Sequence record: MZ997840.1
Source of the DNA: Escherichia phage ULINTec6
Length of the DNA: 44,728 bases
Direction: 5' to 3' (one strand)
Within the stretch, counting starts at the first letter, position 1; every line of letters begins with the position of its first letter. Both the position numbers and the translations under genes were made by a program. The notes beneath the pieces are model-generated. The model did no database searches, had not been told where the DNA came from, and saw only the letters and a list, made by a program, of their open reading frames with translations. Shown here piece by piece: positions 1 to 44,728 of this stretch.

Positions 1-39
1 TTCACTCGCTCACGTGTACCTTATGTTATTCCTTGATGG

Positions 40-160
40 ACAGCTTAGGTTAGCCTTAGTAGGATACCTTAGTTAAAGCCTTAGTGCTTAGCTTAGTATC
101 AACTTAGTAGTGTACCTTAGTTAGTCTTAGTGTCAGACCTTAGTGATTGCATAGCTAAAG
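40..160. repeat. Cluster of about 8 short direct repeats containing CTTAGT, spaced 10-15 bp apart, near the left genome end
   Basis: Repeated ccttagt/cttagtg motifs read directly; comparable to short-repeat arrays flanking terminal repeats in T7-like genomes. Confidence 0.5.
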
Positions 161-290
161 CTATAAGATGCTAATAGGTCGCGGTCGGTAGACCGCTAAG
201 AAGAGTAATAGTAATAAGATGCAGTAGGAGGAACACCAGAAACCTAGCCAACCTAGCCTATCCTAGCTCTGTATCTATTGCTTCTCCTTA

Positions 291-306
291 GTCTCACATG
301 TTAGAC
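291..306. repeat. Degenerate copy (GTCTCACATGTTAGAC) of the dispersed 16-bp palindrome
   Basis: 15/16 match to GTCTCACATGTGAGAC found six times elsewhere. Confidence 0.4.
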
Positions 307-373
307 AGCCTAGGTTTGTCTTAGTAGTTGTGACATGTATCACATAAATAATCTATCTTAGTGAAACTTAGTG

Positions 374-402
374 TTGACACAGGCAATCAACAGGTATACA
401 TT
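374..402 (+). promoter_or_regulatory. Host sigma70-type early promoter (TTGACA-17 bp-TACATT)
   Basis: Perfect -35 TTGACA at 374-379, 17-bp spacer, -10 TACATT at 397-402; upstream of the first early ORFs, as for the T7 A promoters. Confidence 0.6.
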
Positions 403-552
403 AGCAATCACTGAGACGGACCTAGCAAGCTGTCTCAGGTTATAAGCAGGAGAATTGATGCGTAAGCCATAGCTAGTGGATGTAGTCGCATGAAGGCTTG
501 AGTAAGGGGCCGTTCAATACCTTCTTCCTCTGGAGACAACGCTTATAACATT

Positions 553-564
553 GCTCTTTAACAA
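553..564 (+). promoter_or_regulatory. Conserved early-region motif GCTCTTTAACAA, copy 1 (candidate RNase III processing site)
   Basis: Identical 12-mer three times in early intergenic spaces, flanked by inverted repeats. Confidence 0.35.
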
Positions 565-623
565 CTTGCTTAGTGTAACCTATGTATGCCGTGGTTAATC
601 ACTTATTGAATGAGGAATTAACT

Positions 624-755
624 ATGAGTTTAGCAACGCTGAGTTATGAAGAAATGTATGCAGCCTACTACAACGCATTAGATGAAGGAGAAGAAGCATT
701 GACCTTCGCTGAGTTTATGGAGGCTTTATGGAGTTTCTATCATGACTCTAAATAA
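624..755 (+). CDS. Small early hypothetical protein (43 aa)
   Basis: ATG with GAGGAA RBS 7 nt upstream; stop overlaps the start of the next ORF (translational coupling); below the ORF-track size cutoff. Confidence 0.3.
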   Translation: MSLATLSYEEMYAAYYNALDEGEEALTFAEFMEALWSFYHDSK

Positions 756-924
756 CCGTGAACTATCCGTTCTCTTCACTCTGTTATGCTACATGATTCG
801 TAACAACGAATTGCTTACAGATGATGAGTTGGCACTATATCACCGCTTTCTTAACGAAGGTTGGACAGATACAGTTAACCATAAACGTGACTTGATGAAG
901 GAGTTAAGCAATGTATCAGCATGA
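742..924 (+). CDS. Early hypothetical protein (60 aa)
   Basis: ORF track; chain of overlapping early ORFs downstream of the host promoter. Confidence 0.45.
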   Translation: MTLNNRELSVLFTLLCYMIRNNELLTDDELALYHRFLNEGWTDTVNHKRDLMKELSNVSA

Positions 925-1135
925 GGTTTTCTTTGAATCAGCTAAAGAAGCTATTCGTTTGCATGATGATATGAAGTTAGCAGATATGAAGGTTGGCTTG
1001 ACCAGCTTCCTGCTGGATTACAACATGGAATATCACCGAGTTACCTTAGTATCTGAGTATGACAACCAAGTCATTACTGAGTATCTAGGCAGTGAAGATT
1101 ACGATTACGATGAAGTAATCACGACAAATCTCTAA
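911..1135 (+). CDS. Early hypothetical acidic protein (74 aa)
   Basis: ORF track; start overlaps the previous stop by 14 nt. Confidence 0.45.
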   Translation: MYQHEVFFESAKEAIRLHDDMKLADMKVGLTSFLLDYNMEYHRVTLVSEYDNQVITEYLGSEDYDYDEVITTNL

Positions 1136-1143
1136 ATTAACTA

Positions 1144-1172
1144 TTGACAACCACGGCATACAAGGCTACATT
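1144..1172 (+). promoter_or_regulatory. Host sigma70-type early promoter (TTGACA-17 bp-TACATT), second copy
   Basis: Same architecture as the promoter at 374-402: TTGACA 1144-1149, 17-bp spacer, TACATT 1167-1172. Confidence 0.6.
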
Positions 1173-1205
1173 AAGCATCAAGACGGCGACGTCTTTAAAC
1201 ATCCC

Positions 1206-1217
1206 GCTCTTTAACAA
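1206..1217 (+). promoter_or_regulatory. Conserved early-region motif GCTCTTTAACAA, copy 2 (candidate RNase III site)
   Basis: Motif lies inside the inverted repeat atcaagac ... gtcttgat. Confidence 0.35.
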
Positions 1218-1261
1218 TCTGGTTTGTGTCTTGATAGGCTTACTAACAAAGGTGAACTATC

Positions 1262-1426
1262 ATGACTAACGCACAACGTAAACGCTATGATGCATTGCAA
1301 GAGAAACTTGCTGTTGCTTATGCCGCTTGGCAAGCTAACACAGATAAGAGCAAACACGATAAACTTTATAGTAAAGTGGTTGCAATTAATGCTAAAATAG
1401 ATAAACTTGTGAATAGTATCTTATAA
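1262..1426 (+). CDS. Small early hypothetical protein (54 aa)
   Basis: ATG preceded by AAAGGTGA RBS; translated by hand to TAA at 1424-1426. Confidence 0.35.
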   Translation: MTNAQRKRYDALQEKLAVAYAAWQANTDKSKHDKLYSKVVAINAKIDKLVNSIL

Positions 1427-1468
1427 GATAGTTGCTGGCATTAGCCAGCCTATCAAGGCACAAGCCAC

Positions 1469-1480
1469 GCTCTTTAACAA
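1469..1480 (+). promoter_or_regulatory. Conserved early-region motif GCTCTTTAACAA, copy 3 (candidate RNase III site)
   Basis: Motif flanked by cctatc ... ggatag inverted repeat. Confidence 0.35.
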
Positions 1481-1575
1481 TATGGATAGAAGCTTCTTAG
1501 TCTGGATAGGTTAAACCTAGGGTATTCTTTTGAGTACCCTATAATGTAACCTAACTAACTAATGAGGATTAAATC

Positions 1576-1905
1576 ATGGAACGCAATGCTAACGCTTACT
1601 ACAATCTTCTGGCTGCAACTGTTGAAGCATTCAACGAGCGCATCAAGTACGATGAGATTCGTGAAGACGATGATTACTCTGATGCACTGCATGAGGTTGT
1701 AGATAGCATGGTGCCAGTTTATTACAGCGAAATCTTTACTGTGATGGCTGCGGATGGTATTGATGTTGATTTTGAAGATGCTGGTTTGATTCCTGATACG
1801 AAGGATGTAACCAAGATTCTACAAGCTCGCATCTATGAAGCTCTTTATAATGATGTACCAAATGACAGCGATGTAGTTTGGTATGAAGGCGAAGAAGAGG
1901 AATAA
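1576..1905 (+). CDS. ocr: Ocr-like anti-restriction protein (T7 gene 0.3 homologue, DNA mimic)
   Basis: 109-aa highly acidic protein; blocks IKYDEIRED, VPVYYSEIFTVMAADGID, FEDAGLIPDTKDV and ILQARIYE closely match T7 Ocr as I recall it; acidic C-terminus. Confidence 0.8.
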   Translation: MERNANAYYNLLAATVEAFNERIKYDEIREDDDYSDALHEVVDSMVPVYYSEIFTVMAADGIDVDFEDAGLIPDTKDVTKILQARIYEALYNDVPNDSDVVWYEGEEEE

Positions 1906-2013
1906 TAAGATGGAAAGGCAATATAACTTCATATTTTCAGACGGTGTGACCTTAAAATGTTCCTTGCGATTTGCACAGATTCGTGAGGAAGTACTAGGAA
2001 CTACATACAAGCT

Positions 2014-2036
2014 ATTTAGCTGACACTATAAGAGAA
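2014..2036 (+). promoter_or_regulatory. Degenerate phage-promoter-like sequence (ATTTAGCTGACACTATAAGAG)
   Basis: Matches the phage promoter consensus except around the start site (TATAAG instead of TATAG); may be weak or non-functional. Confidence 0.3.
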
Positions 2037-2099
2037 GGCTTAACAAGGCGTTACTACGGTAGCGCCTGATTAAACTTTCATTTATTAGGAGTTGAGATT

Positions 2100-2285
2100 A
2101 TGAAAACCTTGATTGGATGCCTGTTGTTGTCTTCACTTGTCCTTGCTTTTGCTGCAAAGGCTGGCTATGACGCTTACAAGATAGAACAAGCTCAGCAAAA
2201 GTGGGCTGAGAAATACACCTTATGCAGTAAGAGTCATACTTATGAGTACTGCAATAAGGCATTAAAACACCTTTGGAGAGAGTAA
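2100..2285 (+). CDS. Small early protein with N-terminal hydrophobic signal/TM segment (61 aa)
   Basis: ORF track; N-terminus MKTLIGCLLLSSLVLAFAA is signal-peptide-like. Confidence 0.4.
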   Translation: MKTLIGCLLLSSLVLAFAAKAGYDAYKIEQAQQKWAEKYTLCSKSHTYEYCNKALKHLWRE

Positions 2286-2346
2286 CTAGCCTATAGCCTG
2301 CCTGTGTGGGCTATGTGATATTTACTTACACTATAAGGTGATTACT

Positions 2347-3231
2347 ATGACTACTGAAAACGTCCTCCTGTCTGTCCGCGAAGCTGCAACCGCTGAGATT
2401 AAGCAACATTTGGATAATATCGGCACTTCTTACATCAAAGTTGGCGCTTGTCTGAATGAATTACGCGGTGATTTCGAAGGTCAAAAAGACTTTTTAGCTT
2501 ATGTAGAATCAGAGTTCGGCATCAAGAAGGCACAATGCTACAAGCTGATGAGTGTAGCCCGTGTCTTTGAAGGAGACGAACGCTTTAAAGGTGTGGCTAT
2601 GCGTGTAATGCTGGCGCTTGTTCCTTTCGCTGATGAAAATATAATCATGGAGAAGGCCGCAGAACTCGCCGCAGATGGCAAGCTGGACACTAACGCCGTA
2701 AACGCTCTGATTGATCCTAAGAAAGAGACAAAGGCTGAGACGGTACAATCTAAGGCTGAGACAGTAAAACCGCAGGAGAACGCGACTGAGGCCGCAGAAT
2801 CACAGGAAATGCAAGCGCCGCAGGTAGTGCCACCCGCGAGCGAGCAGGAGGCCGACGAATCAGCACCGTGGGAAGAGGAAAGCAAGCCTGAAGCACCGAA
2901 GTCCGCGCCGCTGGATAACACGGCTAATACTGAGAATGCCGCTATTGCCGGTCTGCTGGCACAAATTAAGGCACTGACTGAGCAATTACAGGCAGCTAAT
3001 GACCGCATCGCCTCCTTAAGTAGCGCACGCGAAAGCAAGAAGGCAGCCGCGCCTATGCTGCCGCAATTCAAATCTTCCTGCTTCTATGCTCGCTTAGGTT
3101 TAAGCGCCGAGGAGGCAACGAAGAAAACAGCAGTTAACAAGGCACGCCGCGAACTGGTTAAGCTAGGCTATGGTGAAGGCCATGAAGCATGGGCCTTAAT
3201 ATCTGAGGCAGTAGAAGAATTAACTAAGTAA
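2347..3231 (+). CDS. Early hypothetical protein with globular N-terminal domain and low-complexity A/E/K/P/Q-rich C-terminal half
   Basis: ORF track (start adjusted to ATG 2347 after AAGGTG RBS); occupies the position of T7 gene 0.7 upstream of RNAP but shows no kinase motifs. Confidence 0.55.
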   Translation: MTTENVLLSVREAATAEIKQHLDNIGTSYIKVGACLNELRGDFEGQKDFLAYVESEFGIKKAQCYKLMSVARVFEGDERFKGVAMRVMLALVPFADENIIMEKAAELAADGKLDTNAVNALIDPKKETKAETVQSKAETVKPQENATEAAESQEMQAPQVVPPASEQEADESAPWEEESKPEAPKSAPLDNTANTENAAIAGLLAQIKALTEQLQAANDRIASLSSARESKKAAAPMLPQFKSSCFYARLGLSAEEATKKTAVNKARRELVKLGYGEGHEAWALISEAVEELTK

Positions 3232-3294
3232 CCTTATCGGTGGCATCTTCTTAGGTGTCACCTATTAAGGTTTCTTTCACTAGGAGTAAACAAG

Positions 3295-5922
3295 ATGCAA
3301 GACCTACACGCTATTCAACTTCAACTTGAAGAAGAAATGTTTAACGGCGGTATCCGTCGCTTTGAAGCGGACCAACAACGCCAGATTGCATCCGGTAATG
3401 AATCAGACACGGCATGGAATCGCCGCTTATTGTCCGAACTAATCGCACCTATGGCTGAAGGTATTCAGGCATACAAGGAAGAGTATGAAGGTAAAAGAGG
3501 CCGTGCACCGCGTGCATTGGCTTTCATTAACTGCGTAGAAAACGAAGTGGCAGCATATATCACGATGAAAATCGTTATGGATATGCTGAATACAGACGTT
3601 ACCTTACAAGCTATCGCTATGAATGTAGCGGACCGCATCGAGGACCAAGTACGTTTTAGCAAGCTGGAAGGTCACGCAGCTAAGTACTTTGAGAAAGTAA
3701 AGAAGTCACTTAAGGCGAGCAAGACGAAATCTTATCGTCATGCACACAACGTAGCGGTAGTGGCTGAGAAGTCTGTAGCTGACCGCGACGCGGATTTCTC
3801 CCGCTGGGAAGCATGGCCTAAAGATACCTTGCTGCAAATCGGTATGACCTTGCTCGAAATCTTGGAGAATAGCGTATTCTTCAATGGTCAACCTGTCTTC
3901 CTTCGTACCTTGCGCACTAACGGCGGCAAACATGGTATCTACTACTTACAGACTAGTGAGCACGTAGGCGAGTGGATTACAGCGTTCAAAGAGCACGTAG
4001 CACAACTAAGCCCAGCTTATGCACCTTGCGTTATCCCTCCGCGCCCTTGGGTGTCTCCTTTTAATGGTGGGTTTCACACTGAGAAGGTGGCTAGCCGCAT
4101 CCGCCTTGTTAAAGGCAACCGTGAGCACGTCCGTAAACTGACCAAAAAGCAGATGCCAGCAGTTTACAAGGCCGTTAACGCTTTGCAGGCGACTAAATGG
4201 CAGGTTAACAAGGAAGTATTGCAGGTGGTAGAGGACGTTATACGTCTCGACCTCGGCTATGGTGTACCTTCCTTTAAACCACTAATCGACCGCGAGAACA
4301 AACCGGCTAATCCCGTGCCGTTAGAATTTCAGCACCTTCGCGGACGTGAACTGAAAGAAATGCTTACGCCGGAACAGTGGCAATCCTTCATTAACTGGAA
4401 AGGTGAATGCACCAAGCTGTACACCGCAGAAACTAAGCGTGGCAGCAAGTCGGCGGCTACGGTCCGCATGGTTGGTCAGGCCCGTAAATATAGCCAGTTC
4501 GACGCAATCTACTTCGTGTATGCACTGGACAGCCGCAGCCGCGTCTACGCGCAATCTAGCACTCTCTCACCGCAATCAAACGACTTAGGCAAGGCACTCC
4601 TACGGTTTACCGAAGGGCAGCCGCTAAATAGCGCTGAGGCGCTTAAGTGGTTTTTGGTGAACGGAGCTAATAACTGGGGTTGGGATAAGAAAACTTTCGA
4701 CGTGCGCACCGCTAACGTGCTGGACGGCGAGTTTCAAGACATGTGCCGCGACATTGCAGCGGATCCTCTGACCTTCACTCAATGGGTAAATGCCGATTCC
4801 CCTTATGGCTTCCTTGCATGGTGCTTTGAATATGCGCGTTATCTGGATGCACTGGATGAAGGCACGCAAGACCAATTCATGACGCACCTCCCAGTCCATC
4901 AAGATGGTAGTTGTTCTGGTATCCAGCACTACAGTGCTATGCTACGCGATGCAGTAGGTGCGAAAGCAGTAAACCTTAAGCCCTCTGACTCCCCTCAAGA
5001 TATTTATGGTGCCGTTGCGCAGGTAGTAATTCAGAAGAATTATGCATACATGAATGCAGAGGATGCGGAAACCTTCACTTCTGGCAGCGTGACTTTAACA
5101 GGTGCGGAACTGCGTAGCATGGCTAGTGCGTGGGATATGATAGGAATCACTCGCGGCCTGACCAAAAAGCCCGTAATGACACTACCTTACGGCAGCACAC
5201 GTCTAACCTGCCGTGAGTCAGTGATTGATTATATCGTTGATTTAGAAGAAAAAGAGGCCCAACGGGCTATTGCGGAAGGGCGTACCGCCAACCCTGTACA
5301 TCCTTTTGATAATGACCGTAAGGACAGCCTGACACCTAGCGCAGCTTATAACTATATGACAGCTCTAATCTGGCCTTCTATCTCGGAAGTGGTTAAAGCT
5401 CCTATAGTGGCAATGAAAATGATTCGTCAGCTTGCACGTTTCGCAGCTAAAAGAAACGAAGGCTTAGAATATCCCTTACCAACTGGCTTCATCTTGCAAC
5501 AAAAGATAATGGCTACCGATATGCTCCGCGTATCCACTTGCTTGATGGGTGAAATCAAGATGAGTCTCCAGATTGAAACAGATGTAGTTGATGAAACGGC
5601 AATGATGGGTGCGGCTGCTCCTAACTTCGTCCACGGTCACGATGCTAGCCACCTGATTCTGACTGTATGTGACCTAGTGGATAAAGGTATTACATCCATT
5701 GCAGTCATCCATGATTCTTTCGGTACTCATGCAGGGCGTACCGCAGACCTGCGGGATAGCTTAAGGGGAGAAATGGTTAAGATGTATCAAAACCATAATG
5801 CCCTGCAAAACCTGCTAGATGTGCACGAAGAGCGTTGGTTAGTAGACACCGGAATCCAAGTACCAAAGCAAGGGGAGTTTGACCTTAACGAAATCTTAGT
5901 TTCAGACTATTGTTTCGCATAA
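3295..5922 (+). CDS. Phage single-subunit DNA-dependent RNA polymerase (T7 gene 1 family)
   Basis: 875 aa; C-terminus ...[12 protein letters not shown] matches T7 RNAP ...LRDILESDFAFA; [18 protein letters not shown] and IHDSFGTH catalytic motifs present. Confidence 0.97.
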
Positions 5923-5930
5923 TATTAATA

Positions 5931-5965
5931 GGCCATTCCTTCGGGAGTGGCCTTTCCTTTTACCT
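5931..5965 (+). terminator. Intrinsic terminator after the RNAP gene (9-bp stem, UUCG loop, U-rich tail)
   Basis: ggccattcc-ttcg-ggagtggcc followed by tttccttttacc, immediately after the RNAP stop; analogous to the T7 early terminator. Confidence 0.65.
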
Positions 5966-5995
5966 ACTACCTGTAACATTTCATTAACATAAAGT

Positions 5996-6011
5996 GTCTC
6001 ACATGTGAGAC
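5996..6011. repeat. 16-bp perfect palindrome GTCTCACATGTGAGAC (copy 1), immediately upstream of a phage promoter
   Basis: Read directly; one of six near-identical dispersed copies. Confidence 0.8.
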
Positions 6012-6013
6012 TT

Positions 6014-6036
6014 ATTTACCGGACACTATAGGATAG
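6014..6036 (+). promoter_or_regulatory. Phage RNAP promoter (ATTTACCGGACACTATAGGA)
   Basis: Match to the SP6-type consensus GACACTATAG with upstream ATTTAC. Confidence 0.75.
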
Positions 6037-6186
6037 CCGTCGGAGACGGGAAAGAAAGGGAAGATAAAGGATATAAAGGAAGTAATAGGTATTAAAGGTT
6101 ATATAGGTTATCTAGGAATACCTAGGAATACCTATTACCTTCTTCCTTCCTCTTATTACCACTTAGAGGAAGGGCAGACCTAGGTT
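6034..6186. other. Candidate primary origin of replication (purine-rich/AT-rich segment with inverted and direct repeats between two phage promoters)
   Basis: ggaaagaaagggaagataaagg purine tract, inverted repeat gaagtaataggta ... tacctattaccttc, direct repeat aggaatacct x2; sits between RNAP and gene 1.1 as the T7 primary origin does. Confidence 0.45.
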
Positions 6187-6202
6187 GTCTCACATGTGAG
6201 AC
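6187..6202. repeat. 16-bp palindrome GTCTCACATGTGAGAC (copy 2)
   Basis: Read directly; again followed by a promoter-like sequence. Confidence 0.8.
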
Positions 6203-6207
6203 TTCGT

Positions 6208-6230
6208 ATTTACCGGACAGTATAGATAAG
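6208..6230 (+). promoter_or_regulatory. Phage promoter variant (ATTTACCGGACAGTATAGATAAG)
   Basis: One substitution in the core (GACAGTATAG); precedes the gene 1.1-like ORF. Confidence 0.5.
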
Positions 6231-6255
6231 ACTAACTTACTTTGGAGATTTAACC

Positions 6256-6393
6256 ATGCGTAACGTAGAAAAGATTACCCGTAGAAGCCGTCATGAGTGC
6301 GATGTAGATATTAGCACCCTTAAGAATCGTGCCAAAAAGTGGGTACAACAACGCGGCGGTGTCAATCGTAATATGAAACGTAATTGGAACTAA
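6256..6393 (+). CDS. T7 gene 1.1-like small basic protein (45 aa)
   Basis: MRNVEKITRRSRHE... resembles T7 gp1.1 (MRNFEKMTKRS...) as I recall it; GGAG RBS; directly after RNAP and origin region. Confidence 0.6.
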   Translation: MRNVEKITRRSRHECDVDISTLKNRAKKWVQQRGGVNRNMKRNWN

Positions 6394-6403
6394 AGGGCAG
6401 ACC

Positions 6404-7557
6404 ATGGCTATTATTAATAACATCCCATGTCCTCAATGTCAGAAGAATGGACACGATAAATCAGGCAACCACCTTATGATATTCGAGGATGGTGCTGGGT
6501 ACTGTAACCGTGGTCACTTCCATGATAATGGCAGACCTTACTACCATAAGCCTGAAGGGGGCATCGAGATAACCGAGTTGCCTATTACTGGCAATATCAA
6601 ATATACACCTTCCCAGTTTAAAGAGATGGAGAAGGAAGGGAAGATTAGCGACCCTAAGCTACGCGCCATCGCACTTGGTGGTATGCGTATGAAAGACCGT
6701 TGGGAGGTTATGAATGAGCAAGAAAGGGCAGACCAAGAAACAGAGTGGAAACTTGATGTTGAATGGTTCCTCACGCTTAAGCGTAAGAATCTTGTTTCCC
6801 GACACATTCGCGGCGACATTTGCGCATTGTATGATGTACGGGTCGGACACGATGAAGAAGGTAGAGTCTCACGGCATTACTATCCACGCTTCGAAAAAGG
6901 TGAGCTAGTAGGCGCTAAGTGTCGCACATTACCTAAAGACTTTAAGTTTGGTCATTTAGGTAAACTATTTGGTATGCAAGATCTTTTCGGTATGAATACT
7001 TTGTCTCACGTGTTAGACAAGGGAAGACGAAAGGATTGCTTGCTTATTGTCGGCGGCGAACTGGATGCACTAGCAGCACAGCAAATGCTCCTTGATTCTG
7101 CCAAGGGTACTAAGTGGGAAGGCCAGCCTTACCATGTATGGTCTGTCAATAAAGGTGAGTCTTGCCTTGAAGAGATAGTACAGAACCGTGAACACATCGC
7201 CCAATTTAAGAAGATTATATGGGGTTTTGATGGAGATGAGGTAGGGCAGAAGCAGAATCAGCAAGCGGCTCGCCTGTTTCCTGGCAAATCCTATATCCTT
7301 GAGTACCCTTCTGGTTGCAAAGATGCCAACAAGGCATTGATGGCTGGCAAGGCTAAAGAGTTTGTTGATGCATGGTTTAATGCCAAGTCATCTGATGAAG
7401 TCTTTGGTAGCCAGATTAAATCTATCGCATCTCAAAGGGATAAGCTCAAGGCTGCACGTCCAGAGCAAGGACTATCATGGCCTTGGCCTAAGCTGAACAA
7501 GGTAACGCTAGGTATTCGTAAGAACCAACTTATCATTGTAGGCGCAGGCTCTGGCGT
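6404..7557 (+). CDS. Primase-helicase (T7 gene 4 family), exon 1: zinc-ribbon, TOPRIM primase and start of the helicase P-loop (GAGSGV)
   Basis: IPCPQCQKNGHDKSGNHL...YCNRGHFH zinc ribbon and LLIVGGELDALA / FDGDEVGQ / CKDANKALM TOPRIM motifs match T7 gp4; the reading frame hits a stop 7 codons after GAGSGV. Confidence 0.85.
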
Positions 7558-8344
7558 TAACATTAGCGCCGCCATGTAGTAATACATGGGCAATAATCGT
7601 GTGAACTCAGGGGAAGACTAGAACAGTTAATCCTGAGCCAAGCTAGGCACACCTCAAATTCAAAGGAGGTGTTATGCAATTTAAAGAAGTACCAGATCAC
7701 AGTAATTATATTTGTTATGAGAATGGCACGGTTGTTAATCGTAAGACTGGAAAGGTCTTGAAAGAAGATACAACTAACCGAGGTTATAAGCGGATTACAG
7801 TAAGCAAGGGCAACAAGGTAACACGTTGGAGTGTGCACCGTTTAGTTGCTTTACTGTTTATCCCTAACCCTCATAATTATGAAACTGTTAATCACATATC
7901 GGGAGATAAGACGGATAACTCTGTTAGTAATCTTGAGTGGATGAGCCAAGAACAGAACCAAGCCCATGCTAAATATACAGGACTGTGTCCTAAAGGTGAG
8001 GCTGTTGGCACTAATAAGTTCAAAGAGGCAACTATTCAGCAAGTGTGCAAGCTAATAGAGAAAGGTTTATCTCGCGGTGAAATTATGAAAGCAACGAGCA
8101 TCTCTAAAGCAACCTTTGATGACATTCGTAGAAGGAAGACTTGGAAGCACGTATCTTGTTCATATAAATGGTGACAATCTGGTGTGCCTAGAAGGTGCAA
8201 CGACTATCCCGAAAGGGAGTACAGCCAAGCGGCTGGAAGCGCACGACACCCATCGTGGGTGATGATATAGTCTGGTCTATATGGGGACATATAGCAGTTC
8301 ATAAGAGAACGGGCGTGGCTTAGCGAACCACGTCGAACATAACG
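7558..8344 (+). mobile_element. Putative self-splicing group I intron (787 nt) interrupting the helicase Walker A motif, with an HNH homing endonuclease ORF in the P6 loop
   Basis: Exon end GGCGU 7553-7557 pairs with GCGCC 7566-7570 (P1, U-G at splice site); P-like CTCAGG 7606-7611 pairs with Q-like AATCCTGAG 7629-7637; R-like GTGCAACGACTATC 8195-8208 and S-like GATGATATAGTCTGG 8261-8275 form P7 (GACTA/TAGTC); intron ends with G 8344; splicing restores GAGSGVGKTEF. Confidence 0.75.
7674..8174 (+). CDS. Intron-encoded HNH homing endonuclease (166 aa)
   Basis: HNH motif VHRLVALLFIPNP...VNHISGDKTDNSVSNLEWMSQEQN; own RBS AAAGGAGGTG; C-terminal helix-turn-helix-like region. Confidence 0.85.
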   Translation: MQFKEVPDHSNYICYENGTVVNRKTGKVLKEDTTNRGYKRITVSKGNKVTRWSVHRLVALLFIPNPHNYETVNHISGDKTDNSVSNLEWMSQEQNQAHAKYTGLCPKGEAVGTNKFKEATIQQVCKLIEKGLSRGEIMKATSISKATFDDIRRRKTWKHVSCSYKW

Positions 8345-9170
8345 AGGTAAGACTGAGTTCCTCCGCGAAGTGGTTAAACACCTCATTGAAGAGCACGGTG
8401 AATCTGTAGGCATCATTTCTACAGAAGACCCGATGGTCAAGGTGTCCCGTGCTTTTATCGGTAAGTGGATTGATAAGCGCATTGAGTTACCGCCAACCAA
8501 TGACCCGAAAGAAGACGGATACCGTGAGGTGTTCGACTACACCGAGGAAGAAGCTAACGCTGCCATTGATTATGTGGCTGATACAGGAAAGCTATTTGTG
8601 GCCGACCTAGAAGGCGACTATTCTATGGAGAAGGTAGAGCAAACTTGCCTAGAGTTTGAGGCTATGGGCATTTCTAATATCATCATTGATAACTTAACGG
8701 GGATTAAATTAGATGAGCGTGCTTTTGGTGGGAAGGTTGGTGCACTTGATGAATGCGTCAAACGAATTGGTACTATCAAAGACCGACATGCGGTTACGAT
8801 TTTCCTTGTCTCTCACCTTACACGTCCTCCGGCAAACCGTACCCAACACGAAGAAGGTGGCGAAGTTATCCTTTCTGACTTCCGAGGCTCAGGCGCTATC
8901 GGATTCTGGGCATCTTACGCCTTGGGGATTGAGCGTAATACAAGAGCTGAAACGCTTGATGAAAGGACTACCACGTACATCTCGTGTGTCAAAGACCGCG
9001 ATCAAGGTGTGTGGACTGGCACTAAAGTGAAACTTAAAGGGGATATGACCACAGGTAGGTTATTGGAATGGGAAGATCGTGTTTCTAGATTTGACACAGG
9101 TATACCTAAGGAGCAAAGTGTACCTGATGAAAACACAGGAGAGTTGAATGAAGAAACTTCAGAGTTTTGA
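8345..9170 (+). CDS. Primase-helicase exon 2: remainder of the helicase domain, beginning (A)GKTEFLREV...
   Basis: In-frame upstream extension of the 8370 ORF reads GKTEFLREVVKHL, the second half of the Walker A motif; DnaB-family blocks LVSHLTRP and ILSDFRGSGAIGF match T7 gp4 helicase; no canonical start codon of its own. Confidence 0.8.
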
Positions 9171-9639
9171 GGAAGCAGGATATGTCGTCAAGGAAGACGG
9201 CACGATCTTAAACCCAAAGGGTTTAGTCAGAAAACCATCCTTCGCAGGTAAGAATGTTAAATACTATGTAGTATCTTGGAGGGATAAACATTCTAAGAAA
9301 ACAATCATAGATTTAGTTCACAGATTGGTTGCTAAGAAGTACATACCTAATCCACATGGTTTACCAGAAGTTCATCATAAAGACTTTAATCCTCTTAATT
9401 GTCATAAGGATAATTTGGAATGGACAGATGGGAAAACCAATTGTGAGTATAGTTATTCCAGGGTAGAGGCTGCGCTTGCACGAAGTGCTACCTTACTCTC
9501 ACCTGATGGGGTTAAGCATGAGGTATTTAATGTTCGTAAGTTCTGCCGTGAACATAGCCTCAATCCACCTAGCATATTTGAAGTGCTTAGTGGTAAGCGT
9601 AAATCACACAAAGGATGGACTATTTACCGGACACTATAG
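9148..9639 (+). CDS. Free-standing HNH homing endonuclease (163 aa)
   Basis: HNH motif VHRLVAKKYIPNP...VHHKDFNPLNCHKDNLEW; GGAGAG RBS; overlaps the helicase stop; the last codons are encoded by the phage promoter at 9622-9644. Confidence 0.8.
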   Translation: MKKLQSFEEAGYVVKEDGTILNPKGLVRKPSFAGKNVKYYVVSWRDKHSKKTIIDLVHRLVAKKYIPNPHGLPEVHHKDFNPLNCHKDNLEWTDGKTNCEYSYSRVEAALARSATLLSPDGVKHEVFNVRKFCREHSLNPPSIFEVLSGKRKSHKGWTIYRTL

Positions 9640-9644
9640 AAGAG
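9622..9644 (+). promoter_or_regulatory. Phage RNAP promoter (ATTTACCGGACACTATAGAAGAG)
   Basis: Full consensus match. Confidence 0.8.
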
Positions 9645-9673
9645 ACAAACTTTGAAGATGAACAGGAGTTTTA

Positions 9674-9817
9674 ATGGAAATTATTAAACCAGTATTGAAT
9701 ATCGGTATTGAGATCCTATTCATGCTTGTGATCGCAGATTATGCTGCACGAGTGAAACTTATCGTTGCATCTGGTTTTATGATGTCAATGTTCTTTATTG
9801 TAACACGCCTTATCTAG
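9674..9817 (+). CDS. Small hydrophobic membrane protein (47 aa)
   Basis: AGGAG RBS 6 nt upstream of ATG; predicted protein almost entirely hydrophobic; below ORF-track cutoff. Confidence 0.3.
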   Translation: MEIIKPVLNIGIEILFMLVIADYAARVKLIVASGFMMSMFFIVTRLI

Positions 9818-9834
9818 TGTATTTATCAGGGCTT

Positions 9835-9850
9835 GTCTCACATGTGAGAC
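9835..9850. repeat. 16-bp palindrome GTCTCACATGTGAGAC (copy 3), extended stem gcttgtctcaca/tgtgagacaggc, followed by TCTTATT
   Basis: Read directly; hairpin plus U-rich tail is terminator-like. Confidence 0.8.
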
Positions 9851-9889
9851 AGGCTCTTATTAAGTACATTAAATAACTGGAGATTGATT

Positions 9890-10612
9890 ATGTATAAATT
9901 AGTATTGAATGCAGGTGATTATGTTCGTAACATCAATGAAGCCTCACGTCGTTATCGTTGCCGTGGTGTAGTAGCTCGTGTAAGTGAGAACATGTATCAT
10001 GTAGAATATGATGATGGTATTAAGGCTTCTTATCACAAGAAAACCGCACATAAATATCTTGAAAAGGTTGTAGAGGTAAACAATCAATGTAAGTGCATAC
10101 ATGATGAGGTTTGCGATAAGTGTGCACGTCAGGTAGTTAAAGCCTTTACCTTTGCTCAACGCTATGGTTCTATGTATGGTGCTGGTAACAAGACCCTTGC
10201 AGAAGCAGCTTGGAAGACATTGCAGTTTGAGCGTTCAAATGGACGACGCACCACACTTAAGAAAGAGCGCCGCAATGTAATCACTGGTAAGACTCAAAGT
10301 GAGATGATTAAGCAATATGGCACTGCATTAGGTGTTACACAGTTCAATACTCGTGCATTGGGTAAATCCACAGGGCAAGCTATGGTGAAAATTGGTGAAG
10401 CTATGCTGCACCCAAATGTGCCTGTGCGAATCTTGGATGTTGACCATGCAATCACAGAGCATGGCACACCACGGCGTGTAGCTAATAATCATTTCGCCGA
10501 CACTATAGAAGGCATTATTCATAAGCAAGGGTTGAAAGGTCTTCACATCTTAAATGGTGAAGAATTACTGTACCTACCTATCGTTACTGAAGAAACATAC
10601 GTGAATATCTAA
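9890..10612 (+). CDS. Hypothetical protein (241 aa)
   Basis: ORF track, start adjusted to ATG 9890 after CTGGAG RBS; no confident family assignment. Confidence 0.55.
   Translation: MYKLVLNAGDYVRNINEASRRYRCRGVVARVSENMYHVEYDDGIKASYHKKTAHKYLEKVVEVNNQCKCIHDEVCDKCARQVVKAFTFAQRYGSMYGAGNKTLAEAAWKTLQFERSNGRRTTLKKERRNVITGKTQSEMIKQYGTALGVTQFNTRALGKSTGQAMVKIGEAMLHPNVPVRILDVDHAITEHGTPRRVANNHFADTIEGIIHKQGLKGLHILNGEELLYLPIVTEETYVNI
10491..10512 (+). promoter_or_regulatory. Promoter-like sequence inside a CDS (ATTTCGCCGACACTATAGAAGG)
   Basis: Core GACACTATAGAAG intact, upstream half diverged; within ORF 9890..10612. Confidence 0.35.
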
Positions 10613-10622
10613 GGAGTTAATC

Positions 10623-10841
10623 ATGACTAAGGTATTAATTTATATGCGTGGACCTCATAAATGCTATGCAGTTGTAGCACCAGATGGTGTTAAGACCTAT
10701 GGTACTTCAAAGGGGTTTGCATTAATAGGTGCCCGTCTTAGTGCAAGTTTTCAGATGGAACTTTTCGGTCATTTGACTGAAAAAGAGTTCCGTGAGGATT
10801 TTAAAGTTGTTGGCAGCTTTATGGTGAAACATGCAAAATAA
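10623..10841 (+). CDS. Hypothetical protein (72 aa)
   Basis: ORF track; GGAG RBS upstream. Confidence 0.45.
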   Translation: MTKVLIYMRGPHKCYAVVAPDGVKTYGTSKGFALIGARLSASFQMELFGHLTEKEFREDFKVVGSFMVKHAK

Positions 10842-11040
10842 ACACAGTCTTAAGATGTTTGATGGTCACGAAGATCTGCAAGCACAAATTACTAATCAAG
10901 CCTTCCTGTTTGCACAGTTAACTATGGCTGAAGCAAAGAAGAATAGTCTGACGCGTGAGCAGGTTATCAAGGAGGCAACTTGGGAGCCACACCAAGGTAA
11001 ATATATGGGCCAGAAATTAACTGTAACACGCAGTCGATAA
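10831..11040 (+). CDS. Hypothetical protein (69 aa)
   Basis: ORF track; start overlaps the preceding stop. Confidence 0.45.
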   Translation: MQNKHSLKMFDGHEDLQAQITNQAFLFAQLTMAEAKKNSLTREQVIKEATWEPHQGKYMGQKLTVTRSR

Positions 11041-11050
11041 GTAAAGGGTT

Positions 11051-11066
11051 GTCTCACGTGTGAGAC
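11051..11066. repeat. Palindrome variant GTCTCACGTGTGAGAC (copy 4), extended stem ggttgtctcac/gtgagacagcc, followed by TTTCATCAT
   Basis: Read directly. Confidence 0.7.
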
Positions 11067-11097
11067 AGCCTTTCATCATATTGATTGGAGGTGCATT

Positions 11098-11205
11098 ATG
11101 CCACGTGATTATGATTCTGATTGGGACTATTATGACTCAATGAATCCAAAACCCGAACGTTCAGATGATTACTACGAAACAGAGGCAATGTATGAAGACT
11201 ATTAA
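11098..11205 (+). CDS. Small acidic hypothetical protein (35 aa)
   Basis: GGAGGTG RBS then ATG; below ORF-track cutoff. Confidence 0.25.
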   Translation: MPRDYDSDWDYYDSMNPKPERSDDYYETEAMYEDY

Positions 11206-11410
11206 ATTAAGCAAGGTTTGCTCTTGCGGTAAAGGCTATCGCAGTCGTATTGATGGTAAGTGTGGACATTGTAGGTCTAAGAAAGAGGCTGCTTTGTTTG
11301 ACAAGTACCACAATGAATTAGCCTATAACCACCCACATCTAACACCTAATTCTTTATTAGGACTTGGTTATAGGGCTAAATACTTTGGAGCAATCTATGA
11401 AATCAATTGA
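11192..11410 (+). CDS. Small Cys-rich (zinc-ribbon-like) protein
   Basis: CSCGKGYRSRIDGKCGHC motif; in-frame ATG 11192 with GAGG RBS preferred over the track start at 11165. Confidence 0.45.
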   Translation: MKTIKLSKVCSCGKGYRSRIDGKCGHCRSKKEAALFDKYHNELAYNHPHLTPNSLLGLGYRAKYFGAIYEIN

Positions 11411-13943
11411 TTGGAAGAAGGAAGCAGAAGGCCGTATTCTAGTGATGGATGCGGAAGCTAAAGGCCTCCTTGATGCTATCCGATATGGACACCGCGAAGA
11501 TGTGCATATCATTTGCTGTATGGACTTGCTTACTACCGAGGAGTTCCTCTTCTTCGACCCATATGAGATGCGTGACCCTGAAGCAAGAGAGCGTCTCAAG
11601 GAGTGGGAAGGACACCAAGACGGTGATTTGGTTGACGGTGTTAACTTTCTGAAGTACTGTGAAGCTATTGTGTCACAGAACTTCCTAGGGTACGATGGGC
11701 TTCTCTTTGAGAAAGCATTCCCTGACATCTGGAAGGGCTTTAACTACACCGAGAGGCGCGGCAAGGGCAGACTACGTGCTGACCTGTGCCCTGTTCGAGT
11801 CATGGATACGCTGGTCATGAGTCGCCTATTAAACCCCGATAGACGCCTTCCTCCGCAAGCATATGCCAAAGGTATGGGTAACGTCGCCCCTCACTCAATT
11901 GAGGCGCACGGCATCCGTATAGGCCGCTATAAACCGGAGAACGAGGACTGGTCTAAACTAACTGACCACATGGTTCACCGTGTACGTGAGGACGTGGCGA
12001 TTGGTCGTGACTTGTTCCTCTGGCTCTTTAACGGGGAATGGATGGAGCACAAACGCCGTGGCGTGAATAAACGCACTGGCCTAGGCATTGAGACAGCCTT
12101 CCACATGGAGTCCATTGTGGCGCTGGAGATGAGCCGTCAGGCAGAGCGTGGATTCCGTCTGGATATTGACAAAGCACTAGCGCGATGCGAAGAACTGGAC
12201 GCTAAGATTGATGAGACAGTCGCAGCGTTCCGCCCTCACATGCCTATGCGTATCAAGTCTAAACCTTTTAAACCGGAAGAAAAGAATGAAGTATGCCAAC
12301 GCGCAAATGAGTATGGAGCTAGCAACAATATACCTACTGTCCTTGACCCCTCACACTTTCTTCATGCCGAGAGACGAGGAGATCGCAAGACAGTATGGAG
12401 TGTCACTACTAAGTCTGGTGATTGGTCGGCTAGTGTCAAGAAAGACTTTCCTCACCTTAGAGGAAACCGTAATGACACGCCAAGTATCAAGTGGATTGGC
12501 GCTTACTCGCCTGTTACTTTCGAAGAGATTCCCTTGGGTAACAGGGATACAGTTAAGCAAGTGCTCTATGATTATGGGTGGAAAGGTGTTGAATTTAACG
12601 ATACCGAGCAAGCGCATCTGGATGAGTATGGAGTGTTACCCAAACCTTGGAGTGGGAAGATAAATGAAAAGTCCCTTACTTTATGGCAAGAGAGAGCCGC
12701 ACGTGAAGGTAAAACAGTCCCTGATTGGTGCTTGGGTATCGCTGCATGGTACATACTCGTATCCCGTCGTGGTACGATCCTTAACCGTGGTGACGTTGAA
12801 GCCTTCGACCAGAAGGGGGTGTGGCCTTCGCAAGCTGGTGTACGAAAGTGTCGCGGCCTTGTACCTGTAGCATTTAACAAGGAGTTAGGAATCAATGCGC
12901 AGCAATACTATGAGAGGTATGGGTGTTGGCCTACGTCTGACAAGGATGACGGGGAGTGGCGTGTTCCAGCTATTGCTATTAGTATTGGTACTTCTACGTT
13001 CCGTATGCGTCATCGTAACGTGGTTAATATTCCTGCCCGTGGTTTGTATCCTTTACGTGATTTATTCATAGCAGGTAAAGGTAAGCTAATCCTTGGTTGT
13101 GATGGCGCTGGTCTTGAACTACGTGTACTATCTCACTTCATGAATGACCCTGAGTATCAAGATATTGTACTGCATGGTGATATACATACTCATAACCAGA
13201 TGAAGGCTGGTCTTCCCAAGCGTGACATGGCGAAGACATTTATATATGCCTTCCTATATGGGTCTGGTATAGCTAACCTTGCAGCAGTATGCGGTGTTAC
13301 TGAGGAAGAAATGAAGGAAGTTGTGGCAAGATTTGAGATTGAACTACCATCTCTTGCACGTCTTCGTGAGAATGTTATCGCACAAGGTAACAAGTTTGGC
13401 TATCTACAAGCACCTGATGGGCATTGGGGTCGCATCCGTATGTCTGGTGGTGAACTTAAAGAGCACACTATGCTTAACGTATTGCTCCAGATGACTGGCT
13501 CTCTGTGTATGAAATACGCATTGGTCAGAGCGTTTGCGGTGATGCGCAAGGAAGGTGTGGCTCTAGATAGTATGGGAAACCCTTGCGGTGTGGCTAACGT
13601 GCACGATGAAATCCAAATGGAAGTTCCTGAAGATGAGGTCTTGTATCTCAACTATGACTTGCCTTTCACCTTAGAAGGGTTCGAAACAGAGAAGGCTGCT
13701 GTGAAAGCAGTGTTCGATGCAGAGGAGAAACGTGTTCATGTTGATTCCGAAGGGCGCATGTGGTCTGCTGCAAATCTCATTAGCGTTGATGCTGATGCTG
13801 GTGTACTTCATTGCCAGCGTCGTTATCACCGTGCAGGACATATCATTGCCGATGCAATGACTTGGGCTGGTTATTATTTGAAGATGCGTTGTCCGATGGC
13901 AGGTGAGTATAAGATTGGTGCAAGCTGGAAGGAAACACACTGA
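11397..13943 (+). CDS. DNA polymerase (family A, T7 gene 5-like) with 3'-5' exonuclease domain
   Basis: Motif B-like RDMAKTFIYAFLYGSG, motif C-like VHDEIQMEV, N-terminal exonuclease motif LVMDAEAKGL; start set to ATG 11397 after GGAG RBS. Confidence 0.93.
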   Translation: MKSIDWKKEAEGRILVMDAEAKGLLDAIRYGHREDVHIICCMDLLTTEEFLFFDPYEMRDPEARERLKEWEGHQDGDLVDGVNFLKYCEAIVSQNFLGYDGLLFEKAFPDIWKGFNYTERRGKGRLRADLCPVRVMDTLVMSRLLNPDRRLPPQAYAKGMGNVAPHSIEAHGIRIGRYKPENEDWSKLTDHMVHRVREDVAIGRDLFLWLFNGEWMEHKRRGVNKRTGLGIETAFHMESIVALEMSRQAERGFRLDIDKALARCEELDAKIDETVAAFRPHMPMRIKSKPFKPEEKNEVCQRANEYGASNNIPTVLDPSHFLHAERRGDRKTVWSVTTKSGDWSASVKKDFPHLRGNRNDTPSIKWIGAYSPVTFEEIPLGNRDTVKQVLYDYGWKGVEFNDTEQAHLDEYGVLPKPWSGKINEKSLTLWQERAAREGKTVPDWCLGIAAWYILVSRRGTILNRGDVEAFDQKGVWPSQAGVRKCRGLVPVAFNKELGINAQQYYERYGCWPTSDKDDGEWRVPAIAISIGTSTFRMRHRNVVNIPARGLYPLRDLFIAGKGKLILGCDGAGLELRVLSHFMNDPEYQDIVLHGDIHTHNQMKAGLPKRDMAKTFIYAFLYGSGIANLAAVCGVTEEEMKEVVARFEIELPSLARLRENVIAQGNKFGYLQAPDGHWGRIRMSGGELKEHTMLNVLLQMTGSLCMKYALVRAFAVMRKEGVALDSMGNPCGVANVHDEIQMEVPEDEVLYLNYDLPFTLEGFETEKAAVKAVFDAEEKRVHVDSEGRMWSAANLISVDADAGVLHCQRRYHRAGHIIADAMTWAGYYLKMRCPMAGEYKIGASWKETH

Positions 13944-14041
13944 TGGACAGGCTTGATATTGTTTGCTTATTCTTTACCTTCTTTCTTTCTTATATTCCTT
14001 ATGCTTGCTTGCTATGGAAGTATGCGATTAGATATACCTGA
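13943..14041 (+). CDS. Tiny hydrophobic ORF (32 aa)
   Basis: Hand translation; start overlaps the DNAP stop; speculative. Confidence 0.2.
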   Translation: MDRLDIVCLFFTFFLSYIPYACLLWKYAIRYT

Positions 14042-14062
14042 TGAAGAGGAGGGTTACGATTG

Positions 14063-14161
14063 ATGCAGACATCTTTTATCATTCTTGGGACCATATTATT
14101 TATGGTAGTATTCTGGTCTTTCTCTGGCATTGACCCAGATTGTGATGGTAACTACGACTGA
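14063..14161 (+). CDS. Tiny hydrophobic ORF (32 aa)
   Basis: GAGGAGGG RBS upstream; hand translation; speculative. Confidence 0.25.
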   Translation: MQTSFIILGTILFMVVFWSFSGIDPDCDGNYD

Positions 14162-14229
14162 GTTATACTCAAGGTCACTTACGAGTGGCCTTTATGAATA
14201 ACTTATTCCTACTTATTTTGTCTAACATG

Positions 14230-14252
14230 ATTTACTGGACACTATAGAAGGA
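14230..14252 (+). promoter_or_regulatory. Phage RNAP promoter (ATTTACTGGACACTATAGAAGGA)
   Basis: Full consensus match. Confidence 0.8.
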
Positions 14253-14316
14253 AAGCCTAGGTAATCTAGGTTTATAAGGTAGTATAGGTAATTAAGTAAA
14301 TATAGGAGATATAAAT

Positions 14317-14694
14317 ATGTCTATGGTAACTACTCTGGTATTCGTGGCTCAATACTTTCGTGGTCTGGCTAATAAGTTCAAGTCCAAGGCCATCAAAGCT
14401 ATTGAGGCTCGCATCGAAGCAGTACAGGCAGAGCAAGTTAAAGTTGAAGAACATCGTAGTTCTCAAATGATTGACTGCCACAACCGATACTATGTATCTC
14501 GTGATGACCTTAATGCACGCCAAGTCAAAGAGGTTGAAGATATGATGGCACGTCACCAGCAAGAGCGTGACAGCCTGAAAGCTGAATTTGAAGAGAACAA
14601 GGCATCCATTGCCCTTGTACATCAAGCTGCATCTGACAGTCTGAAGAAAGAGATTGTTATGCTGGAAATCGAACTGGATAACCTGACCAAATAA
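14317..14694 (+). CDS. Hypothetical coiled-coil protein (125 aa)
   Basis: ORF track; AGGAG RBS. Confidence 0.5.
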   Translation: MSMVTTLVFVAQYFRGLANKFKSKAIKAIEARIEAVQAEQVKVEEHRSSQMIDCHNRYYVSRDDLNARQVKEVEDMMARHQQERDSLKAEFEENKASIALVHQAASDSLKKEIVMLEIELDNLTK

Positions 14695-14700
14695 GGAGTT

Positions 14701-15000
14701 ATGATGGAAGAAGTAATTCAAGCTAAACATGTAGGTATCATCTTTCGTGATCTAGAGCAGCGTAAAGTTGCAGGTCATACTCGTCTGGCTAAAGAGGAAG
14801 ACACCGCAATCACTACTGTAGAACAAGCAGACGCCTATCGTGGGCCAGAGTTCACTCAAGGTGAAACTTGTCACCAATTGAGCCTGTCACTTTGTGACAC
14901 TATGGCTATTGTAAATGTGCAAGAAGTCGAAGAAGGTGAGTGTGTCAGTTACATCTACCCTTTAGATACTATTGCACGCATTAAGGTAATCCATAAGTAA
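14701..15000 (+). CDS. Hypothetical protein (99 aa)
   Basis: ORF track; AAGGAG RBS. Confidence 0.5.
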   Translation: MMEEVIQAKHVGIIFRDLEQRKVAGHTRLAKEEDTAITTVEQADAYRGPEFTQGETCHQLSLSLCDTMAIVNVQEVEEGECVSYIYPLDTIARIKVIHK

Positions 15001-15021
15001 TTACTGGACACTATAGAACAA
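14999..15021 (+). promoter_or_regulatory. Phage RNAP promoter (AATTACTGGACACTATAGAACAA)
   Basis: Consensus match. Confidence 0.75.
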
Positions 15022-15162
15022 TAGGTCGGCTTAGTTCGGCCTATGATTGTAAAGTGTTGAACCTTATTGTGCATCTTGCACAACCCGATACCATATCGGG
15101 CTTTCTAGTGAGTACATGCTTGTGCTCAGTACAAAGCTAACTGACAATAGGAGACTAAATAA

Positions 15163-15969
15163 ATGGCACGTGGTGATTTTGATTTTGGTGCTTCCGTATC
15201 TAAAGCTGAAGGTAAAGTTTTTAAGAATCCAGAAGTAGGTGATCATGAAGCAGTAATCTCTGGCATCATTCATGTTGGTTCCTTCCAAGACATCTTTAAG
15301 AAAGGTAATACCACTGAAGTTAAGAAGCCAGCAAACTTTGTTCTGGTTAAGATTGTCCTGATGGGTGACGATGACAAGAATGAAGATGATTCTCGCATGG
15401 AACAATGGATGGCTGTGCCTCTGAAGTCTGGTGATAAGGCAACACTGACTAAGTTCCTGAATGCAGTTGACCCTAAAGAGTTGCTGGGTGGCTTCGACGA
15501 TTTCATTGGTGAATGCCTGACTGCAACGATGGTTGGTTCTGGTGACAAGAATGACGATGGCTCATTCAAGTATGTTAACTGGAAGGGGTTTGGTGGCATG
15601 CCGGACAAACTGAAGAAACTTGTCATTGCTCAGGTTGAAGAAGAGGGTCTGTCTATGACAGGTCACATCACCTTCGACAAGCTGACCAAAGAAATCCTTG
15701 ATGACATCCCAGCTAACTTGGTGCGTCAATACTTCCTGAACGAGACTCCTCGTGGTAAGAACCTGTCTGTTGCTGGTTCTCACGTAGAGGCAATCATTAA
15801 AGCTGCTCGTGAAGAAGACCCAGAGTGGAAGAAGGCTAAGAAGAAAGATGAGGAAGATGCTACCCCAGCTAATCGTAAGTCTCTGGACACTGGTGAGTCT
15901 GTTCCACAGGAAGTGCCGGAAGCAGATAATGCACCTGCACCGGAAATGGATGAAGACGCGGAATACTAA
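15163..15969 (+). CDS. Putative single-stranded DNA-binding protein (acidic C-terminal tail ending in an aromatic residue)
   Basis: 268 aa; C-terminus ...PEMDEDAEY is like the acidic, aromatic-terminated tail of T7 gp2.5; function inferred only from this feature and context. Confidence 0.4.
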   Translation: MARGDFDFGASVSKAEGKVFKNPEVGDHEAVISGIIHVGSFQDIFKKGNTTEVKKPANFVLVKIVLMGDDDKNEDDSRMEQWMAVPLKSGDKATLTKFLNAVDPKELLGGFDDFIGECLTATMVGSGDKNDDGSFKYVNWKGFGGMPDKLKKLVIAQVEEEGLSMTGHITFDKLTKEILDDIPANLVRQYFLNETPRGKNLSVAGSHVEAIIKAAREEDPEWKKAKKKDEEDATPANRKSLDTGESVPQEVPEADNAPAPEMDEDAEY

Positions 15970-15978
15970 GGAGGGCTG

Positions 15979-16197
15979 ATGAAAGTACAAATAGTAACCC
16001 TGCACTGCAAGAAAGGCATCACAACTCTCGGCGGTGGCACTTTCCACTCCTTCTCTGAAGGGGAGATTTATGCTGACCTGCACTACATCTGGCGCGACGG
16101 ACAGCACGTGGTGAACTATAGCGACCCTGCGACTGGTAAACGCCACGGCGTGTCGCTTCCGGCGCACGACATTGCGCAGGTGAACACAGTTTTATAA
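15979..16197 (+). CDS. Hypothetical protein (72 aa)
   Basis: ORF track; GGAGGG RBS. Confidence 0.45.
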   Translation: MKVQIVTLHCKKGITTLGGGTFHSFSEGEIYADLHYIWRDGQHVVNYSDPATGKRHGVSLPAHDIAQVNTVL

Positions 16198-16198
16198 A

Positions 16199-16214
16199 GT
16201 CTCACACGTGAGAC
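16199..16214. repeat. Palindrome variant GTCTCACACGTGAGAC (copy 5), just upstream of a phage promoter
   Basis: Read directly. Confidence 0.7.
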
Positions 16215-16229
16215 AACTAGGTGTCCGGT

Positions 16230-16252
16230 ATTTACTGGACACTATAGAAGAG
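16230..16252 (+). promoter_or_regulatory. Phage RNAP promoter (ATTTACTGGACACTATAGAAGAG)
   Basis: Full consensus match. Confidence 0.8.
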
Positions 16253-16302
16253 AAGAATTTTAATCGGCGATAATGCCATAACCAACAAAAGGAGAATTTA
16301 AT

Positions 16303-16674
16303 ATGTTCGCTATTGAAACTATCGTAAACCGTGTTGTTAAAGGTGCTGCTCTGGTATCCGTTGAGTCTTTCATTATCGTCGATGAAGTTGGCTCTCTGGT
16401 AGCTGGTACTAAGGCCTATGATACCCGTGAAGAGGCGCAGGCTAAGATTGATAGCATGGGTAACTTCGCTGCTGGTCTGGAGTTTGCTCGTGCTTGCTTC
16501 CCTGAGCAGGCTGACAAAGCCCAGATCGGTAAGGCTAACATCGTAGCTGAATACCTGGATTGGATTGCTGCTGGTAAACCAGTGAAAGAAGTTAAGGCTA
16601 CTGAAGAAGCTGAAGCTCCGGCAGCAGAAGTGTCTGCACCGGAAGCTCCGGTTAGCGAAGAGGAAGAGTTTTGA
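16303..16674 (+). CDS. Hypothetical protein with acidic C-terminal tail (...SEEEEF)
   Basis: ORF track; AAGGAG RBS; C-terminal acidic tail ending in Phe, as in T7-type SSB tails. Confidence 0.55.
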   Translation: MFAIETIVNRVVKGAALVSVESFIIVDEVGSLVAGTKAYDTREEAQAKIDSMGNFAAGLEFARACFPEQADKAQIGKANIVAEYLDWIAAGKPVKEVKATEEAEAPAAEVSAPEAPVSEEEEF

Positions 16675-16732
16675 TAATAGCAGGTGTTGCCTCTGTTAGT
16701 CCTAGTTGACTATCACGCTCACCTCATCTAAT

Positions 16733-16766
16733 GCCCTGTCTGCCTTAGTGTAGGCAGGGTCTTTTG
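16733..16766 (+). terminator. Terminator-like hairpin with U-tract (ccctgtctgcc..ggcaggg TCTTTT)
   Basis: Imperfect GC-rich stem followed by tcttttg, downstream of the 16303 ORF. Confidence 0.4.
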
Positions 16767-16791
16767 CGTAATAGTTATTGGAGAATGAATT

Positions 16792-17097
16792 ATGCCGACT
16801 ATTAGATCTCGTTTAGTAGCAGACTATGTTTATGGTCGTGACTTAAAGTTAATGCAAGATTATTTTAAAGTAATTATCTTGCTGGATGGAGAGGTATTTC
16901 ACACTAAAACATTCACCCTACCTGAGTTGTTTGATTTAGGTTATTGGGGTTATACTTATCAGGCCATAGCAGACAAGGTGCTACTCAGTGTGTTAGAGGA
17001 GTGGCCTACATGCGACCAAACTTCGACTTCGGAGCTACAGTATCGGAAGACAATAATCTCATCCTGTGGCCAACTGAAGGTAATAGAATCGCTTTAA
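16792..17097 (+). CDS. Hypothetical protein (101 aa) overlapping the exonuclease start
   Basis: ORF track; GGAGA RBS; the 88-nt out-of-frame overlap with the next gene lowers confidence. Confidence 0.3.
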   Translation: MPTIRSRLVADYVYGRDLKLMQDYFKVIILLDGEVFHTKTFTLPELFDLGYWGYTYQAIADKVLLSVLEEWPTCDQTSTSELQYRKTIISSCGQLKVIESL

Positions 17098-18038
17098 TAG
17101 ATGCTGATATGTTACCTTACATCGTCGGGTACACTATCAGTGACATGACTTATGTGCGAGCCACAACTCGTGTTAAGTCGGGACAAGTCCCATCGATCAA
17201 AGATACACCTGAGTGTAAGCAAGCATGTGACCGTGTGAACTCCTTGCTTAACTCTTGGGTGTATGCAGCAGAGTGTGATGCAGCTAAGCTATTCATGACG
17301 AAATCAGAAGCTAACTTCCGTGTTCGCCTCGCCTTCACCAAGCCTTATAAGGGTCAACGTAAGACCGAGAAGCCTCCATTCTTCTATGAATTGCGAGAGC
17401 ATCTCTTAGAGGTTCACGGTGCAATCTTGGCAGATGGAGAGGAAGCAGACGACCTCATGAGTATCGCACAATGGGACAGCCACCGCCGCTTCCAGCAAGA
17501 TACAGGTAACGAGTTCCCTATCGGTAGTCCAGAGCATAAGGCATTCTCTGACACTTGCATCGTTTCCTTGGATAAGGATTTGATGATTGTCCCCGGTTGG
17601 CACCTACAGCCGGGTCAAGAGAAGAAGTGGGTAGAGCCTATGGGTTGGCTTGAGTTACGCCGCAAAGCTAATGGTCAAGTCAAAGACCTAAAAGGTGCTG
17701 GCCTCATGTTCCATTATGCACAGATGATTATTGGTGATGACATTGATAACTATGCTGGCATACCTAGTCGTGGTGCTAAGTACGCCTATGACCTTCTCAA
17801 AGACTGTAAGACAGAGAAAGAATTGTACATGGCAGTGCTTGGCGCTTACAAGGCTAAGTTCGGACATGGACAAGTTAAGATTAAGAATTACCGAGGTGGT
17901 TATCGTATCGGCAAAGCCTTTGACCTAATGCTTGAATGCGGTCGTCTTGCTCATATGGCAAGGTTCAAAGGGGATATATGGCGAGCCGATAAGAACCCAA
18001 TCTTGTGGGGAGATGATGCGGAATGGTTAGCAAATTAA
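17010..18038 (+). CDS. 5'-3' exonuclease (T7 gene 6 / FEN-like)
   Basis: Blocks ALIDADMLPY, EADD, SLDKDL and IIGDDIDNYAGIP parallel T7 gp6 (ILVMDGDWLVF, EGDD, SCDKDF, IKGDITDGYSGIA); start set to ATG 17010 after GAGGAG RBS. Confidence 0.85.
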   Translation: MRPNFDFGATVSEDNNLILWPTEGNRIALIDADMLPYIVGYTISDMTYVRATTRVKSGQVPSIKDTPECKQACDRVNSLLNSWVYAAECDAAKLFMTKSEANFRVRLAFTKPYKGQRKTEKPPFFYELREHLLEVHGAILADGEEADDLMSIAQWDSHRRFQQDTGNEFPIGSPEHKAFSDTCIVSLDKDLMIVPGWHLQPGQEKKWVEPMGWLELRRKANGQVKDLKGAGLMFHYAQMIIGDDIDNYAGIPSRGAKYAYDLLKDCKTEKELYMAVLGAYKAKFGHGQVKIKNYRGGYRIGKAFDLMLECGRLAHMARFKGDIWRADKNPILWGDDAEWLAN

Positions 18039-18436
18039 AAGCATCGGAGGTGGCAGCTTATAAGAAGGAATTGCTAGATAAGCAAGGATGGAAATGCCCT
18101 CTGTGTGGCGGCAGTCTCAAAGCTGTCACACCTGTAAACCGTGTACTTGACCATGACCATGAGACAGGATTCTGCCGTGCTGTTGTATGCCGAGGCTGCA
18201 ATGGTGCGGAAGGGAAGATTAAGGGTGTTATCTCTGGTTATGGCAAGGCGGGTAATAATCGTTACTTCCAGCTTCAATGGTTAGAGAGATTGTATGAATA
18301 CTGGAAGTTACATAGTACGCCTCAGACAGATAAGTTATATCACAAACATCAAACGGAGGCAGAGAAGCGCGAGGCTAAGAACCGTAAGGCACGCCTTGCT
18401 TATGCAAGAAAGAAGAAGGAGGTTAAAGTTGGGTAA
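18023..18436 (+). CDS. Endonuclease VII-type Holliday-junction resolvase
   Basis: CPLCGG...DHDHETGFCRAVVCRGCNGAEG zinc-binding/catalytic pattern typical of T4 endonuclease VII-family proteins. Confidence 0.75.
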   Translation: MVSKLKASEVAAYKKELLDKQGWKCPLCGGSLKAVTPVNRVLDHDHETGFCRAVVCRGCNGAEGKIKGVISGYGKAGNNRYFQLQWLERLYEYWKLHSTPQTDKLYHKHQTEAEKREAKNRKARLAYARKKKEVKVG

Positions 18437-19436
18437 GCTTCGCAGCTTGTACAAAGACTCCGAGGTACTTGATGCAATCGAGCAAGCTACCGACGAGAAA
18501 GGTAATGTTAACTACAATGAGATGGCACGTGTATTATCGTGTCATCCTGTGGGTAAGAAGATTACCCGCCAGTTGGCTAGATACTGGCATGGTCAATTCA
18601 AGAAGACCAAGAAGAATGGAGAGTACTACCAGACTCTTCTGCAAGAAGATAAGCGTATCAAAGAAGAGCGTAAGCTCAGGACTCCTGACCGCTACGAGGA
18701 TTTGGCTATTGTACCATTGCCTGACTCGCCTCATCGAAGTGTACTGGTAATACCTGACACTCATGCACCTTACGAACACCCAGATACCTTAGAGTTTCTG
18801 GCAGCGGTGGCAGCACGTTACCGTCCAGACACTGTAGTTCATCTGGGTGATGAGGCGGATAAACATGCCTTATCATTCCACGATTCGGACCCCAATCTGG
18901 ATAGCGCTGGCATGGAGTTAGAGAAGGCCCGTGTCTTTATGCATAAATTACACAAGATGTTTCCTGTGATGCGCCTGTGTCATTCTAATCACGGCTCTAT
19001 GCACTTCCGTAAGGCAAGCGCCAAAGGTATTCCTGTACAATATCTGCGTACCTATCGTGAAGTCTTCTTCCCGCAGGGAGGTGGAGATCAGTGGGATTGG
19101 CAGCATACTCATGTGCTTGAGTTGCCGAACGGTGAACAGGTGGCATTCAAGCATCAACCTGCTGGCTCTGTCTTAGCAGATGCAGCGCATGAGCGTATGA
19201 ACCTGGTGTGTGGTCACTTGCACGGTAAGATGTCTGTGGAGTACGCACGTAATACACATGAACAGTATTGGGCTGTGCAGGGTGGCTGCTTAATTGATGA
19301 GTCATCCCGTGCATTTGCCTATGGGCGTGAGTCTAAATACAAGCCAGCATTAGGTTGTGTGGTTATTCTGGAAGGTGTGCCTCATATTGTCCCGATGCAA
19401 ACCAATAGCGACAACCGTTGGATTGGCAAGATTTAG
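18429..19436 (+). CDS. Calcineurin-like metallophosphoesterase
   Basis: Motifs VIPDTHAPY (DxH), HLGDEADKH (GDxxD), CHSNHG (GNH-like) and GHLHG; start uncertain (TTG 18429 after AAGGAGG, or in-frame ATG near 18518). Confidence 0.65.
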   Translation: MGKLRSLYKDSEVLDAIEQATDEKGNVNYNEMARVLSCHPVGKKITRQLARYWHGQFKKTKKNGEYYQTLLQEDKRIKEERKLRTPDRYEDLAIVPLPDSPHRSVLVIPDTHAPYEHPDTLEFLAAVAARYRPDTVVHLGDEADKHALSFHDSDPNLDSAGMELEKARVFMHKLHKMFPVMRLCHSNHGSMHFRKASAKGIPVQYLRTYREVFFPQGGGDQWDWQHTHVLELPNGEQVAFKHQPAGSVLADAAHERMNLVCGHLHGKMSVEYARNTHEQYWAVQGGCLIDESSRAFAYGRESKYKPALGCVVILEGVPHIVPMQTNSDNRWIGKI

Positions 19437-19453
19437 TTGACACTATAGAACAA
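19431..19453 (+). promoter_or_regulatory. Phage RNAP promoter (ATTTAGTTGACACTATAGAACAA)
   Basis: Close to the classical SP6 promoter form; followed by a 9-bp inverted repeat (aagggctag ... ctagccctt) in the leader. Confidence 0.75.
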
Positions 19454-19536
19454 AGGGCTAGGTAAGACTTTATCGGCTGGCGTATCCAAATGATATTGCA
19501 CTAGCCCTTGATTGTATAGTGAATGGAGGGTTCAAT

Positions 19537-20040
19537 ATGTCACACTATGAATGTAAGAAGTGTCATAAGCGTTATGATTACTGTACTTGTGGTCAAGAGA
19601 AAACATCTTTTAAAGTTGGAGACAAGGTATTTCGTAATGAAAAAGATTCTATTCCTTGGAATCAATACTGCAAAGAAGCTGGTATTGACCCTGATAGCCC
19701 TGTAACCATAGATGATATTGATGGCATTAACTTGTGCTTTCGTGAGGTGAGGGGTACAGGTTGGGATTCCAAAAAATTCAAACTTGCATCTGATAAGTTA
19801 GACAACAATATGGTAACTCAGCCTAAGCACTACGAGTTCTTTGATGGTGTAGAGGCAATCACTATCATTGCCCGCAGTATGACTGAAAAGCAATTCGCTG
19901 GGTACTGCATGGGTAATGCCCTTAAGTATCGCCTGCGTGCAGGTAAGAAGTTCAATACTGAAGAAGACTTGAAGAAGGCAGACTATTATAAAGAGTTATT
20001 CCAGAAGCATCGTCACGAATGTATTGATGAGGATATTTAA
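19537..20040 (+). CDS. Hypothetical protein with N-terminal Cys cluster (CKKCHKRYDYCTCG)
   Basis: ORF track, start adjusted to ATG 19537 after GGAGGG RBS. Confidence 0.55.
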   Translation: MSHYECKKCHKRYDYCTCGQEKTSFKVGDKVFRNEKDSIPWNQYCKEAGIDPDSPVTIDDIDGINLCFREVRGTGWDSKKFKLASDKLDNNMVTQPKHYEFFDGVEAITIIARSMTEKQFAGYCMGNALKYRLRAGKKFNTEEDLKKADYYKELFQKHRHECIDEDI

Positions 20041-20041
20041 T

Positions 20042-20215
20042 ATGGAAGGTAAACTGTATAGAGGGTACTTCGGTAACTTATATAAAGTAAGCTCTCGCGG
20101 TTTTGTATTGACCTCTGATGATGAAGGTGCAATGTGGCACCTAAGTGCATATGGTTCTAACTTAGCACACTTTAAAGAGGCAATAGTCAAAGGTGTGATG
20201 AAGGAGGTGAAATGA
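20042..20215 (+). CDS. Hypothetical protein (57 aa)
   Basis: In-frame ATG within the track ORF 20024..20215; overlaps neighbours at both ends. Confidence 0.4.
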   Translation: MEGKLYRGYFGNLYKVSSRGFVLTSDDEGAMWHLSAYGSNLAHFKEAIVKGVMKEVK

Positions 20216-21159
20216 ACATCTTCCAATTCCTAGGTCTTCCAGAAGACCACCGCAATCATCCATTCATGCTGGTGAAGCATCGCGGTGAAGTTCCTGAGAA
20301 GAAACTTACTTTTCCATGTTATGCACAGGTGAAACGAGATGGAATATTCAGTGCTGTTGTGGTGCGCAATGATGGTGCTGTTGCCGTCTTTGGTCGTACT
20401 GGTAAGAAGCTCTCAAATGTTGAAGCCTTGGAAAAGACATTTAGTGTATTTCCTGTCGGGTTGTATCTTGGTGAGTTGCAATCTATGGCTGTTGATGTTT
20501 ATCTTGAAGCTCTGTCAGGAGTGGTAAACCCTAATCGTACAGAGCCACTTGACTTCATAGGCCAGCAGATTAAAGACAACCTGTATATCGACTTCTTCGA
20601 TATGTTAACTATTAAGGCATTCCATGATGGATTCACTGATGTTTCTTATCTCAAACGTTACGATGCTTTACATCGTCGTATCGGCACTCATCTTAGCGGG
20701 TGCAACGCTATCCTTCCTATCACTCCTTGCCATAATGAGCGAGAAGTTGAAGCGTTTGCGCAAGAGCAAATAGATGCAGGACGTGAGGGTGCTGTATTCA
20801 AACTGGACTGCGATTATGAAGCAGGACACAAAGGTTATCGTCAGACTAAAGAAGTCCGTAAGGTAACTTATGACCTTACTTGTATTGGCTTTGAAGAAGG
20901 TAAAGGTAAATACAAAGGTAAGGTAGCTAACCTCATTTTCAAGTGGAAAGGGGGCAAGACAATCAAAGCTATGCTCGGTAAAGGGTGGACTCATGCAGAT
21001 GCAGAACAGATGTTCCACGATATTAAACATGGCGGACGGTTGAATGTCATTGGTAAAATCTTTGAAGTCAAAGGTCTTCAGGATTCAAGCAAGGGCAACA
21101 TTCGTCTGCCCAAAGCGGGAGAATTAAGACATGACAAAGATGAACCAGATTTCTTTTGA
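20212..21159 (+). CDS. ATP-dependent DNA ligase
   Basis: Adenylation motif I AQVKRDGIF (KxDG); size similar to T7 ligase; GGAGGTG RBS. Confidence 0.85.
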   Translation: MNIFQFLGLPEDHRNHPFMLVKHRGEVPEKKLTFPCYAQVKRDGIFSAVVVRNDGAVAVFGRTGKKLSNVEALEKTFSVFPVGLYLGELQSMAVDVYLEALSGVVNPNRTEPLDFIGQQIKDNLYIDFFDMLTIKAFHDGFTDVSYLKRYDALHRRIGTHLSGCNAILPITPCHNEREVEAFAQEQIDAGREGAVFKLDCDYEAGHKGYRQTKEVRKVTYDLTCIGFEEGKGKYKGKVANLIFKWKGGKTIKAMLGKGWTHADAEQMFHDIKHGGRLNVIGKIFEVKGLQDSSKGNIRLPKAGELRHDKDEPDFF

Positions 21160-21346
21160 TAGCATGAAGGCAACTCGTGCAGTTGAGGTAGCAGAAGCTA
21201 TCTTTGAAACTTTATCATGTGGCATGGAAGTGCCATATACTTTACTTGCTGATGCAGAAGAACTTGGTCTTTCTGTAGAAGCTATCCAAGAGAAGGTTGA
21301 CGAATTATATGGTACAGACGAAGAAGAAACCGACGATTTCATTTGA
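21131..21346 (+). CDS. Hypothetical acidic protein (71 aa)
   Basis: ORF track. Confidence 0.4.
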   Translation: MTKMNQISFDSMKATRAVEVAEAIFETLSCGMEVPYTLLADAEELGLSVEAIQEKVDELYGTDEEETDDFI

Positions 21347-21475
21347 AGGAATGGAGATGCTTGAGATGATTCTCAAGCCTTCTTCTCCGAAGGTGACTAA
21401 GACTCATGAAGAGTTAATCGTTGATGAAGTGAAGCGTTACATCATGGATTGTGTCAGAGCACAACTGGTGGTCCA

Positions 21476-21937
21476 ATGATACGTCCAGCTTCCTTCCTAG
21501 ATATTCCTGAGATTATAAACCTTGGGAATAAATATGTGGAAGAGGAAGTCAAGGTAGTGGCCCATCACTCAGCATCATGGAATGCAGAACAAAGCGCACA
21601 TAACCTTTGCGCATCTCTTAGTAGAGAAGATTTATTCCTATGGGTTGCTGTAGATGAAGGGCGGATTGTAGGGTTCCTGTGGGCTGGCTATCACGAGTTG
21701 GCCCCTTGGACACCTGTAAGGGTTGCCTCTGACATTCTCTTTTATATTATACCAGAGAAGCGAGGAACCCTACTTGGTATGCGTCTCATCAAAGCCCTAA
21801 AGCAATGGGCTAGTGATAATGAATGCTCTGAGGTTCGCCTGTCTATCGCCTCTGGTATTAATGAAGAACGTGTCGGACGTATGTATAAGCGACTTGGCTT
21901 TGAACCGTTTGGCACTGTGTACAACCTGAAGTTCTAA
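21476..21937 (+). CDS. GNAT-family N-acetyltransferase
   Basis: Acetyl-CoA-binding-like core RIVGF...IIPEKRGTLLGMRLIKAL...RVGRMYKRLGFEP; start set to ATG 21476. Confidence 0.6.
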   Translation: MIRPASFLDIPEIINLGNKYVEEEVKVVAHHSASWNAEQSAHNLCASLSREDLFLWVAVDEGRIVGFLWAGYHELAPWTPVRVASDILFYIIPEKRGTLLGMRLIKALKQWASDNECSEVRLSIASGINEERVGRMYKRLGFEPFGTVYNLKF

Positions 21938-21946
21938 GGAGATAAC

Positions 21947-22156
21947 ATGGGTGTTGTAAAGAAAGCATTTAAGGCTATCGGTCTTGCTCAAGATGCACCA
22001 CGTATTGAAGCCAAAGTCCCAGCACAGCAGCTTGAGCGTAAGCCTGAGACTGAAGCTGAAGATATTCAAATTGGTGCAGGTGGTGATGATTCGACTGCAT
22101 CTGCAAAAGGTAAGCGCGGCCTTGTCCGTCCGGTAGCTTCTAGCTTGAAGGTGTAA
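21947..22156 (+). CDS. Small hypothetical protein upstream of portal (69 aa)
   Basis: ORF track; AAGGAG RBS. Confidence 0.5.
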   Translation: MGVVKKAFKAIGLAQDAPRIEAKVPAQQLERKPETEAEDIQIGAGGDDSTASAKGKRGLVRPVASSLKV

Positions 22157-22157
22157 T

Positions 22158-23708
22158 ATGAAACAGAGCACAGATTTGGAGTATGGAGGTAAGCGGTCTA
22201 AGATACCTAAGCTATGGGAGAAGTTCTCCACTAAACGTAGCTCTTTCCTTGATAGGGCGAAGCATTACTCCAAATTAACCTTGCCCTATCTGATGAATGA
22301 CAAAGGTGATAACGAGACTTCGCAGAATGGATGGCAAGGTGTAGGTGCTCAGGCAACCAACCATCTAGCCAACAAGCTAGCGCAAGTACTATTCCCTGCA
22401 CAGCGTTCCTTCTTCCGTGTAGACTTAACTGCACAAGGTGAGAAGGTTCTTAATCAGCGTGGCCTGAAGAAGACAGAGCTAGCTACTATCTTCGCTCAAG
22501 TGGAAACACGGGCAATGAAAGAGTTAGAGCAACGTCAATTCCGGCCTGCTGTAGTGGAAGCATTCAAGCATCTTATTGTTGCTGGTAGCTGTATGCTATA
22601 CAAGCCGAGCAAAGGTGCAATCAGTGCTATCCCAATGCATCACTATGTAGTTAACCGTGATACCAATGGCGACCTGTTAGACATTATCTTACTGCAAGAG
22701 AAAGCCTTACGCACATTTGACCCAGCCACACGTGCTGTAGTTGAGGTCGGCTTGAAAGGTAAGAAGTGCAAGGAAGATGACAGAATTAAGCTGTACACAC
22801 ATGCTAAGTATCTTGGTGATGGATTTTGGGAACTCAAGCAATCTGCTGATGATATCCCTGTTGGTGAGGTAAGTAAAATCAAATCAGAAAAGTTACCATT
22901 TATCCCACTGACTTGGAAGCGAAGCTATGGTGAAGATTGGGGTCGTCCTTTAGCAGAGGATTACTCTGGTGATTTATTCGTTATCCAATTCTTATCTGAA
23001 GCGGTTGCCCGTGGTGCTGCACTGATGGCAGATATCAAGTACCTGATTCGTCCAGGTGCTCAAACTGATGTTGACCATTTTGTTAACTCTGGCACTGGTG
23101 AGGTTGTCACTGGTGTAGAAGAAGATATCCATATTGTACAGTTAGGTAAGTACGCAGACCTCACACCTATTAGCGCGGTTCTAGAGGTGTACACTCGCCG
23201 TATCGGTGTCGTCTTCATGATGGAGACAATGACACGCCGTGACGCCGAACGTGTTACTGCTGTAGAAATCCAGCGAGATGCGCTAGAGATTGAGCAGAAC
23301 ATGGGCGGTGTATACTCCCTCTTTGCTACTACTATGCAATCGCCAGTAGCGATGTGGGGTCTGCTGGAGGCTGGTGACTCATTCACAAGTGACCTAGTTG
23401 ACCCTGTGATTATAACAGGTATTGAAGCACTAGGCCGCATGGCTGAATTGGATAAACTGGCAAACTTCGCGCAGTATATGTCGCTACCTCTGCAATGGCC
23501 TGAGCCTGTCTTAGCTGCTGTGAAATGGCCTGACTATATGGATTGGGTACGTGGTCAAATCTCTGCTGAGCTGCCATTCCTTAAATCGGCTGAAGAGATG
23601 GAACAAGAACAGGAAGCACAAATGCAAGCACAGCAAGCACAGATGCTTGAAGAAGGTGTGGCTAAAGCCGTGCCGGGTGTAATTCAACAAGAACTTAAGG
23701 AGGCGTAA
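22158..23708 (+). CDS. Portal (head-to-tail connector) protein, T7 gene 8 family
   Basis: 516 aa; GWQGVGAQATNHLANKLAQVLFP parallels T7 gp8 TPWQAVGARGLNNLASKLMLALFP; Gln/Ala-rich C-terminus; precedes scaffold and capsid. Confidence 0.9.
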   Translation: MKQSTDLEYGGKRSKIPKLWEKFSTKRSSFLDRAKHYSKLTLPYLMNDKGDNETSQNGWQGVGAQATNHLANKLAQVLFPAQRSFFRVDLTAQGEKVLNQRGLKKTELATIFAQVETRAMKELEQRQFRPAVVEAFKHLIVAGSCMLYKPSKGAISAIPMHHYVVNRDTNGDLLDIILLQEKALRTFDPATRAVVEVGLKGKKCKEDDRIKLYTHAKYLGDGFWELKQSADDIPVGEVSKIKSEKLPFIPLTWKRSYGEDWGRPLAEDYSGDLFVIQFLSEAVARGAALMADIKYLIRPGAQTDVDHFVNSGTGEVVTGVEEDIHIVQLGKYADLTPISAVLEVYTRRIGVVFMMETMTRRDAERVTAVEIQRDALEIEQNMGGVYSLFATTMQSPVAMWGLLEAGDSFTSDLVDPVIITGIEALGRMAELDKLANFAQYMSLPLQWPEPVLAAVKWPDYMDWVRGQISAELPFLKSAEEMEQEQEAQMQAQQAQMLEEGVAKAVPGVIQQELKEA

Positions 23709-24628
23709 TGTCTTTCTCATTTAATGAACCGTCAACCACTCACCCTACTGCTGAAGCGAATCCGGCAGAAACCAAGGAGGTAACAACTAATGCTGCTACT
23801 ACTGATGTTCCTGCTGACGCTGGCACTGATGTACAAGATGACAATGCTGGTGCACAACCTATTGAAGACGCCGGAGGAGAAGCTTCTGGACAGCCTTCAG
23901 AAGAAGGAGACAATGGCGGAGAGAATGGTGAATCTAAGCCAGATGATACCACGACCGACACTGAGGAAGTGCAATACTTCTTTGGAGAGCATGAAGTAAC
24001 AGTAGACATCCCACAGGATGTAACTGATAGTCTTAAAGAGAAAGGCATTGATGCTAAGCAGGTTGCCAAGGAACTCTATGCCAAAGATGGCAAGTTTGAA
24101 CTGTCCGATGCAACCAAGCAGAAGCTATATGATGCCTTTGGCAAGTTTGCAGTAGATGCCTACCTTTCTGGCCTTAAGGCACAGAACGAGGCTTTCTTCC
24201 TGAAGGAAGCCAATGCTGCTAAGGAACTGGAAGCAGCTAACACTCAGCGCTTCTCTGATGTTTCTAAGGAAGTTGGTGGTGAAGAAGGTTGGTCCCGTCT
24301 TGAGGCGTGGGCGCTTGAAGCACTGTCCGATGATGAACTCACAGCCTTCAATGCTGTGATGGAGTCTGGCAACCAGTACCTACAGCAGTACGCTGTGCGT
24401 GAACTGGAGAGCCGCCGTAAGGCTGCACAAGGTGATGACAAGCCAAACCTGATTGAACCCTCTGCACCTGCTGCTGCATCTGAAGATAACGGCCCTCTCT
24501 CGCGTGAGCAATACCTGCGTGAGATGATGACCCTTAGCTCTCGCTTCGGCACAGACAAGAAAGCTGCTGCTGAGTATCAGGCTAAACTGGATGCTCGCCG
24601 CCGCGCTGGTATGGCTCGCGGATTATAA
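23708..24628 (+). CDS. Capsid scaffolding (assembly) protein
   Basis: Acidic, low-complexity 306-aa protein between portal and major capsid genes (T7 gene 9 position). Confidence 0.75.
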   Translation: MSFSFNEPSTTHPTAEANPAETKEVTTNAATTDVPADAGTDVQDDNAGAQPIEDAGGEASGQPSEEGDNGGENGESKPDDTTTDTEEVQYFFGEHEVTVDIPQDVTDSLKEKGIDAKQVAKELYAKDGKFELSDATKQKLYDAFGKFAVDAYLSGLKAQNEAFFLKEANAAKELEAANTQRFSDVSKEVGGEEGWSRLEAWALEALSDDELTAFNAVMESGNQYLQQYAVRELESRRKAAQGDDKPNLIEPSAPAAASEDNGPLSREQYLREMMTLSSRFGTDKKAAAEYQAKLDARRRAGMARGL

Positions 24629-24633
24629 TCAGT

Positions 24634-24656
24634 ATTTACTGGACACTATAGAAGGG
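24634..24656 (+). promoter_or_regulatory. Phage RNAP promoter driving the capsid gene (ATTTACTGGACACTATAGAAGGG)
   Basis: Full consensus; transcript starts with the stem-loop gggagaaatgtctccc, analogous to the T7 gene 10 leader. Confidence 0.85.
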
Positions 24657-24704
24657 AGAAATGTCTCCCTAAATTATCAATTTGATTTATAAGGAGGTTT
24701 ATTA

Positions 24705-25910
24705 ATGTCTACACCGAATACTCTGACCAACGTTGCAGTCTCCGCTTCCGGTGAGGTAGACAGCCTGCTCATTGAGAAATTCAATGGTAAGGTGAATGAG
24801 CAGTACCTGAAAGGTGAGAACATCATGTCCTACTTCGATGTTCAGACTGTTACTGGTACTAACACGGTAAGCAACAAATACTTGGGTGAAACAGAGTTGC
24901 AGGTTCTGGCACCGGGCCAGTCTCCGGCTGCAACCTCTACTCAGGCCGATAAAAACCAGCTGGTAATTGATGCCACTGTTATCGCTCGTAACACCGTTGC
25001 ACACCTGCATGATGTACAGGGTGATATTGACAGCCTGAAACCGAAGCTGGCTACCAACCAAGCTAAGCAGCTTAAGAAGATGGAAGATGAAATGCTGATT
25101 CAGCAGATGCTTCTGGGCGGTATTGCTAACACTCAGGCTAAACGTACCAATCCGCGTGTGAAGGGTCATGGCTTCTCTGTCAACGTAGAGGTCAATGAAG
25201 GAGAAGCACTGGTTAACCCACAGTATGTAATGGCAGCTGTAGAGTTTGCTCTGGAGCAGCAGCTTGAGCAGGAAGTTGATATCTCTGATGTAGCTATCCT
25301 GATGCCGTGGCGCTACTTCAACGTACTGCGTGATGCGGATCGTATCGTTGACAAGAGCTACACCATTAGCCAGTCTGGTGCAACCATTCAGGGCTTCGTA
25401 CTGTCTTCCTACAACTGTCCAGTTATCCCATCTAACCGATTCCCGAAATTTGCTCAAGGCCAGAAGCATCACCTGTTGTCTAACGAAGACAACGGCTACC
25501 GCTATGACCCTATTGCAGAAATGAACGGCGCGATTGCTGTACTGTTCACTGCCGATGCACTGTTGGTGGGACGCTCTATTGATGTTACTGGTGATATCTT
25601 CTATGAGAAGAAAGAGAAGACCTACTACATCGACACCTTTATGTCTGAGGGTGCAATCCCTGATCGTTGGGAAGCAGTTTCTGTTGTGACCACTAAGCGT
25701 AATGTCACTACTGGTGCTGCTGACAGTACCGCTGCTGCACAGCATACTCAGGTTCTGAACCGTGCACAGCGCAAAGCTGTATACGTCAAGAGTGCTGCTC
25801 CGGCAGGTGATGCCGCTGCTGCTACTCTTTCTGCTGAAGACTTGGTTGCTGCTGTCCGTGCTGTAATGGCAAATGACATTAAGCCGACTGCAATGAAACC
25901 TACTGAGTAA
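24705..25910 (+). CDS. Major capsid protein
   Basis: 401 aa, strong AAGGAGG RBS, downstream of scaffold with its own strong promoter and followed by a terminator (T7 gene 10 arrangement). Confidence 0.9.
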   Translation: MSTPNTLTNVAVSASGEVDSLLIEKFNGKVNEQYLKGENIMSYFDVQTVTGTNTVSNKYLGETELQVLAPGQSPAATSTQADKNQLVIDATVIARNTVAHLHDVQGDIDSLKPKLATNQAKQLKKMEDEMLIQQMLLGGIANTQAKRTNPRVKGHGFSVNVEVNEGEALVNPQYVMAAVEFALEQQLEQEVDISDVAILMPWRYFNVLRDADRIVDKSYTISQSGATIQGFVLSSYNCPVIPSNRFPKFAQGQKHHLLSNEDNGYRYDPIAEMNGAIAVLFTADALLVGRSIDVTGDIFYEKKEKTYYIDTFMSEGAIPDRWEAVSVVTTKRNVTTGAADSTAAAQHTQVLNRAQRKAVYVKSAAPAGDAAAATLSAEDLVAAVRAVMANDIKPTAMKPTE

Positions 25911-25915
25911 TACCT

Positions 25916-25950
25916 ATGCCCTATCTACCCTGCGTAGGTAGGGTTCTTTT
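25916..25950 (+). terminator. T-phi-like terminator after the capsid gene
   Basis: Hairpin ccctatctacc-ctgcgta-ggtaggg followed by TTCTTTTT. Confidence 0.55.
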
Positions 25951-25964
25951 TGTTAGGAGGGTTC

Positions 25965-26702
25965 ATGCCTGTAATTAGACAAACCAGTAAAGTAGGACAT
26001 ATGATGGAAGATGTGGCCTTCCAGATTATTGATAGTAAGCTGGAAGCGGTAAACTTGTGTATGCGAGCTATTGGTCGTGAGGGTGTGGACTCTCTCGACT
26101 CAGGTGACTTGGACGCAGAAGACGCAAGCAAGATGATCGACATCGTATCCCAGAGGTTCCAGTACAACAAAGGAGGTGGCTGGTGGTTCAATCGTGAACC
26201 AAACTGGCAGATTGCACCTGATACCAATGGTGAAGTCAATTTACCTAACAACTGCCTAGCAGTATTGCAGTGTTACGCTTTGGGTGAGAAGAAAGTGCCC
26301 ATGACTATGCGAGCAGGTAAGCTCTACTCTACATGGAGTCATACCTTTGATATGCGTAAGCATGTGAATGCTAACGGTATGATTCGTCTTACCTTACTCA
26401 CCTTACTTCCATATGAGCATCTACCTACTAGTGTAATGCAGGCTATTGCCTATCAAGCTGCTGTAGAGTTTATTGTGTCTAAGGATGCAGATCAGACTAA
26501 GTTAGCCACTGCACAGCAGATTGCCACTCAGCTTCTTATGGATGTGCAATCAGAACAAATGTCACAAAAGCGATTGAATATGCTTGTGCATAATCCTACG
26601 CAGCGTCAGTTCGGTATTATGGCTGGTGGTTCTCAGAATGTACCTGCTTACTCTCATTCACCATATGATAGTTGGACTCTTCGTCCGTGGGAGGATCGGT
26701 AA
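25965..26702 (+). CDS. Tail tubular protein A (T7 gene 11 family)
   Basis: Synteny directly after capsid; AGGAGG RBS then ATG 25965; size near T7 gp11. Confidence 0.75.
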   Translation: MPVIRQTSKVGHMMEDVAFQIIDSKLEAVNLCMRAIGREGVDSLDSGDLDAEDASKMIDIVSQRFQYNKGGGWWFNREPNWQIAPDTNGEVNLPNNCLAVLQCYALGEKKVPMTMRAGKLYSTWSHTFDMRKHVNANGMIRLTLLTLLPYEHLPTSVMQAIAYQAAVEFIVSKDADQTKLATAQQIATQLLMDVQSEQMSQKRLNMLVHNPTQRQFGIMAGGSQNVPAYSHSPYDSWTLRPWEDR

Positions 26703-29104
26703 TGGAAGTACAAGGTTCATTAGGGAGGCAAATCCAAGGGATTAGCCAGCAACCTCCAGCAGTACGTCTTGATGGTCAATGCACGACTATGGTGAACATG
26801 GTTCCCGATGTAGTGAATGGGACTCAATCCCGCATGGGTACAACTCACATTGCTAAGCTCTTGGATGAAGGTACAGATAATATGGCAACGCACCATTATC
26901 GCAGGGGCGAGGGGGATGAAGAGTATTTCTTCACCTTAAAGAAAGGGCAAGTGCCAGAGATATTTGATAAGCATGGACGCAAGTGCAATGTCGTCTCTCA
27001 AGATGCACCTATGACCTACCTTTCTGAAGTTGTCAGCCCTAGGGAAGATGTGCAATTCATGACTATAGCTGATGTTACTTTTATGCTTAACCGTAGGAAA
27101 GTGGTTAAAGCTAGTAATAGGAAGTCACCTAAAGTCGGAGATAAAGCCATTGTGTTTTGTGCATATGGTCAATATGGTACATCTTATTCTATCATAATTG
27201 ATGGAACTACAGCTGCTAGTTTTAAAACACCAGACGGTGGAAGTGCAGAACATGTTGAACAAATCCGAACGGAACGTATCACTTCTGAGTTATATTCCAA
27301 GTTACAGCAATGGAGTGAGGTAGGTGACTATGAAATACAAAGAGATGGTACGAGCATATTTATAGAGAGACGCGATGGTACAAGTTTCACAGTAACAACT
27401 ACCGATGGTGCAAAAGGTAAGGATTTAGTGGCTATCAAGAATAAAGTTAGCTCTACTGACCTACTCCCTTCTCGTGCGCCTGCTGGCTATAAAGTGCAAG
27501 TGTGGCCTACTGGCAGCAAACCTGAGTCTCGTTACTGGCTGCAAGCTGAGCCTAAAGAGGGAAACCTTGTGTCTTGGAAAGAAACAATAGCTGCTGATGT
27601 ATTACTTGGGTTTGATAAAGACACCATGCCTTACATTATTGAACGTACAGGTATTATTGACGGCATAGCTCAATTCACGATAAGACAAGGTGATTGGGAA
27701 GATCGTAAAGTAGGGGATGACTTGACCAACCCTATGCCCTCTTTTATTGATGAGGAAGTGCCCCAGACAATAGGTGGAATGTTCATGGTGCAGAACCGCC
27801 TATGCTTTACAGCAGGTGAAGCGGTTATTGCTTCTCGTACATCATACTTCTTCGATTTCTTTCGTTATACGGTTATCTCTGCATTGGCAACTGATCCATT
27901 TGATATTTTCTCAGATGCGAGTGAAGTCTACCAGCTAAAACATGCAGTAACCTTAGATGGCGCTACCGTGTTGTTCTCTGATAAGTCACAATTCATTTTG
28001 CCAGGAGATAAACCGCTAGAGAAATCCAACGCCCTACTCAAGCCTGTCACAACATTTGAAGTCAACAATAAAGTTAAACCAGTGGCTACTGGTGAGTCTG
28101 TAATGTTTGCTACGAATGACGGTGCTTACTCTGGTGTCCGAGAGTTCTATACAGACTCTTATAGTGACACTAAGAAGGCACAAGCAATCACAAGTCATGT
28201 GAATAAACTTATCGAAGGTAACATTACCAACATGGCAGCAAGTACCAATGTCAACCGATTGCTTGTCACTACAGATAAATATCGTAACATAATTTACTGC
28301 TACGATTGGTTATGGCAAGGCACAGATCGTGTACAATCAGCATGGCATGTATGGGAGTGGCCTATGGGTACAAAGGTGCGAGGTATGTTTTACTCTGGTG
28401 AATTACTTTATCTACTCCTTGAGCGAGGCGGTGGCGTCTATCTGGAGAAGATGGACATGGGGGATGCACTAACCTATGGTTTGAATGACCGCATCCGAAT
28501 GGATAGGCAAGCAGAGTTGATCTTCAAGCATTTTAAAGCAGAAGATGAGTGGGTATCTGAACCACTTCCTTGGACTCCTACTAACCCAGAACTTTTGGAT
28601 TGCATCTTAATAGAAGGGTGGGATTCATATATTGGAGGTTCTTTCCTATTCAAATATAACCCTAGTGATAATACCTTGTCTACAACCTTTGATATGTATG
28701 ATGATAACCTCGTAAAAGCGAAGGTTATTGTTGGGCAGATTTACCCTCAAGAGTTTGAACCTACACCTGTAGTCATCAGAGACAGGCAAGACCGTGTATC
28801 CTATATTGATGTACCTGTTGTGGGATTAGTTCACCTTAATCTTGATATGTATCCTGATTTCTCCGTGGAGGTTAAGAATGTGAAGAGTGGTAAAGTACGC
28901 AAGGTGCTAGCGTCAAACCGTATAGGTGGTGCTCTCAACAATACAGTAGGTTATGTTGAACCAAGAGAGGGTGTCTTCAGATTCCCACTGAGGGCTAAGA
29001 GTACGGATGCTGTTTATCGTATTATTGTAGAATCACCTCACACATTCCAGCTCCGCGATATTGAGTGGGAAGGGAGCTACAATCCAACCAAAAGGAGGGT
29101 CTAA
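26702..29104 (+). CDS. Tail tubular protein B (T7 gene 12 family)
   Basis: N-terminal GISQQPP and C-terminal FRFPL...WEGSYNPTKRRV parallel T7 gp12 (GISQQPD ... YRFPV...WEGNYLRRSSGI). Confidence 0.88.
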   Translation: MEVQGSLGRQIQGISQQPPAVRLDGQCTTMVNMVPDVVNGTQSRMGTTHIAKLLDEGTDNMATHHYRRGEGDEEYFFTLKKGQVPEIFDKHGRKCNVVSQDAPMTYLSEVVSPREDVQFMTIADVTFMLNRRKVVKASNRKSPKVGDKAIVFCAYGQYGTSYSIIIDGTTAASFKTPDGGSAEHVEQIRTERITSELYSKLQQWSEVGDYEIQRDGTSIFIERRDGTSFTVTTTDGAKGKDLVAIKNKVSSTDLLPSRAPAGYKVQVWPTGSKPESRYWLQAEPKEGNLVSWKETIAADVLLGFDKDTMPYIIERTGIIDGIAQFTIRQGDWEDRKVGDDLTNPMPSFIDEEVPQTIGGMFMVQNRLCFTAGEAVIASRTSYFFDFFRYTVISALATDPFDIFSDASEVYQLKHAVTLDGATVLFSDKSQFILPGDKPLEKSNALLKPVTTFEVNNKVKPVATGESVMFATNDGAYSGVREFYTDSYSDTKKAQAITSHVNKLIEGNITNMAASTNVNRLLVTTDKYRNIIYCYDWLWQGTDRVQSAWHVWEWPMGTKVRGMFYSGELLYLLLERGGGVYLEKMDMGDALTYGLNDRIRMDRQAELIFKHFKAEDEWVSEPLPWTPTNPELLDCILIEGWDSYIGGSFLFKYNPSDNTLSTTFDMYDDNLVKAKVIVGQIYPQEFEPTPVVIRDRQDRVSYIDVPVVGLVHLNLDMYPDFSVEVKNVKSGKVRKVLASNRIGGALNNTVGYVEPREGVFRFPLRAKSTDAVYRIIVESPHTFQLRDIEWEGSYNPTKRRV

Positions 29105-29826
29105 TGGCTATAGGTTCAGCCGTTATGTCTGGTATGTCTTCTATTGGTAGTATGTTTGCAGGCAGCGGTGCAGCAGCCGCTGCTGGAGGCACTGCCGCAG
29201 GTGGCGGAGGTTTGCTAGGTTCACTAGGTGGATTCCTAAGTGGTTCCACTGCTGGCTTCTCTAATGCTGGCCTCCTTGGTGCTGGCCTTCAAGGTTTAGG
29301 CTTGATTGGTGATCTCTTTGGTGGAAGTGATGAAGCCAAGGCAATGAAGAAAGCACAAGAAGAGCAATGGCGGCAGCAGCTTATTGCTACACAAGAGGCG
29401 TACAAGACAGTGGCAGACGCAGAGCGTTCTGCTGCTAAACAATATCATGCAGATGCAATAAGCAATCAGGCTTCACTACTACAGCAGCGAGCACAGGTTG
29501 CATTACTAGCAGGTGCTACTGGTACTGGTGGTAACTCTGTATCTTCTATGCTGAATGACTTAGCAGCAGAGGGCGGAAGGAACCAGAGTACAATTATTGA
29601 TAACTATGAGAATCAGAAGATTAACTTCACTAATCAGCTTAAGTCCATCCAGCGAGGTGGGCAAATGCAGATGCGTGAGTTTAAGAAACCTTCTGCTGTG
29701 AGCACCTTGGTTCAAGGTATCCCAAGTCTGGCTTCTGCTTATGTAACTGGTAGCAAGTCGGGTATGGCTTTAGGTAAAGCTCTAACGGATTCTCGTACAT
29801 ATTCATCTGGAACAAGAGGTATTTAA
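29104..29826 (+). CDS. Internal virion protein (Gly/Ala-rich)
   Basis: Position after the tail tubular genes; Gly/Ala-rich N-terminus; AGGAGG RBS then ATG 29104. Confidence 0.65.
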   Translation: MAIGSAVMSGMSSIGSMFAGSGAAAAAGGTAAGGGGLLGSLGGFLSGSTAGFSNAGLLGAGLQGLGLIGDLFGGSDEAKAMKKAQEEQWRQQLIATQEAYKTVADAERSAAKQYHADAISNQASLLQQRAQVALLAGATGTGGNSVSSMLNDLAAEGGRNQSTIIDNYENQKINFTNQLKSIQRGGQMQMREFKKPSAVSTLVQGIPSLASAYVTGSKSGMALGKALTDSRTYSSGTRGI

Positions 29827-32774
29827 TGGCAATTGAGCGACAAGCAGTACAAGGTCTGCCACAAGTGCAGGCCACTTCTCCTAATGTCATGACCTTTGCA
29901 CCTCAGCAAGTTGGAGGTGTGGAGGCTGGCGTAGCTTCTACCTCCGGTAGTCGATTTATCGAAGACCTTATTCGAGCAGCCAGTAGTGTAGCTGATGTAA
30001 CCACTGGTATCCTTAATCAAAAGATTGAGGAAGATAAGGTTGTTCAAATGGAACGGGCATATAATGGACTGATGCCTTCTGAGGATGCAACTCGTGGTGG
30101 CGCTCGTGCTAACATGCTTGTCAAAGCTCAACTGCTAGCTAATGATGAAGCAGCACGAATGAAAGACATGGCTACTCGTTTCCAAGGAACAGATGACGAG
30201 TGGACACAACTCATGGTTGACTCTCGTAATGAGATGCAGAATAAGCTGTTCCAGCAATACCCTGAGTTGCAAGGTGACAAAGATACTATGCGTATGGTCA
30301 CTAATGTCTTCCAAGAACAGCAGCCGCAGATTTGGGCCACACGAACCCAGCATAAACTTGACCGTGAACAAGCAGACCGAGAAGATACATTCGATGGGCG
30401 AGTGGCCTCCACTTGGGATTCTAGTATTGACCCAGAAGCATCGGGATATGCTTTACAGGAACGAATCCGTGAAGGTCTTACCCAAGGTTTGCTTCCAGAA
30501 CAGATGCATAAGAAGCTAGTTGAACGGGCTATCTCTCTTGCACAAGGCGGTGATATCAGCATGGCTGAAGCCTTGAAATATGTTAAGGATGACAAGGGTG
30601 TTTCTGTATATGCAAAGAACCCGCAGCTTATCACAGCTATCACTAATGGTAATGCAGCTTGGGCTAGAAATAATGTAGCTGATGTAACTCGTATGTCTTT
30701 CGAAGTTAAAGAGTCCTACCTTGCAGGTGATTTAACTGATGAAGAATTATTGGAACGAGCACAGCACATTAATAGTCTGACAGGTAACTCTGTGTTCTCT
30801 AATCCAGAACTTGAAGCACTCATGCGTCAAAGAGCTAAACAAAATGCAGAGCTAGGTGCAATGCAGGATATGCGACGTGAACTTTACTCTGACCGCATGA
30901 CTGGCTTCCAAGGTAAGACAGATAAAGAGAAGAAAGCCTACATTGATGTTATCAAACAGGATAGTCAACTCTATGCAGACCAGCAAATTAAGCAACGAGG
31001 TTTGGACCCTTACAGCCAAGAGGCTGAAGCTATCCGTGGTGCAGTAGAAGTGCAGCGCCTGCAATTCATGAACTCCAAAGGCTTAGTGGATGATACTTTT
31101 GAGTCTCGTATCAAAGCCATGGAGTCTATGCTATCACCTGAGCACTTCGCTAAAGGCGAACCACAGGAGTTAATGACTATTCGTCAGTTGTGGGAACAGT
31201 TACCAGAAGAAAGCCGAGGTGTCTTTGGTGATACGGTGAATGGCTATATGGATAACTACAACACTGCATTACAAATGGGAGAGACGCCTTTGCAGGCTGC
31301 AAGGTTTGCCCGTGAAGCACAGCAGAAATTCTCTCGTACTGAGAAAGAAACCAAGAAGTTCAACTCAGCTATTGGAGATGCACTGGATGAGGTATCGGGT
31401 GCTGGCTGGTTTGATGGTAAAACCGAAGTGTCTGACTTAGGTAAATCTATTGCAGAAGAAGAGTTACGAGCTAAGGCCAATATGCTGTGGTCTAGCGGTA
31501 TGCGTAACATGGATTCCATCAAGAAGGCTTTAATTACTTGGGGCAATAAACGCTACACTCAATCAGAGGATGCAAAGACTTCCGGTGGTTATTTCATTAA
31601 AGGTGATTACACTTCTGCATCTGACATGCTTATGTCTGTTGGGAAAGGTGTAAACCCTACCGATGTACCTCTGGCGCTTGGTAGGTATGTAGAAACACAA
31701 ATGCCAGAATTGAAGAAGGAACTTCAAGAGTGGGAAACTAAGGATGATGTATACATTGATTACAATGAACAGAAAGGTACTTTCGTGATTCGTGCTGGTG
31801 CAGCAGGTCGCCCTCTTTCTGGAGTAATCCCTGTCACCTCTTTAGATACCACTTCACTGCTAGACTCTGCCTATCAGAAGAAAGTAGAAGAACGAGATAA
31901 AGGTGAATATGTTCACCCATATCGTACAGATATCGGTGCACAAGAACCCATGCCAGCTAAGCCAACTGCCAAGGATATTGGTAAATTTGGACTAGCTAAT
32001 TTCCTCATGTCTTCTGCCTTTGCTTCTGGTGAGAATCTACCTTCTAACTTCGAGATTAACTATAGAGGCAATATGCAACAATTCTATGACAAGCTAGCTA
32101 TGGCTGAGAATGGCGATAAGCTGGGCTTCAACAAAGCCACAGGAACCTTCACACCGTACAAAGATGCACATGGCGAGTCGGTAGGCTACGGTCACTTCCT
32201 TACGGAAGAAGAAAAGAGAAATGGGTACATTAAGATTGGCGACGAACTGGTTCCGTATCGCGGCTCTATGTCTCAGCTCACTGAGAGTAAGGCCCGTGCT
32301 CTTATGGAACAAGATGCCAAGAAGCATGTACCTCCAACTCGTGATTGGAAAATCCCATTCGACCAGATGCATCCGGCACAGCAGCGCGGTTTAATGGATT
32401 TAACCTATAACTTAGGTAAAGGTGGAATCCAGAATGCACCGCGTGCTCTTGCTGCATTCAAGGCAGGTAAGCTTACAGAAGGCTTTATCGAAATGCTGGG
32501 TACTGCATCCAGTGAAGGTAAGCGTATTCCTGGTTTACTGAAGCGACGCGCTGAGGCTTACAATATGGCATCTGCCGGTGGTGTACCTAAGATTACCGAA
32601 GTAGAGACTCGTGAAGATGGGTCTATGTGGGTTAAGTTCGGTGGACCTATGCCAGCAGGTTCTGTATCTGCATGGACTCATAAACGTATTGGCGCTGATG
32701 GCTGGTATCAGGTTTATGAGGCTGCACCTACCAAGTTAGCTAAAGGCTCTAAGGTAGGTAAAGTTAAGTTGTAG
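29826..32774 (+). CDS. Internal virion (ejection/core) protein with C-terminal lysozyme-like domain
   Basis: 982 aa; C-terminal GESVGYGHFLT and QQRGLMDLTYNLGKGG resemble the T4-lysozyme (GH24) fold signature (TEGYYTIGIGHLLT ... ALINMVFQMGETG). Confidence 0.75.
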   Translation: MAIERQAVQGLPQVQATSPNVMTFAPQQVGGVEAGVASTSGSRFIEDLIRAASSVADVTTGILNQKIEEDKVVQMERAYNGLMPSEDATRGGARANMLVKAQLLANDEAARMKDMATRFQGTDDEWTQLMVDSRNEMQNKLFQQYPELQGDKDTMRMVTNVFQEQQPQIWATRTQHKLDREQADREDTFDGRVASTWDSSIDPEASGYALQERIREGLTQGLLPEQMHKKLVERAISLAQGGDISMAEALKYVKDDKGVSVYAKNPQLITAITNGNAAWARNNVADVTRMSFEVKESYLAGDLTDEELLERAQHINSLTGNSVFSNPELEALMRQRAKQNAELGAMQDMRRELYSDRMTGFQGKTDKEKKAYIDVIKQDSQLYADQQIKQRGLDPYSQEAEAIRGAVEVQRLQFMNSKGLVDDTFESRIKAMESMLSPEHFAKGEPQELMTIRQLWEQLPEESRGVFGDTVNGYMDNYNTALQMGETPLQAARFAREAQQKFSRTEKETKKFNSAIGDALDEVSGAGWFDGKTEVSDLGKSIAEEELRAKANMLWSSGMRNMDSIKKALITWGNKRYTQSEDAKTSGGYFIKGDYTSASDMLMSVGKGVNPTDVPLALGRYVETQMPELKKELQEWETKDDVYIDYNEQKGTFVIRAGAAGRPLSGVIPVTSLDTTSLLDSAYQKKVEERDKGEYVHPYRTDIGAQEPMPAKPTAKDIGKFGLANFLMSSAFASGENLPSNFEINYRGNMQQFYDKLAMAENGDKLGFNKATGTFTPYKDAHGESVGYGHFLTEEEKRNGYIKIGDELVPYRGSMSQLTESKARALMEQDAKKHVPPTRDWKIPFDQMHPAQQRGLMDLTYNLGKGGIQNAPRALAAFKAGKLTEGFIEMLGTASSEGKRIPGLLKRRAEAYNMASAGGVPKITEVETREDGSMWVKFGGPMPAGSVSAWTHKRIGADGWYQVYEAAPTKLAKGSKVGKVKL

Positions 32775-32791
32775 TACCTAACTCAAGGCTT

Positions 32792-32807
32792 GTCTCACAT
32801 GTGAGAC
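32792..32807. repeat. 16-bp palindrome GTCTCACATGTGAGAC (copy 6), extended stem, followed by TCTTTAT
   Basis: Read directly; between two internal virion protein genes. Confidence 0.8.
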
Positions 32808-32838
32808 AGGTCTTTATGATAGGCACTATGGAGGAACT

Positions 32839-35800
32839 ATGGAACAAGATATTAATACTAATTGGGCTGGTTATGTCCAGTCTACTCCTGAGCCGTTTTC
32901 TATTGAGGCGGCTCCGGTATCGGCTCCTACGATACGCCAGCGTAATGAGCTACAAGAGCAAGTCCTTGAAGCTAAAGCAGACGCGGATATCTTAGGTGCT
33001 ATAGGTGCTGCCTTCCAGAATGAGTGGCTGGCATTCGGAGGTAAGAGATGGTATGACCGTGCCACTGCTGACTTCACACCTCAACCTGACTTTGAAATCC
33101 AACCAGAGCAACGTGAAGCTCTTCGCTTCAAATACGGAACGGATATGATGCAGACAATCACTGAGGGTGTTAGGTCCGAGGATGAATTAAACTTCCGTAT
33201 TCAGAACGCTGATGAAGACCTTGAGCGTAATAAACGTATTGCGCAGGCTGGCTGGGCTGGCTCTGTGGCAACGATTGGCGCTGCTGTGCTTGACCCAGTG
33301 GGTTGGGTTGCCTCTATCCCAACTGGCGGTGCAGCCAAAGCCGGCCTCGTAGGTCGTGCCGTGCGTGGCGCTATCGCCGCTGGCGTGAGCAATGCCGCTA
33401 TTGAATCCGTGTTAGTACAAGGCGACATGACTCGTGATTTAGATGACATTATGGTAGCACTAGGCTCCGGTATGGCTATGGGTGGCGTTATTGGCGCTGT
33501 AGCGCGTGGTAGGGCCACTAAGCTCAGTGAGCAAGGGGATGACAGGGCTGCGAGTGTTGTGCGCAGTGCAGACGCAGGTGATCAGTATGTCCGTGCCGTT
33601 GCCGATGACAGTATAGGTGCGATGCGTGTTAAGGACGCAGAGGTACTCACTGAGGGTGCATTTGATATCTCTAGTAAAGGTGAAGACTTGCTGAAAACAT
33701 TGCAGAGGGAAGGGAACGCTATTGACATGACCCCTCGCCGCTGGGCCGGAACTCTGTCTGCCCTTGGTACTGTCGTACACTCCTCTCAGGATGCAAGTGT
33801 ACGCGGTCTTGGTGCTCGCCTGTTTGAGTCCCCGCAAGGCTTAGGTGCACAGAAGGCATCGGCTAGTCTCATGCAGAATACTAACTTGAACCGTCTGAAA
33901 TCTGCTGATATGAATCGTTTCAACGATGGGTTCGATTTATGGCTCAAAGAGAATAATATCAATCCGGTTGCAGGTCATACTAACTCTCACTATGTGCAGC
34001 AATATAATGAGAAGGTATGGGAAGCGGTACGCATCGGTATGAATGAGTCTACGCCTAAGTCTATCCGTATGGCAGCAGAGGGGCAGCAAGCTATGTATCG
34101 TGAAGCCTTAGCATTACGTCAACGCTCTGGTGAAGCTGGGTTTGAAAAGGTTAAAGCAGATGATAAGTACATGCCTGATATTTTTGACAGTATGAAGGCT
34201 CGTCGTCAATTCGGTATGCACGATAAAGAGGACATCATTGAGCTATTCTCTCGTGCATACCAGAATGGTTCTCGTAAGGTTCCAAAGGAAGTGGCTGATG
34301 ATATTGCACGTGCACAAGTAAACCGCGTGGCTGATGCCACCCTGACTGGACAGCTTAGCTTTGAAAAGGCCATGTCTGGTCAAACCAAAGCAGAATATGA
34401 AGCACTCATGCGCAAGGCAGGCTTCAGTGATGAAGAAATTGAAAAGATGGTAGAAGCTCTGGATAATAAAGAAACCAGAGATAATATCTCTAACCGAGCT
34501 AAGATGAGTTTAGGCTTAGATGTTACTCAAGAGTACAATGGCATTCGTATGCGTGACTTTATGAATACTAACGTGGAAGAGTTAACAGATAACTACATGA
34601 AGGAAGCGGCAGGTGGTGCTGCCTTGGCTCGTCAAGGTTTCTCTACCTATCAGGCTGCACTTAGTGCAATTGACCTTGTAGAGCGAAATGCACGAAATGC
34701 AGCTAAAGATACAAAAGCACACGCACAATTTGAAGCGGAGTCGGCTAAGATTCGTCAATCAGAGCCTGATTACAAGAAGGCACAAGAGAAGATTGAAGAG
34801 TTAAAGAAGCAACTTAAATTGAAAGAGAAAGATGAAGCAGCGGGTCTGGCTATTGATGAAGAAATCCGTCAGATGCGAGAAGGGCTTCGCTTGATTATGG
34901 GTAAATCTATCGATTCAAACCCACAAGATTTGTCTACTAAAATGCTGCGTCGTGGGCGTGACATTACAGGTGTACTTCGCTTAGGTCAGATGGGCTTCGC
35001 ACAGCTAGGTGAACTTGCTAACTTCATGGGTGAGTTTGGTATTGCTGCAACCACCATAGCTTTAGGTAAGCAATTCCGCTTTACATCTAAGGCTTTGCGG
35101 AGCGGTGATGGCTTCTTCCGAGATAAGAACTTGGCAGAAGTAGAGAGGATGGTAGGTTACATTGGTGAGGATAACTGGCTAACAACCAAGGGTGCACGTC
35201 CAGATGAGTTTGGTGATGTAACCACAGTAAGAGGGATGATGGTTCACTTTGACCAATCCATGAACTCAATACGTCGTGCTCAGACCAACCTATCACTCTT
35301 CCGCATGGCACAGGGTTCTCTGGAGCGAATGACCAATAGGCAAATAGCCTTGTCTTTCATTGACCACCTTGAAGGCAAGAAGGTTATTCCTCAGAAGAAA
35401 CTGGAGGAACTTGGTCTTACTCAGGAGTTCATGACTAATCTACAGAAGCACTATGATGCTAACTCTAAAGGTTCTGGCTTGCTTGGATTTGATACAATGC
35501 CTTATGCCATGGGTGAAACTTTAGCTAATGCCATTCGTCGTAAGTCAGGTCTAATTATCCAACGTAACTTCATTGGTGATGAAGGGATCTGGATGAACAA
35601 AGCGCTTGGTAAAACTTTTGCACAGCTTAAGTCTTTCTCTTTGGTATCTGGTGAGAAGCAATTTGGTCGAGGCATTCGCCACGATAAGATTGGTCTTGCT
35701 AAGAAGACAGCCTATGGGTTCGCTTTAGGTTCAATAGTATATGCAGCGAAAGCTTATGTGAACTCTATTGGACGAGAAGACCAAGATGAATATCTGGAAG

Positions 35801-36147
35801 AGAAACTATCCCCTAAAGGGTTGGCTTTTGGTGCTATGGGTATGATGAGTACAACTGCTGTGTTTAGCTTAGGTGGAGACTTCTTAGGCGGCCTAGGTGT
35901 TCTCCCTTCTGAGTTAGTACAATCCCGTTATGAGGCTGGCTTTCAGACTAAGGGTTTGATAGACCAAATACCACTAGTAGGTGTTGGTCAAGATGCATAT
36001 CGTTTAGCAGATTCTATAACTAAATATGCAGAGGGTGATACAGAAGGTGTAGATGTGGCACGTAGGGCTTTACGCTTAGTGCCTCTAACTAATGTAATAG
36101 GAATCCAGAACGCATTGCGTTATGGCTTAGATGAACTGGAGGATTGA
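32839..36147 (+). CDS. Large internal virion (core) protein
   Basis: 1102 aa, largest structural protein, at the position of T7 gene 16. Confidence 0.75.
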   Translation: MEQDINTNWAGYVQSTPEPFSIEAAPVSAPTIRQRNELQEQVLEAKADADILGAIGAAFQNEWLAFGGKRWYDRATADFTPQPDFEIQPEQREALRFKYGTDMMQTITEGVRSEDELNFRIQNADEDLERNKRIAQAGWAGSVATIGAAVLDPVGWVASIPTGGAAKAGLVGRAVRGAIAAGVSNAAIESVLVQGDMTRDLDDIMVALGSGMAMGGVIGAVARGRATKLSEQGDDRAASVVRSADAGDQYVRAVADDSIGAMRVKDAEVLTEGAFDISSKGEDLLKTLQREGNAIDMTPRRWAGTLSALGTVVHSSQDASVRGLGARLFESPQGLGAQKASASLMQNTNLNRLKSADMNRFNDGFDLWLKENNINPVAGHTNSHYVQQYNEKVWEAVRIGMNESTPKSIRMAAEGQQAMYREALALRQRSGEAGFEKVKADDKYMPDIFDSMKARRQFGMHDKEDIIELFSRAYQNGSRKVPKEVADDIARAQVNRVADATLTGQLSFEKAMSGQTKAEYEALMRKAGFSDEEIEKMVEALDNKETRDNISNRAKMSLGLDVTQEYNGIRMRDFMNTNVEELTDNYMKEAAGGAALARQGFSTYQAALSAIDLVERNARNAAKDTKAHAQFEAESAKIRQSEPDYKKAQEKIEELKKQLKLKEKDEAAGLAIDEEIRQMREGLRLIMGKSIDSNPQDLSTKMLRRGRDITGVLRLGQMGFAQLGELANFMGEFGIAATTIALGKQFRFTSKALRSGDGFFRDKNLAEVERMVGYIGEDNWLTTKGARPDEFGDVTTVRGMMVHFDQSMNSIRRAQTNLSLFRMAQGSLERMTNRQIALSFIDHLEGKKVIPQKKLEELGLTQEFMTNLQKHYDANSKGSGLLGFDTMPYAMGETLANAIRRKSGLIIQRNFIGDEGIWMNKALGKTFAQLKSFSLVSGEKQFGRGIRHDKIGLAKKTAYGFALGSIVYAAKAYVNSIGREDQDEYLEEKLSPKGLAFGAMGMMSTTAVFSLGGDFLGGLGVLPSELVQSRYEAGFQTKGLIDQIPLVGVGQDAYRLADSITKYAEGDTEGVDVARRALRLVPLTNVIGIQNALRYGLDELED

Positions 36148-37109
36148 TGAGTTATACTTTCACAGAACATATAGCCAACGGTACGCAAGTAACCTATCCC
36201 TTTAGCTTTGCTGGTAGGGATAAAGGTTATCTTCGTGCCTCAGATGTGATAGTGGAATCTCTTCAAGGTAACACTTGGATTGAGGTTACATCTGGCTGGC
36301 AACTAACTGGCACGCACCAGATTACTTTTGATGTAGCACCAGTTGCAGGTTTGAAGTTCCGTATTCGAAGGGAGGTACAAAAGGAATATCCATACGCTGA
36401 GTTTGACCGTGGTGTTACCTTGGATATGAAGTCTTTAAATGGTTCTTTCATTCATATACTGGAGATTACACAGGAGTTACTTGACGGGTTTTATCCAGAA
36501 GGATACTTCATTAAACAGAATGTAAGCTGGGGCGGCAATAAGATTACTGATTTGGCTGATGGCACAAATCCGGGAGATGCAGTAAATAAAGGGCAGCTTG
36601 ATGCCATTGACAAGAAGCATACAGATTGGAACACCAAACAGGATATTGAGATTGCTGGCCTTAAAGCAGGTATGACTTCTGGTATTGCGCACAGAACTAT
36701 CCCTTGGTACACGATCGCCCAAGGAGGTGAGGTTTCCGTAAAACCTCCTTATGAATTTCAAGATGCACTAGTTTTCCTTAATGGGGTCTTGCAACACCAA
36801 ATCATAGGCGCATACTCTATAAGCAGCAACACTATCACTTTCGCAGAGCCACTTGTGGCTGGCACAGAGGTGTATGTGCTGGTTGGTAGTCGTGTGGCTA
36901 CATCTGAACCTAATATTCAGTTAGAGTTGAACTTTGACTTAGTAGAAGACCAACAAGTAGTACAGATTGGCTCTGCATTTAAGTACATTGAGGTCTACCT
37001 TGATGGATTATTACAACCTAAACTTGCTTATCAGGTAGACGGTGACATTGTTACTTTCTCAGAAAGAGTACCAGAATGCCGGATGACTGCTAAGATTATC
37101 ACAGCATAA
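36147..37109 (+). CDS. Tail fibre adapter protein (homologue of the N-terminal tail-attachment domain of T7 gp17)
   Basis: N-terminus YTFTEHIANGTQVTYPFSFAGRDKGYLRASDVIV and ITDLADGTNPGDAVNKGQLD parallel the T7 gp17 N-terminal domain; no long receptor-binding region. Confidence 0.7.
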   Translation: MSYTFTEHIANGTQVTYPFSFAGRDKGYLRASDVIVESLQGNTWIEVTSGWQLTGTHQITFDVAPVAGLKFRIRREVQKEYPYAEFDRGVTLDMKSLNGSFIHILEITQELLDGFYPEGYFIKQNVSWGGNKITDLADGTNPGDAVNKGQLDAIDKKHTDWNTKQDIEIAGLKAGMTSGIAHRTIPWYTIAQGGEVSVKPPYEFQDALVFLNGVLQHQIIGAYSISSNTITFAEPLVAGTEVYVLVGSRVATSEPNIQLELNFDLVEDQQVVQIGSAFKYIEVYLDGLLQPKLAYQVDGDIVTFSERVPECRMTAKIITA

Positions 37110-37118
37110 GGAGGTGGG

Positions 37119-37313
37119 ATGATTAACTCCGAACTGGTAGATAGTGGTGTGAAGCTTGCGCCACCTGCATTAGTCTCAGGTGGGTACTTCCTCGGTATCA
37201 GTTGGAATGATTGGGTTCTTATAGCTACATTCATTTATACTGTATTACAAATTGGCGATTGGTTTTATGTAAAATACAAAGCTAGGAGAGATAAGCGTGA
37301 GCGTACACAATAA
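37119..37313 (+). CDS. Putative holin (small membrane protein with charged C-terminus)
   Basis: 64 aa with hydrophobic segments and a highly charged tail (KYKARRDKRERTQ); at the T7 gene 17.5 position. Confidence 0.55.
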   Translation: MINSELVDSGVKLAPPALVSGGYFLGISWNDWVLIATFIYTVLQIGDWFYVKYKARRDKRERTQ

Positions 37314-37596
37314 ACATGCAGCTACAGAGGACGAGGTTGGCATTCTGCATGGTGCTATTACCAAAATCTTTAATAAGAAAGCACAGGCAATACTGGACAC
37401 TATAGAAGGAGATCCAGATGCAGCACTGCATTTAGTGTCTGGTAAAGACATTGGAGCTATGTGTAAGTGGGTTCTTGATAATGGTATTACCGCTACACCT
37501 GCTGCACAGCAGGAAGAGTCCAAGTTATCTAAGCGCCTCAAGGCTATCCGAGAGGCATCCAGTGGTAAGATAATTCAATTCACTAAGGAGGGCTGA
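37297..37596 (+). CDS. Terminase small subunit
   Basis: 99 aa, immediately upstream of and overlapping the large terminase; GTG start after AGGAGAG RBS; assignment by position. Confidence 0.6.
   Translation: MSVHNKHAATEDEVGILHGAITKIFNKKAQAILDTIEGDPDAALHLVSGKDIGAMCKWVLDNGITATPAAQQEESKLSKRLKAIREASSGKIIQFTKEG
37389..37410 (+). promoter_or_regulatory. Phage promoter embedded in the small terminase CDS (AATACTGGACACTATAGAAGGA)
   Basis: Near-full consensus inside the coding sequence. Confidence 0.55.
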
Positions 37597-39494
37597 TGGC
37601 TAAGGCAAGAGAGTCACAAGCGGAGGCTCTTGCCAGATGGGAGATGCTACAGGAGTTACAGCAGACCTTTCCGTACACATCGGAAGGTTTGCTTCTCTTT
37701 GCAGACACAGTTATCCATAACTTGATTGCAGGCAACCCTCATCTGATTCGTATGCAGGCTGACATCTTGAAGTTCCTATTCTACGGACATAAGTATCGCC
37801 TCATCGAAGCGCCTCGTGGCATCGCTAAGACAACATTATCAGCAATCTATACAGTCTTCCGTATCATACATGAACCTCACAAACGTATCATGGTGGTATC
37901 CCAAAATGCTAAGCGAGCAGAGGAAATCGCAGGTTGGGTAGTTAAAATCTTCCGTGGCTTAGACTTTCTTGAGTTTATGCTGCCGGATATCTACGCTGGG
38001 GACCGTGCATCCGTTAAGGCGTTCGAGATTCATTACACCCTACGTGGTAGTGATAAGTCTCCCTCTGTATCCTGTTACTCAATCGAAGCAGGTATGCAGG
38101 GTGCTCGTGCTGATATTATTCTAGCGGATGACGTAGAGTCGATGCAGAATGCTCGTACGGCAGCGGGCCGTGCCTTGCTTGAGGAACTGACTAAGGAGTT
38201 TGAATCTATCAACCAGTTTGGGGATATCATTTACCTTGGTACGCCTCAGAACGTAAACTCTATCTACAACAACCTACCTGCTCGTGGTTACTCTGTTCGT
38301 ATCTGGACTGCGCGTTATCCTTCAGTAGAGCAAGAGCAATGTTATGGTGACTTCCTTGCACCTATGATTGTTCAAGATATGAAGGACAACCCAGCACTTC
38401 GCTCAGGGTACGGGTTGGATGGTAATAGTGGTGCACCTTGTGCCCCTGAAATGTATGATGATGAAGTCCTGATTGAGAAGGAAATCTCTCAGGGTGCGGC
38501 TAAGTTCCAGCTTCAGTTCATGCTTAACACTCGCATGATGGATGCAGACCGCTACCCGCTTCGCTTGAACAACCTTATCTTCACTTCATTCGGTACTGAG
38601 GAAGTCCCTGTGATGCCTACGTGGAGCAACGACTCCATCAACATCATTGGAGATGCACCGAAGTATGGCAATAAACCTACAGACTTCATGTATAGACCTG
38701 TGGCCCGTCCTTATGAATGGGGGGCTGTTACCCGCAAGATTATGTATATCGACCCAGCGGGTGGTGGTAAGAACGGAGATGAAACAGGCGTGGCTATAGT
38801 CTTTCTGCACGGCACATTCATTTACGTGTATCAGTGCTTCGGTGTGCCAGGCGGATACCGTGAATCGTCCCTGAATCGCATTGTGCAGGCCGCAAAGCAG
38901 GCGGGTGTTAAAGAGGTATTCATTGAGAAGAACTTTGGTCATGGCGCGTTTGAGGCCGTTATAAAGCCATACTTTGAACGAGAGTGGCCTGTAACTCTGG
39001 AAGAGGATTACGCCACAGGACAGAAAGAGTTGCGTATCATTGAGACGCTGGAGCCACTCATGGCGGCCCACAGGCTCATCTTTAACGCAGAGATGGTGAA
39101 ATCGGACTTTGATTCGGTACAGAACTATCCGCTTGAGCTACGCATGTCCTACAGTCTTTTCAATCAAATGTCGAACATCACGATTGAGAAGAACAGCCTC
39201 CGGCACGATGACCGCCTAGACGCTCTGTATGGCGCTATACGGCAATTAACTTCTCAGATAGACTATGACGAGGTTACACGGATTAATCGCCTCAGAGCGC
39301 AGGAGATGCGCGATTACATCCATGCTATGAACACACCTCACCTCCGTAGGGCTATGCTCTATGGAGATTATGGCACTGAGCGAAGAGTAACCAACACTTC
39401 CGTGGCTATGCAGCAAAGAGTGTACGGTCAGAATTACAGGAGTAAATCGGCCAACCGAAATACACTTTCTGCAAGGATTTCAAGGACTTATTAA
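37596..39494 (+). CDS. Terminase large subunit
   Basis: 632 aa; Walker A-like EAPRGIAKTT; late position as for T7 gene 19. Confidence 0.9.
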   Translation: MAKARESQAEALARWEMLQELQQTFPYTSEGLLLFADTVIHNLIAGNPHLIRMQADILKFLFYGHKYRLIEAPRGIAKTTLSAIYTVFRIIHEPHKRIMVVSQNAKRAEEIAGWVVKIFRGLDFLEFMLPDIYAGDRASVKAFEIHYTLRGSDKSPSVSCYSIEAGMQGARADIILADDVESMQNARTAAGRALLEELTKEFESINQFGDIIYLGTPQNVNSIYNNLPARGYSVRIWTARYPSVEQEQCYGDFLAPMIVQDMKDNPALRSGYGLDGNSGAPCAPEMYDDEVLIEKEISQGAAKFQLQFMLNTRMMDADRYPLRLNNLIFTSFGTEEVPVMPTWSNDSINIIGDAPKYGNKPTDFMYRPVARPYEWGAVTRKIMYIDPAGGGKNGDETGVAIVFLHGTFIYVYQCFGVPGGYRESSLNRIVQAAKQAGVKEVFIEKNFGHGAFEAVIKPYFEREWPVTLEEDYATGQKELRIIETLEPLMAAHRLIFNAEMVKSDFDSVQNYPLELRMSYSLFNQMSNITIEKNSLRHDDRLDALYGAIRQLTSQIDYDEVTRINRLRAQEMRDYIHAMNTPHLRRAMLYGDYGTERRVTNTSVAMQQRVYGQNYRSKSANRNTLSARISRTY

Positions 39495-39516
39495 TTACTG
39501 GACACTATAGAAGGAA
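39494..39516 (+). promoter_or_regulatory. Phage RNAP promoter after the terminase (AATTACTGGACACTATAGAAGG)
   Basis: Full consensus; followed by an AT-rich repeat region and an 8-bp perfect hairpin (gggtgtac-tcct-gtacaccc). Confidence 0.8.
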
Positions 39517-39654
39517 GGCCCAGATAATAAGAGAAATAACAAGGATAATATAGGTTAACCTAGGGTATATAGGTATGCCTTAGTATGGGTGTACTCCTGT
39601 ACACCCTATTCCTTACTTCCTTACTATACTCACATAATAGGAGAGAGAAAAAAA

Positions 39655-39933
39655 ATGTCTAATAGTTATAGCACACAACCCCTTACAGGTAAGTCTGCTC
39701 GTAAGCAGATACAACCTGTGAGTGAAGCCCTGATGCTTCCTGTAGTTTACGAGGACACTGTTGAGAAGAAAGGTGATGTTATTAATGATGCCACCAAATC
39801 AGGTAAGCAGAAAGGAGCCATGGTGTGTCTTGATACACATGATACACTGGTTATTGCTATCGCAGTTGATGGCAAAGAAGATTCCAATTGGCTGACCACG
39901 TTATTAGCGGTCACTACTATTACCCCAGCTTAA
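39655..39933 (+). CDS. Hypothetical protein, member A of a tandem paralogous pair
   Basis: AGGAGAG RBS then ATG 39655; shares MSN..TG...SGKQKG.MV...L.IAIA...TP.A pattern with the next gene. Confidence 0.55.
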   Translation: MSNSYSTQPLTGKSARKQIQPVSEALMLPVVYEDTVEKKGDVINDATKSGKQKGAMVCLDTHDTLVIAIAVDGKEDSNWLTTLLAVTTITPA

Positions 39934-39945
39934 GAGGAGAATTAC

Positions 39946-40233
39946 ATGTCTAATTATGGAAACGCAGGTACTGTTACTGGTCAAGCTTTTCGAGTAAAAA
40001 CTGTACAAACCACTGCAACGGCAATCCCTTTGCCTATTGTTGCTGAAGCAGACCTTAAGAAGAAAGATCACCCTATCAACATTAAACACCTATCTGGCAA
40101 ACAGAAAGGCTCCATGGTTGCTGTAGAGAAAGCAGACAACTCCTTGTACATCGCTATTGCACGTGGTAGTGAACCAACTGACCCTTGGGATGCAACCACT
40201 ATGGAGGAGACACCTGTAACCCCTATAGCTTAA
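39946..40233 (+). CDS. Hypothetical protein, member B of a tandem paralogous pair
   Basis: GAGGAG RBS; clear similarity to 39655..39933. Confidence 0.55.
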   Translation: MSNYGNAGTVTGQAFRVKTVQTTATAIPLPIVAEADLKKKDHPINIKHLSGKQKGSMVAVEKADNSLYIAIARGSEPTDPWDATTMEETPVTPIA

Positions 40234-40242
40234 TTGTAACAG

Positions 40243-40599
40243 ATGAGGTCGGTGGTGCTTAATAGATACTTCAAGCGACGCGAGTTCGCTTGCCGTTGTG
40301 GATGCGGTACATCCACTGTTGATGCTGAGTTACTACAGGTAATCACAGATGTGCGTGAGCACTTTGGCGCACCTGTAGTTATTACCTCTGGTCATCGCTG
40401 TGCAAAGCACAATGCCAACGTAGGTGGAGCAAAAGGTTCCATGCATCTTACTGGTAAGGCTGCTGACATTAAGGTACAAGGTATTACACCTTACCGTGTA
40501 TGGTCTTACCTAACAGCACGATACCCTAATAGGTATGGTATTGGGTCTTACCCTAACTTCACTCACATTGATGTACGAGATGGGTGTGCACGATGGTAA
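40243..40599 (+). CDS. Peptidase M15-type zinc peptidoglycan hydrolase (putative endolysin)
   Basis: SGHRCAKHN, SMHLTGKAADI and FTHIDVRD motifs typical of M15 D-Ala-D-Ala carboxypeptidase / L-Ala-D-Glu peptidase-like enzymes. Confidence 0.7.
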   Translation: MRSVVLNRYFKRREFACRCGCGTSTVDAELLQVITDVREHFGAPVVITSGHRCAKHNANVGGAKGSMHLTGKAADIKVQGITPYRVWSYLTARYPNRYGIGSYPNFTHIDVRDGCARW

Positions 40600-40707
40600 G
40601 ATGTATTGAATGGTGCGAGCGCATGGTTACTCAAGCTGCCGAGGATGGCAACTATGATGACTGGAAGAATTACTCTGACTTGTTAGCTCAATGGAAAGGG
40701 AGATGCA

Positions 40708-40857
40708 ATGAAAAAGCTGTTTAAGTCTAAGAAAGTGGTAGGTGCGCTGGTTGCACTGGTGATTGCTCTTGTTTCTGTAGGTCTTGGCGTAGACCTAGGT
40801 GGAGGTACGGAAGGTTCCGTCACTGACGTGGTATGCCAAGTAATCACCTGTGAATAA
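40708..40857 (+). CDS. Small single-pass membrane protein (49 aa; holin/antiholin-like)
   Basis: GGAG RBS; MKKLFKSKKVVGALVALVIALVSVGLG; below ORF-track cutoff. Confidence 0.35.
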   Translation: MKKLFKSKKVVGALVALVIALVSVGLGVDLGGGTEGSVTDVVCQVITCE

Positions 40858-41071
40858 GGTGCTTGAGGTGGTGGCAGGCCTTATTGGCCTGCTGCTTGCC
40901 GCTAAGAATAAGAAGGAAGAGAAGGAGGCACAAAGTGAGGCGAATCATGCTAGCGACAATCCTGCTGATTGGTTCGCTGATCACTTCAGGGTGTCAGACG
41001 GCGTTACCAGAGAATCCAAAGGTAAAGCCCCTGAAGCCGACGCTGACGGCAGTTTACGAGGTGGACGATAA
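40850..41071 (+). CDS. Putative i-spanin (Rz-like)
   Basis: N-terminal TM helix VLEVVAGLIGLLLAA then charged domain; contains the o-spanin start in the +1 frame; exact start uncertain. Confidence 0.5.
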   Translation: MNKVLEVVAGLIGLLLAAKNKKEEKEAQSEANHASDNPADWFADHFRVSDGVTRESKGKAPEADADGSLRGGR

Positions 41072-41144
41072 AGTCTGCTTCAGTAAGCCTGACGCTACAA
41101 AATTAGGTCTGTACATTCTCTCGCTAGAAAGCGGGTATAATTAA
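40947..41144 (+). CDS. Putative o-spanin (Rz1-like outer-membrane lipoprotein)
   Basis: Lipoprotein signal with lipobox LITSGC, proline-rich mature part QTALPENPKVKPLKPTL; starts inside the i-spanin ORF in another frame and extends past it. Confidence 0.6.
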   Translation: MLATILLIGSLITSGCQTALPENPKVKPLKPTLTAVYEVDDKVCFSKPDATKLGLYILSLESGYN

Positions 41145-41173
41145 TACATAGTTTTATGTATCAGTGTCTTACG

Positions 41174-41196
41174 ATTTACTGGACACTATAGAAGAG
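41174..41196 (+). promoter_or_regulatory. Phage RNAP promoter upstream of the tailspike module (ATTTACTGGACACTATAGAAGAG)
   Basis: Full consensus. Confidence 0.8.
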
Positions 41197-41275
41197 ATAA
41201 GATAGTGCCGTTCTTTTGAGCGGCCTATTACTAGCCAATCTTCATAGTGAGGGTTGGGAAGTAATAGGAGATTAT

Positions 41276-41611
41276 ATGGCTAAGTTAACTAAACCAAAGA
41301 CAACTGGCTTACTACACGGAGACACTGTACTAGCTACATTGTTAGATAATTTACTATCTAAAAGGCGTGTTACCTTTGAAGGTGTAGTTACAAGTGAAGA
41401 TACTAAAATTGAGATAGAAGTACCTTCAACGGGAGATTTAGATTCTTCGTGGGCATCGCTTGTATCACTAAGTACACCTGCACTTTGTACAGCTTGGATC
41501 ACTAAAGTGTCAGATACAAGATTAGAAGTACATGTGTTCCATACAGCACAAGTTGAAATAGACATAGAGGTAGATGTTTACGTCCTAGGTAAACACACTG
41601 TCAGTGCGTAA
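41276..41611 (+). CDS. Hypothetical protein (111 aa) upstream of the tailspike
   Basis: AGGAG RBS then ATG 41276; no recognisable motifs. Confidence 0.5.
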   Translation: MAKLTKPKTTGLLHGDTVLATLLDNLLSKRRVTFEGVVTSEDTKIEIEVPSTGDLDSSWASLVSLSTPALCTAWITKVSDTRLEVHVFHTAQVEIDIEVDVYVLGKHTVSA

Positions 41612-41678
41612 GCACTGCTTTTCGCGCAACTTTTCTTAAAGGTTATCATGATGGTAGCCTTTCAGAAAAGGAGGTTAC

Positions 41679-44114
41679 ATGATTCAAAGACTAGGTTCTT
41701 CATTAGTTAAATTCAAGAGTAAAATAGCAGGTGCAATCTGGCGTAACTTGGATGACAAGCTCACAGAGGTTGTGTCGCTTAAAGACTTTGGAGCCAAAGG
41801 CGATGGTAATACAAACGACCAAGATGCAGTAAATGCAGCGATGGCTTCAGGTAAGAGAATTGACGGTGCTGGTGCTACTTACAAAGTATCATCTTTACCT
41901 GATATGGAGCGGTTCTATAATACACGTTTCTTATGGGAACGTTTAGCGGGTCAACCTCTTTACTATGTGAGTAAAGGTTTTATCAATGGTGAACTCTATA
42001 AAATCACGGATAACCCTTATTACAATGCTTGGCCTCAAGACAAGGCGTTTGTATATGATAATGTGATATATGCACCTTACATGGGTAGCGACCGTCACGG
42101 TGTTAGTCGTCTGCATGTATCATGGGTTAAGTCTGGTGACGACGGTCAAACATGGTCTACCCCAGAGTGGTTAACTGATCTGCATCCAGATTACCCTACA
42201 GTGAACTACCATTGTATGAGTATGGGTATATGTCGCAACCGTCTGTTTGCCATGATTGAAACACGTACTTTAGCCAAGAACGCACTAACCAATTGTGCAT
42301 TGTGGGACCGCCCTATGTCTCGTAGTCTGCATCTTACGGGTGGTATCACTAAGGCTGCAAATCAGCGATATGCAACAATACATGTACCAGATCACGGACT
42401 ATTCGTTGGCGATTTTGTTAACTTCTCTAATTCTGCGGTAACAGGTGTATCAGGTGATATGACTGTTGCAACGGTAATAGATAAGGACAACTTCACGGTT
42501 CTTACACCTAACCAGCAGACTTCAGATTTGAATAACGCTGGAAAAAGTTGGCACATGGGTACTTCTTTCCATAAGTCTCCATGGCGTAAGACAGATCTGG
42601 GTCTGATCCCTCGTGTCACAGAGGTGCATAGCTTTGCTACTATTGATAATAATGGCTTTGTTATGGGCTATCATCAAGGTGATGTAGCTCCACGAGAAGT
42701 TGGGCTTTTCTACTTCCCTGATGCTTTCAATAGCCCATCTAATTATGTTCGTCGTCAGATACCATCTGAGTATGAACCAGATGCGTCAGAACCATGCATC
42801 AAGTACTATGACGGTGTATTATACCTTATCACTCGTGGCACTCGTGGTGACAGACTTGGAAGCTCTTTGCATCGTAGTAGAGATATAGGTCAGACTTGGG
42901 AGTCACTAAGATTTCCACATAATGTGCATCATACTACTTTACCGTTTGCTAAGGTAGGAGATGACCTTATTATGTTTGGTTCAGAACGTGCAGAAAACGA
43001 ATGGGAAGCAGGTGCACCAGATGATCGTTACAAGGCATCTTATCCTCGTACCTTCTATGCACGATTGAATGTAAACAAATGGAATGCAGATGATATTGAA
43101 TGGGTTAACATCACAGACCAAATCTATCAGGGTGACATTGTTAACTCCAGTGTAGGGGTAGGTTCTGTTATAGTTAAAGACAGCTACATTTACTATATCT
43201 TTGGTGGTGAAAACCATTTCAACCCAATGACTTATGGTGACAACAAAGATAAAGACCCATTTAAAGGGCACGGACACCCTACTGATATATACTGCTATAA
43301 GATGCAGATTGCAAATGACAATCGTGTATCTCGTAAGTTTACATATGGTGCAACTCCTGGTCAGGCTATACCTACTTTCATGGGTACTGATGGCATCCGA
43401 AATATTCCTGCACCTTTGTATTTCTCAGATGACATTGTTACAGAGGATGCTAAAGTTGGACACTTAACACTTAAAGCAAGCACAAGTGCCAATATACGGT
43501 CTGAAGTGCAGATGGAGGGTGAGTATGGCTTTATTGGCAAGTCTGTTCCAAAGGATAACCAAACAGGTCAACGTTTGATTATTTGTGGTGGCGAAGGTGC
43601 TTCATCTTCTTCAGGTGCACAGATAACTTTGCACGGCTCTAATTCGAGTAATGCTAAGCGTATCACTTATAACGGAAATGAGCACCTATTCCAAGGTGCA
43701 CCAATCATGCCTGCTGTAGATAACCAGTTTGCTGCCGGTGGACCTAGTAACCGATTCACTACCATCTACCTAGGTAGTGACCCTGTTACAACTTCAGATG
43801 CTGACCACAAGTACGGTATCTCTAGTATTAATACCAAGGTGTTAAAGGCTTGGAGTAGGGTTGGTTTTAAACAGTATGGTTTGAATAGTGAAGAAGAGAG
43901 GAACCTTGATAGCATACACTTCGGTGTCTTGGCTCAGGATATTGTAGCTGCTTTTGAAGCTGAAGGATTGGATGCCATTAAGTATGGAATTGTGTCCTTC
44001 GAAGAAGGTAGGTATGGTGTAAGGTATAGTGAAGTTCTAATCCTAGAGGCTGCCTATACTCGCCATCGTCTTGATAAATTAGAGGAGCTGTATGCCACTA
44101 ATAAAATCAGTTAA
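41679..44114 (+). CDS. Tailspike protein with Asp-box (sialidase-like) motifs and C-terminal intramolecular chaperone domain; likely capsule-depolymerising endosialidase
   Basis: 811 aa; Asp boxes SGDDGQTWS and SRDIGQTWES; N-terminal DFGAKGDGNTNDQDAV; C-terminal SDADHKYGISSINTKV...IHFGVLAQDIVAAFEAEG resembles the autocleaving chaperone domain of phage tailspikes/endosialidases. Confidence 0.8.
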   Translation: MIQRLGSSLVKFKSKIAGAIWRNLDDKLTEVVSLKDFGAKGDGNTNDQDAVNAAMASGKRIDGAGATYKVSSLPDMERFYNTRFLWERLAGQPLYYVSKGFINGELYKITDNPYYNAWPQDKAFVYDNVIYAPYMGSDRHGVSRLHVSWVKSGDDGQTWSTPEWLTDLHPDYPTVNYHCMSMGICRNRLFAMIETRTLAKNALTNCALWDRPMSRSLHLTGGITKAANQRYATIHVPDHGLFVGDFVNFSNSAVTGVSGDMTVATVIDKDNFTVLTPNQQTSDLNNAGKSWHMGTSFHKSPWRKTDLGLIPRVTEVHSFATIDNNGFVMGYHQGDVAPREVGLFYFPDAFNSPSNYVRRQIPSEYEPDASEPCIKYYDGVLYLITRGTRGDRLGSSLHRSRDIGQTWESLRFPHNVHHTTLPFAKVGDDLIMFGSERAENEWEAGAPDDRYKASYPRTFYARLNVNKWNADDIEWVNITDQIYQGDIVNSSVGVGSVIVKDSYIYYIFGGENHFNPMTYGDNKDKDPFKGHGHPTDIYCYKMQIANDNRVSRKFTYGATPGQAIPTFMGTDGIRNIPAPLYFSDDIVTEDAKVGHLTLKASTSANIRSEVQMEGEYGFIGKSVPKDNQTGQRLIICGGEGASSSSGAQITLHGSNSSNAKRITYNGNEHLFQGAPIMPAVDNQFAAGGPSNRFTTIYLGSDPVTTSDADHKYGISSINTKVLKAWSRVGFKQYGLNSEEERNLDSIHFGVLAQDIVAAFEAEGLDAIKYGIVSFEEGRYGVRYSEVLILEAAYTRHRLDKLEELYATNKIS

Positions 44115-44241
44115 GCAATCTGCTGTACGCCAGAACACAGAAGAACTTATTCAATCAGGACGTGACCCTAAGCAGGCTTATGCCATTGCCAAGGGTATAC
44201 AACGTCGTGCCTTGAATAAACCTTCTGCATCTTCTGCTTAA
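44092..44241 (+). CDS. Small basic ORF (49 aa) overlapping the tailspike 3' end
   Basis: GAGGAG RBS 5 nt upstream of ATG; hand translation; speculative. Confidence 0.25.
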   Translation: MPLIKSVKQSAVRQNTEELIQSGRDPKQAYAIAKGIQRRALNKPSASSA

Positions 44242-44640
44242 GCAGGTTAATATCTTAGTGTACACAAGGGCAGACTTAGGTTTGCTCTTAGTGTCATCAA
44301 AGGAGGTTGTAGGTATGTTATCGTTGTTGTGTATACTCAGTGATGTCCTAGGTCGTAAGAGGTACATTCTTAGTGAAGACCAAATAAGGGACGAGAAGAT
44401 ACGGAGGTCGCTCACAAAGTAACCAAAGTCAAAATTTTGATATAGGCGTGTGTGGGGTGTCTCGCCCTCGCCCTCGCCGGGTTGCCCCCATAGGGTGGCC
44501 TGAGGGAATCCGTCTTCGACGGGCAGGGCTGATGTACTCCTTGGATAGTACAAGGGAGGCGGAGGGAACGCCTAGGGAGGCCTAGGAATGACTTAGTGGT
44601 GGACAAGGTGATTACCTTAGTGAAGCCTCTTAGTGCATTC
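44240..44640. repeat. Right-end region with CTTAGTG short repeats and a GC-rich CGCCCT tandem motif
   Basis: cttagtg at about 44247, 44283, 44594, 44617 and 44628; cgccctcgccctcgcc at about 44462; same motif family as the left end. Confidence 0.45.
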
Positions 44641-44728
44641 CTGAGGCCATTCAGGGCGTTTATGAGGTATTGACAGGGTGGATGGGTGTGGGCTATCTGT
44701 TCGTTTCGTTCACTCCGCTTGCGCTACG

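Follow-up and report, generated by a model that had tools for sequence, protein, structure and literature searches.

The early region of Escherichia phage ULINTec6 contains three exact copies of the boxA element of the E. coli rRNA operons, and the first two stand in the anatomy of an rrn operon, in the order boxA, leader strand, product, trailer strand and next boxA. By analogy with these operons, we consider it probable (about 70%) that the three 12-mers serve as rrn-type boxA sites, which would mediate Nus-factor antitermination of the host RNA polymerase with probable RNase III processing of the early transcript. The window analyzed was the whole 44,728-nt stretch of record MZ997840.1, which belongs to Vectrevirus (the K1E/K1-5/SP6 group).

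The presence of boxA in the T7 phage supergroup is already known, and the motif alone is ordinary, since the T7 early region is an established case of antitermination through boxA; the repeated, operon-like and modular arrangement appears to be undescribed in the searchable literature. We found no publication linking boxA to SP6/K1-5/K1E-type phages, with earlier mention possible in Dobbins 2004, Scholl 2004, Pajunen 2001 and Savalia 2010.

Identity and setting of the repeated 12-mer

A search of the whole 44.7 kb on both strands located GCTCTTTAACAA at three sites and nowhere else, namely at 553-564, 1206-1217 and 1469-1480. These sites are intergenic and lie on the + strand, which confirms the original prediction of an identical 12-mer starting at 553, 1206 and 1469. 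Three exact copies compare with 0.01 expected per shuffled window, and none of 100 shuffles contained three. With up to two mismatches allowed, six occurrences were counted against 5.4 expected; since this is the chance level, only the exact copies count. In the E. coli rrnB leader, exactly the same 12 letters form the boxA located after rrnB P2 (direct leader comparison), and all three copies conform to the gamma-proteobacterial BoxA consensus, GYTCTTTAANA (PMC5725501). It also occurs exactly in T7 at nt 813-824, 3' of promoters A1-A3 and 5' of gene 0.3. The suggestion that the 12-mer might be a translational element thus gives way to its identity with the rrn and T7 boxA sequences. An 81-nt stretch around copy 2 gave no blastn match in all complete E. 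coli genomes, since E. coli shares the 12-mer alone, and an Rfam 15 scan of positions 1-3000 at E values up to 10 returned chance-level microRNA matches only.

Related loci contain between one and four boxA copies, on the + strand and in the early region in 27 of 27 loci, with diverging flanks. The motif, boxA-1 included, is invariant in the diverged relatives. The third copy of SP6 reads GATCTTTAACAA and is off consensus, and some copies may therefore be non-functional.

In ULINTec6, all three copies lie on the sense strand, in untranslated RNA behind predicted host-polymerase promoters at 374 and 1144, and 5' of the first phage-polymerase promoter (core 2021-2032). The region that holds them is transcribable by the host RNA polymerase only. 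Its features, together with the terminator-like hairpin further downstream, are as follows.

374-402, + strand: predicted sigma-70-type early promoter P1 (TTGACA-17-TACATT, 10 of 12 consensus matches; start near 409), also found in relatives
411-438, + strand: hairpin (CUGAGACGG/CUGUCUCAG) at the 5' terminus of the P1 transcript, in both local and global MFE structures
439-549, + strand: closed leader domain with a 9-bp closing stem (439-447/541-549), ending 3 nt 5' of boxA-1
553-564, + strand: boxA-1, exact match in the untranslated leader, about 144-145 nt downstream of the predicted P1 start
567-596, + strand: 5' strand ("leader" arm) of stem I, beginning 2 nt past boxA-1 and pairing with 1149-1177
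624-755, 742-924 and 911-1135, + strand: three small ORFs, the cargo of unit I, from PHROG families of unknown function
1144-1172, + strand: predicted host-type promoter P2 (TTGACA-17-TACATT; start near 1179), conserved across the group
1149-1177, + strand: 3' strand ("trailer" arm) of stem I, overlapping the spacer and -10 element of P2
1180-1195, + strand: 5'-terminal, boxB-like hairpin of the P2 transcript (AAGACG-GCGA-CGUCUU), separated from boxA-2 by 10 nt, in the global MFE structure
1206-1217, + strand: boxA-2, exact match, ~27 nt downstream of the predicted P2 start
1220-1240, + strand: 5' strand of stem II, beginning 2 nt past boxA-2 and pairing with 1447-1467
1262-1426, + strand: 54-aa ORF of the K1E gp2.8 family, the cargo of unit II
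1434-1449, + strand: small hairpin (GCUGGC-AUUA-GCCAGC) that adjoins stem II at the inner end of its 3' strand
1447-1467, + strand: 3' strand of stem II, ending 1 nt 5' of boxA-3
1469-1480, + strand: boxA-3, exact match 5' of ocr, corresponding in position to the only boxA of T7, which precedes gene 0.3
1493-1567, + strand: local hairpin with two tiers, in the interval from boxA-3 to ocr (MFE -33.6 kcal/mol, z = -4.62)
5930-5953, + strand: strong intrinsic-terminator-like hairpin after the phage RNA polymerase gene (10-bp stem with 6 G-C pairs, U-rich tail)

Each copy had been described as lying just downstream of a small ORF. This holds for copies 2 and 3, which lie 70 and 42 nt past the stops of 911-1135 and 1262-1426, respectively; copy 1 is located in the untranslated P1 leader, with no convincing ORF upstream. 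The three ORFs of unit I had no Pfam match, and the gene following boxA-3 was identified as ocr by its match to PF08684 (E = 2e-31).

The 12-mers had further been placed inside hairpins, as part of local stem-loops cut by RNase III between early genes as in T7, or of intrinsic early terminators. We regard this as extremely improbable. Hairpins do lie close to every copy, and the inverted repeat quoted for copy 2 exists and flanks it (ATCAAGAC at 1177-1184, GTCTTGAT at 1228-1235). The 12-mer itself, however, is mostly unpaired in the prediction and is identical to the single-stranded NusB/E site of rrn. In the global fold of a 1.2-kb transcript, its mean P(unpaired) was 0.57-0.73, compared to 0.38 for the whole transcript, the 3'-most 7-9 nt of every copy were unpaired in the MFE structure, and the copies were placed between helices. 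Moreover, the copy-2 repeat shows no compensation, with an A.C mismatch in K1E, and phages with a different flank after the P2 leader have no partner for it. The 3' half of the repeat belongs instead to a 21-bp covarying long-range helix, the conserved partner of GTCTTGAT being 1447-1467, 215 nt downstream, and not ATCAAGAC; the local inverted repeat was rejected as a functional structure for this reason. Termination at the 12-mers fared no better, as no G+C-rich hairpin followed by a U-run was found at or beside any copy. The first strong one is that at 5930-5953, which likely marks the end of the host-polymerase early unit.

Long-range helices bracketing the small early genes

The 3' flank of boxA-1 pairs with promoter 2, ~580 nt downstream, in a 30-bp helix (stem I; duplex dG of -43.8, compared to -25.1 +/- 2.2 for the best shuffled partner). 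Stem II has 21 bp and a dG of -39.5 to -40.7 (best shuffled, -25.6 +/- 2.3). Both stems were present with P of about 1.00 in the MFE structure of the 1.2-kb transcript, which was folded globally without bias. Across the relatives, 97.1% of stem I positions were paired (alignment A3) and 10 of 30 pairs had changed on both sides, with 0 of 500 shuffles as good; most of these double changes come from two Klebsiella phages. For stem II (alignment A1), 96.6% were paired and 8 of 21 pairs had changed on both sides, again with 0 of 500 shuffles as good. A few lineages account for much of the covariation, and the shuffle control ignores relatedness. Sliding the register reduced pairing from 96.6-97.1% to 23-44% for both stems. 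G.U pairs in the arms outnumbered A.C mismatches by 43 to 7, which indicates that the constraint acts on the + strand RNA, and both stems thus carry compensatory changes on the RNA strand. With at least about 20 bp flanking the product, above chance, and with only 2-3 nt between boxA-1 or boxA-2 and the 5' strand that follows it, stems I and II resemble the leader-trailer helix of rrn.

The combination of boxA and helix was present in every relative compared. In unit 3 of Klebsiella phage H01, both arms carry matched 2-nt deletions. Pseudomonas phage Achelous, the MAFFT alignment of which was out of register, did not enter the pair counts but was handled as an independent case; it has the same layout, including the overlap of trailer arm and P2, with an unrelated arm sequence (dG of -57.2). 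As a control, the same method applied to rrnB paired the boxA 3' flank with bases 6 nt past the 3' end of 16S (dG of -57.6).

Among 23 cassettes in different phages, cargo from 11 unrelated families was found between the same arms. In the T7-like phage K30, the whole of unit II (95% identity) is inserted precisely at boxA, so that boxA stands at both ends, and an Edwardsiella phage has a different gene within the same arms. These observations would fit an explanation in which the junctions of boxA and arm are mainly DNA-level recombination joints that spread cassettes, with arms that have no role in RNA. We consider this unlikely, given the compensatory changes in the arms (the matched deletions of H01 included), the excess of G.U over A.C, which is unexpected for a DNA-level or strand-neutral function, and the recurrence of the same geometry with an unrelated arm pair in the Pseudomonas phage. 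The sequence comparison nevertheless suggests that the junctions of boxA and arm behave as portable cassette boundaries, between which small early genes move from phage to phage. Such mobility is regarded here as an additional property beside the RNA role and not as a substitute for it, the two roles being compatible. The genera across which such exchange might extend are Escherichia, Salmonella, Klebsiella, Pectobacterium and Edwardsiella, and Pseudomonas by analogy.

Phage boxA sites do not in general have a long-range partner. In a scan of IMG/VR, 12 of 78 unique boxA flanks stood out, with a median excess of -1.3 kcal/mol; the pattern used, GCTCTTTAACAANNTGG, forces TGG, and the scan is therefore uninformative on the bases after boxA. 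The single boxA of T7-like contigs had no significant long-range partner. Nor did the flank of boxA-3 in the phage and its relatives, where the best candidates (-19 to -25 kcal/mol) were within the shuffled range. The helix is thus not obligatory for boxA function, as boxA-3 and the single-boxA T7-like phages do without it. Separately, one 99-kb IMG/VR contig was seen to have a strong long-range partner for its boxA flank.

Local structures accompany the sites. In the leader domain at 439-549, 10 of 22 predicted pairs survive two-sided changes (RNAalifold, 7 diverged phages), and no Rfam family matches it; since its closing stem ends 3 nt 5' of boxA-1, it occupies the position of boxB. The stability of the leader as a whole (405-600) is ordinary (z = 0.25) despite the covarying closing stem. 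The boxB-like hairpin before boxA-2 is optional, being absent from SP6, BP12B and the Klebsiella relatives, and the stem of the hairpin at 1434-1449 is kept or flipped in relatives (e.g., CCAGCU-UAAU-AGCUGG). The hairpin at 1493-1567 contains the ocr Shine-Dalgarno sequence in its lower stem; among 11 relatives, its AGGUUA/UAACCU stem is invariant and its upper stem covaries. We consider it a candidate equivalent of the T7 RNase III site R0.3, to which it corresponds in position.

In one respect, the original prediction apparently pointed in the right direction: on the modeled structures, the early polycistronic RNA is probably processed at conserved double-stranded structures neighboring the motif, although not at the motif itself. 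Stems I and II, the predicted length and regularity of which fit an RNase III substrate, and the hairpin at 1493-1567 are plausible predicted substrates of this enzyme.

Proposed mechanism and cassette exchange

For ULINTec6, we infer Nus-factor binding, antitermination, elongation rate and RNase III cleavage by analogy. boxA in the nascent early RNA would be bound by the host NusB-NusE(S10) dimer, on which NusA, NusG and SuhB would assemble at the polymerase into an antitermination complex of the ribosomal type. Modified in this way, the polymerase would resist Rho and pause less, and would thus move faster over the ~5.5 kb to the terminator past the phage polymerase gene. In T7-like phages, host transcription also draws the genome into the cell, and transcription speed would matter for this reason. 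With boxA tethered to the polymerase, the 5' arm would be kept near the RNA exit channel, so that the helix, as has been proposed for rRNA, could shut once the 3' arm emerges. RNase III would then cut the 21-30 bp helices, and every unit of small genes would be freed as an mRNA whose two ends are paired. The same cut would take the upstream boxA off the nascent chain, which, in this proposal, would account for the fresh boxA after every trailer arm and internal promoter.

Published work on rrn provides the basis for this model. boxA is both necessary and sufficient for formation of the rrnTAC, boxC sits within the leader (5') strand of the helix that RNase III cuts, and the antitermination complex has been modeled as holding the leader strand at the RNA exit (PMC10250234). 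The boxA of the T7 early region is described as a documented antitermination element in a passage of PMC3709561 citing Savalia et al. 2010. According to the same passage, mutations in this boxA render Gp2 dispensable, which was taken to reflect boxA-antiterminated host transcription. For the identical element in ULINTec6, these T7 genetics lend indirect support to NusB-NusE binding and to faster, Rho-resistant elongation.

The opposite effect would be expected if boxA were a Nus-dependent repressor or attenuator of the downstream small genes, with the Nus complex occluding translation initiation and allowing Rho termination, which would limit early gene dosage. BoxA can indeed repress in the context of the E. 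coli suhB 5' UTR, where it lies close to the start codon, and the 44 nt between the end of boxA-2 and ORF 1262-1426 falls inside the 50-nt window of that study (PMC5725501). However, boxA-1 and boxA-3 end 59 and 95 nt, respectively, before the next start codon, and suhB has no counterpart of the rrn-like leader-trailer geometry. Furthermore, ocr and the phage RNA polymerase gene lie beyond all three boxA copies and are reached only by read-through, so that termination at these copies would be self-defeating. T7 genetics, too, point to antitermination, and we consider repression very unlikely.

Another conceivable role is that of a decoy, with abundant early boxA RNAs titrating NusB, NusE and SuhB off the host rrn operons and so aiding host shut-off. 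Several perfect sites of the high-affinity type behind strong predicted promoters would suit such a role, as would the short boxA-bearing fragments that RNase III cutting is expected to free. We nevertheless judge it highly improbable, since T7 has one copy only, which suffices, and since action in cis accounts better for the close association of each boxA with promoters and a helix arm.

With boxA as a cis-acting, rrn-type antitermination site, the early regions of SP6-like and several other Autographiviridae phages might be viewed as miniature rRNA operons, in which iterated boxA would recruit the host complex, speed transcription-driven genome entry and chaperone long-range helices, cut by RNase III to free each small early gene as its own mRNA with paired ends, and in which the junctions would serve as cassette borders for the exchange of small host-takeover or anti-defence genes across subfamilies and genera. 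We put forward this wider generalization tentatively, as a possibility that falls short of even odds.

For mRNAs of only 160-780 nt, a lytic phage apparently follows the full plan of an rRNA operon. This offers a compact, genetically tractable system for asking whether the ribosomal antitermination complex physically brings the leader strand to its trailer partner and in this way promotes RNase III processing during transcription. The arrangement also suggests the value of fast, Rho-proof host transcription for phages with transcription-dependent genome entry. At least 11 unrelated small genes in identical junctions, and a unit moved into a T7-like phage, suggest a mechanism of cassette exchange. 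Because anti-restriction and host-takeover functions reside in early genes, the junctions would aid gene finding and phage engineering.

Comparison with known systems

The closest parallel is the E. coli rrn operon, with which the phage shares the boxA 12-mer and the order of helix and then boxA. In rrnB, analyzed by the same method, the 5' strand of the long-range helix likewise begins right after boxA. The further boxA after the phage trailer strand recalls the spacer boxA before 23S (PMC10250234), and the phage helices (21-30 bp) are comparable with the rrn leader-trailer helices (25-40 bp). In contrast to rrn, the phage helices enclose between one and three small genes for proteins (163-781 nt) instead of rRNA, the arm follows boxA after 2-3 nt (compared to a boxA-boxC gap of 18-19 nt in Enterobacteriaceae), and one trailer arm doubles as a predicted sigma-70 promoter. 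The phage arms have no sequence homology to rrn, and their cleavage and Nus binding are predicted by analogy.

T7, which also belongs to the Autographiviridae, has the same exact 12-mer 3' of its host promoters and 5' of the ocr gene, and boxA-3 with its local hairpin reproduces this layout. However, only one boxA is present in T7, where local hairpins form the processing sites R0.3-R1.3, whereas two of the three copies of ULINTec6 are joined to long-range helices that bracket genes. The 12-mer is not a T7-type local RNase III site; the predicted hairpin at 1493-1567 does fit this type.

The promoter-early stem-loops (PeSL) of T4-type phages and the "morons" of lambdoid phages are mobile regulatory cassettes. 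As in these, short conserved regulatory flanks surround small variable early genes that have apparently been shuffled. Their flanks consist of promoter and terminator stem-loops, whereas those of ULINTec6 consist of boxA and complementary arms that pair across the unit.

In lambda nut sites, too, boxA and host Nus factors make the host polymerase resistant to termination, and many lambdoid prophage contigs carry the exact 12-mer beside cI. In a nut site, however, the boxB hairpin to which the N protein binds comes after boxA, an arrangement that the ULINTec6 copies lack, their order being rrn-like with helices before boxA. No early protein matched an annotated N-like or antiterminator family in profile searches, which small N-like proteins may escape. 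ULINTec6 is also strictly lytic, and a full rrn-type boxA alone suffices for the complex (PMC10250234).

Finally, the suhB 5' UTR resembles the phage arrangement in having BoxA in the leader of an mRNA instead of an rRNA, where it recruits the same factors (PMC5725501). The suhB BoxA represses its gene via Rho (PMC5725501), whereas the logic of the phage genome needs read-through.

The 12-mer and the layout of the early region

In SP6-group phages, the host RNA polymerase transcribes the left end of the genome until the phage polymerase is made. By its sequence matches, the phage can be assigned to this group of podoviruses (Autographiviridae, Molineuxvirinae): the first 3 kb of the window are 90 to 95% identical to K1E, K1-5 and many other Vectrevirus genomes, with SP6 as a more distant match.

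Layout of the early region, with palindrome sites across the genome (window positions)
374-402: strong sigma-70-like promoter P1, TTGACA-17-TACATT
553-564 (+): boxA-1, first copy of the 12-mer
1144-1172: strong sigma-70-like promoter P2, TTGACA-17-TACATT
1206-1217 (+): boxA-2
1469-1480 (+): boxA-3
2021-2032 and 2326-2337: first phage-type promoter cores
after the 297-aa ORF ending at 3231: phage RNA polymerase gene
5930-5953: strong terminator-like hairpin
291-306, 5996-6011, 6187-6202, 7003-7018, 9835-9850, 11051-11066, 16199-16214, 32792-32807: palindrome family of GTCTCACATGTGAGAC

The original prediction of a 12-mer at 553, 1206 and 1469 was borne out: GCTCTTTAACAA is present in three exact plus-strand copies and nowhere else on either strand of the window (0.01 expected by chance; three copies in 0 of 100 shuffles). 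All copies are intergenic, and the first, which had been placed behind a small ORF, sits in the leader. From the promoter sites, boxA-1 lies ∼144 nt and boxA-2 ∼27 nt from the predicted transcription starts. The 12-mer is the boxA of the E. coli ribosomal RNA (rrn) operon: in the K-12 rrnB leader, the identical 12 bases lie just 3' of that operon's promoter P2, with a hairpin before and a GT-rich boxC after them. T7 carries the same 12-mer at nt 813 to 824, with promoters A1 to A3 upstream and gene 0.3 downstream. In that phage, mutating boxA reportedly renders Gp2 dispensable, a phenotype interpreted as host transcription antiterminated through boxA (PMC3709561, citing Savalia et al. 2010). 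Since the next gene after boxA-3 encodes Ocr (PF08684, E = 2e-31), boxA-3, judged by gene order, corresponds in position to the boxA of T7. An early-region boxA was already known in this phage supergroup from T7, and the motif itself is not new. GCTCTTTAACAA also agrees with the published BoxA consensus, GYTCTTTAANA (PMC5725501).

The motif was invariant in 27 of 27 fetched related early regions (including SP6, BP12B, Klebsiella phages, Pantoea Nifs112 and Pectobacterium PhiM1), with one to four copies, on the sense strand only and with diverged flanks. Among other phage contigs, too, the 12-mer is common: it occurs in T7-like and T3-like genomes and, beside cI, in lambdoid prophages. Identification of the 12-mers as rrn-type boxA, as judged from sequence, deserves more confidence than the joint explanation developed below.

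Several off-pattern copies were also seen: a fourth, degenerate boxA with a 1-nt insertion at ∼2238-2250 of K1E (GCTCTTTTAACAA), an off-consensus third copy at 1536 of SP6 (GATCTTTAACAA) and a degenerate copy at 1466 of BP12B that still satisfies the consensus (GTTCTTTAACAA). In Zindervirus, the final boxA ahead of ocr seems the least constrained.

Elsewhere in this region, phage-polymerase-type promoters at 2015-2040 and 2320-2340 (cores TGACACTATAAG and TTACACTATAAG) precede the gene for the phage RNA polymerase, so the enzyme, once some is present, could amplify its own gene. Ahead of P1, positions 40-370 are dense with short CTTAGT/CCTTAGT-type repeats that recall the repeat arrays beside the terminal repeat of T7-like genomes. 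The 16-nt perfect palindrome GTCTCACATGTGAGAC and its close variants occupy eight sites (four exact; 0.18 expected), two of them directly beyond the terminator 3' of the polymerase gene; it may bind a protein, fold as a hairpin or belong to the surroundings of a promoter or terminator.

Long-range helices following boxA-1 and boxA-2

For the 35 nt 3' of each boxA, we sought the best RNA duplex within 6 kb, with shuffled flanks as the control. The boxA-1 flank paired with 1149-1177 (dG -43.8) and the boxA-2 flank with 1447-1467 (dG about -40), compared with only -25 ± 2 for shuffled flanks; no partner was found for the boxA-3 flank in this search.

Long-range helices (window positions)
567-596 with 1149-1177: stem I, 30 bp, enclosing three small ORFs
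1220-1240 with 1447-1467: stem II, 21 bp, enclosing a 54-aa ORF (1262-1426)

The 3' strand of stem I is the spacer and -10 element of P2, and boxA-3 begins 1 nt beyond the end of stem II. Both helix classes were present in every relative examined, where 1 to 6 nt (stem II class) or 12 to 29 nt (promoter class) separate the 3' strand from the boxA that follows. In one alignment per stem, each of 13 distinct sequences, pairing reached 97.1% for stem I and 96.6% for stem II, with both-side changes in 10 of 30 and 8 of 21 pairs; 0 of 500 column shuffles matched these values, although such shuffles ignore relatedness and a few lineages supply many of the compensatory changes. Registers slid by 1 to 3 columns gave only 23 to 44% pairing for either stem, and in Klebsiella phage H01 a 2-nt deletion in one arm is matched by one in the other. 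G·U outnumbered A·C in the arms by 43 to 7; the constraint therefore acts on plus-strand RNA and on neither the DNA nor the minus strand.

When the whole 409-1600 transcript was folded without bias, the minimum-energy structure contained both helices (pair probabilities ∼1.00) and left the boxAs mostly unpaired; the hairpin context previously ascribed to the 12-mer was a misdescription. The inverted repeat proposed around copy 2 does exist (1177-1184 and 1228-1235) but is not the conserved pairing. We are more confident of the existence of both helices than of the explanation as a whole.

Strong partners 500 to 650 nt downstream of the boxA 3' flank were also seen in five other contigs (L046, L093, L143, L104 and L054; dG -30 to -39 versus about -20 for shuffled flanks), several belonging to the lambdoid group with the flank TCTGGATATCC. 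The boxA and partner of L046, a 99-kb IMG/VR contig with no match among sequenced phages, span 3208-3790.

Local structures and variable cargo

A helix precedes each of the three boxAs.

Helices ahead of the boxAs (window positions)
439-447 with 541-549: closing stem of a covarying closed leader domain, before boxA-1
1180-1195: GNRA-loop hairpin, before boxA-2
1434-1449: hairpin abutting the stem II 3' strand, both before boxA-3

The leader domain (439-549) contains inner hairpins as well as its 9-bp closing stem, which covaries; 10 of 22 pairs are compensatory, and no Rfam family was matched. Relatives from Klebsiella, Salmonella and Pantoea conserve the DNA of this untranslated segment between P1 and boxA-1 despite different neighboring genes. 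The leader of K1-5-type phages is another one, in which a separate hairpin covaries (GGUGC-UGAG-GCACC versus AGCAC-UGAG-GUGCU). Beyond boxA-3, positions 1493-1567 form a strong hairpin of two tiers (z = -4.62) that is conserved, covaries in its upper stem and sequesters the ocr ribosome-binding site. It is the leading candidate for a local RNase III site of the T7 type. The RNase III reading of the original prediction, wrong for the motif itself, is probably right for the neighboring structures.

Stem II-type arms enclosed 16 distinct proteins of 11 unrelated families in 23 cassettes. T7-like phage K30 (Studiervirinae) carries an entire boxA-arm-ORF-arm-boxA segment (668-933 in L152) that is 95% identical to window 1205-1487, inserted at the exact site where relatives carry one boxA; the unit, bordered by boxA at either end, has apparently moved as a cassette from one subfamily to another. 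An Edwardsiella phage has a different gene within the same arms. In Pseudomonas phage Achelous (1088-1568 in L098), a ∼31-bp helix (dG -57.2) connects two exact boxAs, and a TTGACA-17-TATCAT promoter forms its 3' strand; this is the promoter-as-trailer design of stem I with unrelated arm sequences and a Pseudomonas host. Given these cases, the boxA-arm junctions act also as portable cassette borders, a role compatible with an RNA-level function and no replacement for it.

Proposed mechanism and likeness to the rrn operon

The likeliest reading, to which we give a probability of roughly 0.7, is that the early region is modular, mimics an operon and couples rrn-type Nus-dependent antitermination to RNA processing. 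From the sequence identity, position, conservation, predicted accessibility, helices and rrn parallel seen here, we infer that in this phage nascent boxA RNA would bind NusB-NusE and assemble a ribosomal-type antitermination complex on the host polymerase, rendering early-unit transcription Rho resistant and faster up to the terminator at ∼5950. A new boxA after each internal promoter, and after each point where RNase III would cut the tether, would reload the complex. The helices would close cotranscriptionally, and RNase III would free each unit with paired ends; such cleavage is probable, if slightly less so than the reading as a whole.

In the searchable literature, to which the primary SP6 and K1-5 genome descriptions and Savalia 2010 do not belong, we found no description of the triplication, of the boxA-by-boxA coupling to a covarying leader-trailer-like helix, of a promoter serving as trailer strand or of the variable cargo.

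Applied to rrnB, the same duplex search paired the bases directly after boxA with a segment 6 nt past the 16S 3' end (dG -57.6), which is the RNase III-cleaved leader-trailer helix. BoxC lies within the 5' strand of this helix, and 23S is preceded by a second boxA set (PMC10250234), the spacer boxA being at 2323 of L151. In the published model, NusB holds boxA on the polymerase, and boxA in turn retains the leader strand at the RNA exit until the trailer comes out (PMC10250234). Since the order is the same in rrnB and in the phage, namely, helix, boxA, leader strand, product, trailer strand and next boxA, the phage units share the anatomy of an rrn operon.

What the first reader, a model, noticed from the sequence alone, without database searches (positions are those of the whole stretch)
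624..2285. Early host-takeover / anti-defence cluster: four small overlapping ORFs, an Ocr-like DNA mimic and a small signal-peptide protein
Under two strong sigma70-type promoters lie four tiny ORFs of unknown function (three translationally coupled), then an Ocr-like acidic protein (1576..1905) and a 61-aa protein with a signal/TM segment. Early regions of T7-like phages are hotspots for restriction, BREX and other defence inhibitors and host RNAP or division inhibitors, so the uncharacterised small ORFs are candidates for new inhibitors.
Basis: partly seen in the sequence, partly recalled or inferred. Interest (0 to 1): 0.5.

Follow-up and report, generated by a model that had tools for sequence, protein, structure and literature searches.

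The report
Early gene region of a K1E-like coliphage
This is the ordinary, already annotated early-gene region of the published E. coli K1 phage ULINTec6: it holds a true relative of the T7 anti-restriction protein Ocr and six small, conserved proteins whose functions are still unknown.

Summary
The window is the genome of phage vB_EcoP_K1-ULINTec6 (Vectrevirus; K1E/K1-5/SP6 group). Its left end has the only two TTGACA-17-TACATT sigma70 sites in the genome. Each is followed by an exact rrn-type boxA.

Each has a Shine-Dalgarno site and shows purifying selection. The Ocr call is solid: Pfam ocr 108.9 bits, T7 Ocr structure E=1e-27, 25 of 34 acidic positions and F54 kept.

Three corrections:
It is the most conserved gene of the cluster.
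- The 61-aa gene lies behind the first phage-RNAP promoter (2014-2031).
- The phage is SP6-like, not T7-like in the strict sense.

No function could be assigned to the small ORFs. ORF-C has a generic ferredoxin-like fold. ORF-B is a three-helix protein without structural neighbours. Homologues of both were in a published accessory-gene screen and are not among its hits.

ORF-D and the 61-aa gene sit in swappable cassette slots. ORF-B and the 37-aa peptide are core genes.

Verdict: already known and annotated; modest interest.

The parts
374..402 (+). Sigma70-type promoter P1 (TTGACA-17-TACATT).
   Evidence: conserved at the same place in several relatives
553..564 (+). boxA1, an exact rrn-type boxA 12-mer GCTCTTTAACAA in the P1 leader
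   Evidence: 3 copies, all + strand, all in the early region; 0.35 expected; present in every relative, including T7 nt 813
624..755 (+). ORF-A: 43 aa, pI 4.05, phrog_2061. Relative of SP6 gp2. Sporadic among relatives.
   Evidence: (pN/pS 0.32)
742..924 (+). ORF-B: 60 aa, phrog_9275. Equals K1E gp1 and SP6 gp3. Near-core gene, predicted three-helix protein.
   Evidence: 101 phage records; pN/pS 0.21
911..1135 (+). ORF-C: 74 aa, pI 4.26, phrog_6403. Equals K1E/K1-5 gp2 and the SP6 gp4 family. Ferredoxin-like beta-alpha-beta-beta-alpha-beta fold with a near-invariant C-terminal half.
   Evidence: (pLDDT 94.2)
1144..1172 (+). Sigma70-type promoter P2, with hexamers identical to P1
1206..1217 (+). 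boxA2, the left border of the ORF-D cassette
1262..1426 (+). ORF-D: 54 aa, basic (pI 9.8), helical, phrog_16783. Equals K1E gp2.8. A rare accessory cassette also found in Przondovirus K30 and in Klebsiella phages.
   Evidence: 22 records; window 1205..1487 is 95% identical in DNA to K30 667..949
1427..1454 (+). Hairpin directly after ORF-D
1469..1480 (+). boxA3, the right border of the ORF-D cassette, about 100 nt upstream of ocr
1485..1575 (+). Long irregular hairpin in the ocr leader; its 3' arm covers the ocr Shine-Dalgarno sequence. RNase III-site-like, in the position of T7 R0.3.
   Evidence: z -5.9; z -4.3. The same architecture occurs in ACG-C91, with changes on both arms of the apical stem, and in SP6 and T7.
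1576..1905 (+). ocr: 109 aa, net charge -22. DNA-mimic anti-restriction protein of the T7 gp0.3 family.
   Evidence: PF08684, 108.9 bits against a cutoff of 25; 1s7z, E 1e-27
1910..2023 (+). 37-aa ORF (K1E/K1-5 gp4, phrog_11746), 4 nt after the ocr stop. Core gene of Molineuxvirinae and the most constrained gene of the cluster.
   Evidence: 134 records in Escherichia, Klebsiella, Salmonella, Proteus and other phages; pN/pS 0.11
2014..2031 (+). First SP6-type phage-RNAP promoter (ATTTAGCTGACACTATAA). It overlaps the stop codon of the 37-aa ORF.
   Evidence: (12 such sites, all + strand; 0.01 expected)
2026..2088 (+). Stable leader hairpin in front of the 61-aa gene
   Evidence: z -6.2
2100..2285 (+). 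61-aa protein (K1-5 gp5 family, phrog_20059). Signal-peptide-like N-terminus (MK + hydrophobic core + AFA|A), then a ~40-aa basic domain with two conserved Cys. It sits in a hypervariable slot for small membrane proteins.
   Evidence: 13 records; 4 clusters among 5.8e9 proteins; pN/pS 0.16
2292..2315 (+). Terminator-like hairpin after the 61-aa gene
2320..2336 (+). Second phage-promoter-like site (ATTTACTTACACTATAA, spacer one base shorter), in front of the gp6-like gene
2347..3231 (+). Neighbour: 294-aa core early protein (K1E gp6 / SP6 gp7, phrog_4571), function unknown, directly upstream of the phage RNAP gene (3295..5922)

Best explanation
The interval is the class-I (early) region of the Vectrevirus vB_EcoP_K1-ULINTec6, organised as in K1E, K1-5 and SP6.

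SHOWN:
- Two consensus-like sigma70 promoters, each followed by an exact rrn-type boxA, precede a polycistronic set of seven small genes ahead of gp6 and the phage RNA polymerase gene.
- One of the seven is a bona fide Ocr.
- The other six are real protein-coding genes under selection, belonging to phage-only families with no assigned function.
- The region is modular. boxA copies delimit segments. The segment between the last two boxA holds alternative single-gene cassettes, here ORF-D. The slot after the 37-aa ORF always holds one small membrane or secreted protein, drawn from several unrelated types, here the 61-aa protein.

INFERRED:
- When the left genome end enters the cell, E. coli RNAP starts at P1 and P2.
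- boxA recruits the Nus antitermination factors, so transcription reaches the phage RNAP gene.
- The structured leaders are RNase III processing sites, as in T7.
- The Ocr dimer mimics bent DNA and sequesters type I R-M enzymes and the BREX methyltransferase before they meet the incoming DNA. This also makes the phage visible to Ocr-sensing systems such as PARIS.
- The core small proteins (ORF-B and the 37-aa peptide) most likely act on conserved host machinery, i.e. host takeover.
- The variable genes are strain-specific accessory functions: ORF-A, the ORF-C N-terminal alleles and ORF-D as counter-defence, and the exported 61-aa protein as an envelope or superinfection-exclusion factor.
For: Identity of the phage:
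- 95% DNA identity to mutPK1A2 and 90-93% to K1E and K1-5.
- Exact protein matches are named ULINTec6 and come from a 44,728-bp contig. The paper gives 44,728 bp and accession MZ997840.

Promoters, boxA and phage promoters.

Ocr:
- Pfam 108.9 bits; PDB 1s7z E 1e-27.
- 50% identity to T7 Ocr, 74% to K30 Ocr, 94% to K1E gp3.
- 25 of 34 T7 acidic positions kept, and Y50, I53, F54, V56, M57, A58 identical.
- Mechanism of T7 Ocr against BREX BrxX: PMC11842806. F54V loses PARIS and EcoR22I triggering: bioRxiv 10.1101/2023.04.06.535777.

Coding status of the small ORFs: pN/pS 0.11-0.47; PHROG families.

Core versus accessory distribution.

Cassettes:
- Window 1205..1487 is 95% identical to Przondovirus K30 667..949, and the block ends at the two boxA.
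- Alternative cassette contents in the same slot.
- The hypervariable membrane-protein slot.

Structured leaders.

T7 early genes: of 14 tested, only 0.3 and 1.7 have a significant tblastn match in the window; none of the host-takeover genes 0.4, 0.5, 0.6A, 0.7, 1.2 or gp2 does.
Against: - Nothing here measures transcription, processing, translation or protein activity.
- The overall count of promoter-like sites in 1..3400 is no higher than in shuffles (7 against 7.3). Only the two best sites stand out.
- No function is demonstrated for any small ORF. The core-versus-accessory split into 'takeover' and 'counter-defence' is an inference from distribution alone.
- Homologues of ORF-B and ORF-C are not among the reported hits of the one large accessory-gene screen that included them.
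- The signal peptide of the 61-aa protein was judged by hydropathy and the AxA rule, not by a dedicated predictor.
Confidence: 0.72

Rival explanations
1. One reading: the uncharacterised small ORFs are mainly new inhibitors of host defence systems (R-M, BREX and others), clustered with ocr in an anti-defence island.
For: They sit next to ocr in the earliest-expressed region. ORF-A, ORF-C alleles, ORF-D and the 61-aa gene vary between close relatives, like accessory genes. ORF-D was recently exchanged between phage subfamilies together with its boxA borders, and lies next to ocr in both. ORF-A and ORF-C are strongly acidic like known DNA mimics.
Against: No similarity to any characterised anti-defence protein or family. 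ORF-B and the 37-aa ORF are core genes under strong constraint, which is atypical for arms-race genes. Homologues orf96 and orf172 are not among the counter-defence or cell-death hits in the Silas et al. screens. The 61-aa protein is predicted to be exported, so it cannot act on cytoplasmic defence proteins.
Confidence: 0.25
2. The small proteins are non-homologous analogues of the T7 host-takeover genes, which have no detectable homologue here: host RNAP shut-off like gp0.7 and gp2, or FtsZ/MreB inhibition like gp0.4 and gp0.6. On this view the 37-aa peptide, in the gene-0.4 position right after ocr, would be a division or RNAP inhibitor.
For: No tblastn homologue of T7 0.4, 0.5, 0.6A, 0.7 or gp2 anywhere in the genome, yet the phage has the same lifestyle. 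The 37-aa ORF and ORF-B are core genes under strong constraint across phages of Escherichia, Salmonella, Klebsiella and (37-aa ORF only) Proteus, as expected for proteins that target conserved host machinery. The 37-aa ORF is translationally linked to ocr, as 0.4 is in T7.
Against: Profile-profile comparison of the 37-aa family with the T7 gp0.4 family gives 4% probability, so there is no homology. The two belong to different PHROGs with no cross-hits. orf172, an ORF-B homologue, is not listed as toxic in the screen. Only position supports the analogy.
Confidence: 0.3
3. The 61-aa protein is a lipoprotein, or a cytoplasmic inhibitor, rather than a Sec-exported periplasmic or membrane protein.
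For: A lipobox-like LIGC occurs at residues 4-7.
Against: The Cys lies only 6 residues from the N-terminus, and the hydrophobic core (KD17 2.32, residues 3-19) follows it rather than preceding it. A canonical AFA|A signal peptidase I site follows the core. Every alternative gene in this slot also carries a hydrophobic segment.
Confidence: 0.07
4. Some of the tiny ORFs are chance reading frames, and the conservation reflects RNA or DNA elements (promoters, leaders) rather than proteins.
For: The 3' end of the 37-aa ORF overlaps the phage promoter. A 14-codon in-frame extension (582..623) is conserved upstream of whichever ORF comes first, so it is probably leader RNA.
Against: pS reaches 0.4-0.9 while pN stays at 0-0.2 for every ORF, including the 37-aa one. 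All have Shine-Dalgarno sites. ORF-C folds with pLDDT 94.
Confidence: 0.03

Closest known systems
T7 Ocr (gp0.3; Pfam PF08684; PDB 1s7z)
   Same: Clear homologue: 50% identity over 109 aa, same length class, pI 4.05, 25 of 34 acidic positions conserved, and the residues around F54 conserved. It is an early gene preceded by boxA and a long leader hairpin.
   Different: Shorter acidic C-terminal tail. It belongs to the K1E/K30 allele class (74% identity to Przondovirus K30 Ocr, 45% to SP6 Ocr), so ocr alleles cross subfamily lines. Its activity is untested.
Early regions of K1E, K1-5, mutPK1A2 and SP6 (Molineuxvirinae), as annotated in RefSeq
   Same: Same gene order and the same families: K1E gp1, gp2, gp2.8, gp3 (ocr), gp4 and gp6, with the 61-aa gene corresponding to K1-5 gp5. 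DNA identity is 90-95%.
   Different: A mosaic of alleles: ORF-A and ORF-B as in mutPK1A2, ORF-C and ORF-D as in ULINTec7, the 61-aa allele as in Mt1B1_P10. K1E carries a different 75-aa protein in the gp5 slot.
T7 gene 0.4 (FtsZ inhibitor; from my own knowledge, Kiro et al. 2013)
   Same: A small peptide gene immediately after ocr and translationally linked to it.
   Different: No detectable homology (hhalign 4%; different PHROGs).
rrn / lambda boxA Nus-dependent antitermination (from my own knowledge of the rrn boxA consensus TGCTCTTTAACAA)
   Same: Exact 12-mer GCTCTTTAACAA on the transcribed strand downstream of each host promoter. It is conserved in the early regions of all relatives examined here: T7, K30, SP6, Proteus phage Premi, Klebsiella phage H01 and the Vectrevirus/SP6-like loci.
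   Different: Here the copies also coincide with the borders of exchanged gene cassettes. Nus dependence is untested.
CutA1 / PII-like ferredoxin-fold proteins
Small phage membrane or periplasmic proteins used for superinfection exclusion (T4 Imm/Sp, T5 Llp; from my own knowledge) and T7 gp0.5
   Same: A small early protein with an N-terminal hydrophobic segment, in a position that varies between close relatives.
   Different: No sequence similarity, and the function is untested.

Membership tests
Ocr / T7 gp0.3 DNA-mimic family (PF08684) | Sequence match to the family model above its curated threshold | tested here: met
   108.9 bits against a cutoff of 25, E 2e-31, covering 93 of 101 model positions; phrog_2568 E 2.8e-51
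Ocr / T7 gp0.3 DNA-mimic family (PF08684) | Homology to the solved T7 Ocr structure | tested here: met
   1s7z and 2y7c, E about 1e-27, residues 7-104 aligned without gaps
Ocr / T7 gp0.3 DNA-mimic family (PF08684) | Dense array of surface carboxylates that mimics DNA phosphates | tested here: met
   29 Asp/Glu in 109 aa, pI 4.05. 25 of 34 T7 acidic positions are acidic; 5 of the 9 not kept are alignment gaps in the shorter C-terminal tail.
Ocr / T7 gp0.3 DNA-mimic family (PF08684) | Residues around F54 (F54V abolishes PARIS and EcoR22I triggering) | tested here: met
   Y50, I53, F54, V56, M57 and A58 are identical; F54V phenotype
Ocr / T7 gp0.3 DNA-mimic family (PF08684) | Binds and inhibits type I R-M enzymes and BREX BrxX/PglX | not testable with these tools
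   Needs biochemistry or plating assays. The T7 Ocr mechanism is taken from PMC11842806.
T7 gp0.4 family (FtsZ inhibitor), considered for the 37-aa ORF | Detectable sequence or profile homology to gp0.4 | tested here: not met
   hhalign probability 4.2% over 10 columns; phrog_11746 against phrog_7202/5058 with no cross-hits at E<=10; tblastn of gp0.4 on the window E 0.82
rrn-type boxA antitermination site | Match to the boxA consensus on the transcribed strand, downstream of a host promoter | tested here: met
   Three exact GCTCTTTAACAA at 553, 1206 and 1469, all on the + strand; 0.35 expected. The first two lie about 150 nt downstream of P1 and about 35 nt downstream of P2. boxA3 has no promoter of its own and lies in the same transcript after ORF-D.
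rrn-type boxA antitermination site | NusB/NusE binding and Nus-dependent read-through | not testable with these tools
   Needs nusB or nusE mutants, or in vitro transcription.
Sec signal peptide (61-aa protein) | Positively charged n-region, hydrophobic h-region, small residues at -3 and -1 | tested here: met
   MK, then TLIGCLLLSSLVLAF (KD17 2.32), then A-F-A|A. The other allele has A-F-T|A. This is a rule-based reading; no dedicated predictor was available.
Bacterial lipoprotein (61-aa protein) | Lipobox Cys preceded by a complete signal peptide | tested here: not met
   The LIGC Cys is at residue 7, before the hydrophobic core rather than after it.
CutA1 / PII-like proteins (ORF-C) | Sequence-level family membership | tested here: not met
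Phage accessory-region genes (sense of Silas et al. 2023) | Variable gene content between conserved flanking genes in related phages | tested here: met
   The boxA-to-boxA slot holds ORF-D, or a 70-aa, 55-aa, 37-aa or 36-aa alternative, or nothing. The gp4-to-gp6 slot holds at least 4 unrelated small membrane proteins. This is not met for ORF-B and the 37-aa ORF, which are core genes.

The most novel reading that the evidence does not exclude
The early region of SP6/K1E-like phages may be built from boxA-delimited cassettes that are exchanged by recombination at the boxA repeats, even between Autographiviridae subfamilies. On this reading ORF-D is one such mobile counter-defence gene. The strictly conserved 37-aa peptide and/or ORF-B would be the still-unidentified host shut-off or division inhibitors of a phage group with no detectable homologue of T7 gp0.4, gp0.7 or gp2. 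The hypervariable small exported protein would be a new superinfection-exclusion or envelope-defence determinant.
Probability: 0.25. Interest if true: 0.55.

Novelty: already known. Interest (0 to 1): 0.25.

Why it matters
As it stands, the finding re-describes the annotated early region of a published therapeutic-candidate phage, and its Ocr is a textbook family member.

The practical points are these:
- K1-capsule phages of this group carry Ocr, so they should resist type I R-M and BREX but be sensed by PARIS-like systems.
- Six conserved small proteins, two of them core to the subfamily, remain without function in a phage group with no detectable homologue of the known T7 takeover genes.
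- The cassette slots identify which genes are most likely to set strain-specific host range.

Together these give a short, well-defined list for wet-lab testing rather than a discovery.

Tried and rejected
1. Homology of the 37-aa ORF to T7 gp0.4, suggested by position and a by-eye resemblance. Rejected: hhalign 4%, different PHROGs.

2. A concatenated six-ORF query to the large protein database returned nothing and cost one search.

3. The ORF-C profile gave E about 1e-19 to designer PPR proteins in the PDB. Rejected as an artefact of summing many sub-threshold repeat matches (0 stretches pass). The confident model is a ferredoxin-like fold, not a helical repeat.

4. ORF-C as a CutA1/PII family member. 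Only a generic fold resemblance.

5. The exhaustive HMMER search with ORF-B found four real relatives, all small phage proteins. The two long hits are translated tandem repeats.

6. Foldseek of the ORF-B model against the PDB gave nothing below E 3.5.

7. The ORF-D PDB hit to a TPR-like designed protein (E 4e-4, 0 stretches) was treated as helical-repeat noise.

8. The weak Pfam DUF6958 hit of ORF-A (E 0.035, below cutoff) was not pursued, because that family also has no known function.

9. Rfam gave nothing relevant in 1..3400.

10. The P1 leader (403..623) and the P2 leader (1136..1261) are not unusually structured: z -0.1 and -0.3.

11. The lipoprotein reading of the 61-aa protein was rejected on the position of the Cys.

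12. Literature searches found no functional study of the SP6/K1E early proteins.
Full report
**What the window is.** The first 3.3 kb match Vectrevirus genomes along their whole length: mutPK1A2 95%, K1E 93%, K1-5 90%. The 875-aa protein at 3295..5922 is the SP6-type single-subunit RNA polymerase, annotated as such in the relatives. Exact protein matches in the large protein database are named 'Escherichia phage ULINTec6' and come from a contig of 44,728 bp, which is the window length. The paper describing that phage gives 44,728 bp, accession MZ997840 and genus Vectrevirus (PMC8541614). The finding is therefore the left-end early region of a published and annotated K1-capsule coliphage of the K1E/K1-5/SP6 group (Autographiviridae, Molineuxvirinae).

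**Checking the observation.** ORFs 624..755, 742..924 and 911..1135 overlap by 14 nt each. All seven genes have a Shine-Dalgarno sequence 7-9 nt before the ATG (read).

The two sigma70 sites (374..402 and 1144..1172, both TTGACA-17-TACATT) are the best in the local scan. They are the only two matches to that pattern in the entire genome, against 0.11 expected. The local count of weaker promoter-like sites is no higher than in shuffled sequence, so only these two stand out.

Comparison with up to 25 related loci gives the following pN/pS values, with synonymous divergence up to 0.9:

| Gene | pN/pS |
|---|---|
| 37-aa ORF | 0.11 |
| 61-aa gene | 0.16 |
| ORF-B | 0.21 |
| ORF-D | 0.21 |
| Ocr | 0.31 |
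| ORF-A | 0.32 |
| ORF-C | 0.47 |

These are real genes.

Two things were missed. The first is a 37-aa ORF at 1910..2023, starting 4 nt after the ocr stop and annotated as gp4 in K1E and K1-5. The second is the first of twelve SP6-type phage promoters, at 2014..2031, which lies in front of the 61-aa gene.

**Ocr.** The 109-aa protein scores 108.9 bits on Pfam 'ocr' against a cutoff of 25. It aligns without gaps to residues 7-104 of the solved T7 Ocr at E 1e-27. It is 50% identical to T7 Ocr, 74% to Przondovirus K30 Ocr and 94% to K1E gp3.

Twenty-five of the 34 acidic positions of T7 Ocr remain acidic. Of the nine not kept, five are alignment gaps in the shorter C-terminal tail. Residues Y50, I53, F54, V56, M57 and A58 are identical. 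F54V is the change reported to abolish sensing by PARIS and EcoR22I.

By homology, this protein should act as a dimeric DNA mimic that sequesters type I R-M enzymes and the BREX methyltransferase BrxX (PMC11842806). Relatives are already annotated as 'ocr-like anti-restriction' or 'protein Ocr'.

**The small ORFs.** All six belong to PHROG families of unknown function. None has a Pfam hit above cutoff or a credible NCBIfam hit.

- **ORF-B** (K1E gp1, SP6 gp3) is found in 101 phage records from Escherichia, Salmonella and Klebsiella phages. An exhaustive HMMER search of 1.84 billion representatives found only four real relatives, all small phage proteins. The single-sequence model is a three-helix protein (pLDDT 86) with no PDB neighbour below E 3.5.
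- **ORF-A** (43 aa, pI 4.05) is a sporadic relative of SP6 gp2.
- **ORF-D** (54 aa, basic, K1E gp2.8) occurs in only 22 records.
- **The 37-aa ORF** is the most widespread (134 records, including Proteus and Klebsiella phages) and the most constrained. Its invariant motif is FSDG..L.CSL.FA..REE..GT.Y.
- **The 61-aa protein** has only four 90%-identity clusters among 5.8 billion proteins. It has a signal-peptide-like N-terminus ending in AFA|A, followed by about 40 residues with two conserved cysteines.

**Published tests.** The accessory-gene library of Silas et al. (bioRxiv 10.1101/2023.04.06.535777) contained orf96, an ORF-C homologue from phage ACG-C91, and orf172, an ORF-B homologue from a Salmonella phage. 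Neither appears among the genes reported with cell-death or counter-defence phenotypes, in that preprint or in the follow-up paper PMC12373910. This is weak negative evidence, limited to the hosts and phages used there.

Three exact copies of the rrn-type boxA 12-mer GCTCTTTAACAA lie at 553, 1206 and 1469, all on the + strand. The first two follow a host promoter; the third lies about 100 nt upstream of ocr. The same 12-mer is present one to three times in the early region of every relative examined, including T7 (nt 813), K30, SP6, Proteus phage Premi and Klebsiella phage H01.

Window 1205..1487 covers boxA2, ORF-D, a hairpin and boxA3. It is 95% identical in DNA to Przondovirus K30 667..949, and the block ends exactly at the two boxA copies. 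In K30, too, the gene lies just upstream of ocr.

Across relatives, the slot between the last two boxA copies holds one of the following:
- ORF-D;
- a 70-aa K1E gp2.5-type gene;
- a 55-aa gene;
- a 37-aa gene;
- an unannotated 36-aa gene (K1-5);
- nothing.

A second variable slot lies between the 37-aa ORF and the gp6-like gene. In all but three of the Molineuxvirinae loci compared it holds one small protein with a hydrophobic segment. At least four unrelated types occur: the 61-aa K1-5 gp5 type, the 75-aa K1E gp5 type, a 51-62-aa type and a 41-aa type.

The leaders before ocr (1427..1575, z -5.9) and before the 61-aa gene (2024..2099, z -6.2) fold far better than shuffled sequence. The ocr leader hairpin recurs in ACG-C91, with changes on both arms of its apical stem, and in SP6 and T7. 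In T7 that position is, from my own knowledge, the R0.3 RNase III site.

**How it most likely works.**

Shown:
- the gene set;
- its conservation;
- the Ocr homology;
- the promoter and boxA motifs;
- the cassette structure.

Inferred:
- host RNAP initiates at P1 and P2 as the genome end enters the cell;
- boxA confers Nus-dependent processivity through to the phage RNAP gene;
- RNase III trims the polycistronic RNA;
- Ocr neutralises type I R-M and BREX.

Of the 14 T7 early genes tested by tblastn, only 0.3 and 1.7 have a significant match in this genome. None of 0.4, 0.5, 0.6A, 0.7, 1.2 or gp2 does. The core small proteins (ORF-B, the 37-aa peptide) and the 294-aa gp6-like protein are therefore the natural candidates for host shut-off. 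The cassette genes are candidates for strain-specific counter-defence (ORF-D, and perhaps ORF-A and ORF-C) or for envelope or exclusion functions (the exported 61-aa protein). The positional analogy of the 37-aa ORF to T7 gp0.4 is not backed by homology (hhalign 4%).

**Novelty and verdict.** The region, its genes and the Ocr assignment are already in public annotation. The claim that the small ORFs are new inhibitors remains an untested and only partly plausible hypothesis. The boxA-bounded cassette exchange, the hypervariable membrane-protein slot and the strongly conserved 37-aa peptide are the most useful leads. I rate the finding as already known, with interest 0.25.

Noticed in passing
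window 1910..2023: A 37-aa ORF directly after ocr that is not in the finding. It is present in all 25 Molineuxvirinae loci compared and in 134 phage records. It has the lowest pN/pS of the cluster (0.11). It is unannotated in SP6 (about 2006..2104) and in Klebsiella phage H01.
   Followed up: yes
window 553..564, 1206..1217, 1469..1480: Three exact rrn-type boxA 12-mers (GCTCTTTAACAA), all on the + strand of the early region. The same 12-mer occurs in the early region of every relative checked, including T7 nt 813, K30, SP6, Premi and H01.
   Followed up: partly
window 1205..1487; L007 (K30) 667..949: The block boxA - ORF-D - hairpin - boxA is 95% identical in DNA to a phage of another subfamily (Przondovirus K30). 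The identity stops at the two boxA copies, which suggests cassette exchange by recombination at boxA. Relatives carry five other small genes, or nothing, in this slot. One of them is an unannotated 36-aa ORF in K1-5 (L003 1314..1424).
   Followed up: partly
window 2024..2346 and the same slot in L001-L027: In all but three of the relatives compared, the slot between the 37-aa ORF and the gp6-like gene holds one small (41-75 aa) protein with a hydrophobic segment. At least four unrelated sequence types occur. This is a hypervariable membrane/secreted-protein cassette behind the first phage promoter.
   Followed up: partly
window 1485..1575 and 2026..2088: Two leaders fold much better than shuffled sequence (z -4.3 to -6.2). 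The ocr leader hairpin covers the ocr Shine-Dalgarno sequence and recurs in ACG-C91 (with changes on both arms), SP6 and T7. It looks like an RNase III site equivalent to T7 R0.3.
   Followed up: partly
window 582..623: A 14-codon in-frame stretch (MYAVVNHLLNEELT) is conserved in relatives upstream of whichever gene comes first, ORF-A or ORF-B. It has no Shine-Dalgarno sequence of its own and contains the one used for the 624 start. It is probably a conserved leader or linker sequence rather than coding.
   Followed up: no
window 2347..3231: A 294-aa acidic core early protein (K1E gp6 / SP6 gp7, phrog_4571) just before the RNAP gene. It has no Pfam hit above threshold and no credible NCBIfam or PDB sequence match. 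It is conserved in all relatives (48-98% identity) and preceded by a second phage-promoter-like site at 2320. It is a candidate for the host shut-off function, for which no T7-type gene was detected in this genome.
   Followed up: no
window 1576..1905 compared with L004, L007, L008: ocr alleles do not follow phage taxonomy. The window/K1E allele is closest to Przondovirus K30 (74%), while SP6 Ocr is closest to T7 Ocr (77%). Among Vectrevirus loci, several allele classes occur, at roughly 95%, 85% and 50-60% identity.
   Followed up: partly
window 1..420: The left end upstream of P1 is filled with degenerate direct repeats built on CTTAGT / CCTTAGT motifs (families of 19-38 nt). This is typical of the region next to the terminal repeat in this phage group. 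The window starts about 320 bp inside the mutPK1A2 coordinate system, so the terminal repeat is probably collapsed in this assembly.
   Followed up: no
window 19813..20022: Apart from ocr, the only T7 early or middle small protein with a tblastn match in the window is the C-terminal part of gp1.7 nucleotide kinase (64% identity over 73 aa).
   Followed up: no

What the first reader, a model, noticed from the sequence alone, without database searches (positions are those of the whole stretch)
2347..3231. 297-aa early protein with low-complexity C-terminal half at the position of the T7 gene 0.7 kinase
The gene directly upstream of RNAP encodes a protein with a compact N-terminal domain and a long A/E/K/P/Q-rich segment with coiled-coil-like stretches, and no protein kinase motifs. 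Its position and timing suggest a host-shutoff or transcription-modulating function different from T7 gp0.7.
Basis: inference. Interest (0 to 1): 0.45.

Follow-up and report, generated by a model that had tools for sequence, protein, structure and literature searches.

The report
Phage DNA-binding protein with dispersed operators
The uncharacterised early gene just upstream of the RNA polymerase gene in this K1-5/SP6-like phage most likely encodes a sequence-specific DNA-binding protein that recognises a 16-bp palindrome scattered through the phage's own genome, not a kinase substitute.

Summary
The window is a Vectrevirus (K1-5/K1E-like) genome. The ORF is real and is the homologue of K1-5 gene 6, annotated hypothetical. 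It starts at ATG 2347 and is 294 aa, not 297.

It has four parts:
- a 68-aa acidic disordered linker;
- a coiled coil;
- an invariant LPQF motif followed by a J-domain homologue that has lost the HPD motif.

Homologues occur in 213 Autographiviridae genomes, always near the RNA polymerase gene. None were found in bacterial genomes.

Following the fold lead, I found that every phage carrying this gene also carries 5-11 copies of a palindrome. In the window it is GTCTCACATGTGAGAC, with 8 sites against 0.18 expected and 7 of 8 intergenic, several abutting promoters.

The palindrome's half-site co-varies with the predicted recognition helix. K66 goes with CAC and N/H66 with AAC across at least three independent switches, and other helix variants go with other half-sites. 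T7 has neither the gene nor the palindrome.

Best reading: a KorB-like operator-binding regulator of phage transcription units.

Caveats: some sites also form RNA-only hairpins, one RNA polymerase residue co-varies too, and nothing has been tested biochemically.

The parts
2347..3231 (+). Gene 6 homologue (294 aa plus stop). SD AAGGTGA at 2334-2340.
   Evidence: PHROG 4571 (unknown function), E 4.8e-131.
2347..2718 (+). N-terminal all-helical domain (res 1-124) with the DUF3102 / KorB-ParB-type HTH DNA-binding fold.
2482..2568 (+). Predicted helix-turn-helix (res 46-74). Recognition helix is res 60-74 (KKAQCYKLMSVARVF). The specificity residue K66 is codon 2542-2544.
   Evidence: Secondary structure. 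Positions 63-66 are the variable face across 132 cluster representatives. Residue 66 is the only gp6 column perfectly associated with the palindrome class while staying conserved within each class.
2719..2922 (+). Disordered acidic A/E/K/P/Q-rich linker (res 125-192).
   Evidence: pLDDT <50. Composition. Not conserved in sequence.
2854..2877 (+). Short linear motif DESAPWEE (acidic-P[FW]-acidic) inside the linker.
   Evidence: Present in 26/88 cluster representatives against 1% of shuffled linkers. Visible in alignments.
2923..3042 (+). Coiled-coil-like helix (res 193-232), the presumed dimerisation element.
   Evidence: AF2 helix 193-230. Heptad-like conservation with L210 invariant.
3055..3069 (+). 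Invariant MLPQF motif (res 237-241) immediately before the J-like domain.
3076..3228 (+). C-terminal J-domain homologue (helices I-III) lacking HPD. G-Y-G (3166-3174) sits at the HPD position. Basic helix II is KKTAVNKARRELVKL.
   Evidence: Family profile against the PDB hits more than 25 J domains (best 4.1e-5). Pfam DnaJ in distant homologues: P0178 1e-5, P0180 8e-5. P0281 keeps IHHPDK. Foldseek 6jmg J domain at prob 0.91.
291..306 (.). Palindrome copy (GTCTCACATGTTAGAC, 1 mismatch), about 25 bp upstream of sigma70-like early promoters (330-402).
   Evidence: Syntenic copies in K1-5, SP6, PM116, phiEa100 and VEN.
5996..6011 (.). Perfect palindrome GTCTCACATGTGAGAC, ending 2 bp before the phage promoter at 6014.
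6187..6202 (.). Perfect palindrome, 5 bp before the promoter-like site at 6208.
7003..7018 (.). Palindrome copy (2 mismatches) inside the primase gene, conserved in K1-5 and SP6.
9835..9850 (.). Perfect palindrome, intergenic, embedded in a 13-bp stem that needs G.U pairs (+ strand RNA -19.7 kcal/mol).
11051..11066 (.). Palindrome copy (1 mismatch, still symmetric), intergenic before the DNA polymerase gene, with an extended RNA-type stem.
16199..16214 (.). Palindrome copy (1 mismatch, symmetric), 15 bp before the phage promoter at 16230.
32792..32807 (.). Perfect palindrome, intergenic between two internal-virion-protein genes, with an extended RNA-type stem.

Best explanation
Gene 6 encodes a modular early protein. 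Two copies, held together by the coiled coil, place their KorB/ParB-type helix-turn-helix domains on the two half-sites of a 16-bp palindrome (GTCTCAC-AT-GTGAGAC). That palindrome is scattered at eight conserved, mostly intergenic places in the phage's own genome: upstream of the early host-type promoters, directly upstream of the first phage promoters behind the RNAP gene and of the promoter at 16.2 kb, and at several gene boundaries. Bound there, the protein acts like plasmid KorB, as a global, operator-bound regulator or roadblock of transcription units. The long acidic linker and the HPD-less J-like C-terminal domain serve as tethered partner-binding modules for a partner that is still unknown (RNAP or DnaK-type chaperone).

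Shown computationally: the domain folds and homologies, the existence and non-randomness of the palindromes, and their co-variation with the recognition helix.

Inferred: physical binding, dimerisation, the regulatory outcome and the partner.
For: - Palindrome: 8 sites against 0.18 expected. 7 of 8 are intergenic, and three lie 2-15 bp upstream of phage promoters.
- The same kind of palindrome sits at syntenic positions in K1-5, SP6, PM116, phiEa100 and VEN. It was found in about 45 of 50 loci that carry a homologue.
- T7, which lacks the gene, has no over-represented palindrome.
- Co-variation between helix and half-site: Q..YK with GTCTCAC; Q..Y(N/H) with GTC(C/T)AAC; Q.SK with GTTTCAC; W.YR with GTCTAGT; Y.YR with GTCTACA.
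- On a tree built without the helix, the K/N switch occurs at least 3 times independently with no discordance.
- Residue 66 is the only column of gp6 with perfect association plus within-class conservation (MI 1.0, residual entropy 0.18). In about 2,330 control columns of RNAP, primase and DNAP, 6 are perfect, all with residual entropy >=0.87.
- Out-of-sample: metagenome locus L081 has a K66 helix and two perfect GTCTCAC sites.
- Inside the 7+7 core, G.U-type asymmetries are not enriched over A.C-type (25 vs 15, p 0.15), as expected for a DNA-level palindrome.
- Variable spacers (2 or 3 bp, sometimes within one genome) fit DNA-binding domains dimerised through a distant, flexible tether.
Against: - There is no binding experiment, and the co-variation is confounded by shared ancestry. 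The null rate of perfectly associated columns is about 0.26%.
- The + strand RNA fold of the sites is systematically more stable than the - strand fold (-9.7 vs -7.5 kcal/mol, 40 vs 13 of 55 sites, p 3e-5). Three window sites have 13-bp stems that need G.U pairs, so at least some copies are selected as RNA hairpins.
- A few loci lack a clear repeated palindrome, for example L062.
- The window protein itself has no Pfam hit.
- The regulatory direction and the role of the J-like domain are guesses.
Confidence: 0.5

Rival explanations
1. The palindromes are purely RNA elements (RNase III processing sites, 3'-end stabilising hairpins, or pause/termination signals for the phage RNAP), as is assumed for dispersed palindromes in T7-like phages. 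Gene 6 has nothing to do with them. Its HTH binds something else, and the helix/half-site co-variation is phylogenetic coincidence.
For: Strand asymmetry of folding energy and G.U-dependent extended stems. Sites often lie at gene ends or just before ribosome-binding sites. One such site is annotated as a terminator in PM116. T7-like Vibrio phage palindromes resemble T7 RNase III sites (PMC11707656). RNAP residue 143, near the segment equivalent to T7 E148, co-varies too.
Against: The 7-nt half-site sequence is conserved between E. coli, Erwinia, Pseudomonas and Vibrio phages, where a hairpin alone would drift. The core shows no G.U bias. The sites directly upstream of promoters have no extended stem. 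Changes in half-site always coincide with changes on the recognition helix of a KorB-fold HTH. No Rfam family matches.
Confidence: 0.2
2. Gene 6 is a host-directed take-over factor. The J-like domain and the acidic P[FW] motif capture host proteins (DnaK, RNAP, or SSB-client-type proteins), and the HTH merely anchors the protein on DNA non-specifically or on host sites.
For: Early position next to RNAP, in place of T7 gp0.7. The J-domain ancestry includes one relative that still carries HPD. Basic helix II is retained. The linker motif is enriched 30-fold over shuffles.
Against: The HPD motif is absent (GYG), and the loop is not conserved across the wider family, so canonical DnaK activation is unlikely. 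The specificity-type variation on the recognition helix, matched by phage-genome palindromes, argues for phage targets. No similarity to any known host-shutoff protein or defence/anti-defence model.
Confidence: 0.15
3. Gene 6 binds the palindromes but works in DNA replication or genome organisation rather than transcription. In this reading it is an origin-marking or ParB-like condensing protein. Two sites bracket a promoter plus AT/purine-rich segment behind the RNAP gene, which resembles the T7 primary origin. A J-like domain recalls chaperone-assisted initiator remodelling in lambda and plasmids.
For: Layout of 5996-6210 compared with T7 phi1.1A/B. ParB/KorB fold. Dispersed sites along the genome.
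Against: There is no CTPase/ParB N-domain and no ParA partner. Most sites are far from the putative origin. The function of T7-type origins needs no initiator protein (established knowledge of T7). No direct evidence either way.
Confidence: 0.15

Closest known systems
KorB of IncP plasmids RK2/RP4 (ParB family global repressor)
   Different: Only 12-13% identity. gp6 has no N-terminal ParB/Srx CTPase domain. Its C-terminus is a coiled coil plus J-like domain instead of KorB's own dimerisation domain. There is no KorA/IncC partner. The host replicon is a strictly lytic phage. Binding is not demonstrated.
DUF3102 (Pfam PF11300) proteins of phages, prophages and plasmids
   Same: Same fold (BFVD hits at prob 1.0). 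Weak but recurrent sequence matches in homologues. One homologue has a precomputed PF11300 hit, and UniRef names two Vibrio phage homologues DUF3102.
   Different: The window protein is below detection for the Pfam model. DUF3102 itself has no described function. The fusion to a J-like domain is specific to this Autographiviridae family.
J-domain co-chaperones (DnaJ, CbpA, DjlA; phage RB43 Rki)
   Same: The C-terminal ~50 aa align to J-domain helices I-III. Like CbpA, gp6 combines a DNA-binding part with a J-type module.
   Different: HPD is replaced by GYG, there is no helix IV, and the loop is variable across the family. Stimulation of the DnaK ATPase is therefore not expected.
T7 gp0.7 (protein kinase / host transcription shut-off)
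   Same: Genome position immediately upstream of the RNAP gene, with presumed early expression.
   Different: No sequence similarity (E 4.9), no kinase domain, and a different architecture.
RNase III processing hairpins of T7-like phages
   Same: Dispersed intergenic inverted repeats at gene boundaries. Some copies fold better as + strand RNA.
   Different: The core is short, perfect and sequence-conserved across genera, and it co-varies with a protein helix. Several copies lie upstream of promoters, where they would not be in the downstream transcript.

Membership tests
T7 gp0.7-type protein kinase | Protein kinase catalytic domain / sequence similarity to gp0.7 | tested here: not met
   No Pfam kinase hit at E<=1. 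BLASTP against T7 gp0.7 gives E 4.9.
DUF3102 (PF11300) | Score above the Pfam gathering threshold (24.4 bits) | tested here: not met
   The window protein has no hit. Homologues reach at most 20.6 bits. One homologue (P0288) carries a precomputed PF11300 hit.
DUF3102 (PF11300) | Shared three-dimensional fold of the helical domain | tested here: met
   Foldseek against BFVD finds several 'DUF3102 domain-containing' phage proteins at prob 1.0 with TM 0.65-0.74.
ParB/KorB family | HTH DNA-binding domain of the ParB/KorB type | tested here: met
ParB/KorB family | N-terminal ParB/Srx-like CTP-binding domain | tested here: not met
   The protein starts directly with the helical DNA-binding domain. 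No ParBc hit in Pfam or NCBIfam.
ParB/KorB family | Cognate palindromic sites on the same replicon | tested here: inconclusive
   Palindromes exist and co-vary with the recognition helix. Binding is not shown, and an RNA-hairpin reading is not excluded.
J-domain proteins | J-domain helical hairpin (helices II-III with helix I) | tested here: met
   The family profile hits more than 25 solved J domains. Pfam DnaJ in distant members. Foldseek 6jmg at prob 0.91.
J-domain proteins | His-Pro-Asp motif between helices II and III | tested here: not met
   The window has KLGYGEGHE. Only one distant relative (P0281) keeps HHPDK.
J-domain proteins | Stimulation of Hsp70 (DnaK) ATPase | not testable with these tools
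   Requires biochemistry.

The most novel reading that the evidence does not exclude
SP6/K1-5-like and many marine or plant-pathogen Autographiviridae run a plasmid-KorB-style operator network. One early protein reads a lineage-specific palindrome code at fixed genome positions and, through its HPD-less J-like domain and linker motif, gates the phage's own RNA polymerase (whose residue 143 co-varies) and/or engages host DnaK. This would replace the gp0.7/gp2/lysozyme control layer of T7. The recognition code (K66 with CAC, N66 with AAC, and so on) would be reprogrammable.
Probability: 0.2. Interest if true: 0.85.

Novelty: new variant of a known kind. Interest (0 to 1): 0.62.

Why it matters
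SP6, K1-5 and K1E are classic and therapeutically used phages, yet this conserved early gene has never been assigned a function. Database names for its homologues ('andolysin', 'VLTF-4', 'endolysin') are spurious.

If the inference holds, it does three things. It identifies the regulator and the cis-elements of a control layer that distinguishes the SP6 supergroup from T7. It explains a conserved set of palindromes. It offers a simple, swappable protein-DNA recognition pair for synthetic biology alongside SP6 RNAP.

It also gives DUF3102, a widespread domain of unknown function, its first concrete functional hypothesis: KorB-like operator binding. Every step can be tested with a gel shift and one point mutant.

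Tried and rejected
- Kinase or any enzyme: no Pfam, NCBIfam or PADLOC match, and no similarity to T7 gp0.7.
- Whole-protein Foldseek against the PDB was uninformative because of the multi-domain, low-pTM model. Only the J domain surfaced.
- The AFDB50 library was unavailable.
- Literature: nothing on DUF3102 function, on K1-5 gp6, or on the palindrome sequence. The original SP6 genome paper was not held in the library, and the companion SP6/K1-5 genome paper was not looked up. Either could have mentioned the palindromes.
- The search for related loci with the 110-sequence alignment failed because it was too divergent.
- The metagenome scan returned mostly contigs too short to hold sites.
- SSB-tail mimicry by the acidic P[FW] motif and clamp-binding by LPQF were considered from memory only and dropped for lack of any test.
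- A simple one-residue/one-base code (K/R reads G) was rejected. R66 lineages have A at position 5 when residue 63 is W or Y.
- The idea that RNAP rather than gp6 reads the palindrome was examined. RNAP residue 143 correlates but is variable within the CAC class and discordant for the AGT class.

Full report
**Identity of the window and the gene.** The window is a complete-length Vectrevirus genome (Autographiviridae, Molineuxvirinae). It is 92-95% identical at the DNA level to mutPK1A2, K1-5 and K1E over 1500-6000. The finding is the homologue of K1-5 gene 6 and mutPK1A2 p08, both annotated 'hypothetical protein' as 885-nt CDSs. It lies directly upstream of the 875-aa single-subunit RNA polymerase gene at 3295-5922. 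The mechanical ORF starts at GTG 2338 and gives 297 aa. That GTG sits inside the Shine-Dalgarno AAGGTGA that serves ATG 2347, so the product is 294 aa. PHROGs places it in family 4571, function unknown (E 4.8e-131). Pfam, NCBIfam and PADLOC give nothing for the window protein. It shows no similarity to T7 gp0.7 (E 4.9).

**Anatomy.** An alignment of diverse homologues and AlphaFold models give four parts.
- Residues 1-124 form a six-helix domain (domain-only model pLDDT 87.9, pTM 0.73). It contains a helix-turn-helix at helices 46-57 and 61-74.
- Residues 125-192 are disordered (pLDDT <50), acidic and A/E/K/P/Q-rich (E21 A16 P12 K10 Q9 %, net charge -9), and not conserved in sequence. The exception is a short acidic-P[FW]-acidic motif (DESAPWEE in the window). 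It occurs in 26 of 88 cluster representatives against 1% of shuffled linkers.
- Residues 193-230 form one long heptad-like helix.
- An invariant (M)LPQF at 237-241 precedes a small domain at 245-294 with pLDDT about 90.

**The C-terminal module is a degenerate J domain.**
- A profile of 110 family members hits more than 25 solved J domains and nothing else consistent (best 2ys8 at 4.1e-5; E. coli DnaJ at 0.01).
- Distant family members score on Pfam DnaJ close to threshold (P0178 at 1e-5 and 26.0 bits against a 27.8-bit cut-off; P0180 at 8e-5).
- One distant member with the same architecture keeps a canonical IHHPDK and hits DnaJ and DjlA models.
- Foldseek's only high-probability hit for the full model is a J domain (6jmg, prob 0.91).

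In the window the HPD position reads G-Y-G, and across the wider family this loop is not conserved. The module therefore descends from a J domain but fails that family's defining motif.

**The N-terminal module is a KorB/ParB-type DNA-binding domain of the DUF3102 kind.**
- Against predicted viral structures, the hits are phage 'DUF3102 domain-containing' proteins at probability 1.0.
- Sequence support is weak but recurrent. PF11300 hits occur in 17 of 29 homologues (best 5.7e-4, all below the gathering score) and in five of ten long homologues. One homologue has a precomputed PF11300 hit.
- There is no ParB N-terminal CTPase domain.
- DUF3102 has no described function in the searchable literature.

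**Distribution.**
- tblastn finds one full-length copy in each of 213 phage records. All are 43-48 kb Autographiviridae of Escherichia, Salmonella, Klebsiella, Proteus, Erwinia, Pectobacterium, Pseudomonas syringae, Vibrio, Aeromonas, Shewanella, Ralstonia, Marinomonas and Edwardsiella.
- An exhaustive search of 1.84 billion representatives finds 132 clusters. Many are 320-510 aa with an extra, variable helical N-terminal extension.
- Where context is available, the gene sits zero to three small genes upstream of the RNAP gene.
- No relative was detected in one genome each of 185,579 bacterial and archaeal species.

**Following the fold lead: a palindrome network.** KorB and ParB bind palindromes, so I looked for candidate sites. 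The perfect 16-mer GTCTCACATGTGAGAC occurs four times in the window, and eight times at up to two mismatches, against 0.18 expected.
- Seven of the eight sites are intergenic.
- The site at 5996 ends 2 bp before the phage promoter at 6014.
- The site at 6187 ends 5 bp before a promoter-like site at 6208.
- The site at 16199 ends 15 bp before the promoter at 16230.
- The site at 291 lies about 25 bp upstream of the sigma70-like early promoters.

The same kind of element sits at syntenic places in K1-5, SP6, Proteus phage PM116, Erwinia phage phiEa100 and Vibrio phage VEN. In about 45 of 50 homologue-bearing loci examined, it is the top-ranking repeated inverted repeat. T7 lacks the gene and has no over-represented palindrome. 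Rfam has no matching family.

**Co-variation.** The half-site differs between lineages, and it changes together with residues 63-66 of the predicted recognition helix (window K60-K-A-Q-C-Y-K-L-M68).

| Helix (residues 63-66) | Half-site | Lineages |
|---|---|---|
| Q-x-Y-K | GTCTCAC | Vectrevirus, Erwinia, Vibrio, Pseudomonas, long-type L069 |
| Q-x-Y-N/H, F-N or S-V-Y-N | GTC(C/T)AAC | SP6, L025-31, L033/35, PM116, long-type L059-61, L008 |
| Q-A-S-K | GTTTCAC | L039, L041 |
| W-A-Y-R | GTCTAGT | L050, L051 |
| Y-V-Y-R | GTCTACA | L073-75 |

- Across the 132 cluster representatives, exactly these helix positions vary while the flanking K61, L67 and M68 are conserved.
- I built a neighbour-joining tree from gp6 with the helix masked. 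The K/CAC Vectrevirus clade is nested inside an N/AAC clade whose sister (Erwinia) is K/CAC. Among the long forms, K/CAC L069 is sister to N/AAC L059-61. The S65/TTTCAC pair is nested in a Y-K clade. That gives at least three independent K/N switches plus three other specificity changes, with no discordant locus.
- K1-5 still carries one GTCCAAC site among its GTCTCAC sites, as expected after a recent switch.
- In an unbiased scan of all gp6 columns, residue 66 is the only one with perfect association and near-invariance within each class (normalised MI 1.0, residual entropy 0.18).
- A metagenomic locus not used to derive the rule (L081, helix ..QAYK..) has two perfect GTCTCAC-NN-GTGAGAC sites.

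**Controls and caveats.**
- The same scan on RNAP, primase and DNA polymerase finds 1/862, 1/647 and 4/825 perfectly associated columns, all with residual entropy of at least 0.87. Ancestry alone therefore yields perfect columns at about 0.26%, and the gp6 result is strong mainly because it falls on the recognition helix and is clean.
- One control column is intriguing. RNAP residue 143 lies in a basic patch next to the segment equivalent to T7 E148. It is R in all AAC and ACA lineages, K in Vectrevirus, and N/S/A elsewhere.
- The sites fold better as + strand RNA than as - strand RNA (mean -9.7 vs -7.5 kcal/mol; 40 vs 13 of 55 sites; p 3e-5). This is because three to four copies per genome sit in extended stems that need G.U pairs (window 9835, 11051 and 32792).
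- Within the 7+7 core there is no such bias (25 G.U-type vs 15 A.C-type asymmetries, p 0.15).
- The promoter-proximal copies have no extended stem.

I therefore think a DNA operator and, at some positions, an RNA hairpin are superimposed. The pure-RNA reading remains a live rival. It is the usual interpretation of palindromes in T7-like phages (PMC11707656).

**Mechanism proposed.** gp6 is made early. It dimerises through the coiled coil, and its two tethered HTH domains bind the two half-sites. The long flexible tether would explain why 2-bp and 3-bp spacers both occur, even within one genome. From the operators it modulates transcription:
- autoregulation or shut-down of the early host-RNAP promoters (site 291);
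- gating of the first phage promoters behind the RNAP gene and of the promoter at 16.2 kb;
- possibly roadblocks at gene boundaries.

This is how KorB works on IncP plasmids (established knowledge), but here without the CTPase clamp domain. The J-like domain and the linker motif presumably hold a partner. Which partner is unknown. Binding, dimerisation, regulatory sign and partner are all inferences. A replication or genome-organisation role is an alternative downstream function, because the two post-RNAP sites bracket a T7-origin-like promoter plus AT-rich segment.

**Verdict.** The thing is a new variant of a known kind, a KorB/ParB-fold operator-binding protein fused to a degenerate J domain in lytic phages. 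It comes with a concrete, cheaply testable recognition code.

Noticed in passing
window 3721-3723 (RNAP residue 143): One residue in a basic patch of the phage RNA polymerase ([14 protein letters not shown]) also tracks the palindrome class. It is R in all GTCyAAC and GTCTACA lineages, K in Vectrevirus, N/S/A in other GTCTCAC lineages, and N in GTCTAGT lineages. This may be chance or a three-way link.
   Followed up: partly
window 6404-9639: The primase/helicase gene is split. The primase part is 6404-7579, an HNH-type homing-endonuclease-like ORF is 7674-8174, the helicase part is 8370-9170, and a second HNH-like ORF is 9148-9639. K1-5 has one uninterrupted gene.
   Followed up: no
window 2014-2034: A phage-promoter-like sequence (ATTTAGCTGACACTATAAGAG, 5 mismatches from the genome's consensus) lies upstream of genes 5 and 6 and the RNAP gene. 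It would allow the phage polymerase to transcribe its own gene.
   Followed up: no
window 5996-6210: Between the two post-RNAP palindromes lie a promoter, a purine/AT-rich repeat-containing stretch and a second promoter-like site. The layout is reminiscent of the T7 primary replication origin (phi1.1A/B).
   Followed up: no
window 9835-9850, 11051-11066, 32792-32807: These palindrome copies are embedded in 13-bp stems that rely on G.U pairs. They are stable only as + strand RNA (-18 to -20 kcal/mol against -10 to -12 for the other strand), which suggests an added RNA-level role.
   Followed up: partly
window 2292-2315 and 5930-5953: A terminator-like hairpin lies between gene 5 and gene 6. A strong GC hairpin with a T-run lies right after the RNAP gene and is the likely early terminator.
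   Followed up: no
window 2100-2285: The small gene 5 product starts with a signal-peptide-like segment (MKTLIGCLLLSSLVLAFAAKA), which is unusual for an early gene.
   Followed up: no
L009 (K1-5) 9571-9586: K1-5 keeps one GTCCAACGTGTTGGAC site among its GTCTCAC-type sites, at the position where the window has GTCTCACGTGTGAGAC. It looks like a relic of a specificity switch.
   Followed up: partly
public records of homologues (for example KY295891, KY295893, OQ818708, vB_EcolP_P433.1): Homologues of this protein are annotated as 'andolysin', 'endolysin', 'late transcription factor VLTF-4' or 'periplasmatic protein'. None of these names is supported by any search here.
   Followed up: partly
L062 (IMGVR_UViG_3300014508_000001): A homologue-bearing contig (helix FNIKKSQAFRLMRI) shows no repeated palindrome in 20.7 kb. 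Instead it has a word, GCATAAGCAGCA, repeated about 12 times.
   Followed up: no

Follow-up and report, generated by a model that had tools for sequence, protein, structure and literature searches.

Known stem-loop elements

The RNase III signals of phage T7 (R0.3, R0.5, R1.1, R4.7 and R18.5) are intercistronic, located on the transcribed strand and often close to phage promoters, and have the common sequence CTCAAGG-[stem-loop]-CCTTTATGA. Internal loops limit RNase III to one cut, by which a protective 3' hairpin is left (PMC1540722). We analysed the complete genome of a K1E/K1-5-like Vectrevirus (Escherichia phage ULINTec6, MZ997840.1; the window, 44,728 nucleotides), which contains eight copies of a 16-nt palindrome, here numbered S0 to S7 from the left end. 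Its hairpins resemble the T7 signals in location, strand and nearness to promoters. S4, S5 and S7 share with them a bipartite hairpin with an asymmetric internal loop, and S7 also shares CUCAAGG…CCUUUAUGA. However, the upper stem is 13 bp here and about 10 bp in T7, and the apex is a fixed palindrome, identical across sites, whereas the T7 apices all differ; the palindrome motif was absent from T7 in a motif search. In addition, five copies stand alone without a T7-type lower stem or loop, and cleavage in the present phage is a prediction from sequence.

REP/BIME elements are short imperfect palindromes found after operon stop codons in enterobacteria, with a lineage-specific consensus and a role as 3' stabilisers of mRNA; RAYT transposases spread them, and their hundreds of copies lie at sites that are not orthologous. 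The palindrome is likewise short, dispersed and placed after stop codons, but its eight copies occupy fixed orthologous positions in a virus of 45 kb, in which no transposase was seen among the 10 ORFs scanned with Pfam. The PeSL (promoter-early stem-loop) cassettes of T4-type phages, said to have been described by Arbiol et al. in 2010, are reportedly repeated units of a near-identical stem-loop and a host sigma-70 early promoter between genes, which flank hyperplastic regions and are thought to carry genes between genomes. Here, by contrast, the promoter is of the type used by the RNA polymerase of the phage itself and accompanies only 3/8 copies. Tphi-type class I terminators of T7-like phages are also stem-loops on the transcribed strand at transcription-unit ends, but the palindrome copies lack a U run, and at least two of them must be read through.

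Copies of the palindrome in the genome

Through a pattern search of the whole window allowing up to three mismatches, we found GTCTCACATGTGAGAC at eight sites and confirmed that the repeat is real: 100 dinucleotide-preserving shuffles gave a mean of 0.18 matches (maximum 2), and eight was reached in 0/100. Exact copies are located at 5996, 6187, 9835 and 32792, copies with one mismatch at 291, 11051 and 16199, and one with two mismatches at 7003. The mismatch at 11051 and 16199 concerns the central bases (positions 8 and 9), in the would-be loop. All coordinates given by the first-pass annotation were correct, but it had counted six copies plus one degenerate copy, all intergenic, and had overlooked the copy at 7003, which lies within a gene.

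This copy, S3 (7003..7018, + strand, GTCTCACGTGTTAGAC), is included in the primase/helicase ORF 6404-7579 and is read as G TCT CAC GTG TTA GAC (S H V L D); the sequence itself shows that an in-frame TGA would arise here if the K1E-type palindrome were perfect. Pair 5/12 of S3 is C·T in 14/14 K1E-type contexts and fully paired in the SP6 and Kpp types, and the hairpin is extended by CUUU/AAGG. In K1E-type phages its left half has changed Asn to His at the cost of one base pair, which is unexpected under pure selection for pairing. Copies within genes were also found in SP6 (17752), Klebsiella phage Kpp-61 (18779) and Vibrio phage Vc1 (27874 and 30118).

At the left end, S0 (291..306, + strand, GTCTCACATGTTAGAC) is a degenerate copy with a C5·T12 mismatch, about 70 nt ahead of the first TTGACA-type early promoter (374-402). 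S0 is imperfect in most phages. Its orthologous position is occupied in K1E, K1-5, KAW1A4500, SP6 and Kpp-61, and an analogous position in Vc1; its consensus is inverted in SP6-type phages, with C·A on the + strand.

Conservation among related phages

The search of related phage genomes suggested by the first-pass annotation proved informative. All eight positions are orthologous in K1E, K1-5, KAW1A4500, SP6 and Kpp-61, spanning genera only about 70% identical, and no presence/absence polymorphism was seen among the relatives compared. The versions differ by paired substitutions (GTCTCAC..GTGAGAC, GTCTAAC..GTTGGAC and GTCCAAC..GTTGGAC). Phage Vc1 carries 9-10 copies of GTTTCACAnTGTGAAAC, in which C3-G14 is replaced by U-A. 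Over 224 contexts, G1, U2, A6 and C7 are nearly invariant.

A few discrete versions of the apex occur, each of them genome-wide, with the copies of one genome having the same version; copies of differing type within one genome were found in K1-5 (S5), CrRp3 (S4) and ACG-C91 (S7). The switch from version A to version B consists of exactly four paired bases between near-identical flanks, as seen at S7 between L234 and the window and also in prophage cassettes.

Bipartite hairpins and candidate RNase III signals

Three copies form the apex of bipartite hairpins on the + strand, each composed of a lower stem of about 9 bp, an asymmetric internal loop and a 13-bp upper stem. S4 (9815..9872, palindrome 9835-9850) is located between the small ORF/HNH region and gene 10, S5 (11031..11088, palindrome 11051-11066) between gene 11 and gene 12/DNA polymerase, and S7 (32772..32829, palindrome 32792-32807) between genes 35 and 36. 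The folding z-scores of the three sites are -4.75, -2.9 and -3.45, the first being that of S4 (-31.7 kcal/mol), whose consensus structure is kept in 9 phages. At S5, 98.8% of cells are paired and both sides have changed in 8/23 pairs; the covariation score was reached in 0/500 shuffles, and slid controls were 30-44% paired. Results at S4 and S7 agree, with compensatory changes in 8/22 pairs at S7.

S7 reads AACUCAAGGCUU-[GUCUCACAUGUGAGAC]-AGGUCUUUAUGAUAGG and carries the T7 consensus CUCAAGG…CUUUAUGA (as DNA CTCAAGG…CTTTATGA). A covariance model, built from five T7 RNase III sites only, matched S7 with 39.4 bits (E = 2.5e-7, positions 1-52 of 52) and its orthologues in SP6 and Kpp-61 with 49.3 and 44.4 bits. 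S4 (19.5 bits, E = 0.003, full length) and S5 (17.2 bits, E = 0.012) were the second and third best matches in the 10.5 kb searched, weak ones that appeared only with filters off. The copies at 291, 5996, 6187, 7003 and 16199 gave no match to this model; their stems of 6-8 bp are under the standard length of RNase III substrates.

A canonical T7-type RNase III signal with the apex GGUCACUUACGAGUGGCC and no palindrome was found at 14158..14207 (+ strand; 47.2 bits, E = 2e-9), with a near-identical site at 12223-12272 in SP6. As a comparator, this site shows that the palindrome is an addition to the apex.

By structure, and S7 also by sequence, S4 and S5 are candidate RNase III processing signals and S7 a probable one of the T7 type. 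The first-pass annotation had described three copies with extended stems followed by U-rich tracts. This holds as a description, the stems being the 13-bp upper stems, but what looks like a U-rich tract is no terminator tail: it corresponds to the CUUUAUGA-type sequence conserved in the 3' internal loop of T7-type RNase III signals.

Stand-alone copies and phage promoters

S1 (5996..6011), S2 (6187..6202) and S6 (16199..16214), all on the + strand, are stand-alone 6-bp hairpins, the first two exact. As had been noticed before, they are immediately upstream of phage promoters, ending 2, 5 and 15 nt before position -17 of the + strand promoters at 6014..6031 (ATTTACCGGACACTATAG), 6208..6225 (ATTTACCGGACAGTATAG) and 16230..16247 (ATTTACTGGACACTATAG). 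The window contains 12 matches to the phage promoter against 0.02 expected; the promoter scan found none in 24634-39493 and 11051-14230.

S1 is kept in 21 distinct contexts and follows the early terminator hairpin (5930-5953) by 43 nt. S2 is flanked on the left by CCTAGGTT, a sequence similar to the 5' half of RNase III signals. S6 begins 1 nt past the stop codon of gene 17, and a second hairpin, GTGTCCGGTATTTACTGGACAC (16221..16242, + strand), follows, whose loop and 3' arm coincide with positions -17 to -5 of the promoter; the region has z = -4.3, and compensatory variants exist in SP6 (GTGTCTCTTATTTAGGGGACAC) and Kpp-61.

Possible function of the palindrome

As RNA, the palindrome gives a 6-bp stem (GUCUCA/UGAGAC) closed by a C-R-Y-G tetraloop. 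In 146 distinct contexts of S1-S7 from IMG/VR relatives, pair 4/13 is U-A in 79, C-G in 51, U·G in 16 and C·A in none, and pair 5/12 is A-U in 67 and C-G in 64, with all 14 C·U cases belonging to the coding copy S3. The non-Watson-Crick pairs at 4/13 between 5996 and 32792 are U·G solely on the transcribed strand (16 vs 0), which favours a hairpin in a single strand over a duplex operator. A U·G pair just beneath the palindrome is also near-invariant at the three bipartite sites (25/25, 16/19 and 16/20). Tolerance of G·T would also be compatible with a single-stranded DNA hairpin.

We consider, with moderate confidence, that the palindrome is a transcribed RNA stem-loop which serves as punctuation in the long rightward polycistronic transcripts of SP6-like phages. 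Among the three roles proposed by the first-pass annotation, it is the RNA hairpin for processing that gained support, from the matches to the T7-site model, the compensatory changes in both stems of these hairpins and the transcribed-strand G·U wobbles. At the bipartite sites, host RNase III would make one cut, within or beside UAUGA in the 3' strand of the internal loop, comparable to T7 R1.1; the palindrome-capped hairpin might then remain as the protective 3' end of the upstream mRNA, and the ribosome-binding site directly after the lower stem might be released. The bare copies at 5996, 6187 and 16199, 2-15 nt before a phage promoter, would mark transcription-unit ends and might block 3'-exonucleases, weakly pause or terminate transcription, or insulate against read-through RNA. 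The copy at 7003 may be the same element kept imperfect by the coding frame, and that at 291 a degenerate or inverted version preceding the early promoters; with its consensus reversed in SP6, the left-end copy is anomalous for an RNA hairpin unless read leftward. RNase III has no need of a constant apex, as the apices of the T7 sites and of 14158 are different, and so processing does not account for the 16-nt identity. We infer that the apex shared in each genome reflects either a putative partner that recognises its sequence or homogenisation of the copies by templating.

A dimeric phage or host protein could instead bind the dyad GTCTCAC/GTGAGAC in double-stranded DNA and modulate promoters or another DNA transaction, but we regard such an operator as unlikely. 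The dyad is perfect over 16 bp, three copies abut phage promoters, and the palindrome is kept beside phage-type promoters in prophage cassettes; the discrete genome-wide types would be expected of a protein whose specificity and sites evolve together, the left half of S3 tracks the genome's type despite lost pairing, and intragenic copies occur (S3 and those of SP6, Kpp-61 and Vc1). However, a symmetric dimer on duplex DNA predicts no excess such as 16 U·G against 0 C·A at pair 4/13, the spacing to promoters is variable (2, 5 and 15 nt in the phage, 14 and about 3 nt in cassettes), three copies sit in RNase III-type hairpins with covarying flanks, and mixed types are tolerated in one genome. 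Through a Pfam scan of 10 mostly uncharacterised ORFs, no DNA-binding candidate was found beyond mobile HNH genes.

Intrinsic (class I) terminators or attenuators for phage or host RNA polymerase seem quite improbable. In a pattern scan, 5996 and 6187 are terminator-like (6 pairs, 4-nt loop and a T-rich tail, which is the promoter's ATTTA), the main E. coli cassette has a 13-bp stem and then CCUGUUUGAUUU, and in remote SP6-like contigs the palindrome adjoins a terminator after the capsid gene. But DNA polymerase after 11051 and genes 36-40 after 32792 have no promoter of their own, so termination there would have to be inefficient, and these downstream genes, which are essential, require read-through. 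No copy has a U run, the tail of the long versions being the conserved RNase III loop; the obvious terminator-like hairpins (5930-5953 and 16733-16760) differ in sequence; and the Klebsiella and SfIV cassettes place the palindrome between a T7-like promoter and an ORF. The view in the first-pass annotation that sequence identity argues against ordinary independent terminators is sound.

We also give little credence to mutational uniformity without function, arising by template switching, short-patch conversion or a small mobile palindromic element in loops and gaps. This could account for the four-base paired A-to-B switches within near-identical flanks, for S7, which resembles a canonical RNase III site such as 14158 whose apex has been lengthened by 16 nt, and for the presence of the element in unrelated temperate phages. 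It agrees poorly with eight positions orthologous across genera about 70% identical, with the lack of presence/absence polymorphism among the relatives, with copies sharing only 16-22 nt of homology and with the strong constraint on G1, U2, A6 and C7; no transposase-like gene was found among the 10 ORFs scanned with Pfam.

A single-stranded DNA hairpin that is extruded from the lagging-strand template and used in replication, for example as a signal for priming or loading or one associated with an origin, is very unlikely. The wobbles lie on the + strand right of about 6 kb and are reversed at the left-end copy of SP6-type phages, as expected for lagging-strand templates flanking an origin near 6 kb. 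Two promoters plus a long inverted repeat are enclosed by S1 and S2; this region corresponds in position to the primary origin of T7, which lies beside phi1.1A/B, and the palindrome travels with promoters. Yet the three long versions have homologues among RNA processing signals, palindromes hug stop codons and ribosome-binding sites in the manner of mRNA elements, the left-end copy is imperfect in most phages, and the T7 supergroup is not known to have a signal of this kind. As for a packaging or homing-endonuclease site, the remaining proposal of the first-pass annotation, nothing was found in its support.

Prophage cassettes

About 11% of complete E. coli genomes contain an unannotated prophage cassette with the order T7-like promoter, palindrome, SP6/K1E-type promoter and an ORF for a hydrophobic protein of 36-40 aa. 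The palindrome-plus-promoter unit also exists in prophages of E. coli, Shigella, Salmonella and Klebsiella. A 61-nt sequence, the S6 unit, is common to the phage and the E. coli cassettes, and the promoter at 16230..16247 is identical (18/18) to that of the E. coli cassette. The palindrome is 14 nt from the promoter in E. coli-type cassettes and, as read from the sequence, about 3 nt in Klebsiella-type ones. The palindrome stem of the main E. coli cassette is 13 bp long, with CCUGUUUGAUUU after it, and in the Klebsiella and SfIV cassettes the palindrome is located between the T7-like promoter and the ORF.

Copies of the palindrome in the genome

The window is a complete K1E/K1-5-like genome (genus Vectrevirus, SP6-like branch of Autographiviridae) with all genes on the plus strand, and most of a 10.6-kb stretch taken as a test was 92-95% identical to many E. 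coli K1 phages. Through a pattern scan for the palindrome GTCTCACATGTGAGAC with up to three mismatches, we found eight matches, located at 291 (one mismatch), 5996, 6187, 7003 (two mismatches), 9835, 11051 (one), 16199 (one) and 32792, while dinucleotide-preserving shuffles gave a mean of 0.18 matches and a maximum of 2. The matches were read on the plus strand of a site that is its own reverse complement, and at 11051 and 16199 the single mismatch is one of the two central bases. Every coordinate of the first-pass annotation was correct, but it had counted six copies plus a degenerate one and called them all intergenic, overlooking the copy at 7003, which is located within the ORF 6404-7579.

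The phage promoter ATTTAC(C/T)GGACACTATAG matched 12 times in the window against 0.02 expected, and the intervals 11051-14230 and 24634-39493 contained none. Three copies had been described as lying upstream of promoters, and those at 5996, 6187 and 16199 indeed end 2, 5 and 15 nt before one. No curated Rfam family reached its gathering score in the window (0 matches), and the palindromes carry no annotation in the records of K1E, K1-5, KAW1A4500 and SP6.

Conservation and base pairing

The search of related genomes that had been proposed as a check revealed the palindrome at the same eight places in all five genomes compared. K1E, K1-5 and KAW1A4500 have the motif itself there; in SP6 (Salmonella) and Kpp-61 (Klebsiella), which are about 70% identical to the window over a 400-nt test stretch after the polymerase gene, the palindrome has a different sequence, GTCTAAC-RY-GTTGGAC and GTCCAAC-RY-GTTGGAC, respectively. 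The sites are orthologous in these five genomes from three genera.

Three scans of IMG/VR gave 89 related stretches with 224 distinct motif contexts, 146 of which could be assigned to the places from 5996 to 32792. Among these 146, pair 4/13 was U-A in 79, C-G in 51, U·G in 16 and C·A in none, and pair 5/12 was A-U in 67, C-G in 64, C·U in 14 and A·G in one, indicating that the stem is maintained through compensatory change. The two central bases were always purine-pyrimidine (AT, GT, AC or GC) and varied freely even among close relatives. The sole non-Watson-Crick pair tolerated can form as a wobble in the transcribed strand, whereas the opposite strand would have a mismatch there. The C·U pair comes from the copy at 7003, read in the frame G TCT CAC GTG TTA GAC: a perfect K1E-type palindrome there would create an in-frame TGA, hence C·U is kept in 14 of 14 K1E-type contexts. 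In SP6 and Kpp-61 the same copy is perfectly paired through synonymous codons. The palindrome is best taken as an RNA stem-loop that SP6-like phages conserve.

The motif was absent from the SP6-like Vibrio phage Vc1, which has nine or ten copies of GTTTCACAnTGTGAAAC, with C3-G14 replaced by U-A and a loop one base longer. In phage T7 neither the motif nor any other recurrent palindrome was found, therefore the palindrome is not general to the T7 supergroup. The Vc1 record (our comparison sequence L281, NC_047746.1) assigns this phage to Drexlerviridae; its single-subunit RNA polymerase and T7-like gene order are those of an SP6-like podovirus, and the label looks like a taxonomy error. The Vc1 phage promoter is probably TAACCTACCCATTAGATAA.

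Extended copies and putative RNase III processing signals

In T7, RNase III processing signals are textbook elements in which a lower stem of about 9 bp and an upper stem of about 10 bp with its loop are separated by an asymmetric internal loop. When 100 nt around each copy were folded, those at 9835, 11051 and 32792 adopted one common shape (z-scores of -4.75, -2.9 and -3.45): 8-11 pairs make up the lower stem, above which come an asymmetric internal loop and an upper stem of 13 pairs topped by the palindrome. This bipartite T7-type architecture was present at 9815-9872, 11031-11088 and 32772-32829, and neither folding nor a covariance model detected it at 291, 5996, 6187, 7003 or 16199. In an alignment of 14 phages, 98.8% of the cells of the 11051 hairpin were paired and 8 of its 23 pairs had double-sided changes; its covariation score was reached by none of 500 shuffles, and sliding the partner by 1-3 columns gave 30-44% pairing. 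The 32792 hairpin showed compensatory changes in 8 of 22 pairs, and at 9835 the structure was maintained in a sequence too conserved for much covariation signal.

The T7 sites were folded at positions which we take to be those of Dunn and Studier 1983. They share CUCAAGG, a stem-loop and then CCUUUAUGA. This consensus is present at 32792 as CTCAAGG…TCTTTATGA (site sequence AACUCAAGGCUU-[GUCUCACAUGUGAGAC]-AGGUCUUUAUGAUAGG), and diverged forms were found at 11051 (AAGUAAAGGG…CCUUUCAUCAU) and 9835 (AUCAGGG…CUCUUAUUAAG). A covariance model trained on five T7 RNase III sites only matched the 32792 hairpin over its full length with 39.4 bits (E = 2.5e-7, 177 kb searched), its orthologues in SP6 and Kpp-61 with 49.3 and 44.4 bits, and 14158-14207, where there is no palindrome, with 47.2 bits. 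With filters off over 10.5 kb, the copies at 9835 (19.5 bits, E = 0.003) and 11051 (17.2 bits, E = 0.012) were the second and third best matches over 5900-16400, and all their pairs were standard. Thus the extended stems noted in the first-pass annotation are real, being the 13-pair upper stems, but the U-rich tract said to follow them is, from the T7-type consensus and the model matches, the 3′ half of the RNase III internal loop. Judged from fold and sequence, the three copies may be placed among the RNase III processing signals of the T7 kind, as a variant form of a known element type. T7 RNase III sites, too, adjoin promoters, and T7 site 18512 has a promoter within its apex.

Such internal loops restrict E. 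coli RNase III to one cut, and the 3′ hairpin left protects the upstream RNA (PMC1540722). In the window the host RNase III would cut once, on the 3′ side of the internal loop, and the predicted RNase III-dependent ends are inside …CUUUAUGA… at about 32822, 11080 and 9865. At 9835, 11051 and 32792, the Shine-Dalgarno sequence of the following gene marks the end of the lower stem's 3′ arm.

The stretch 14158-14207 (CTCAAGGTCACTTACGAGTGGCCTTTATGA), just upstream of the promoter at 14230, is a putative canonical T7-type RNase III signal with a near-identical counterpart in SP6. Neither this signal nor any other RNase III signal is annotated in the K1E, K1-5, SP6 and KAW1A4500 records. The four putative signals placed in the window (9815, 11031, 14158 and 32772) provide testable mRNA boundaries for therapeutic K1 phages. 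The three palindrome versions as exact strings returned nothing relevant from the literature, and the SP6-like genome papers searched do not mention the palindrome. No description of a palindrome or of RNase III in SP6, K1-5 or K1E, nor of a palindrome-capped variant of the T7-type signal, was found in the literature searched, although the primary genome papers (Dobbins 2004; Scholl 2004) possibly mention the former.

Bare copies and the copy at the left end

At 5996, 6187 and 16199 the palindrome lacks both a lower stem and paired flanks, and the T7 RNase III covariance model did not detect these copies over 5900-16400 with filters off. The copy at 16199 begins one base past a stop codon, and that at 5996 is located downstream of the early terminator hairpin 5930-5953. 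In remote metagenomic SP6-like contigs the same 16-mer was found right after stop codons or right before ribosome-binding sites, and elsewhere beside a terminator downstream of the capsid gene; the Vc1 variant has the same placement. Placement at stop codons and ribosome-binding sites follows a positional logic of the mRNA type. The copy at 291 precedes the first early promoter by about 70 nt, with a Vc1 counterpart in the same place, and in SP6-type phages it has the consensus of its genome in reversed orientation. Folding also predicted a long-range pairing between 5996 and 6187, to which we gave no weight because any two identical palindromes can pair.

Other readings of the palindrome

A hairpin formed in single-stranded DNA on the lagging-strand template would fit the polarity of the wobbles, including the reversed copy at the left end, and the copies at 5996 and 6187 flank the region presumably corresponding to the T7 origin; however, the homology to RNase III signals is not accounted for by such a hairpin. 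A duplex operator for a dimeric DNA-binding protein, which would be a dyad without strand polarity in a fixed position relative to the promoter, is disfavoured, as the wobbles are strand-polar (16 U·G against no C·A), the spacing to the promoter varies (2, 5 and 15 nt in the phage), five copies do not adjoin a phage promoter, and the palindrome is embedded in RNA processing signals. A functionless repeat that homogenises itself is difficult to reconcile with the retention of eight orthologous positions in different genera. An efficient intrinsic (class I) terminator would have a stable G+C-rich stem directly followed by a U run, and its release would make the downstream genes promoter-dependent. 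No copy has a U run, and the pattern scan gave 5996 and 6187 only as weak 6-pair candidates; at 11051 and 32792 an efficient terminator is excluded because read-through is obligatory for the DNA polymerase gene and genes 36-40, which have no promoter of their own; weak pausing or attenuation may still occur. A mobile palindrome of the REP/RAYT type, which would come with a transposase and with variable, non-orthologous insertion sites, does not fit, since the sites are orthologous in five genomes and no transposase was found by Pfam among 10 ORFs of the window.

The fixed apex

RNase III requires no particular apex, and we know of no property of this enzyme that explains a fixed 16-nt apex, which also occurs at the copies having no RNase III signal. 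The copies within one genome share one apex version, the versions being few and discrete, with off-type copies in K1-5 (at the 11051 place), CrRp3 (9835) and ACG-C91 (32792). At the 32792 place, one relative (L234) differs from the window in the four paired apex bases and in little else. In the K1E-type copy at 7003, the left half changes Asn to His and so matches the version of the genome, though one pair is broken. These shared versions, the off-type copies, the switch in L234 and the Asn to His change point to a partner that reads the sequence or to templated copying between the palindromes, so that a sequence-specific RNA-binding partner or templated homogenisation may lie behind the fixed apex. 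As candidates for a trans-acting factor, Pfam revealed only HNH endonucleases among 10 mostly uncharacterised ORFs of the window.

Palindrome-promoter cassettes in prophages

In about 60 IMG/VR stretches unrelated to SP6-like phages, one or the other version of the palindrome was found 14 nt ahead of a perfect K1E-type promoter, ATTTACTGGACACTATAG, which is identical to four promoters of the window. Downstream of this promoter are a leader, a strong ribosome-binding site and a 40-codon ORF encoding the hydrophobic peptide MFHSTSHQAVIMAASVCATDLFRFTLSLIHFYLTGSPLSF. The 121-nt core of this cassette was found in 595 of 5,426 complete E. coli genomes, unannotated, and sits in lambdoid prophages with the lysis genes on one side and the HNH/terminase genes on the other, oriented against the late operon. 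Two scans of species-representative genomes found no cassette.

Cassettes of the E. coli type lie at 4060-4330 of L121 (E. coli W224N chromosome, NZ_CP094339.1) and at 8300-8570 of another comparison sequence, L030 (minus strand), and the temperate Shigella phage SfIV has one at 480-750 (L282). They are arranged as a T7-like or degenerate promoter, then the palindrome, a promoter of the K1E or SP6 type 14 nt downstream of it, a ribosome-binding site and the hydrophobic 40-aa ORF. In SfIV the promoter is of the SP6 type, ATTTAGGTGACACTTTAG, and the stretch upstream of the palindrome is T7-like, CAATACGACTCACTAATGGGGAGG; peptides of the SfIV type are on record from E. coli and Salmonella enterica. 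The Klebsiella versions (L135, 5300-5680, minus strand; also sequences L203, L228, L157, L139, L164, L200, L209, L216 and L230) flank the palindrome with a near-perfect T7 promoter (21/23 by our own count) upstream and another promoter-like sequence downstream. They start with a hairpin, TTTGTCTCYTATAAGAGACAAA, followed by the T7-like promoter TAATGCGACTCACTATAGAGAGA, then GTCCAACRYGTTGGAC and ATTTAATAGTGGCCAGTATAGAAGG, and end with a leader and a hydrophobic ORF of 36-38 aa. The Klebsiella peptides are listed as 'hypothetical' in K. pneumoniae, in up to 1000 or more contigs, and also in Klebsiella phage RCIP0114. Pfam gave no match for the cassette peptide, and SP6-like phages and T7 contained no homologue of it.

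The cassettes show that the palindrome and a promoter move together as one unit and that the pairing is maintained outside lytic phages, with the same hairpin beside phage-polymerase promoters in prophages of these phages' own hosts. On one reading, the cassette would be a sensor that only an incoming phage polymerase transcribes, and a response of this kind would be a new and very simple sensing of virulent phages by the cell or the prophage. No polymerase-triggered prophage cassette was described in the literature searched. We might speculate, as a tentative and rather unlikely reading, that a dedicated SP6-group factor uses the palindrome as its recognition hairpin, and that palindrome and promoter form a portable unit captured by temperate phages of E. 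coli, Shigella, Salmonella and Klebsiella. In the captured unit the palindrome would lie between a T7-like promoter and an SP6/K1E-like one, all before a hydrophobic peptide of 36-40 aa, and the sensor would fire only when a virulent T7- or SP6-type phage delivers its polymerase. If true, the cassette would be an abortive-infection or hijacking device triggered by polymerase, of which the literature searched has no description.

Two or three copies of GTCTCACGCGTGAGAC or GTCTCACATGTGAGAC were also found in unrelated G+C-rich viral contigs (85 kb, 129 kb and another), at 2061-2159 in L079, 964-1019 and 3004 in L082, and 4197-4276 in L086. These copies lie within about 100 bp and have extended inverted repeats on their flanks; the arrays are probably unrelated and operator-like, having the 16-mer in common by chance.

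Other features of the window

The primase/helicase, a single ORF of 662 aa in K1E, is split in the window into 6404-7579 and 8370-9170. Between the two parts is an HNH endonuclease ORF with a helix-turn-helix domain (7674-8174), and a second, weaker HNH ORF follows them at 9148-9639. The HNH ORFs of this region (6404-9639) look like homing-endonuclease insertions.

Downstream of the RNA polymerase gene, between two promoters, a long purine-rich/pyrimidine-rich inverted repeat, GGGAAAGAAAGGGAAGATAAAGG … CCTTCTTCCTTCCTC, occupies 6032-6186, a position which we take to correspond to the primary origin of T7; the 336-nt region around it has a folding z-score of -4.8. The early terminator region after the same gene (5938-5989, 52 nt) is 88.5% identical to the 2.8-kb record Y00105.1 of temperate Shigella phage Sf6, and appears from this match to be a further small regulatory piece in common with temperate phages. 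Both genome ends (1-260 and 44400-44600) have arrays of short CTTAGT/CCTTAGT repeats, reminiscent of the short repeat arrays beside the T7 terminal repeats. Another inverted repeat, at 16221-16242, has a loop and 3′ arm formed by the -17 to -5 region of a promoter, and compensatory changes preserve its pairing in SP6 and Kpp-61, the promoters of which have a different specificity region.

Follow-up and report, generated by a model that had tools for sequence, protein, structure and literature searches.

The non-coding gap behind the RNA polymerase gene of Escherichia phage ULINTec6 is a conserved control region of SP6-type phages, and in position and architecture it is the counterpart of the phi1.1A/R1.1/phi1.1B segment of phage T7. 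By this analogy, the chance that the region (positions 5923-6255, 333 bp) serves as one of two transcription-activated replication origins is about even. The window analysed (record MZ997840.1, 44,728 nucleotides) is a complete Vectrevirus genome of the K1-5/K1E group, an SP6-like coliphage, in which the gap separates the RNA polymerase gene from a gene 1.1 homologue. The gap contains, in order, a terminator, an invariant block, a palindrome, a predicted promoter (P1), a small 5' hairpin, an array of AGG units, a pyrimidine arm, a second palindrome and a second predicted promoter (P2; Table 1).

Table 1. Features of the region after the RNA polymerase gene and related elements elsewhere in the ULINTec6 genome
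Feature	Position	Strand	Remarks
Left-end palindrome copy, GTCTCACATGTTAGAC	291..306	.	Hybrid of two half-site types; upstream of early sigma-70-type promoters
RNA polymerase ORF	3295-5922		Stop codon at 5922
Terminator-like hairpin with T-rich tail	5930..5963 (stem 5930-5953)	+	Directly 3' of the RNA polymerase stop codon
Nearly invariant non-coding block, ACCTGTAACATTTCATTAACA	5969..5989	+	Upstream of the first palindrome
Palindrome PAL1, GTCTCACATGTGAGAC	5996..6011	.	Core only, without flanking stem
Predicted phage-polymerase promoter P1, ATTTACCGGACACTATAG	6014-6031 (feature 6014..6036)	+	Exact consensus match; +1 = G at 6031
Small 5' hairpin, CCGUC-GGA-GACGG	6037..6049	+	+7 to +19 of the predicted P1 transcript
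Array of eight AGG-centred units	6057..6134	+	Holds AT-rich core 6060-6120 and 10-bp duplication 6114-6133
Long imperfect inverted repeat, purine arm and pyrimidine arm	6076..6144	+	About 17 bp plus apical stem
Second hairpin, CCUUCCUCU ... AGAGGAAGG	6145..6173	+	9 nt, 100% complementary
Palindrome PAL2	6187..6202	.	Core only; missing at the counterpart site in KPN7
Predicted promoter P2, ATTTACCGGACAGTATAG	6208-6225 (feature 6208..6230)	+	One mismatch, C-5 to G; +1 = G at 6225
Gene 1.1 homologue, 45 aa	6256..6393	+	RBS GGAG at 6244-6247; primase gene next, at 6404
Palindrome copy within primase coding sequence	7003..7018	.	Encodes residues LSHVLD
Extended palindrome hairpin	9828..9857 (core 9835-9850)	+	7-bp flanking stem; between helicase/HNH region and next gene
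Extended palindrome hairpin	11044..11073 (core 11051-11066)	+	Upstream of small gene preceding the DNA polymerase gene
Promoter with 9-bp-periodic AGGTAAT repeats	14230..14316 (AT-rich 14247-14316)	+	Leader of ORF 14317-14694
Core-only palindrome copy	16199..16214	.	15 nt upstream of promoter at 16230
Extended palindrome hairpin	32785..32814 (core 32792-32807)	+	Upstream of large internal virion protein gene

Among about 75 K1-5/K1E-type records, identity across the intergenic region is 92-98%, and SP6 still shows about 70% over about 290 nt. Vectrevirus, Zindervirus, Ulipvirus, KPN7, the Gajwadongvirus KpZ1 and the Colwellvirinae phage Ulitu01 (Pseudomonas) all carry the elements in one order. 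Counted by lineage, the layout recurs in SP6, two Klebsiella lineages, one Gajwadongvirus and one Pseudomonas Colwellvirinae phage. At the left edge of the gap, a terminator pattern scan identifies a hairpin with a 10-bp stem, six G-C pairs and the tail TTCCTTTTAC. Its stem covaries among genera in a multi-genus alignment, and the annotation of KAW1A4500 places a terminator at its counterpart. The hairpin probably, even very probably, ends host-polymerase early transcription, whose transcripts carry the polymerase gene. The block that follows is nearly invariant across Vectrevirus, Zindervirus and Ulipvirus and occurs once in the genome; in KpZ1, TTCTCATTAAC precedes that phage's own palindromes. 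At the right edge, the first ORF matches the Pfam family PF08200 (Phage_1_1) with 22.2 bits against a gathering cut-off of 21, and BLASTP pairs its N-terminus, MRNVEKITRRS, with MRNFEKMTKRS of T7 gp1.1, confirming the gene 1.1-like assignment made in a first-pass annotation of this DNA.

The genome contains 12 matches to the phage promoter where 0.02 are expected by chance. The P1 18-mer is identical to the promoter at 9622, P1 is kept in all genera, and it is followed by about 190 nt of non-coding sequence. P2 starts 194 bp after P1 and 30 nt upstream of the gene 1.1 homologue, and is predicted to be the proximal promoter of that gene and of the primase gene. The C-to-G change noticed earlier in its core falls at position -5, which is C in all 11 other copies. 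P2 is off-consensus in every lineage, and the altered position is lineage-specific (CACTATTG in SP6 and Koku, CACTCCAATAG in KpZ1, GCACCACAGA in Ulitu01).

The segment downstream of P1 is dominated by the AGG-centred array, whose units are spaced by 11, 9, 10, 9, 9, 9 and 10 bp and in which TRF calls arrays of period 9-10. Chains of at least five [AT]AGG[TA] units at 8-11-bp spacing occur twice in the genome, each just downstream of a promoter, and in 0 of 200 shuffled sequences. The periodic self-similarity after P1 at lag 9-10 is in the top 0.01% in this genome (lag 9) and in Ulitu01, and in the top 0.04% in KpZ1. Repeat sequence varies by lineage (AGGTA, GTAAGCTATA or AGTAG); period and position are kept.

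The palindrome-promoter pairs, purine tract, inverted repeat and direct repeat on which the first-pass annotation had built its origin proposal are all present at the positions it gave and far exceed chance expectation, although not all of them bear on an origin. The spacer is indeed purine-rich (73.7% over the tract 6040-6115, within the top 0.1% of windows, with the genome maximum at 6021). It is AT-rich only in its core, 6060-6120 (73.8% AT, top 0.2%), since the whole 150 bp between the two pairs is 60.7% AT against 54.9% for the genome, at the 14th percentile. The direct repeat AGGAATACCT, found at 6114 and 6124, belongs to the degenerate 9-10-bp tandem array; it is single-copy in K1-5, and T205P4 has an insertion of a different 10-nt unit. 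It is a recent, lineage-specific tandem duplication rather than an origin feature.

Duplex stability was assessed as the weakest 60-bp duplex starting no more than 60 nt downstream of a promoter, ranked among the promoters of each genome and computed with nearest-neighbour energies. In T7, the positive control, phiOL, phi1.1B, phi6.5 and phiOR are the top four of 17 promoters. P1 lies at the 0.05 percentile (60-bp window starting at 6060) and is second of 12 promoters; its counterparts reach 0.09 in SP6 (second), 0.08 in K1-5 (third) and 0.22 in Koku (third). It ranks first in the two distant lineages KpZ1 (0.07) and Ulitu01, and in the latter the stretch is the weakest duplex genome-wide. P1 is among the top three in six of seven genomes, the exception being KPN7. 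Because P1 ranks this high on a criterion that recovers the T7 origins, a T7-type transcription-activated origin at P1 is plausible but unproven.

According to PMC8373140, phi1.1A and phi1.1B are the primary origins of T7, and no T7 origin can do without a T7 promoter. The ULINTec6 region occupies the corresponding slot, with the RNA polymerase gene on its left and the gene 1.1 homologue on its right, about 14-15% from the left genome end. As in T7, the gap contains two tandem rightward phage promoters and a weak duplex within 60 nt of one of them (0.06 percentile for phi1.1B, 0.05 for P1). Judged from its sequence, the region combines a predicted promoter for the phage's own polymerase, a meltable downstream segment and a location before gene 1.1, as in a T7-type transcription-activated origin. 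The resemblance to the T7 primary origin claimed in the first-pass annotation therefore holds for the slot, the gene 1.1 homologue, the paired promoters and the weak duplex after P1. It does not extend to the position of the weak segment, which lies between the promoters here and after the second promoter in T7, and a module at 14230 fits the signature better. In addition, the promoters are 194 bp apart here and 75 bp apart in T7; the 9-10-bp periodic array has no strong equivalent in the T7 primary origin; a 16-bp palindrome precedes each promoter here and none does in T7; and the early terminator precedes the region, whereas TE of T7 lies 1.7 kb further on.

If the region is an origin, phage RNA polymerase starting at P1 would open the weak repeat array, as at T7 origins, and the P1 transcript would serve as primer for the phage DNA polymerase, with the primase-helicase loading on the displaced strand. 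There would be two such transcription-activated origins, the P1 region and the like module at 14230. The P1 transcript would also form a long hairpin, much like that of T7 R1.1, which may be processed or may stabilise the RNA.

Several observations concern the P1 transcript as RNA. The small 5' hairpin keeps five of five pairs in eight sequences, with compensatory changes from G-C to A-U in T205P4 and to U-A in KPN7 (CCUUC/GAAGG); this covariation argues that the P1 transcript matters as RNA. Further downstream, the cores of the inverted repeat (GAAGTAATAGGTA at 6079 and TACCTATTACCTTC at 6129) extend to 18-nt arms (6076-6093 and 6127-6144) that are 89% complementary. The predicted fold, with its stem at 6076-6144, is an irregular intergenic hairpin of about 20 bp, the structure type of RNase III sites. 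T7 R1.1, an RNase III processing site, is likewise a stable irregular hairpin in the transcript between phi1.1A and phi1.1B, and the two have comparable fold z-scores (-2.73 for the inter-promoter segment here, -2.47 for R1.1). They share no sequence similarity, and the stem of the putative processing site here is longer and is built from purine and pyrimidine repeat arms. The inverted repeat, put forward as an origin feature, resembles an R1.1-like RNA hairpin as much as an origin structure. Folding each lineage separately reveals a comparable long hairpin in four Molineuxvirinae lineages, whose arm sequences differ; KpZ1 and Ulitu01 lack it, although they keep the repeats. The second hairpin has counterparts in SP6, GRNsp03 and KPN7. 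Consensus folding of the multi-genus alignment gave weak structure, because the repeat units align ambiguously, and was replaced by the separate folds. A search of the whole genome against Rfam gave no family at gathering score and, in the region, only chance-level matches to microRNA-precursor hairpins.

One alternative reading gives the region no part in replication initiation and treats it solely as a junction for transcription and RNA processing, composed of a terminator, the middle promoters P1 and P2, an RNase III-type hairpin and Shine-Dalgarno-like AGG repeats. The long hairpin of the four Molineuxvirinae lineages, its R1.1-like z-score and the covarying 5' hairpin are all consistent with this reading, as is the fact that the repeats of the 14230 and Ulitu01 modules run directly into a ribosome-binding site (RBS), the last unit at 14230 being itself the RBS of ORF 14317-14694. 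However, a spacing of 9-10 has no obvious meaning in RNA and matches the helical repeat of DNA, and KpZ1 and Ulitu01 retain the repeats without the long hairpin. KpZ1 has a strong terminator-like hairpin after the repeats and in front of P2; it separates P1 from the gene, so the P1 unit is non-coding in that phage. The long stem contains almost no G-U pairs and thus does not favour the RNA strand, and Rfam offers no match. A junction without origin function is considered somewhat unlikely. Of the four promoter-plus-repeat modules examined, three have repeats that lead directly into an RBS; this counts against an origin role, since a pure mRNA-leader role explains those three equally well.

The second promoter-plus-repeat module, at 14230, sits just after the DNA polymerase gene, is conserved in K1-5, SP6 and Koku, and is a candidate for a rival or secondary origin. 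No duplex in the genome is weaker than the stretch that follows its promoter, and the same holds for the syntenic stretch in SP6 and in Koku (0.00 percentile). On the duplex criterion, the module ranks first or second among the promoters of this genome, SP6, K1-5, Koku and KPN7, and it outscores P1 in the first four of these. Its better score, like the rank of P1 in KPN7 (only seventh of ten), counts against an origin at P1. More than one module of promoter and weak duplex per genome is also seen at the T7 secondary origins phiOL, phiOR and phi6.5, and at phi6.5 and phiOR the module doubles as a gene leader, as it does at 14230. In contrast to T7, where periodicity is modest even at its strongest (phiOR), the modules here share an AGGTAAT-like 9-bp motif.

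The main origin could accordingly be the 14230 module, leaving the 6-kb region as a secondary origin at most. Besides its duplex rank in five genomes and its AGGTAAT repeats of 9-bp period like those of the P1 module, this agrees with a suggestion that PMC4837284 ascribes to Dobbins et al. (2004), namely that the bidirectional replication origin of SP6 lies at the DNA polymerase gene. Duplex rank does not by itself identify a primary origin, because the weakest duplex of T7 follows phiOL, a secondary origin, and is not at the primary origin. The post-RNA-polymerase module is fixed in position in all six lineages, whereas the second module moves: in Molineuxvirinae it follows the DNA polymerase gene, and in Ulitu01 it lies close to the right end. 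At 14230, moreover, the repeats serve as leader and RBS of ORF 14317. That the 14230 module is the main origin seems rather unlikely.

Two further measures were discarded. A change point in GC skew falls at 6040 in this genome, 6030 in K1-5 and 5840 in SP6, but block-permutation p values range from 0.03 to 0.34; for T7 the change point comes out at 1080, away from its origin, and the result is not reproduced in Koku or KPN7. R-loop propensity (RNA-DNA hybrid minus duplex energy) ranks P1 best of the 12 promoters, its first 60 nt downstream lying at the 0.13 percentile. This measure fails its positive control, because phi1.1A and phi1.1B of T7 are unfavourable (78th and 97th percentile).

Iteron and DNA-unwinding-element origins occur in plasmids and bacterial chromosomes; the iteron type has several conserved direct repeats of about 17-22 bp, to which a Rep initiator encoded nearby binds. 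The array resembles them in being composed of short AT-rich tandem repeats near helical-repeat phasing, non-coding and beside replication genes. It departs from iterons in that its units are 9-11 bp and degenerate and differ in sequence between lineages, and Pfam finds no Rep-like domain in the neighbouring ORFs.

The palindromes beside P1 and P2 tell a different story from the one proposed initially. Both have the 16-bp sequence GTCTCACATGTGAGAC and are perfect palindromes. The genome contains eight matches to the palindrome where 0.18 are expected by chance, and all eight lie at positions syntenic across genera. The palindromes are thus not origin-specific; they form a dispersed family of eight syntenic sites and cannot count as an origin feature. 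The element is not a promoter component either, because nine of the 12 promoters lack one; conversely, five of the eight palindromes have no phage promoter. Four copies lie 2-60 bp upstream of a promoter, and the distance from palindrome to promoter varies (2, 5, 15 and 9 nt). The duplicated palindrome-plus-promoter unit of the first-pass annotation is therefore present in both copies, but as a juxtaposition of two independently dispersed elements rather than a true unit.

The palindromes are most probably read as a plus-strand hairpin at transcription-unit boundaries by a putative factor. At three sites in five genomes, flanking stems of 5-7 bp pair on the plus strand only, with 24 G-U and no A-C among 94 pairs; the hairpin at 9828..9857, for example, has seven consecutive pairs on the plus strand against one on the minus strand and shows compensatory changes relative to SP6. 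A terminator pattern scan flags PAL1 and PAL2, yet their stems have only 6 bp with three G-C pairs. Downstream of the extended copies the sequence reads UUAUU, UUUCAU or UUUAUG rather than a U-run, and in KPN7 a U-rich tail is missing. Within the primase gene, SP6, Koku and KPN7 preserve the 16-mer despite synonymous drift, and in Vectrevirus an Asn-to-His change matches the half-site type of that genus. A proposed flip of G-T wobble polarity about P1, which would have indicated lagging-strand hairpins, was rejected: the left-end copy has T-G in Koku and L020-L022, and C-A in SP6, KPN7 and L023.

Alternatively, the palindromes near P1 and P2 could be double-stranded DNA operators for a dimeric phage protein that regulates or insulates the promoters and the origin, replacing the lysozyme-polymerase control of T7. 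The core is conserved in sequence as the flanks drift, and half of the copies lie upstream of a promoter. The half-sites GTCTCAC, GTCTAAC and GTCCAAC combine in non-pairing fashion (C-T, A-G, C-A) at the left-end and primase copies, and the primase Asn-to-His change tracks the half-site type although it breaks a pair. Core type also follows phage lineage and not host, the cores of Koku and KpZ1 being different even though both infect Klebsiella. Against this stand the strand-specific flanking stems, the variable distance to promoters and the Ulitu01 palindrome, which has identical arms around a 3-nt centre (2 nt here), a change that a loop would accommodate readily but a dimer only with difficulty. 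Among 18 small early and middle ORFs, Pfam finds no DNA- or RNA-binding domain that would suggest a palindrome-binding protein. An operator role is judged fairly improbable.

A further idea, that P1 yields an independent regulatory RNA without coding function in which the repeated AGG/AGGA units titrate a component of the host (such as ribosomal anti-Shine-Dalgarno sequences or a CsrA-type protein), is very unlikely. Eight purine-rich units, a stabilising 5' hairpin and a KpZ1 unit that ends at a terminator-like hairpin before any gene speak for it. Against it, the lineages differ in repeat sequence (AGGTA, GTAAGCTATA, AGTAG) and so share no common RNA-binding motif. GGA occurs in only five of the eight units here and, judged by reading the sequences, is rarer in SP6 and absent from KPN7. 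In Molineuxvirinae, moreover, most of the purine arm is tied up in the long hairpin.

Short conserved palindromes repeated at gene or module boundaries, often abutting a promoter, are also known as the PeSLs of T4-like phages (PMC4122927) and as bacterial REP-type palindromes. In contrast to these, the copies described here are strictly syntenic across genera and subfamilies, their core is conserved in sequence with genus-specific variants, and one copy lies inside a coding sequence. The exact palindrome string is absent from the open literature searched, which also yielded nothing relevant on a palindrome, hairpin or RNase III element in SP6/K1-5 phages; that literature does not include the original genome descriptions (Dobbins 2004, Scholl 2004, Scholl and Merril 2005), which may already cover such elements. 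The same literature contains no mapped origin for an SP6/K1-5-type phage, the only pointer, in PMC4837284, being the skew-based suggestion near the DNA polymerase gene.

A broader generalisation, tentative and on present evidence quite unlikely to hold as a whole, is that the SP6 supergroup (Molineuxvirinae, Gajwadongvirus and Colwellvirinae) may share two cis-element systems, both absent from the open literature searched. One would be a sequence-specific 16-17-nt hairpin, GTC(N4)-loop-(N4)GAC, at 7-10 syntenic boundary sites that include essential coding sequences, read as RNA or single-stranded DNA by a putative phage factor. The other would be promoter-plus-repeat modules of 9-10-bp period, present twice per genome and acting as iteron-like, transcription-activated origins unlike the T7 design, with the palindrome pair delimiting the P1 origin.

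Phages of the SP6/K1-5 type have a use in K1-capsule phage therapy, and SP6 RNA polymerase comes from them. The analysis offers two precise candidate origin modules for this group, at 6031-6134 and 14247-14316. Because these were chosen by a criterion that recovers the T7 origins, origin mapping and origin-plasmid tests can be targeted to them. The palindrome, as a supergroup-wide hairpin conserved in position, is a concrete lead to control of genes or replication at a level that may not yet have been described in these widely used phages.

The window is the complete 44,728-bp genome of a Vectrevirus (K1-5/K1E group, SP6 supergroup, Autographiviridae), its sequence opened just right of the left terminal repeat; Escherichia phage ULINTec7 is the nearest relative. 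A 333-bp gap separates the RNA polymerase gene (3295-5922) from a 45-codon ORF (6256-6393), next to which lies the primase gene. The ORF is a gene 1.1 homolog (Pfam PF08200 above cut-off, N-terminus matching T7 gp1.1); the gap therefore has the same gene 1-gene 1.1 position as T7 phi1.1A and phi1.1B. These two promoters are described as primary origins, and every T7 origin is said to need a T7 promoter (PMC8373140).

The primase/helicase gene (6404-9170) is in pieces, with an HNH+HTH endonuclease ORF (7674-8174) between its Toprim (6404-7579) and DnaB_C (8370-9170) parts. The insert is annotated as a phage intron in ULINTec7; KpZ1 has the same kind of split, and in K1-5 the gene is undivided (662 aa). 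A second HNH/NUMOD-like endonuclease ORF (9148-9639; weak Pfam matches, below gathering score) directly follows the helicase part. Near the left end, tandem repeats of 23-24 bp (44-144, about four copies) and of 9 bp (241-267) precede the palindrome and early promoters. ATCTGTT occurs once on the + strand, at 44695-44701, within the terminal repeat and some 30 nt short of the right end; it is the heptamer of the class II pause/termination signal to which T7 RNA polymerase responds at the concatemer junction.

The first-pass annotation had proposed 5996-6230 as a candidate primary replication origin, and all the elements it listed are present at the coordinates given: a perfect 16-bp palindrome, GTCTCACATGTGAGAC, in two copies; an 18-nt phage promoter 2 or 5 nt past each copy; a C-to-G change at -5 of the second promoter, absent from the other 11 promoter copies; and an inverted and a direct repeat. 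The window holds 8 palindrome matches (0.18 expected) and 12 promoter matches (0.02 expected), both well above chance. The supposed palindrome-promoter unit is a juxtaposition of two elements, each dispersed through the genome on its own. The AT-rich character holds for the core (6060-6120, 73.8% AT, top 0.2% of windows), but the whole spacer is just 60.7% AT; purine bias reaches its genome-wide peak at 6040-6115. The direct repeat is a recent 10-bp duplication that K1-5 lacks, and not an origin feature.

Elements of the gene 1-gene 1.1 gap and related sites in the window
Feature	Position	Remark
Palindrome copy	291	left end, upstream of early promoters
Terminator-like hairpin	5930-5953	
Nearly invariant block	5969-5989	
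PAL1 (palindrome copy)	5996-6011	next after invariant block, before P1
P1 (phage promoter)	6014	+1 at 6031
5-bp hairpin		+7 to +19 of P1 transcript
Eight AGG-centred units	6057-6134	spacing 9-11 bp
Inverted repeat, 18-nt arms	6076-6093, 6127-6144	
Direct repeat AGGAATACCT	6114, 6124	in tandem
Pyrimidine arm		after AGG units; pairs back onto purine arm
Second hairpin	6145-6173	
PAL2 (palindrome copy)	6187-6202	after second hairpin, before P2
P2 (phage promoter)	6208	+1 at 6225
Ribosome-binding site, then gene 1.1 homolog		after P2
Palindrome copy	7003-7018	within primase coding sequence, residues LSHVLD
Palindrome copy	9835	after helicase gene
Palindrome copy	11051	before DNA polymerase region
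Promoter of second module	14230	after DNA polymerase gene
Palindrome copy	16199	before promoter 16230
Palindrome copy	32792	before large internal virion protein gene

The order of elements in the gap is common to K1-5, T205P4, SP6, Kenya-K30, GRNsp03 and two Klebsiella Ulipvirus phages in a multi-genus alignment. Identity to SP6 is about 70% across about 290 nt, which at the sequence level is strong conservation for non-coding DNA. KPN7 (polymerase 69% identical) retains all elements but PAL2. In the much more distant KpZ1 and Ulitu01 the plan is retained although the sequences are entirely different. KpZ1, a Gajwadongvirus whose polymerase is 46% identical, shows in turn a terminator, palindromes of its own, P1 and five 10-bp AGTAAGCTAT repeats; after these come hairpins, one palindrome and a P2 that is off-consensus. 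In Ulitu01, a Colwellvirinae phage of Pseudomonas with a 42% identical polymerase, a terminator and a palindrome lead to P1, after which AGTAG units, about ten in all, recur every 9 bp; a palindrome and an off-consensus P2 come 370 bp further on. The P2 core departs from the promoter consensus in every lineage, at a different position each time. The block ACCTGTAACATTTCATTAACA (5969-5989) hardly varies over three genera and occurs nowhere else in the genome; ahead of its own palindromes, KpZ1 carries TTCTCATTAAC.

GC-skew change points and hybrid-versus-duplex energy were dropped as origin evidence because both failed the T7 positive control. For each phage promoter, the remaining test took the weakest 60-bp duplex whose start lies no more than 60 nt downstream and placed it by percentile among all windows of the genome. 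It passed the T7 control, the top four of 17 promoters there being phiOL (0.00), which is counted among the T7 origins, phi1.1B (0.06), phi6.5 (0.08) and phiOR (0.32). Origins named for T7 are the phi1.1A/phi1.1B region, phiOR and phi6.5 (PMC8373140). The duplex after P1 is at percentile 0.05 in the window (2nd of 12 promoters), 0.09 in SP6 (2nd), 0.08 in K1-5 (3rd), 0.22 in Koku (3rd), 0.07 in KpZ1 (1st), 0.00 in Ulitu01 (1st, the weakest duplex of that genome) and 1.27 in KPN7 (7th of 10). The promoter directly 3' of the DNA polymerase gene (14230 in the window, 12542 in SP6, 12580 in K1-5, 35323 in Koku) ranks first or second in all five Molineuxvirinae genomes.

Downstream of promoter 14230 lie AGGTAAT repeats with a 9-bp period, of the same kind as those after P1. 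K1-5, SP6 and Koku conserve this second module (14230-14316); no other DNA duplex in the genome is as weak, and the module is also the leader of ORF 14317-14694. Chains of at least five repeat units occur at only these two places in the window (0 of 200 shuffles). In Ulitu01, too, the promoter-plus-repeat modules number exactly two, and the second is close to the right genome end. The window and Ulitu01 both reach the top 0.01% for periodic self-similarity after P1; at the primary origin of T7 such periodicity is weak. A degenerate half-palindrome, GTCTAACATG, adjoins promoter 14230.

The palindromes had also been read as an origin feature, which their eight dispersed copies, at sites syntenic with those in K1-5, SP6, Koku and KPN7, contradict: the palindrome does not specifically mark an origin. 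T7 lacks such a family. The palindrome core is genus-specific, with both arms changed in step (GTCTCAC/GTGAGAC in the window, GTC(C/T)AAC/GTTGGAC in the other genera sharing those sites, GTCTAGT/ACTAGAC in KpZ1); Ulitu01 combines Vectrevirus arms with a 3-nt centre. In the primase copy, the 16-mer is kept while neighboring codons drift synonymously, and an Asn-to-His difference tracks the palindrome type from genus to genus. K1-5 carries an SP6-type core, GTCCAACGTGTTGGAC, before its DNA polymerase region (9570-9585), where the window has GTCTCACGTGTGAGAC; the flanks are almost identical, and the 16 bp hold four coordinated differences. In Ulitu01, one copy lies inside the RNA polymerase gene, and two belong to a 55-bp tandem duplication, after which come 13 consecutive C (9167-9238).

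At three sites the core sits atop a flanking stem of 5-7 bp that shows compensatory sequence changes. The stems pair only with G-U allowed on the + strand (24 G-U and no A-C among 94 pairs), in runs of 5-7 pairs (a single site in KPN7 has 3) as against mostly 1 on the - strand. Thus, they form a + strand hairpin, most simply of RNA. The left-end and primase copies are half-site mixes that do not pair, as expected if the palindrome were instead a duplex operator. We tend to favor a hairpin recognized by a factor specific for its sequence; a Pfam search of 18 small early and middle ORFs yielded no candidate for a palindrome-reading protein.

The likeness to the T7 primary origin holds in position, with the RNA polymerase gene upstream and the gene 1.1 homolog downstream, and in the promoter pair and weak duplex. 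The inverted repeat, listed within the proposed origin, could equally be an RNA hairpin like T7 R1.1: the fold z-score between the promoters is -2.73, versus -2.47 for the T7 inter-promoter sequence that forms R1.1. By analogy, the P1 module is a credible candidate for a transcription-activated origin. The second module is its rival as primary origin. According to a secondary source (PMC4837284), Dobbins et al. 2004 placed an SP6 origin at the DNA polymerase gene, which would match module 14230. In our reading, the P1 module would be one of two such modules, neither of which sequence alone ranks as primary. Compared with the T7-type promoter-driven origin/control region, the region would be a variant with repeats that are periodic and with a family of dispersed hairpins, both of which T7 lacks.
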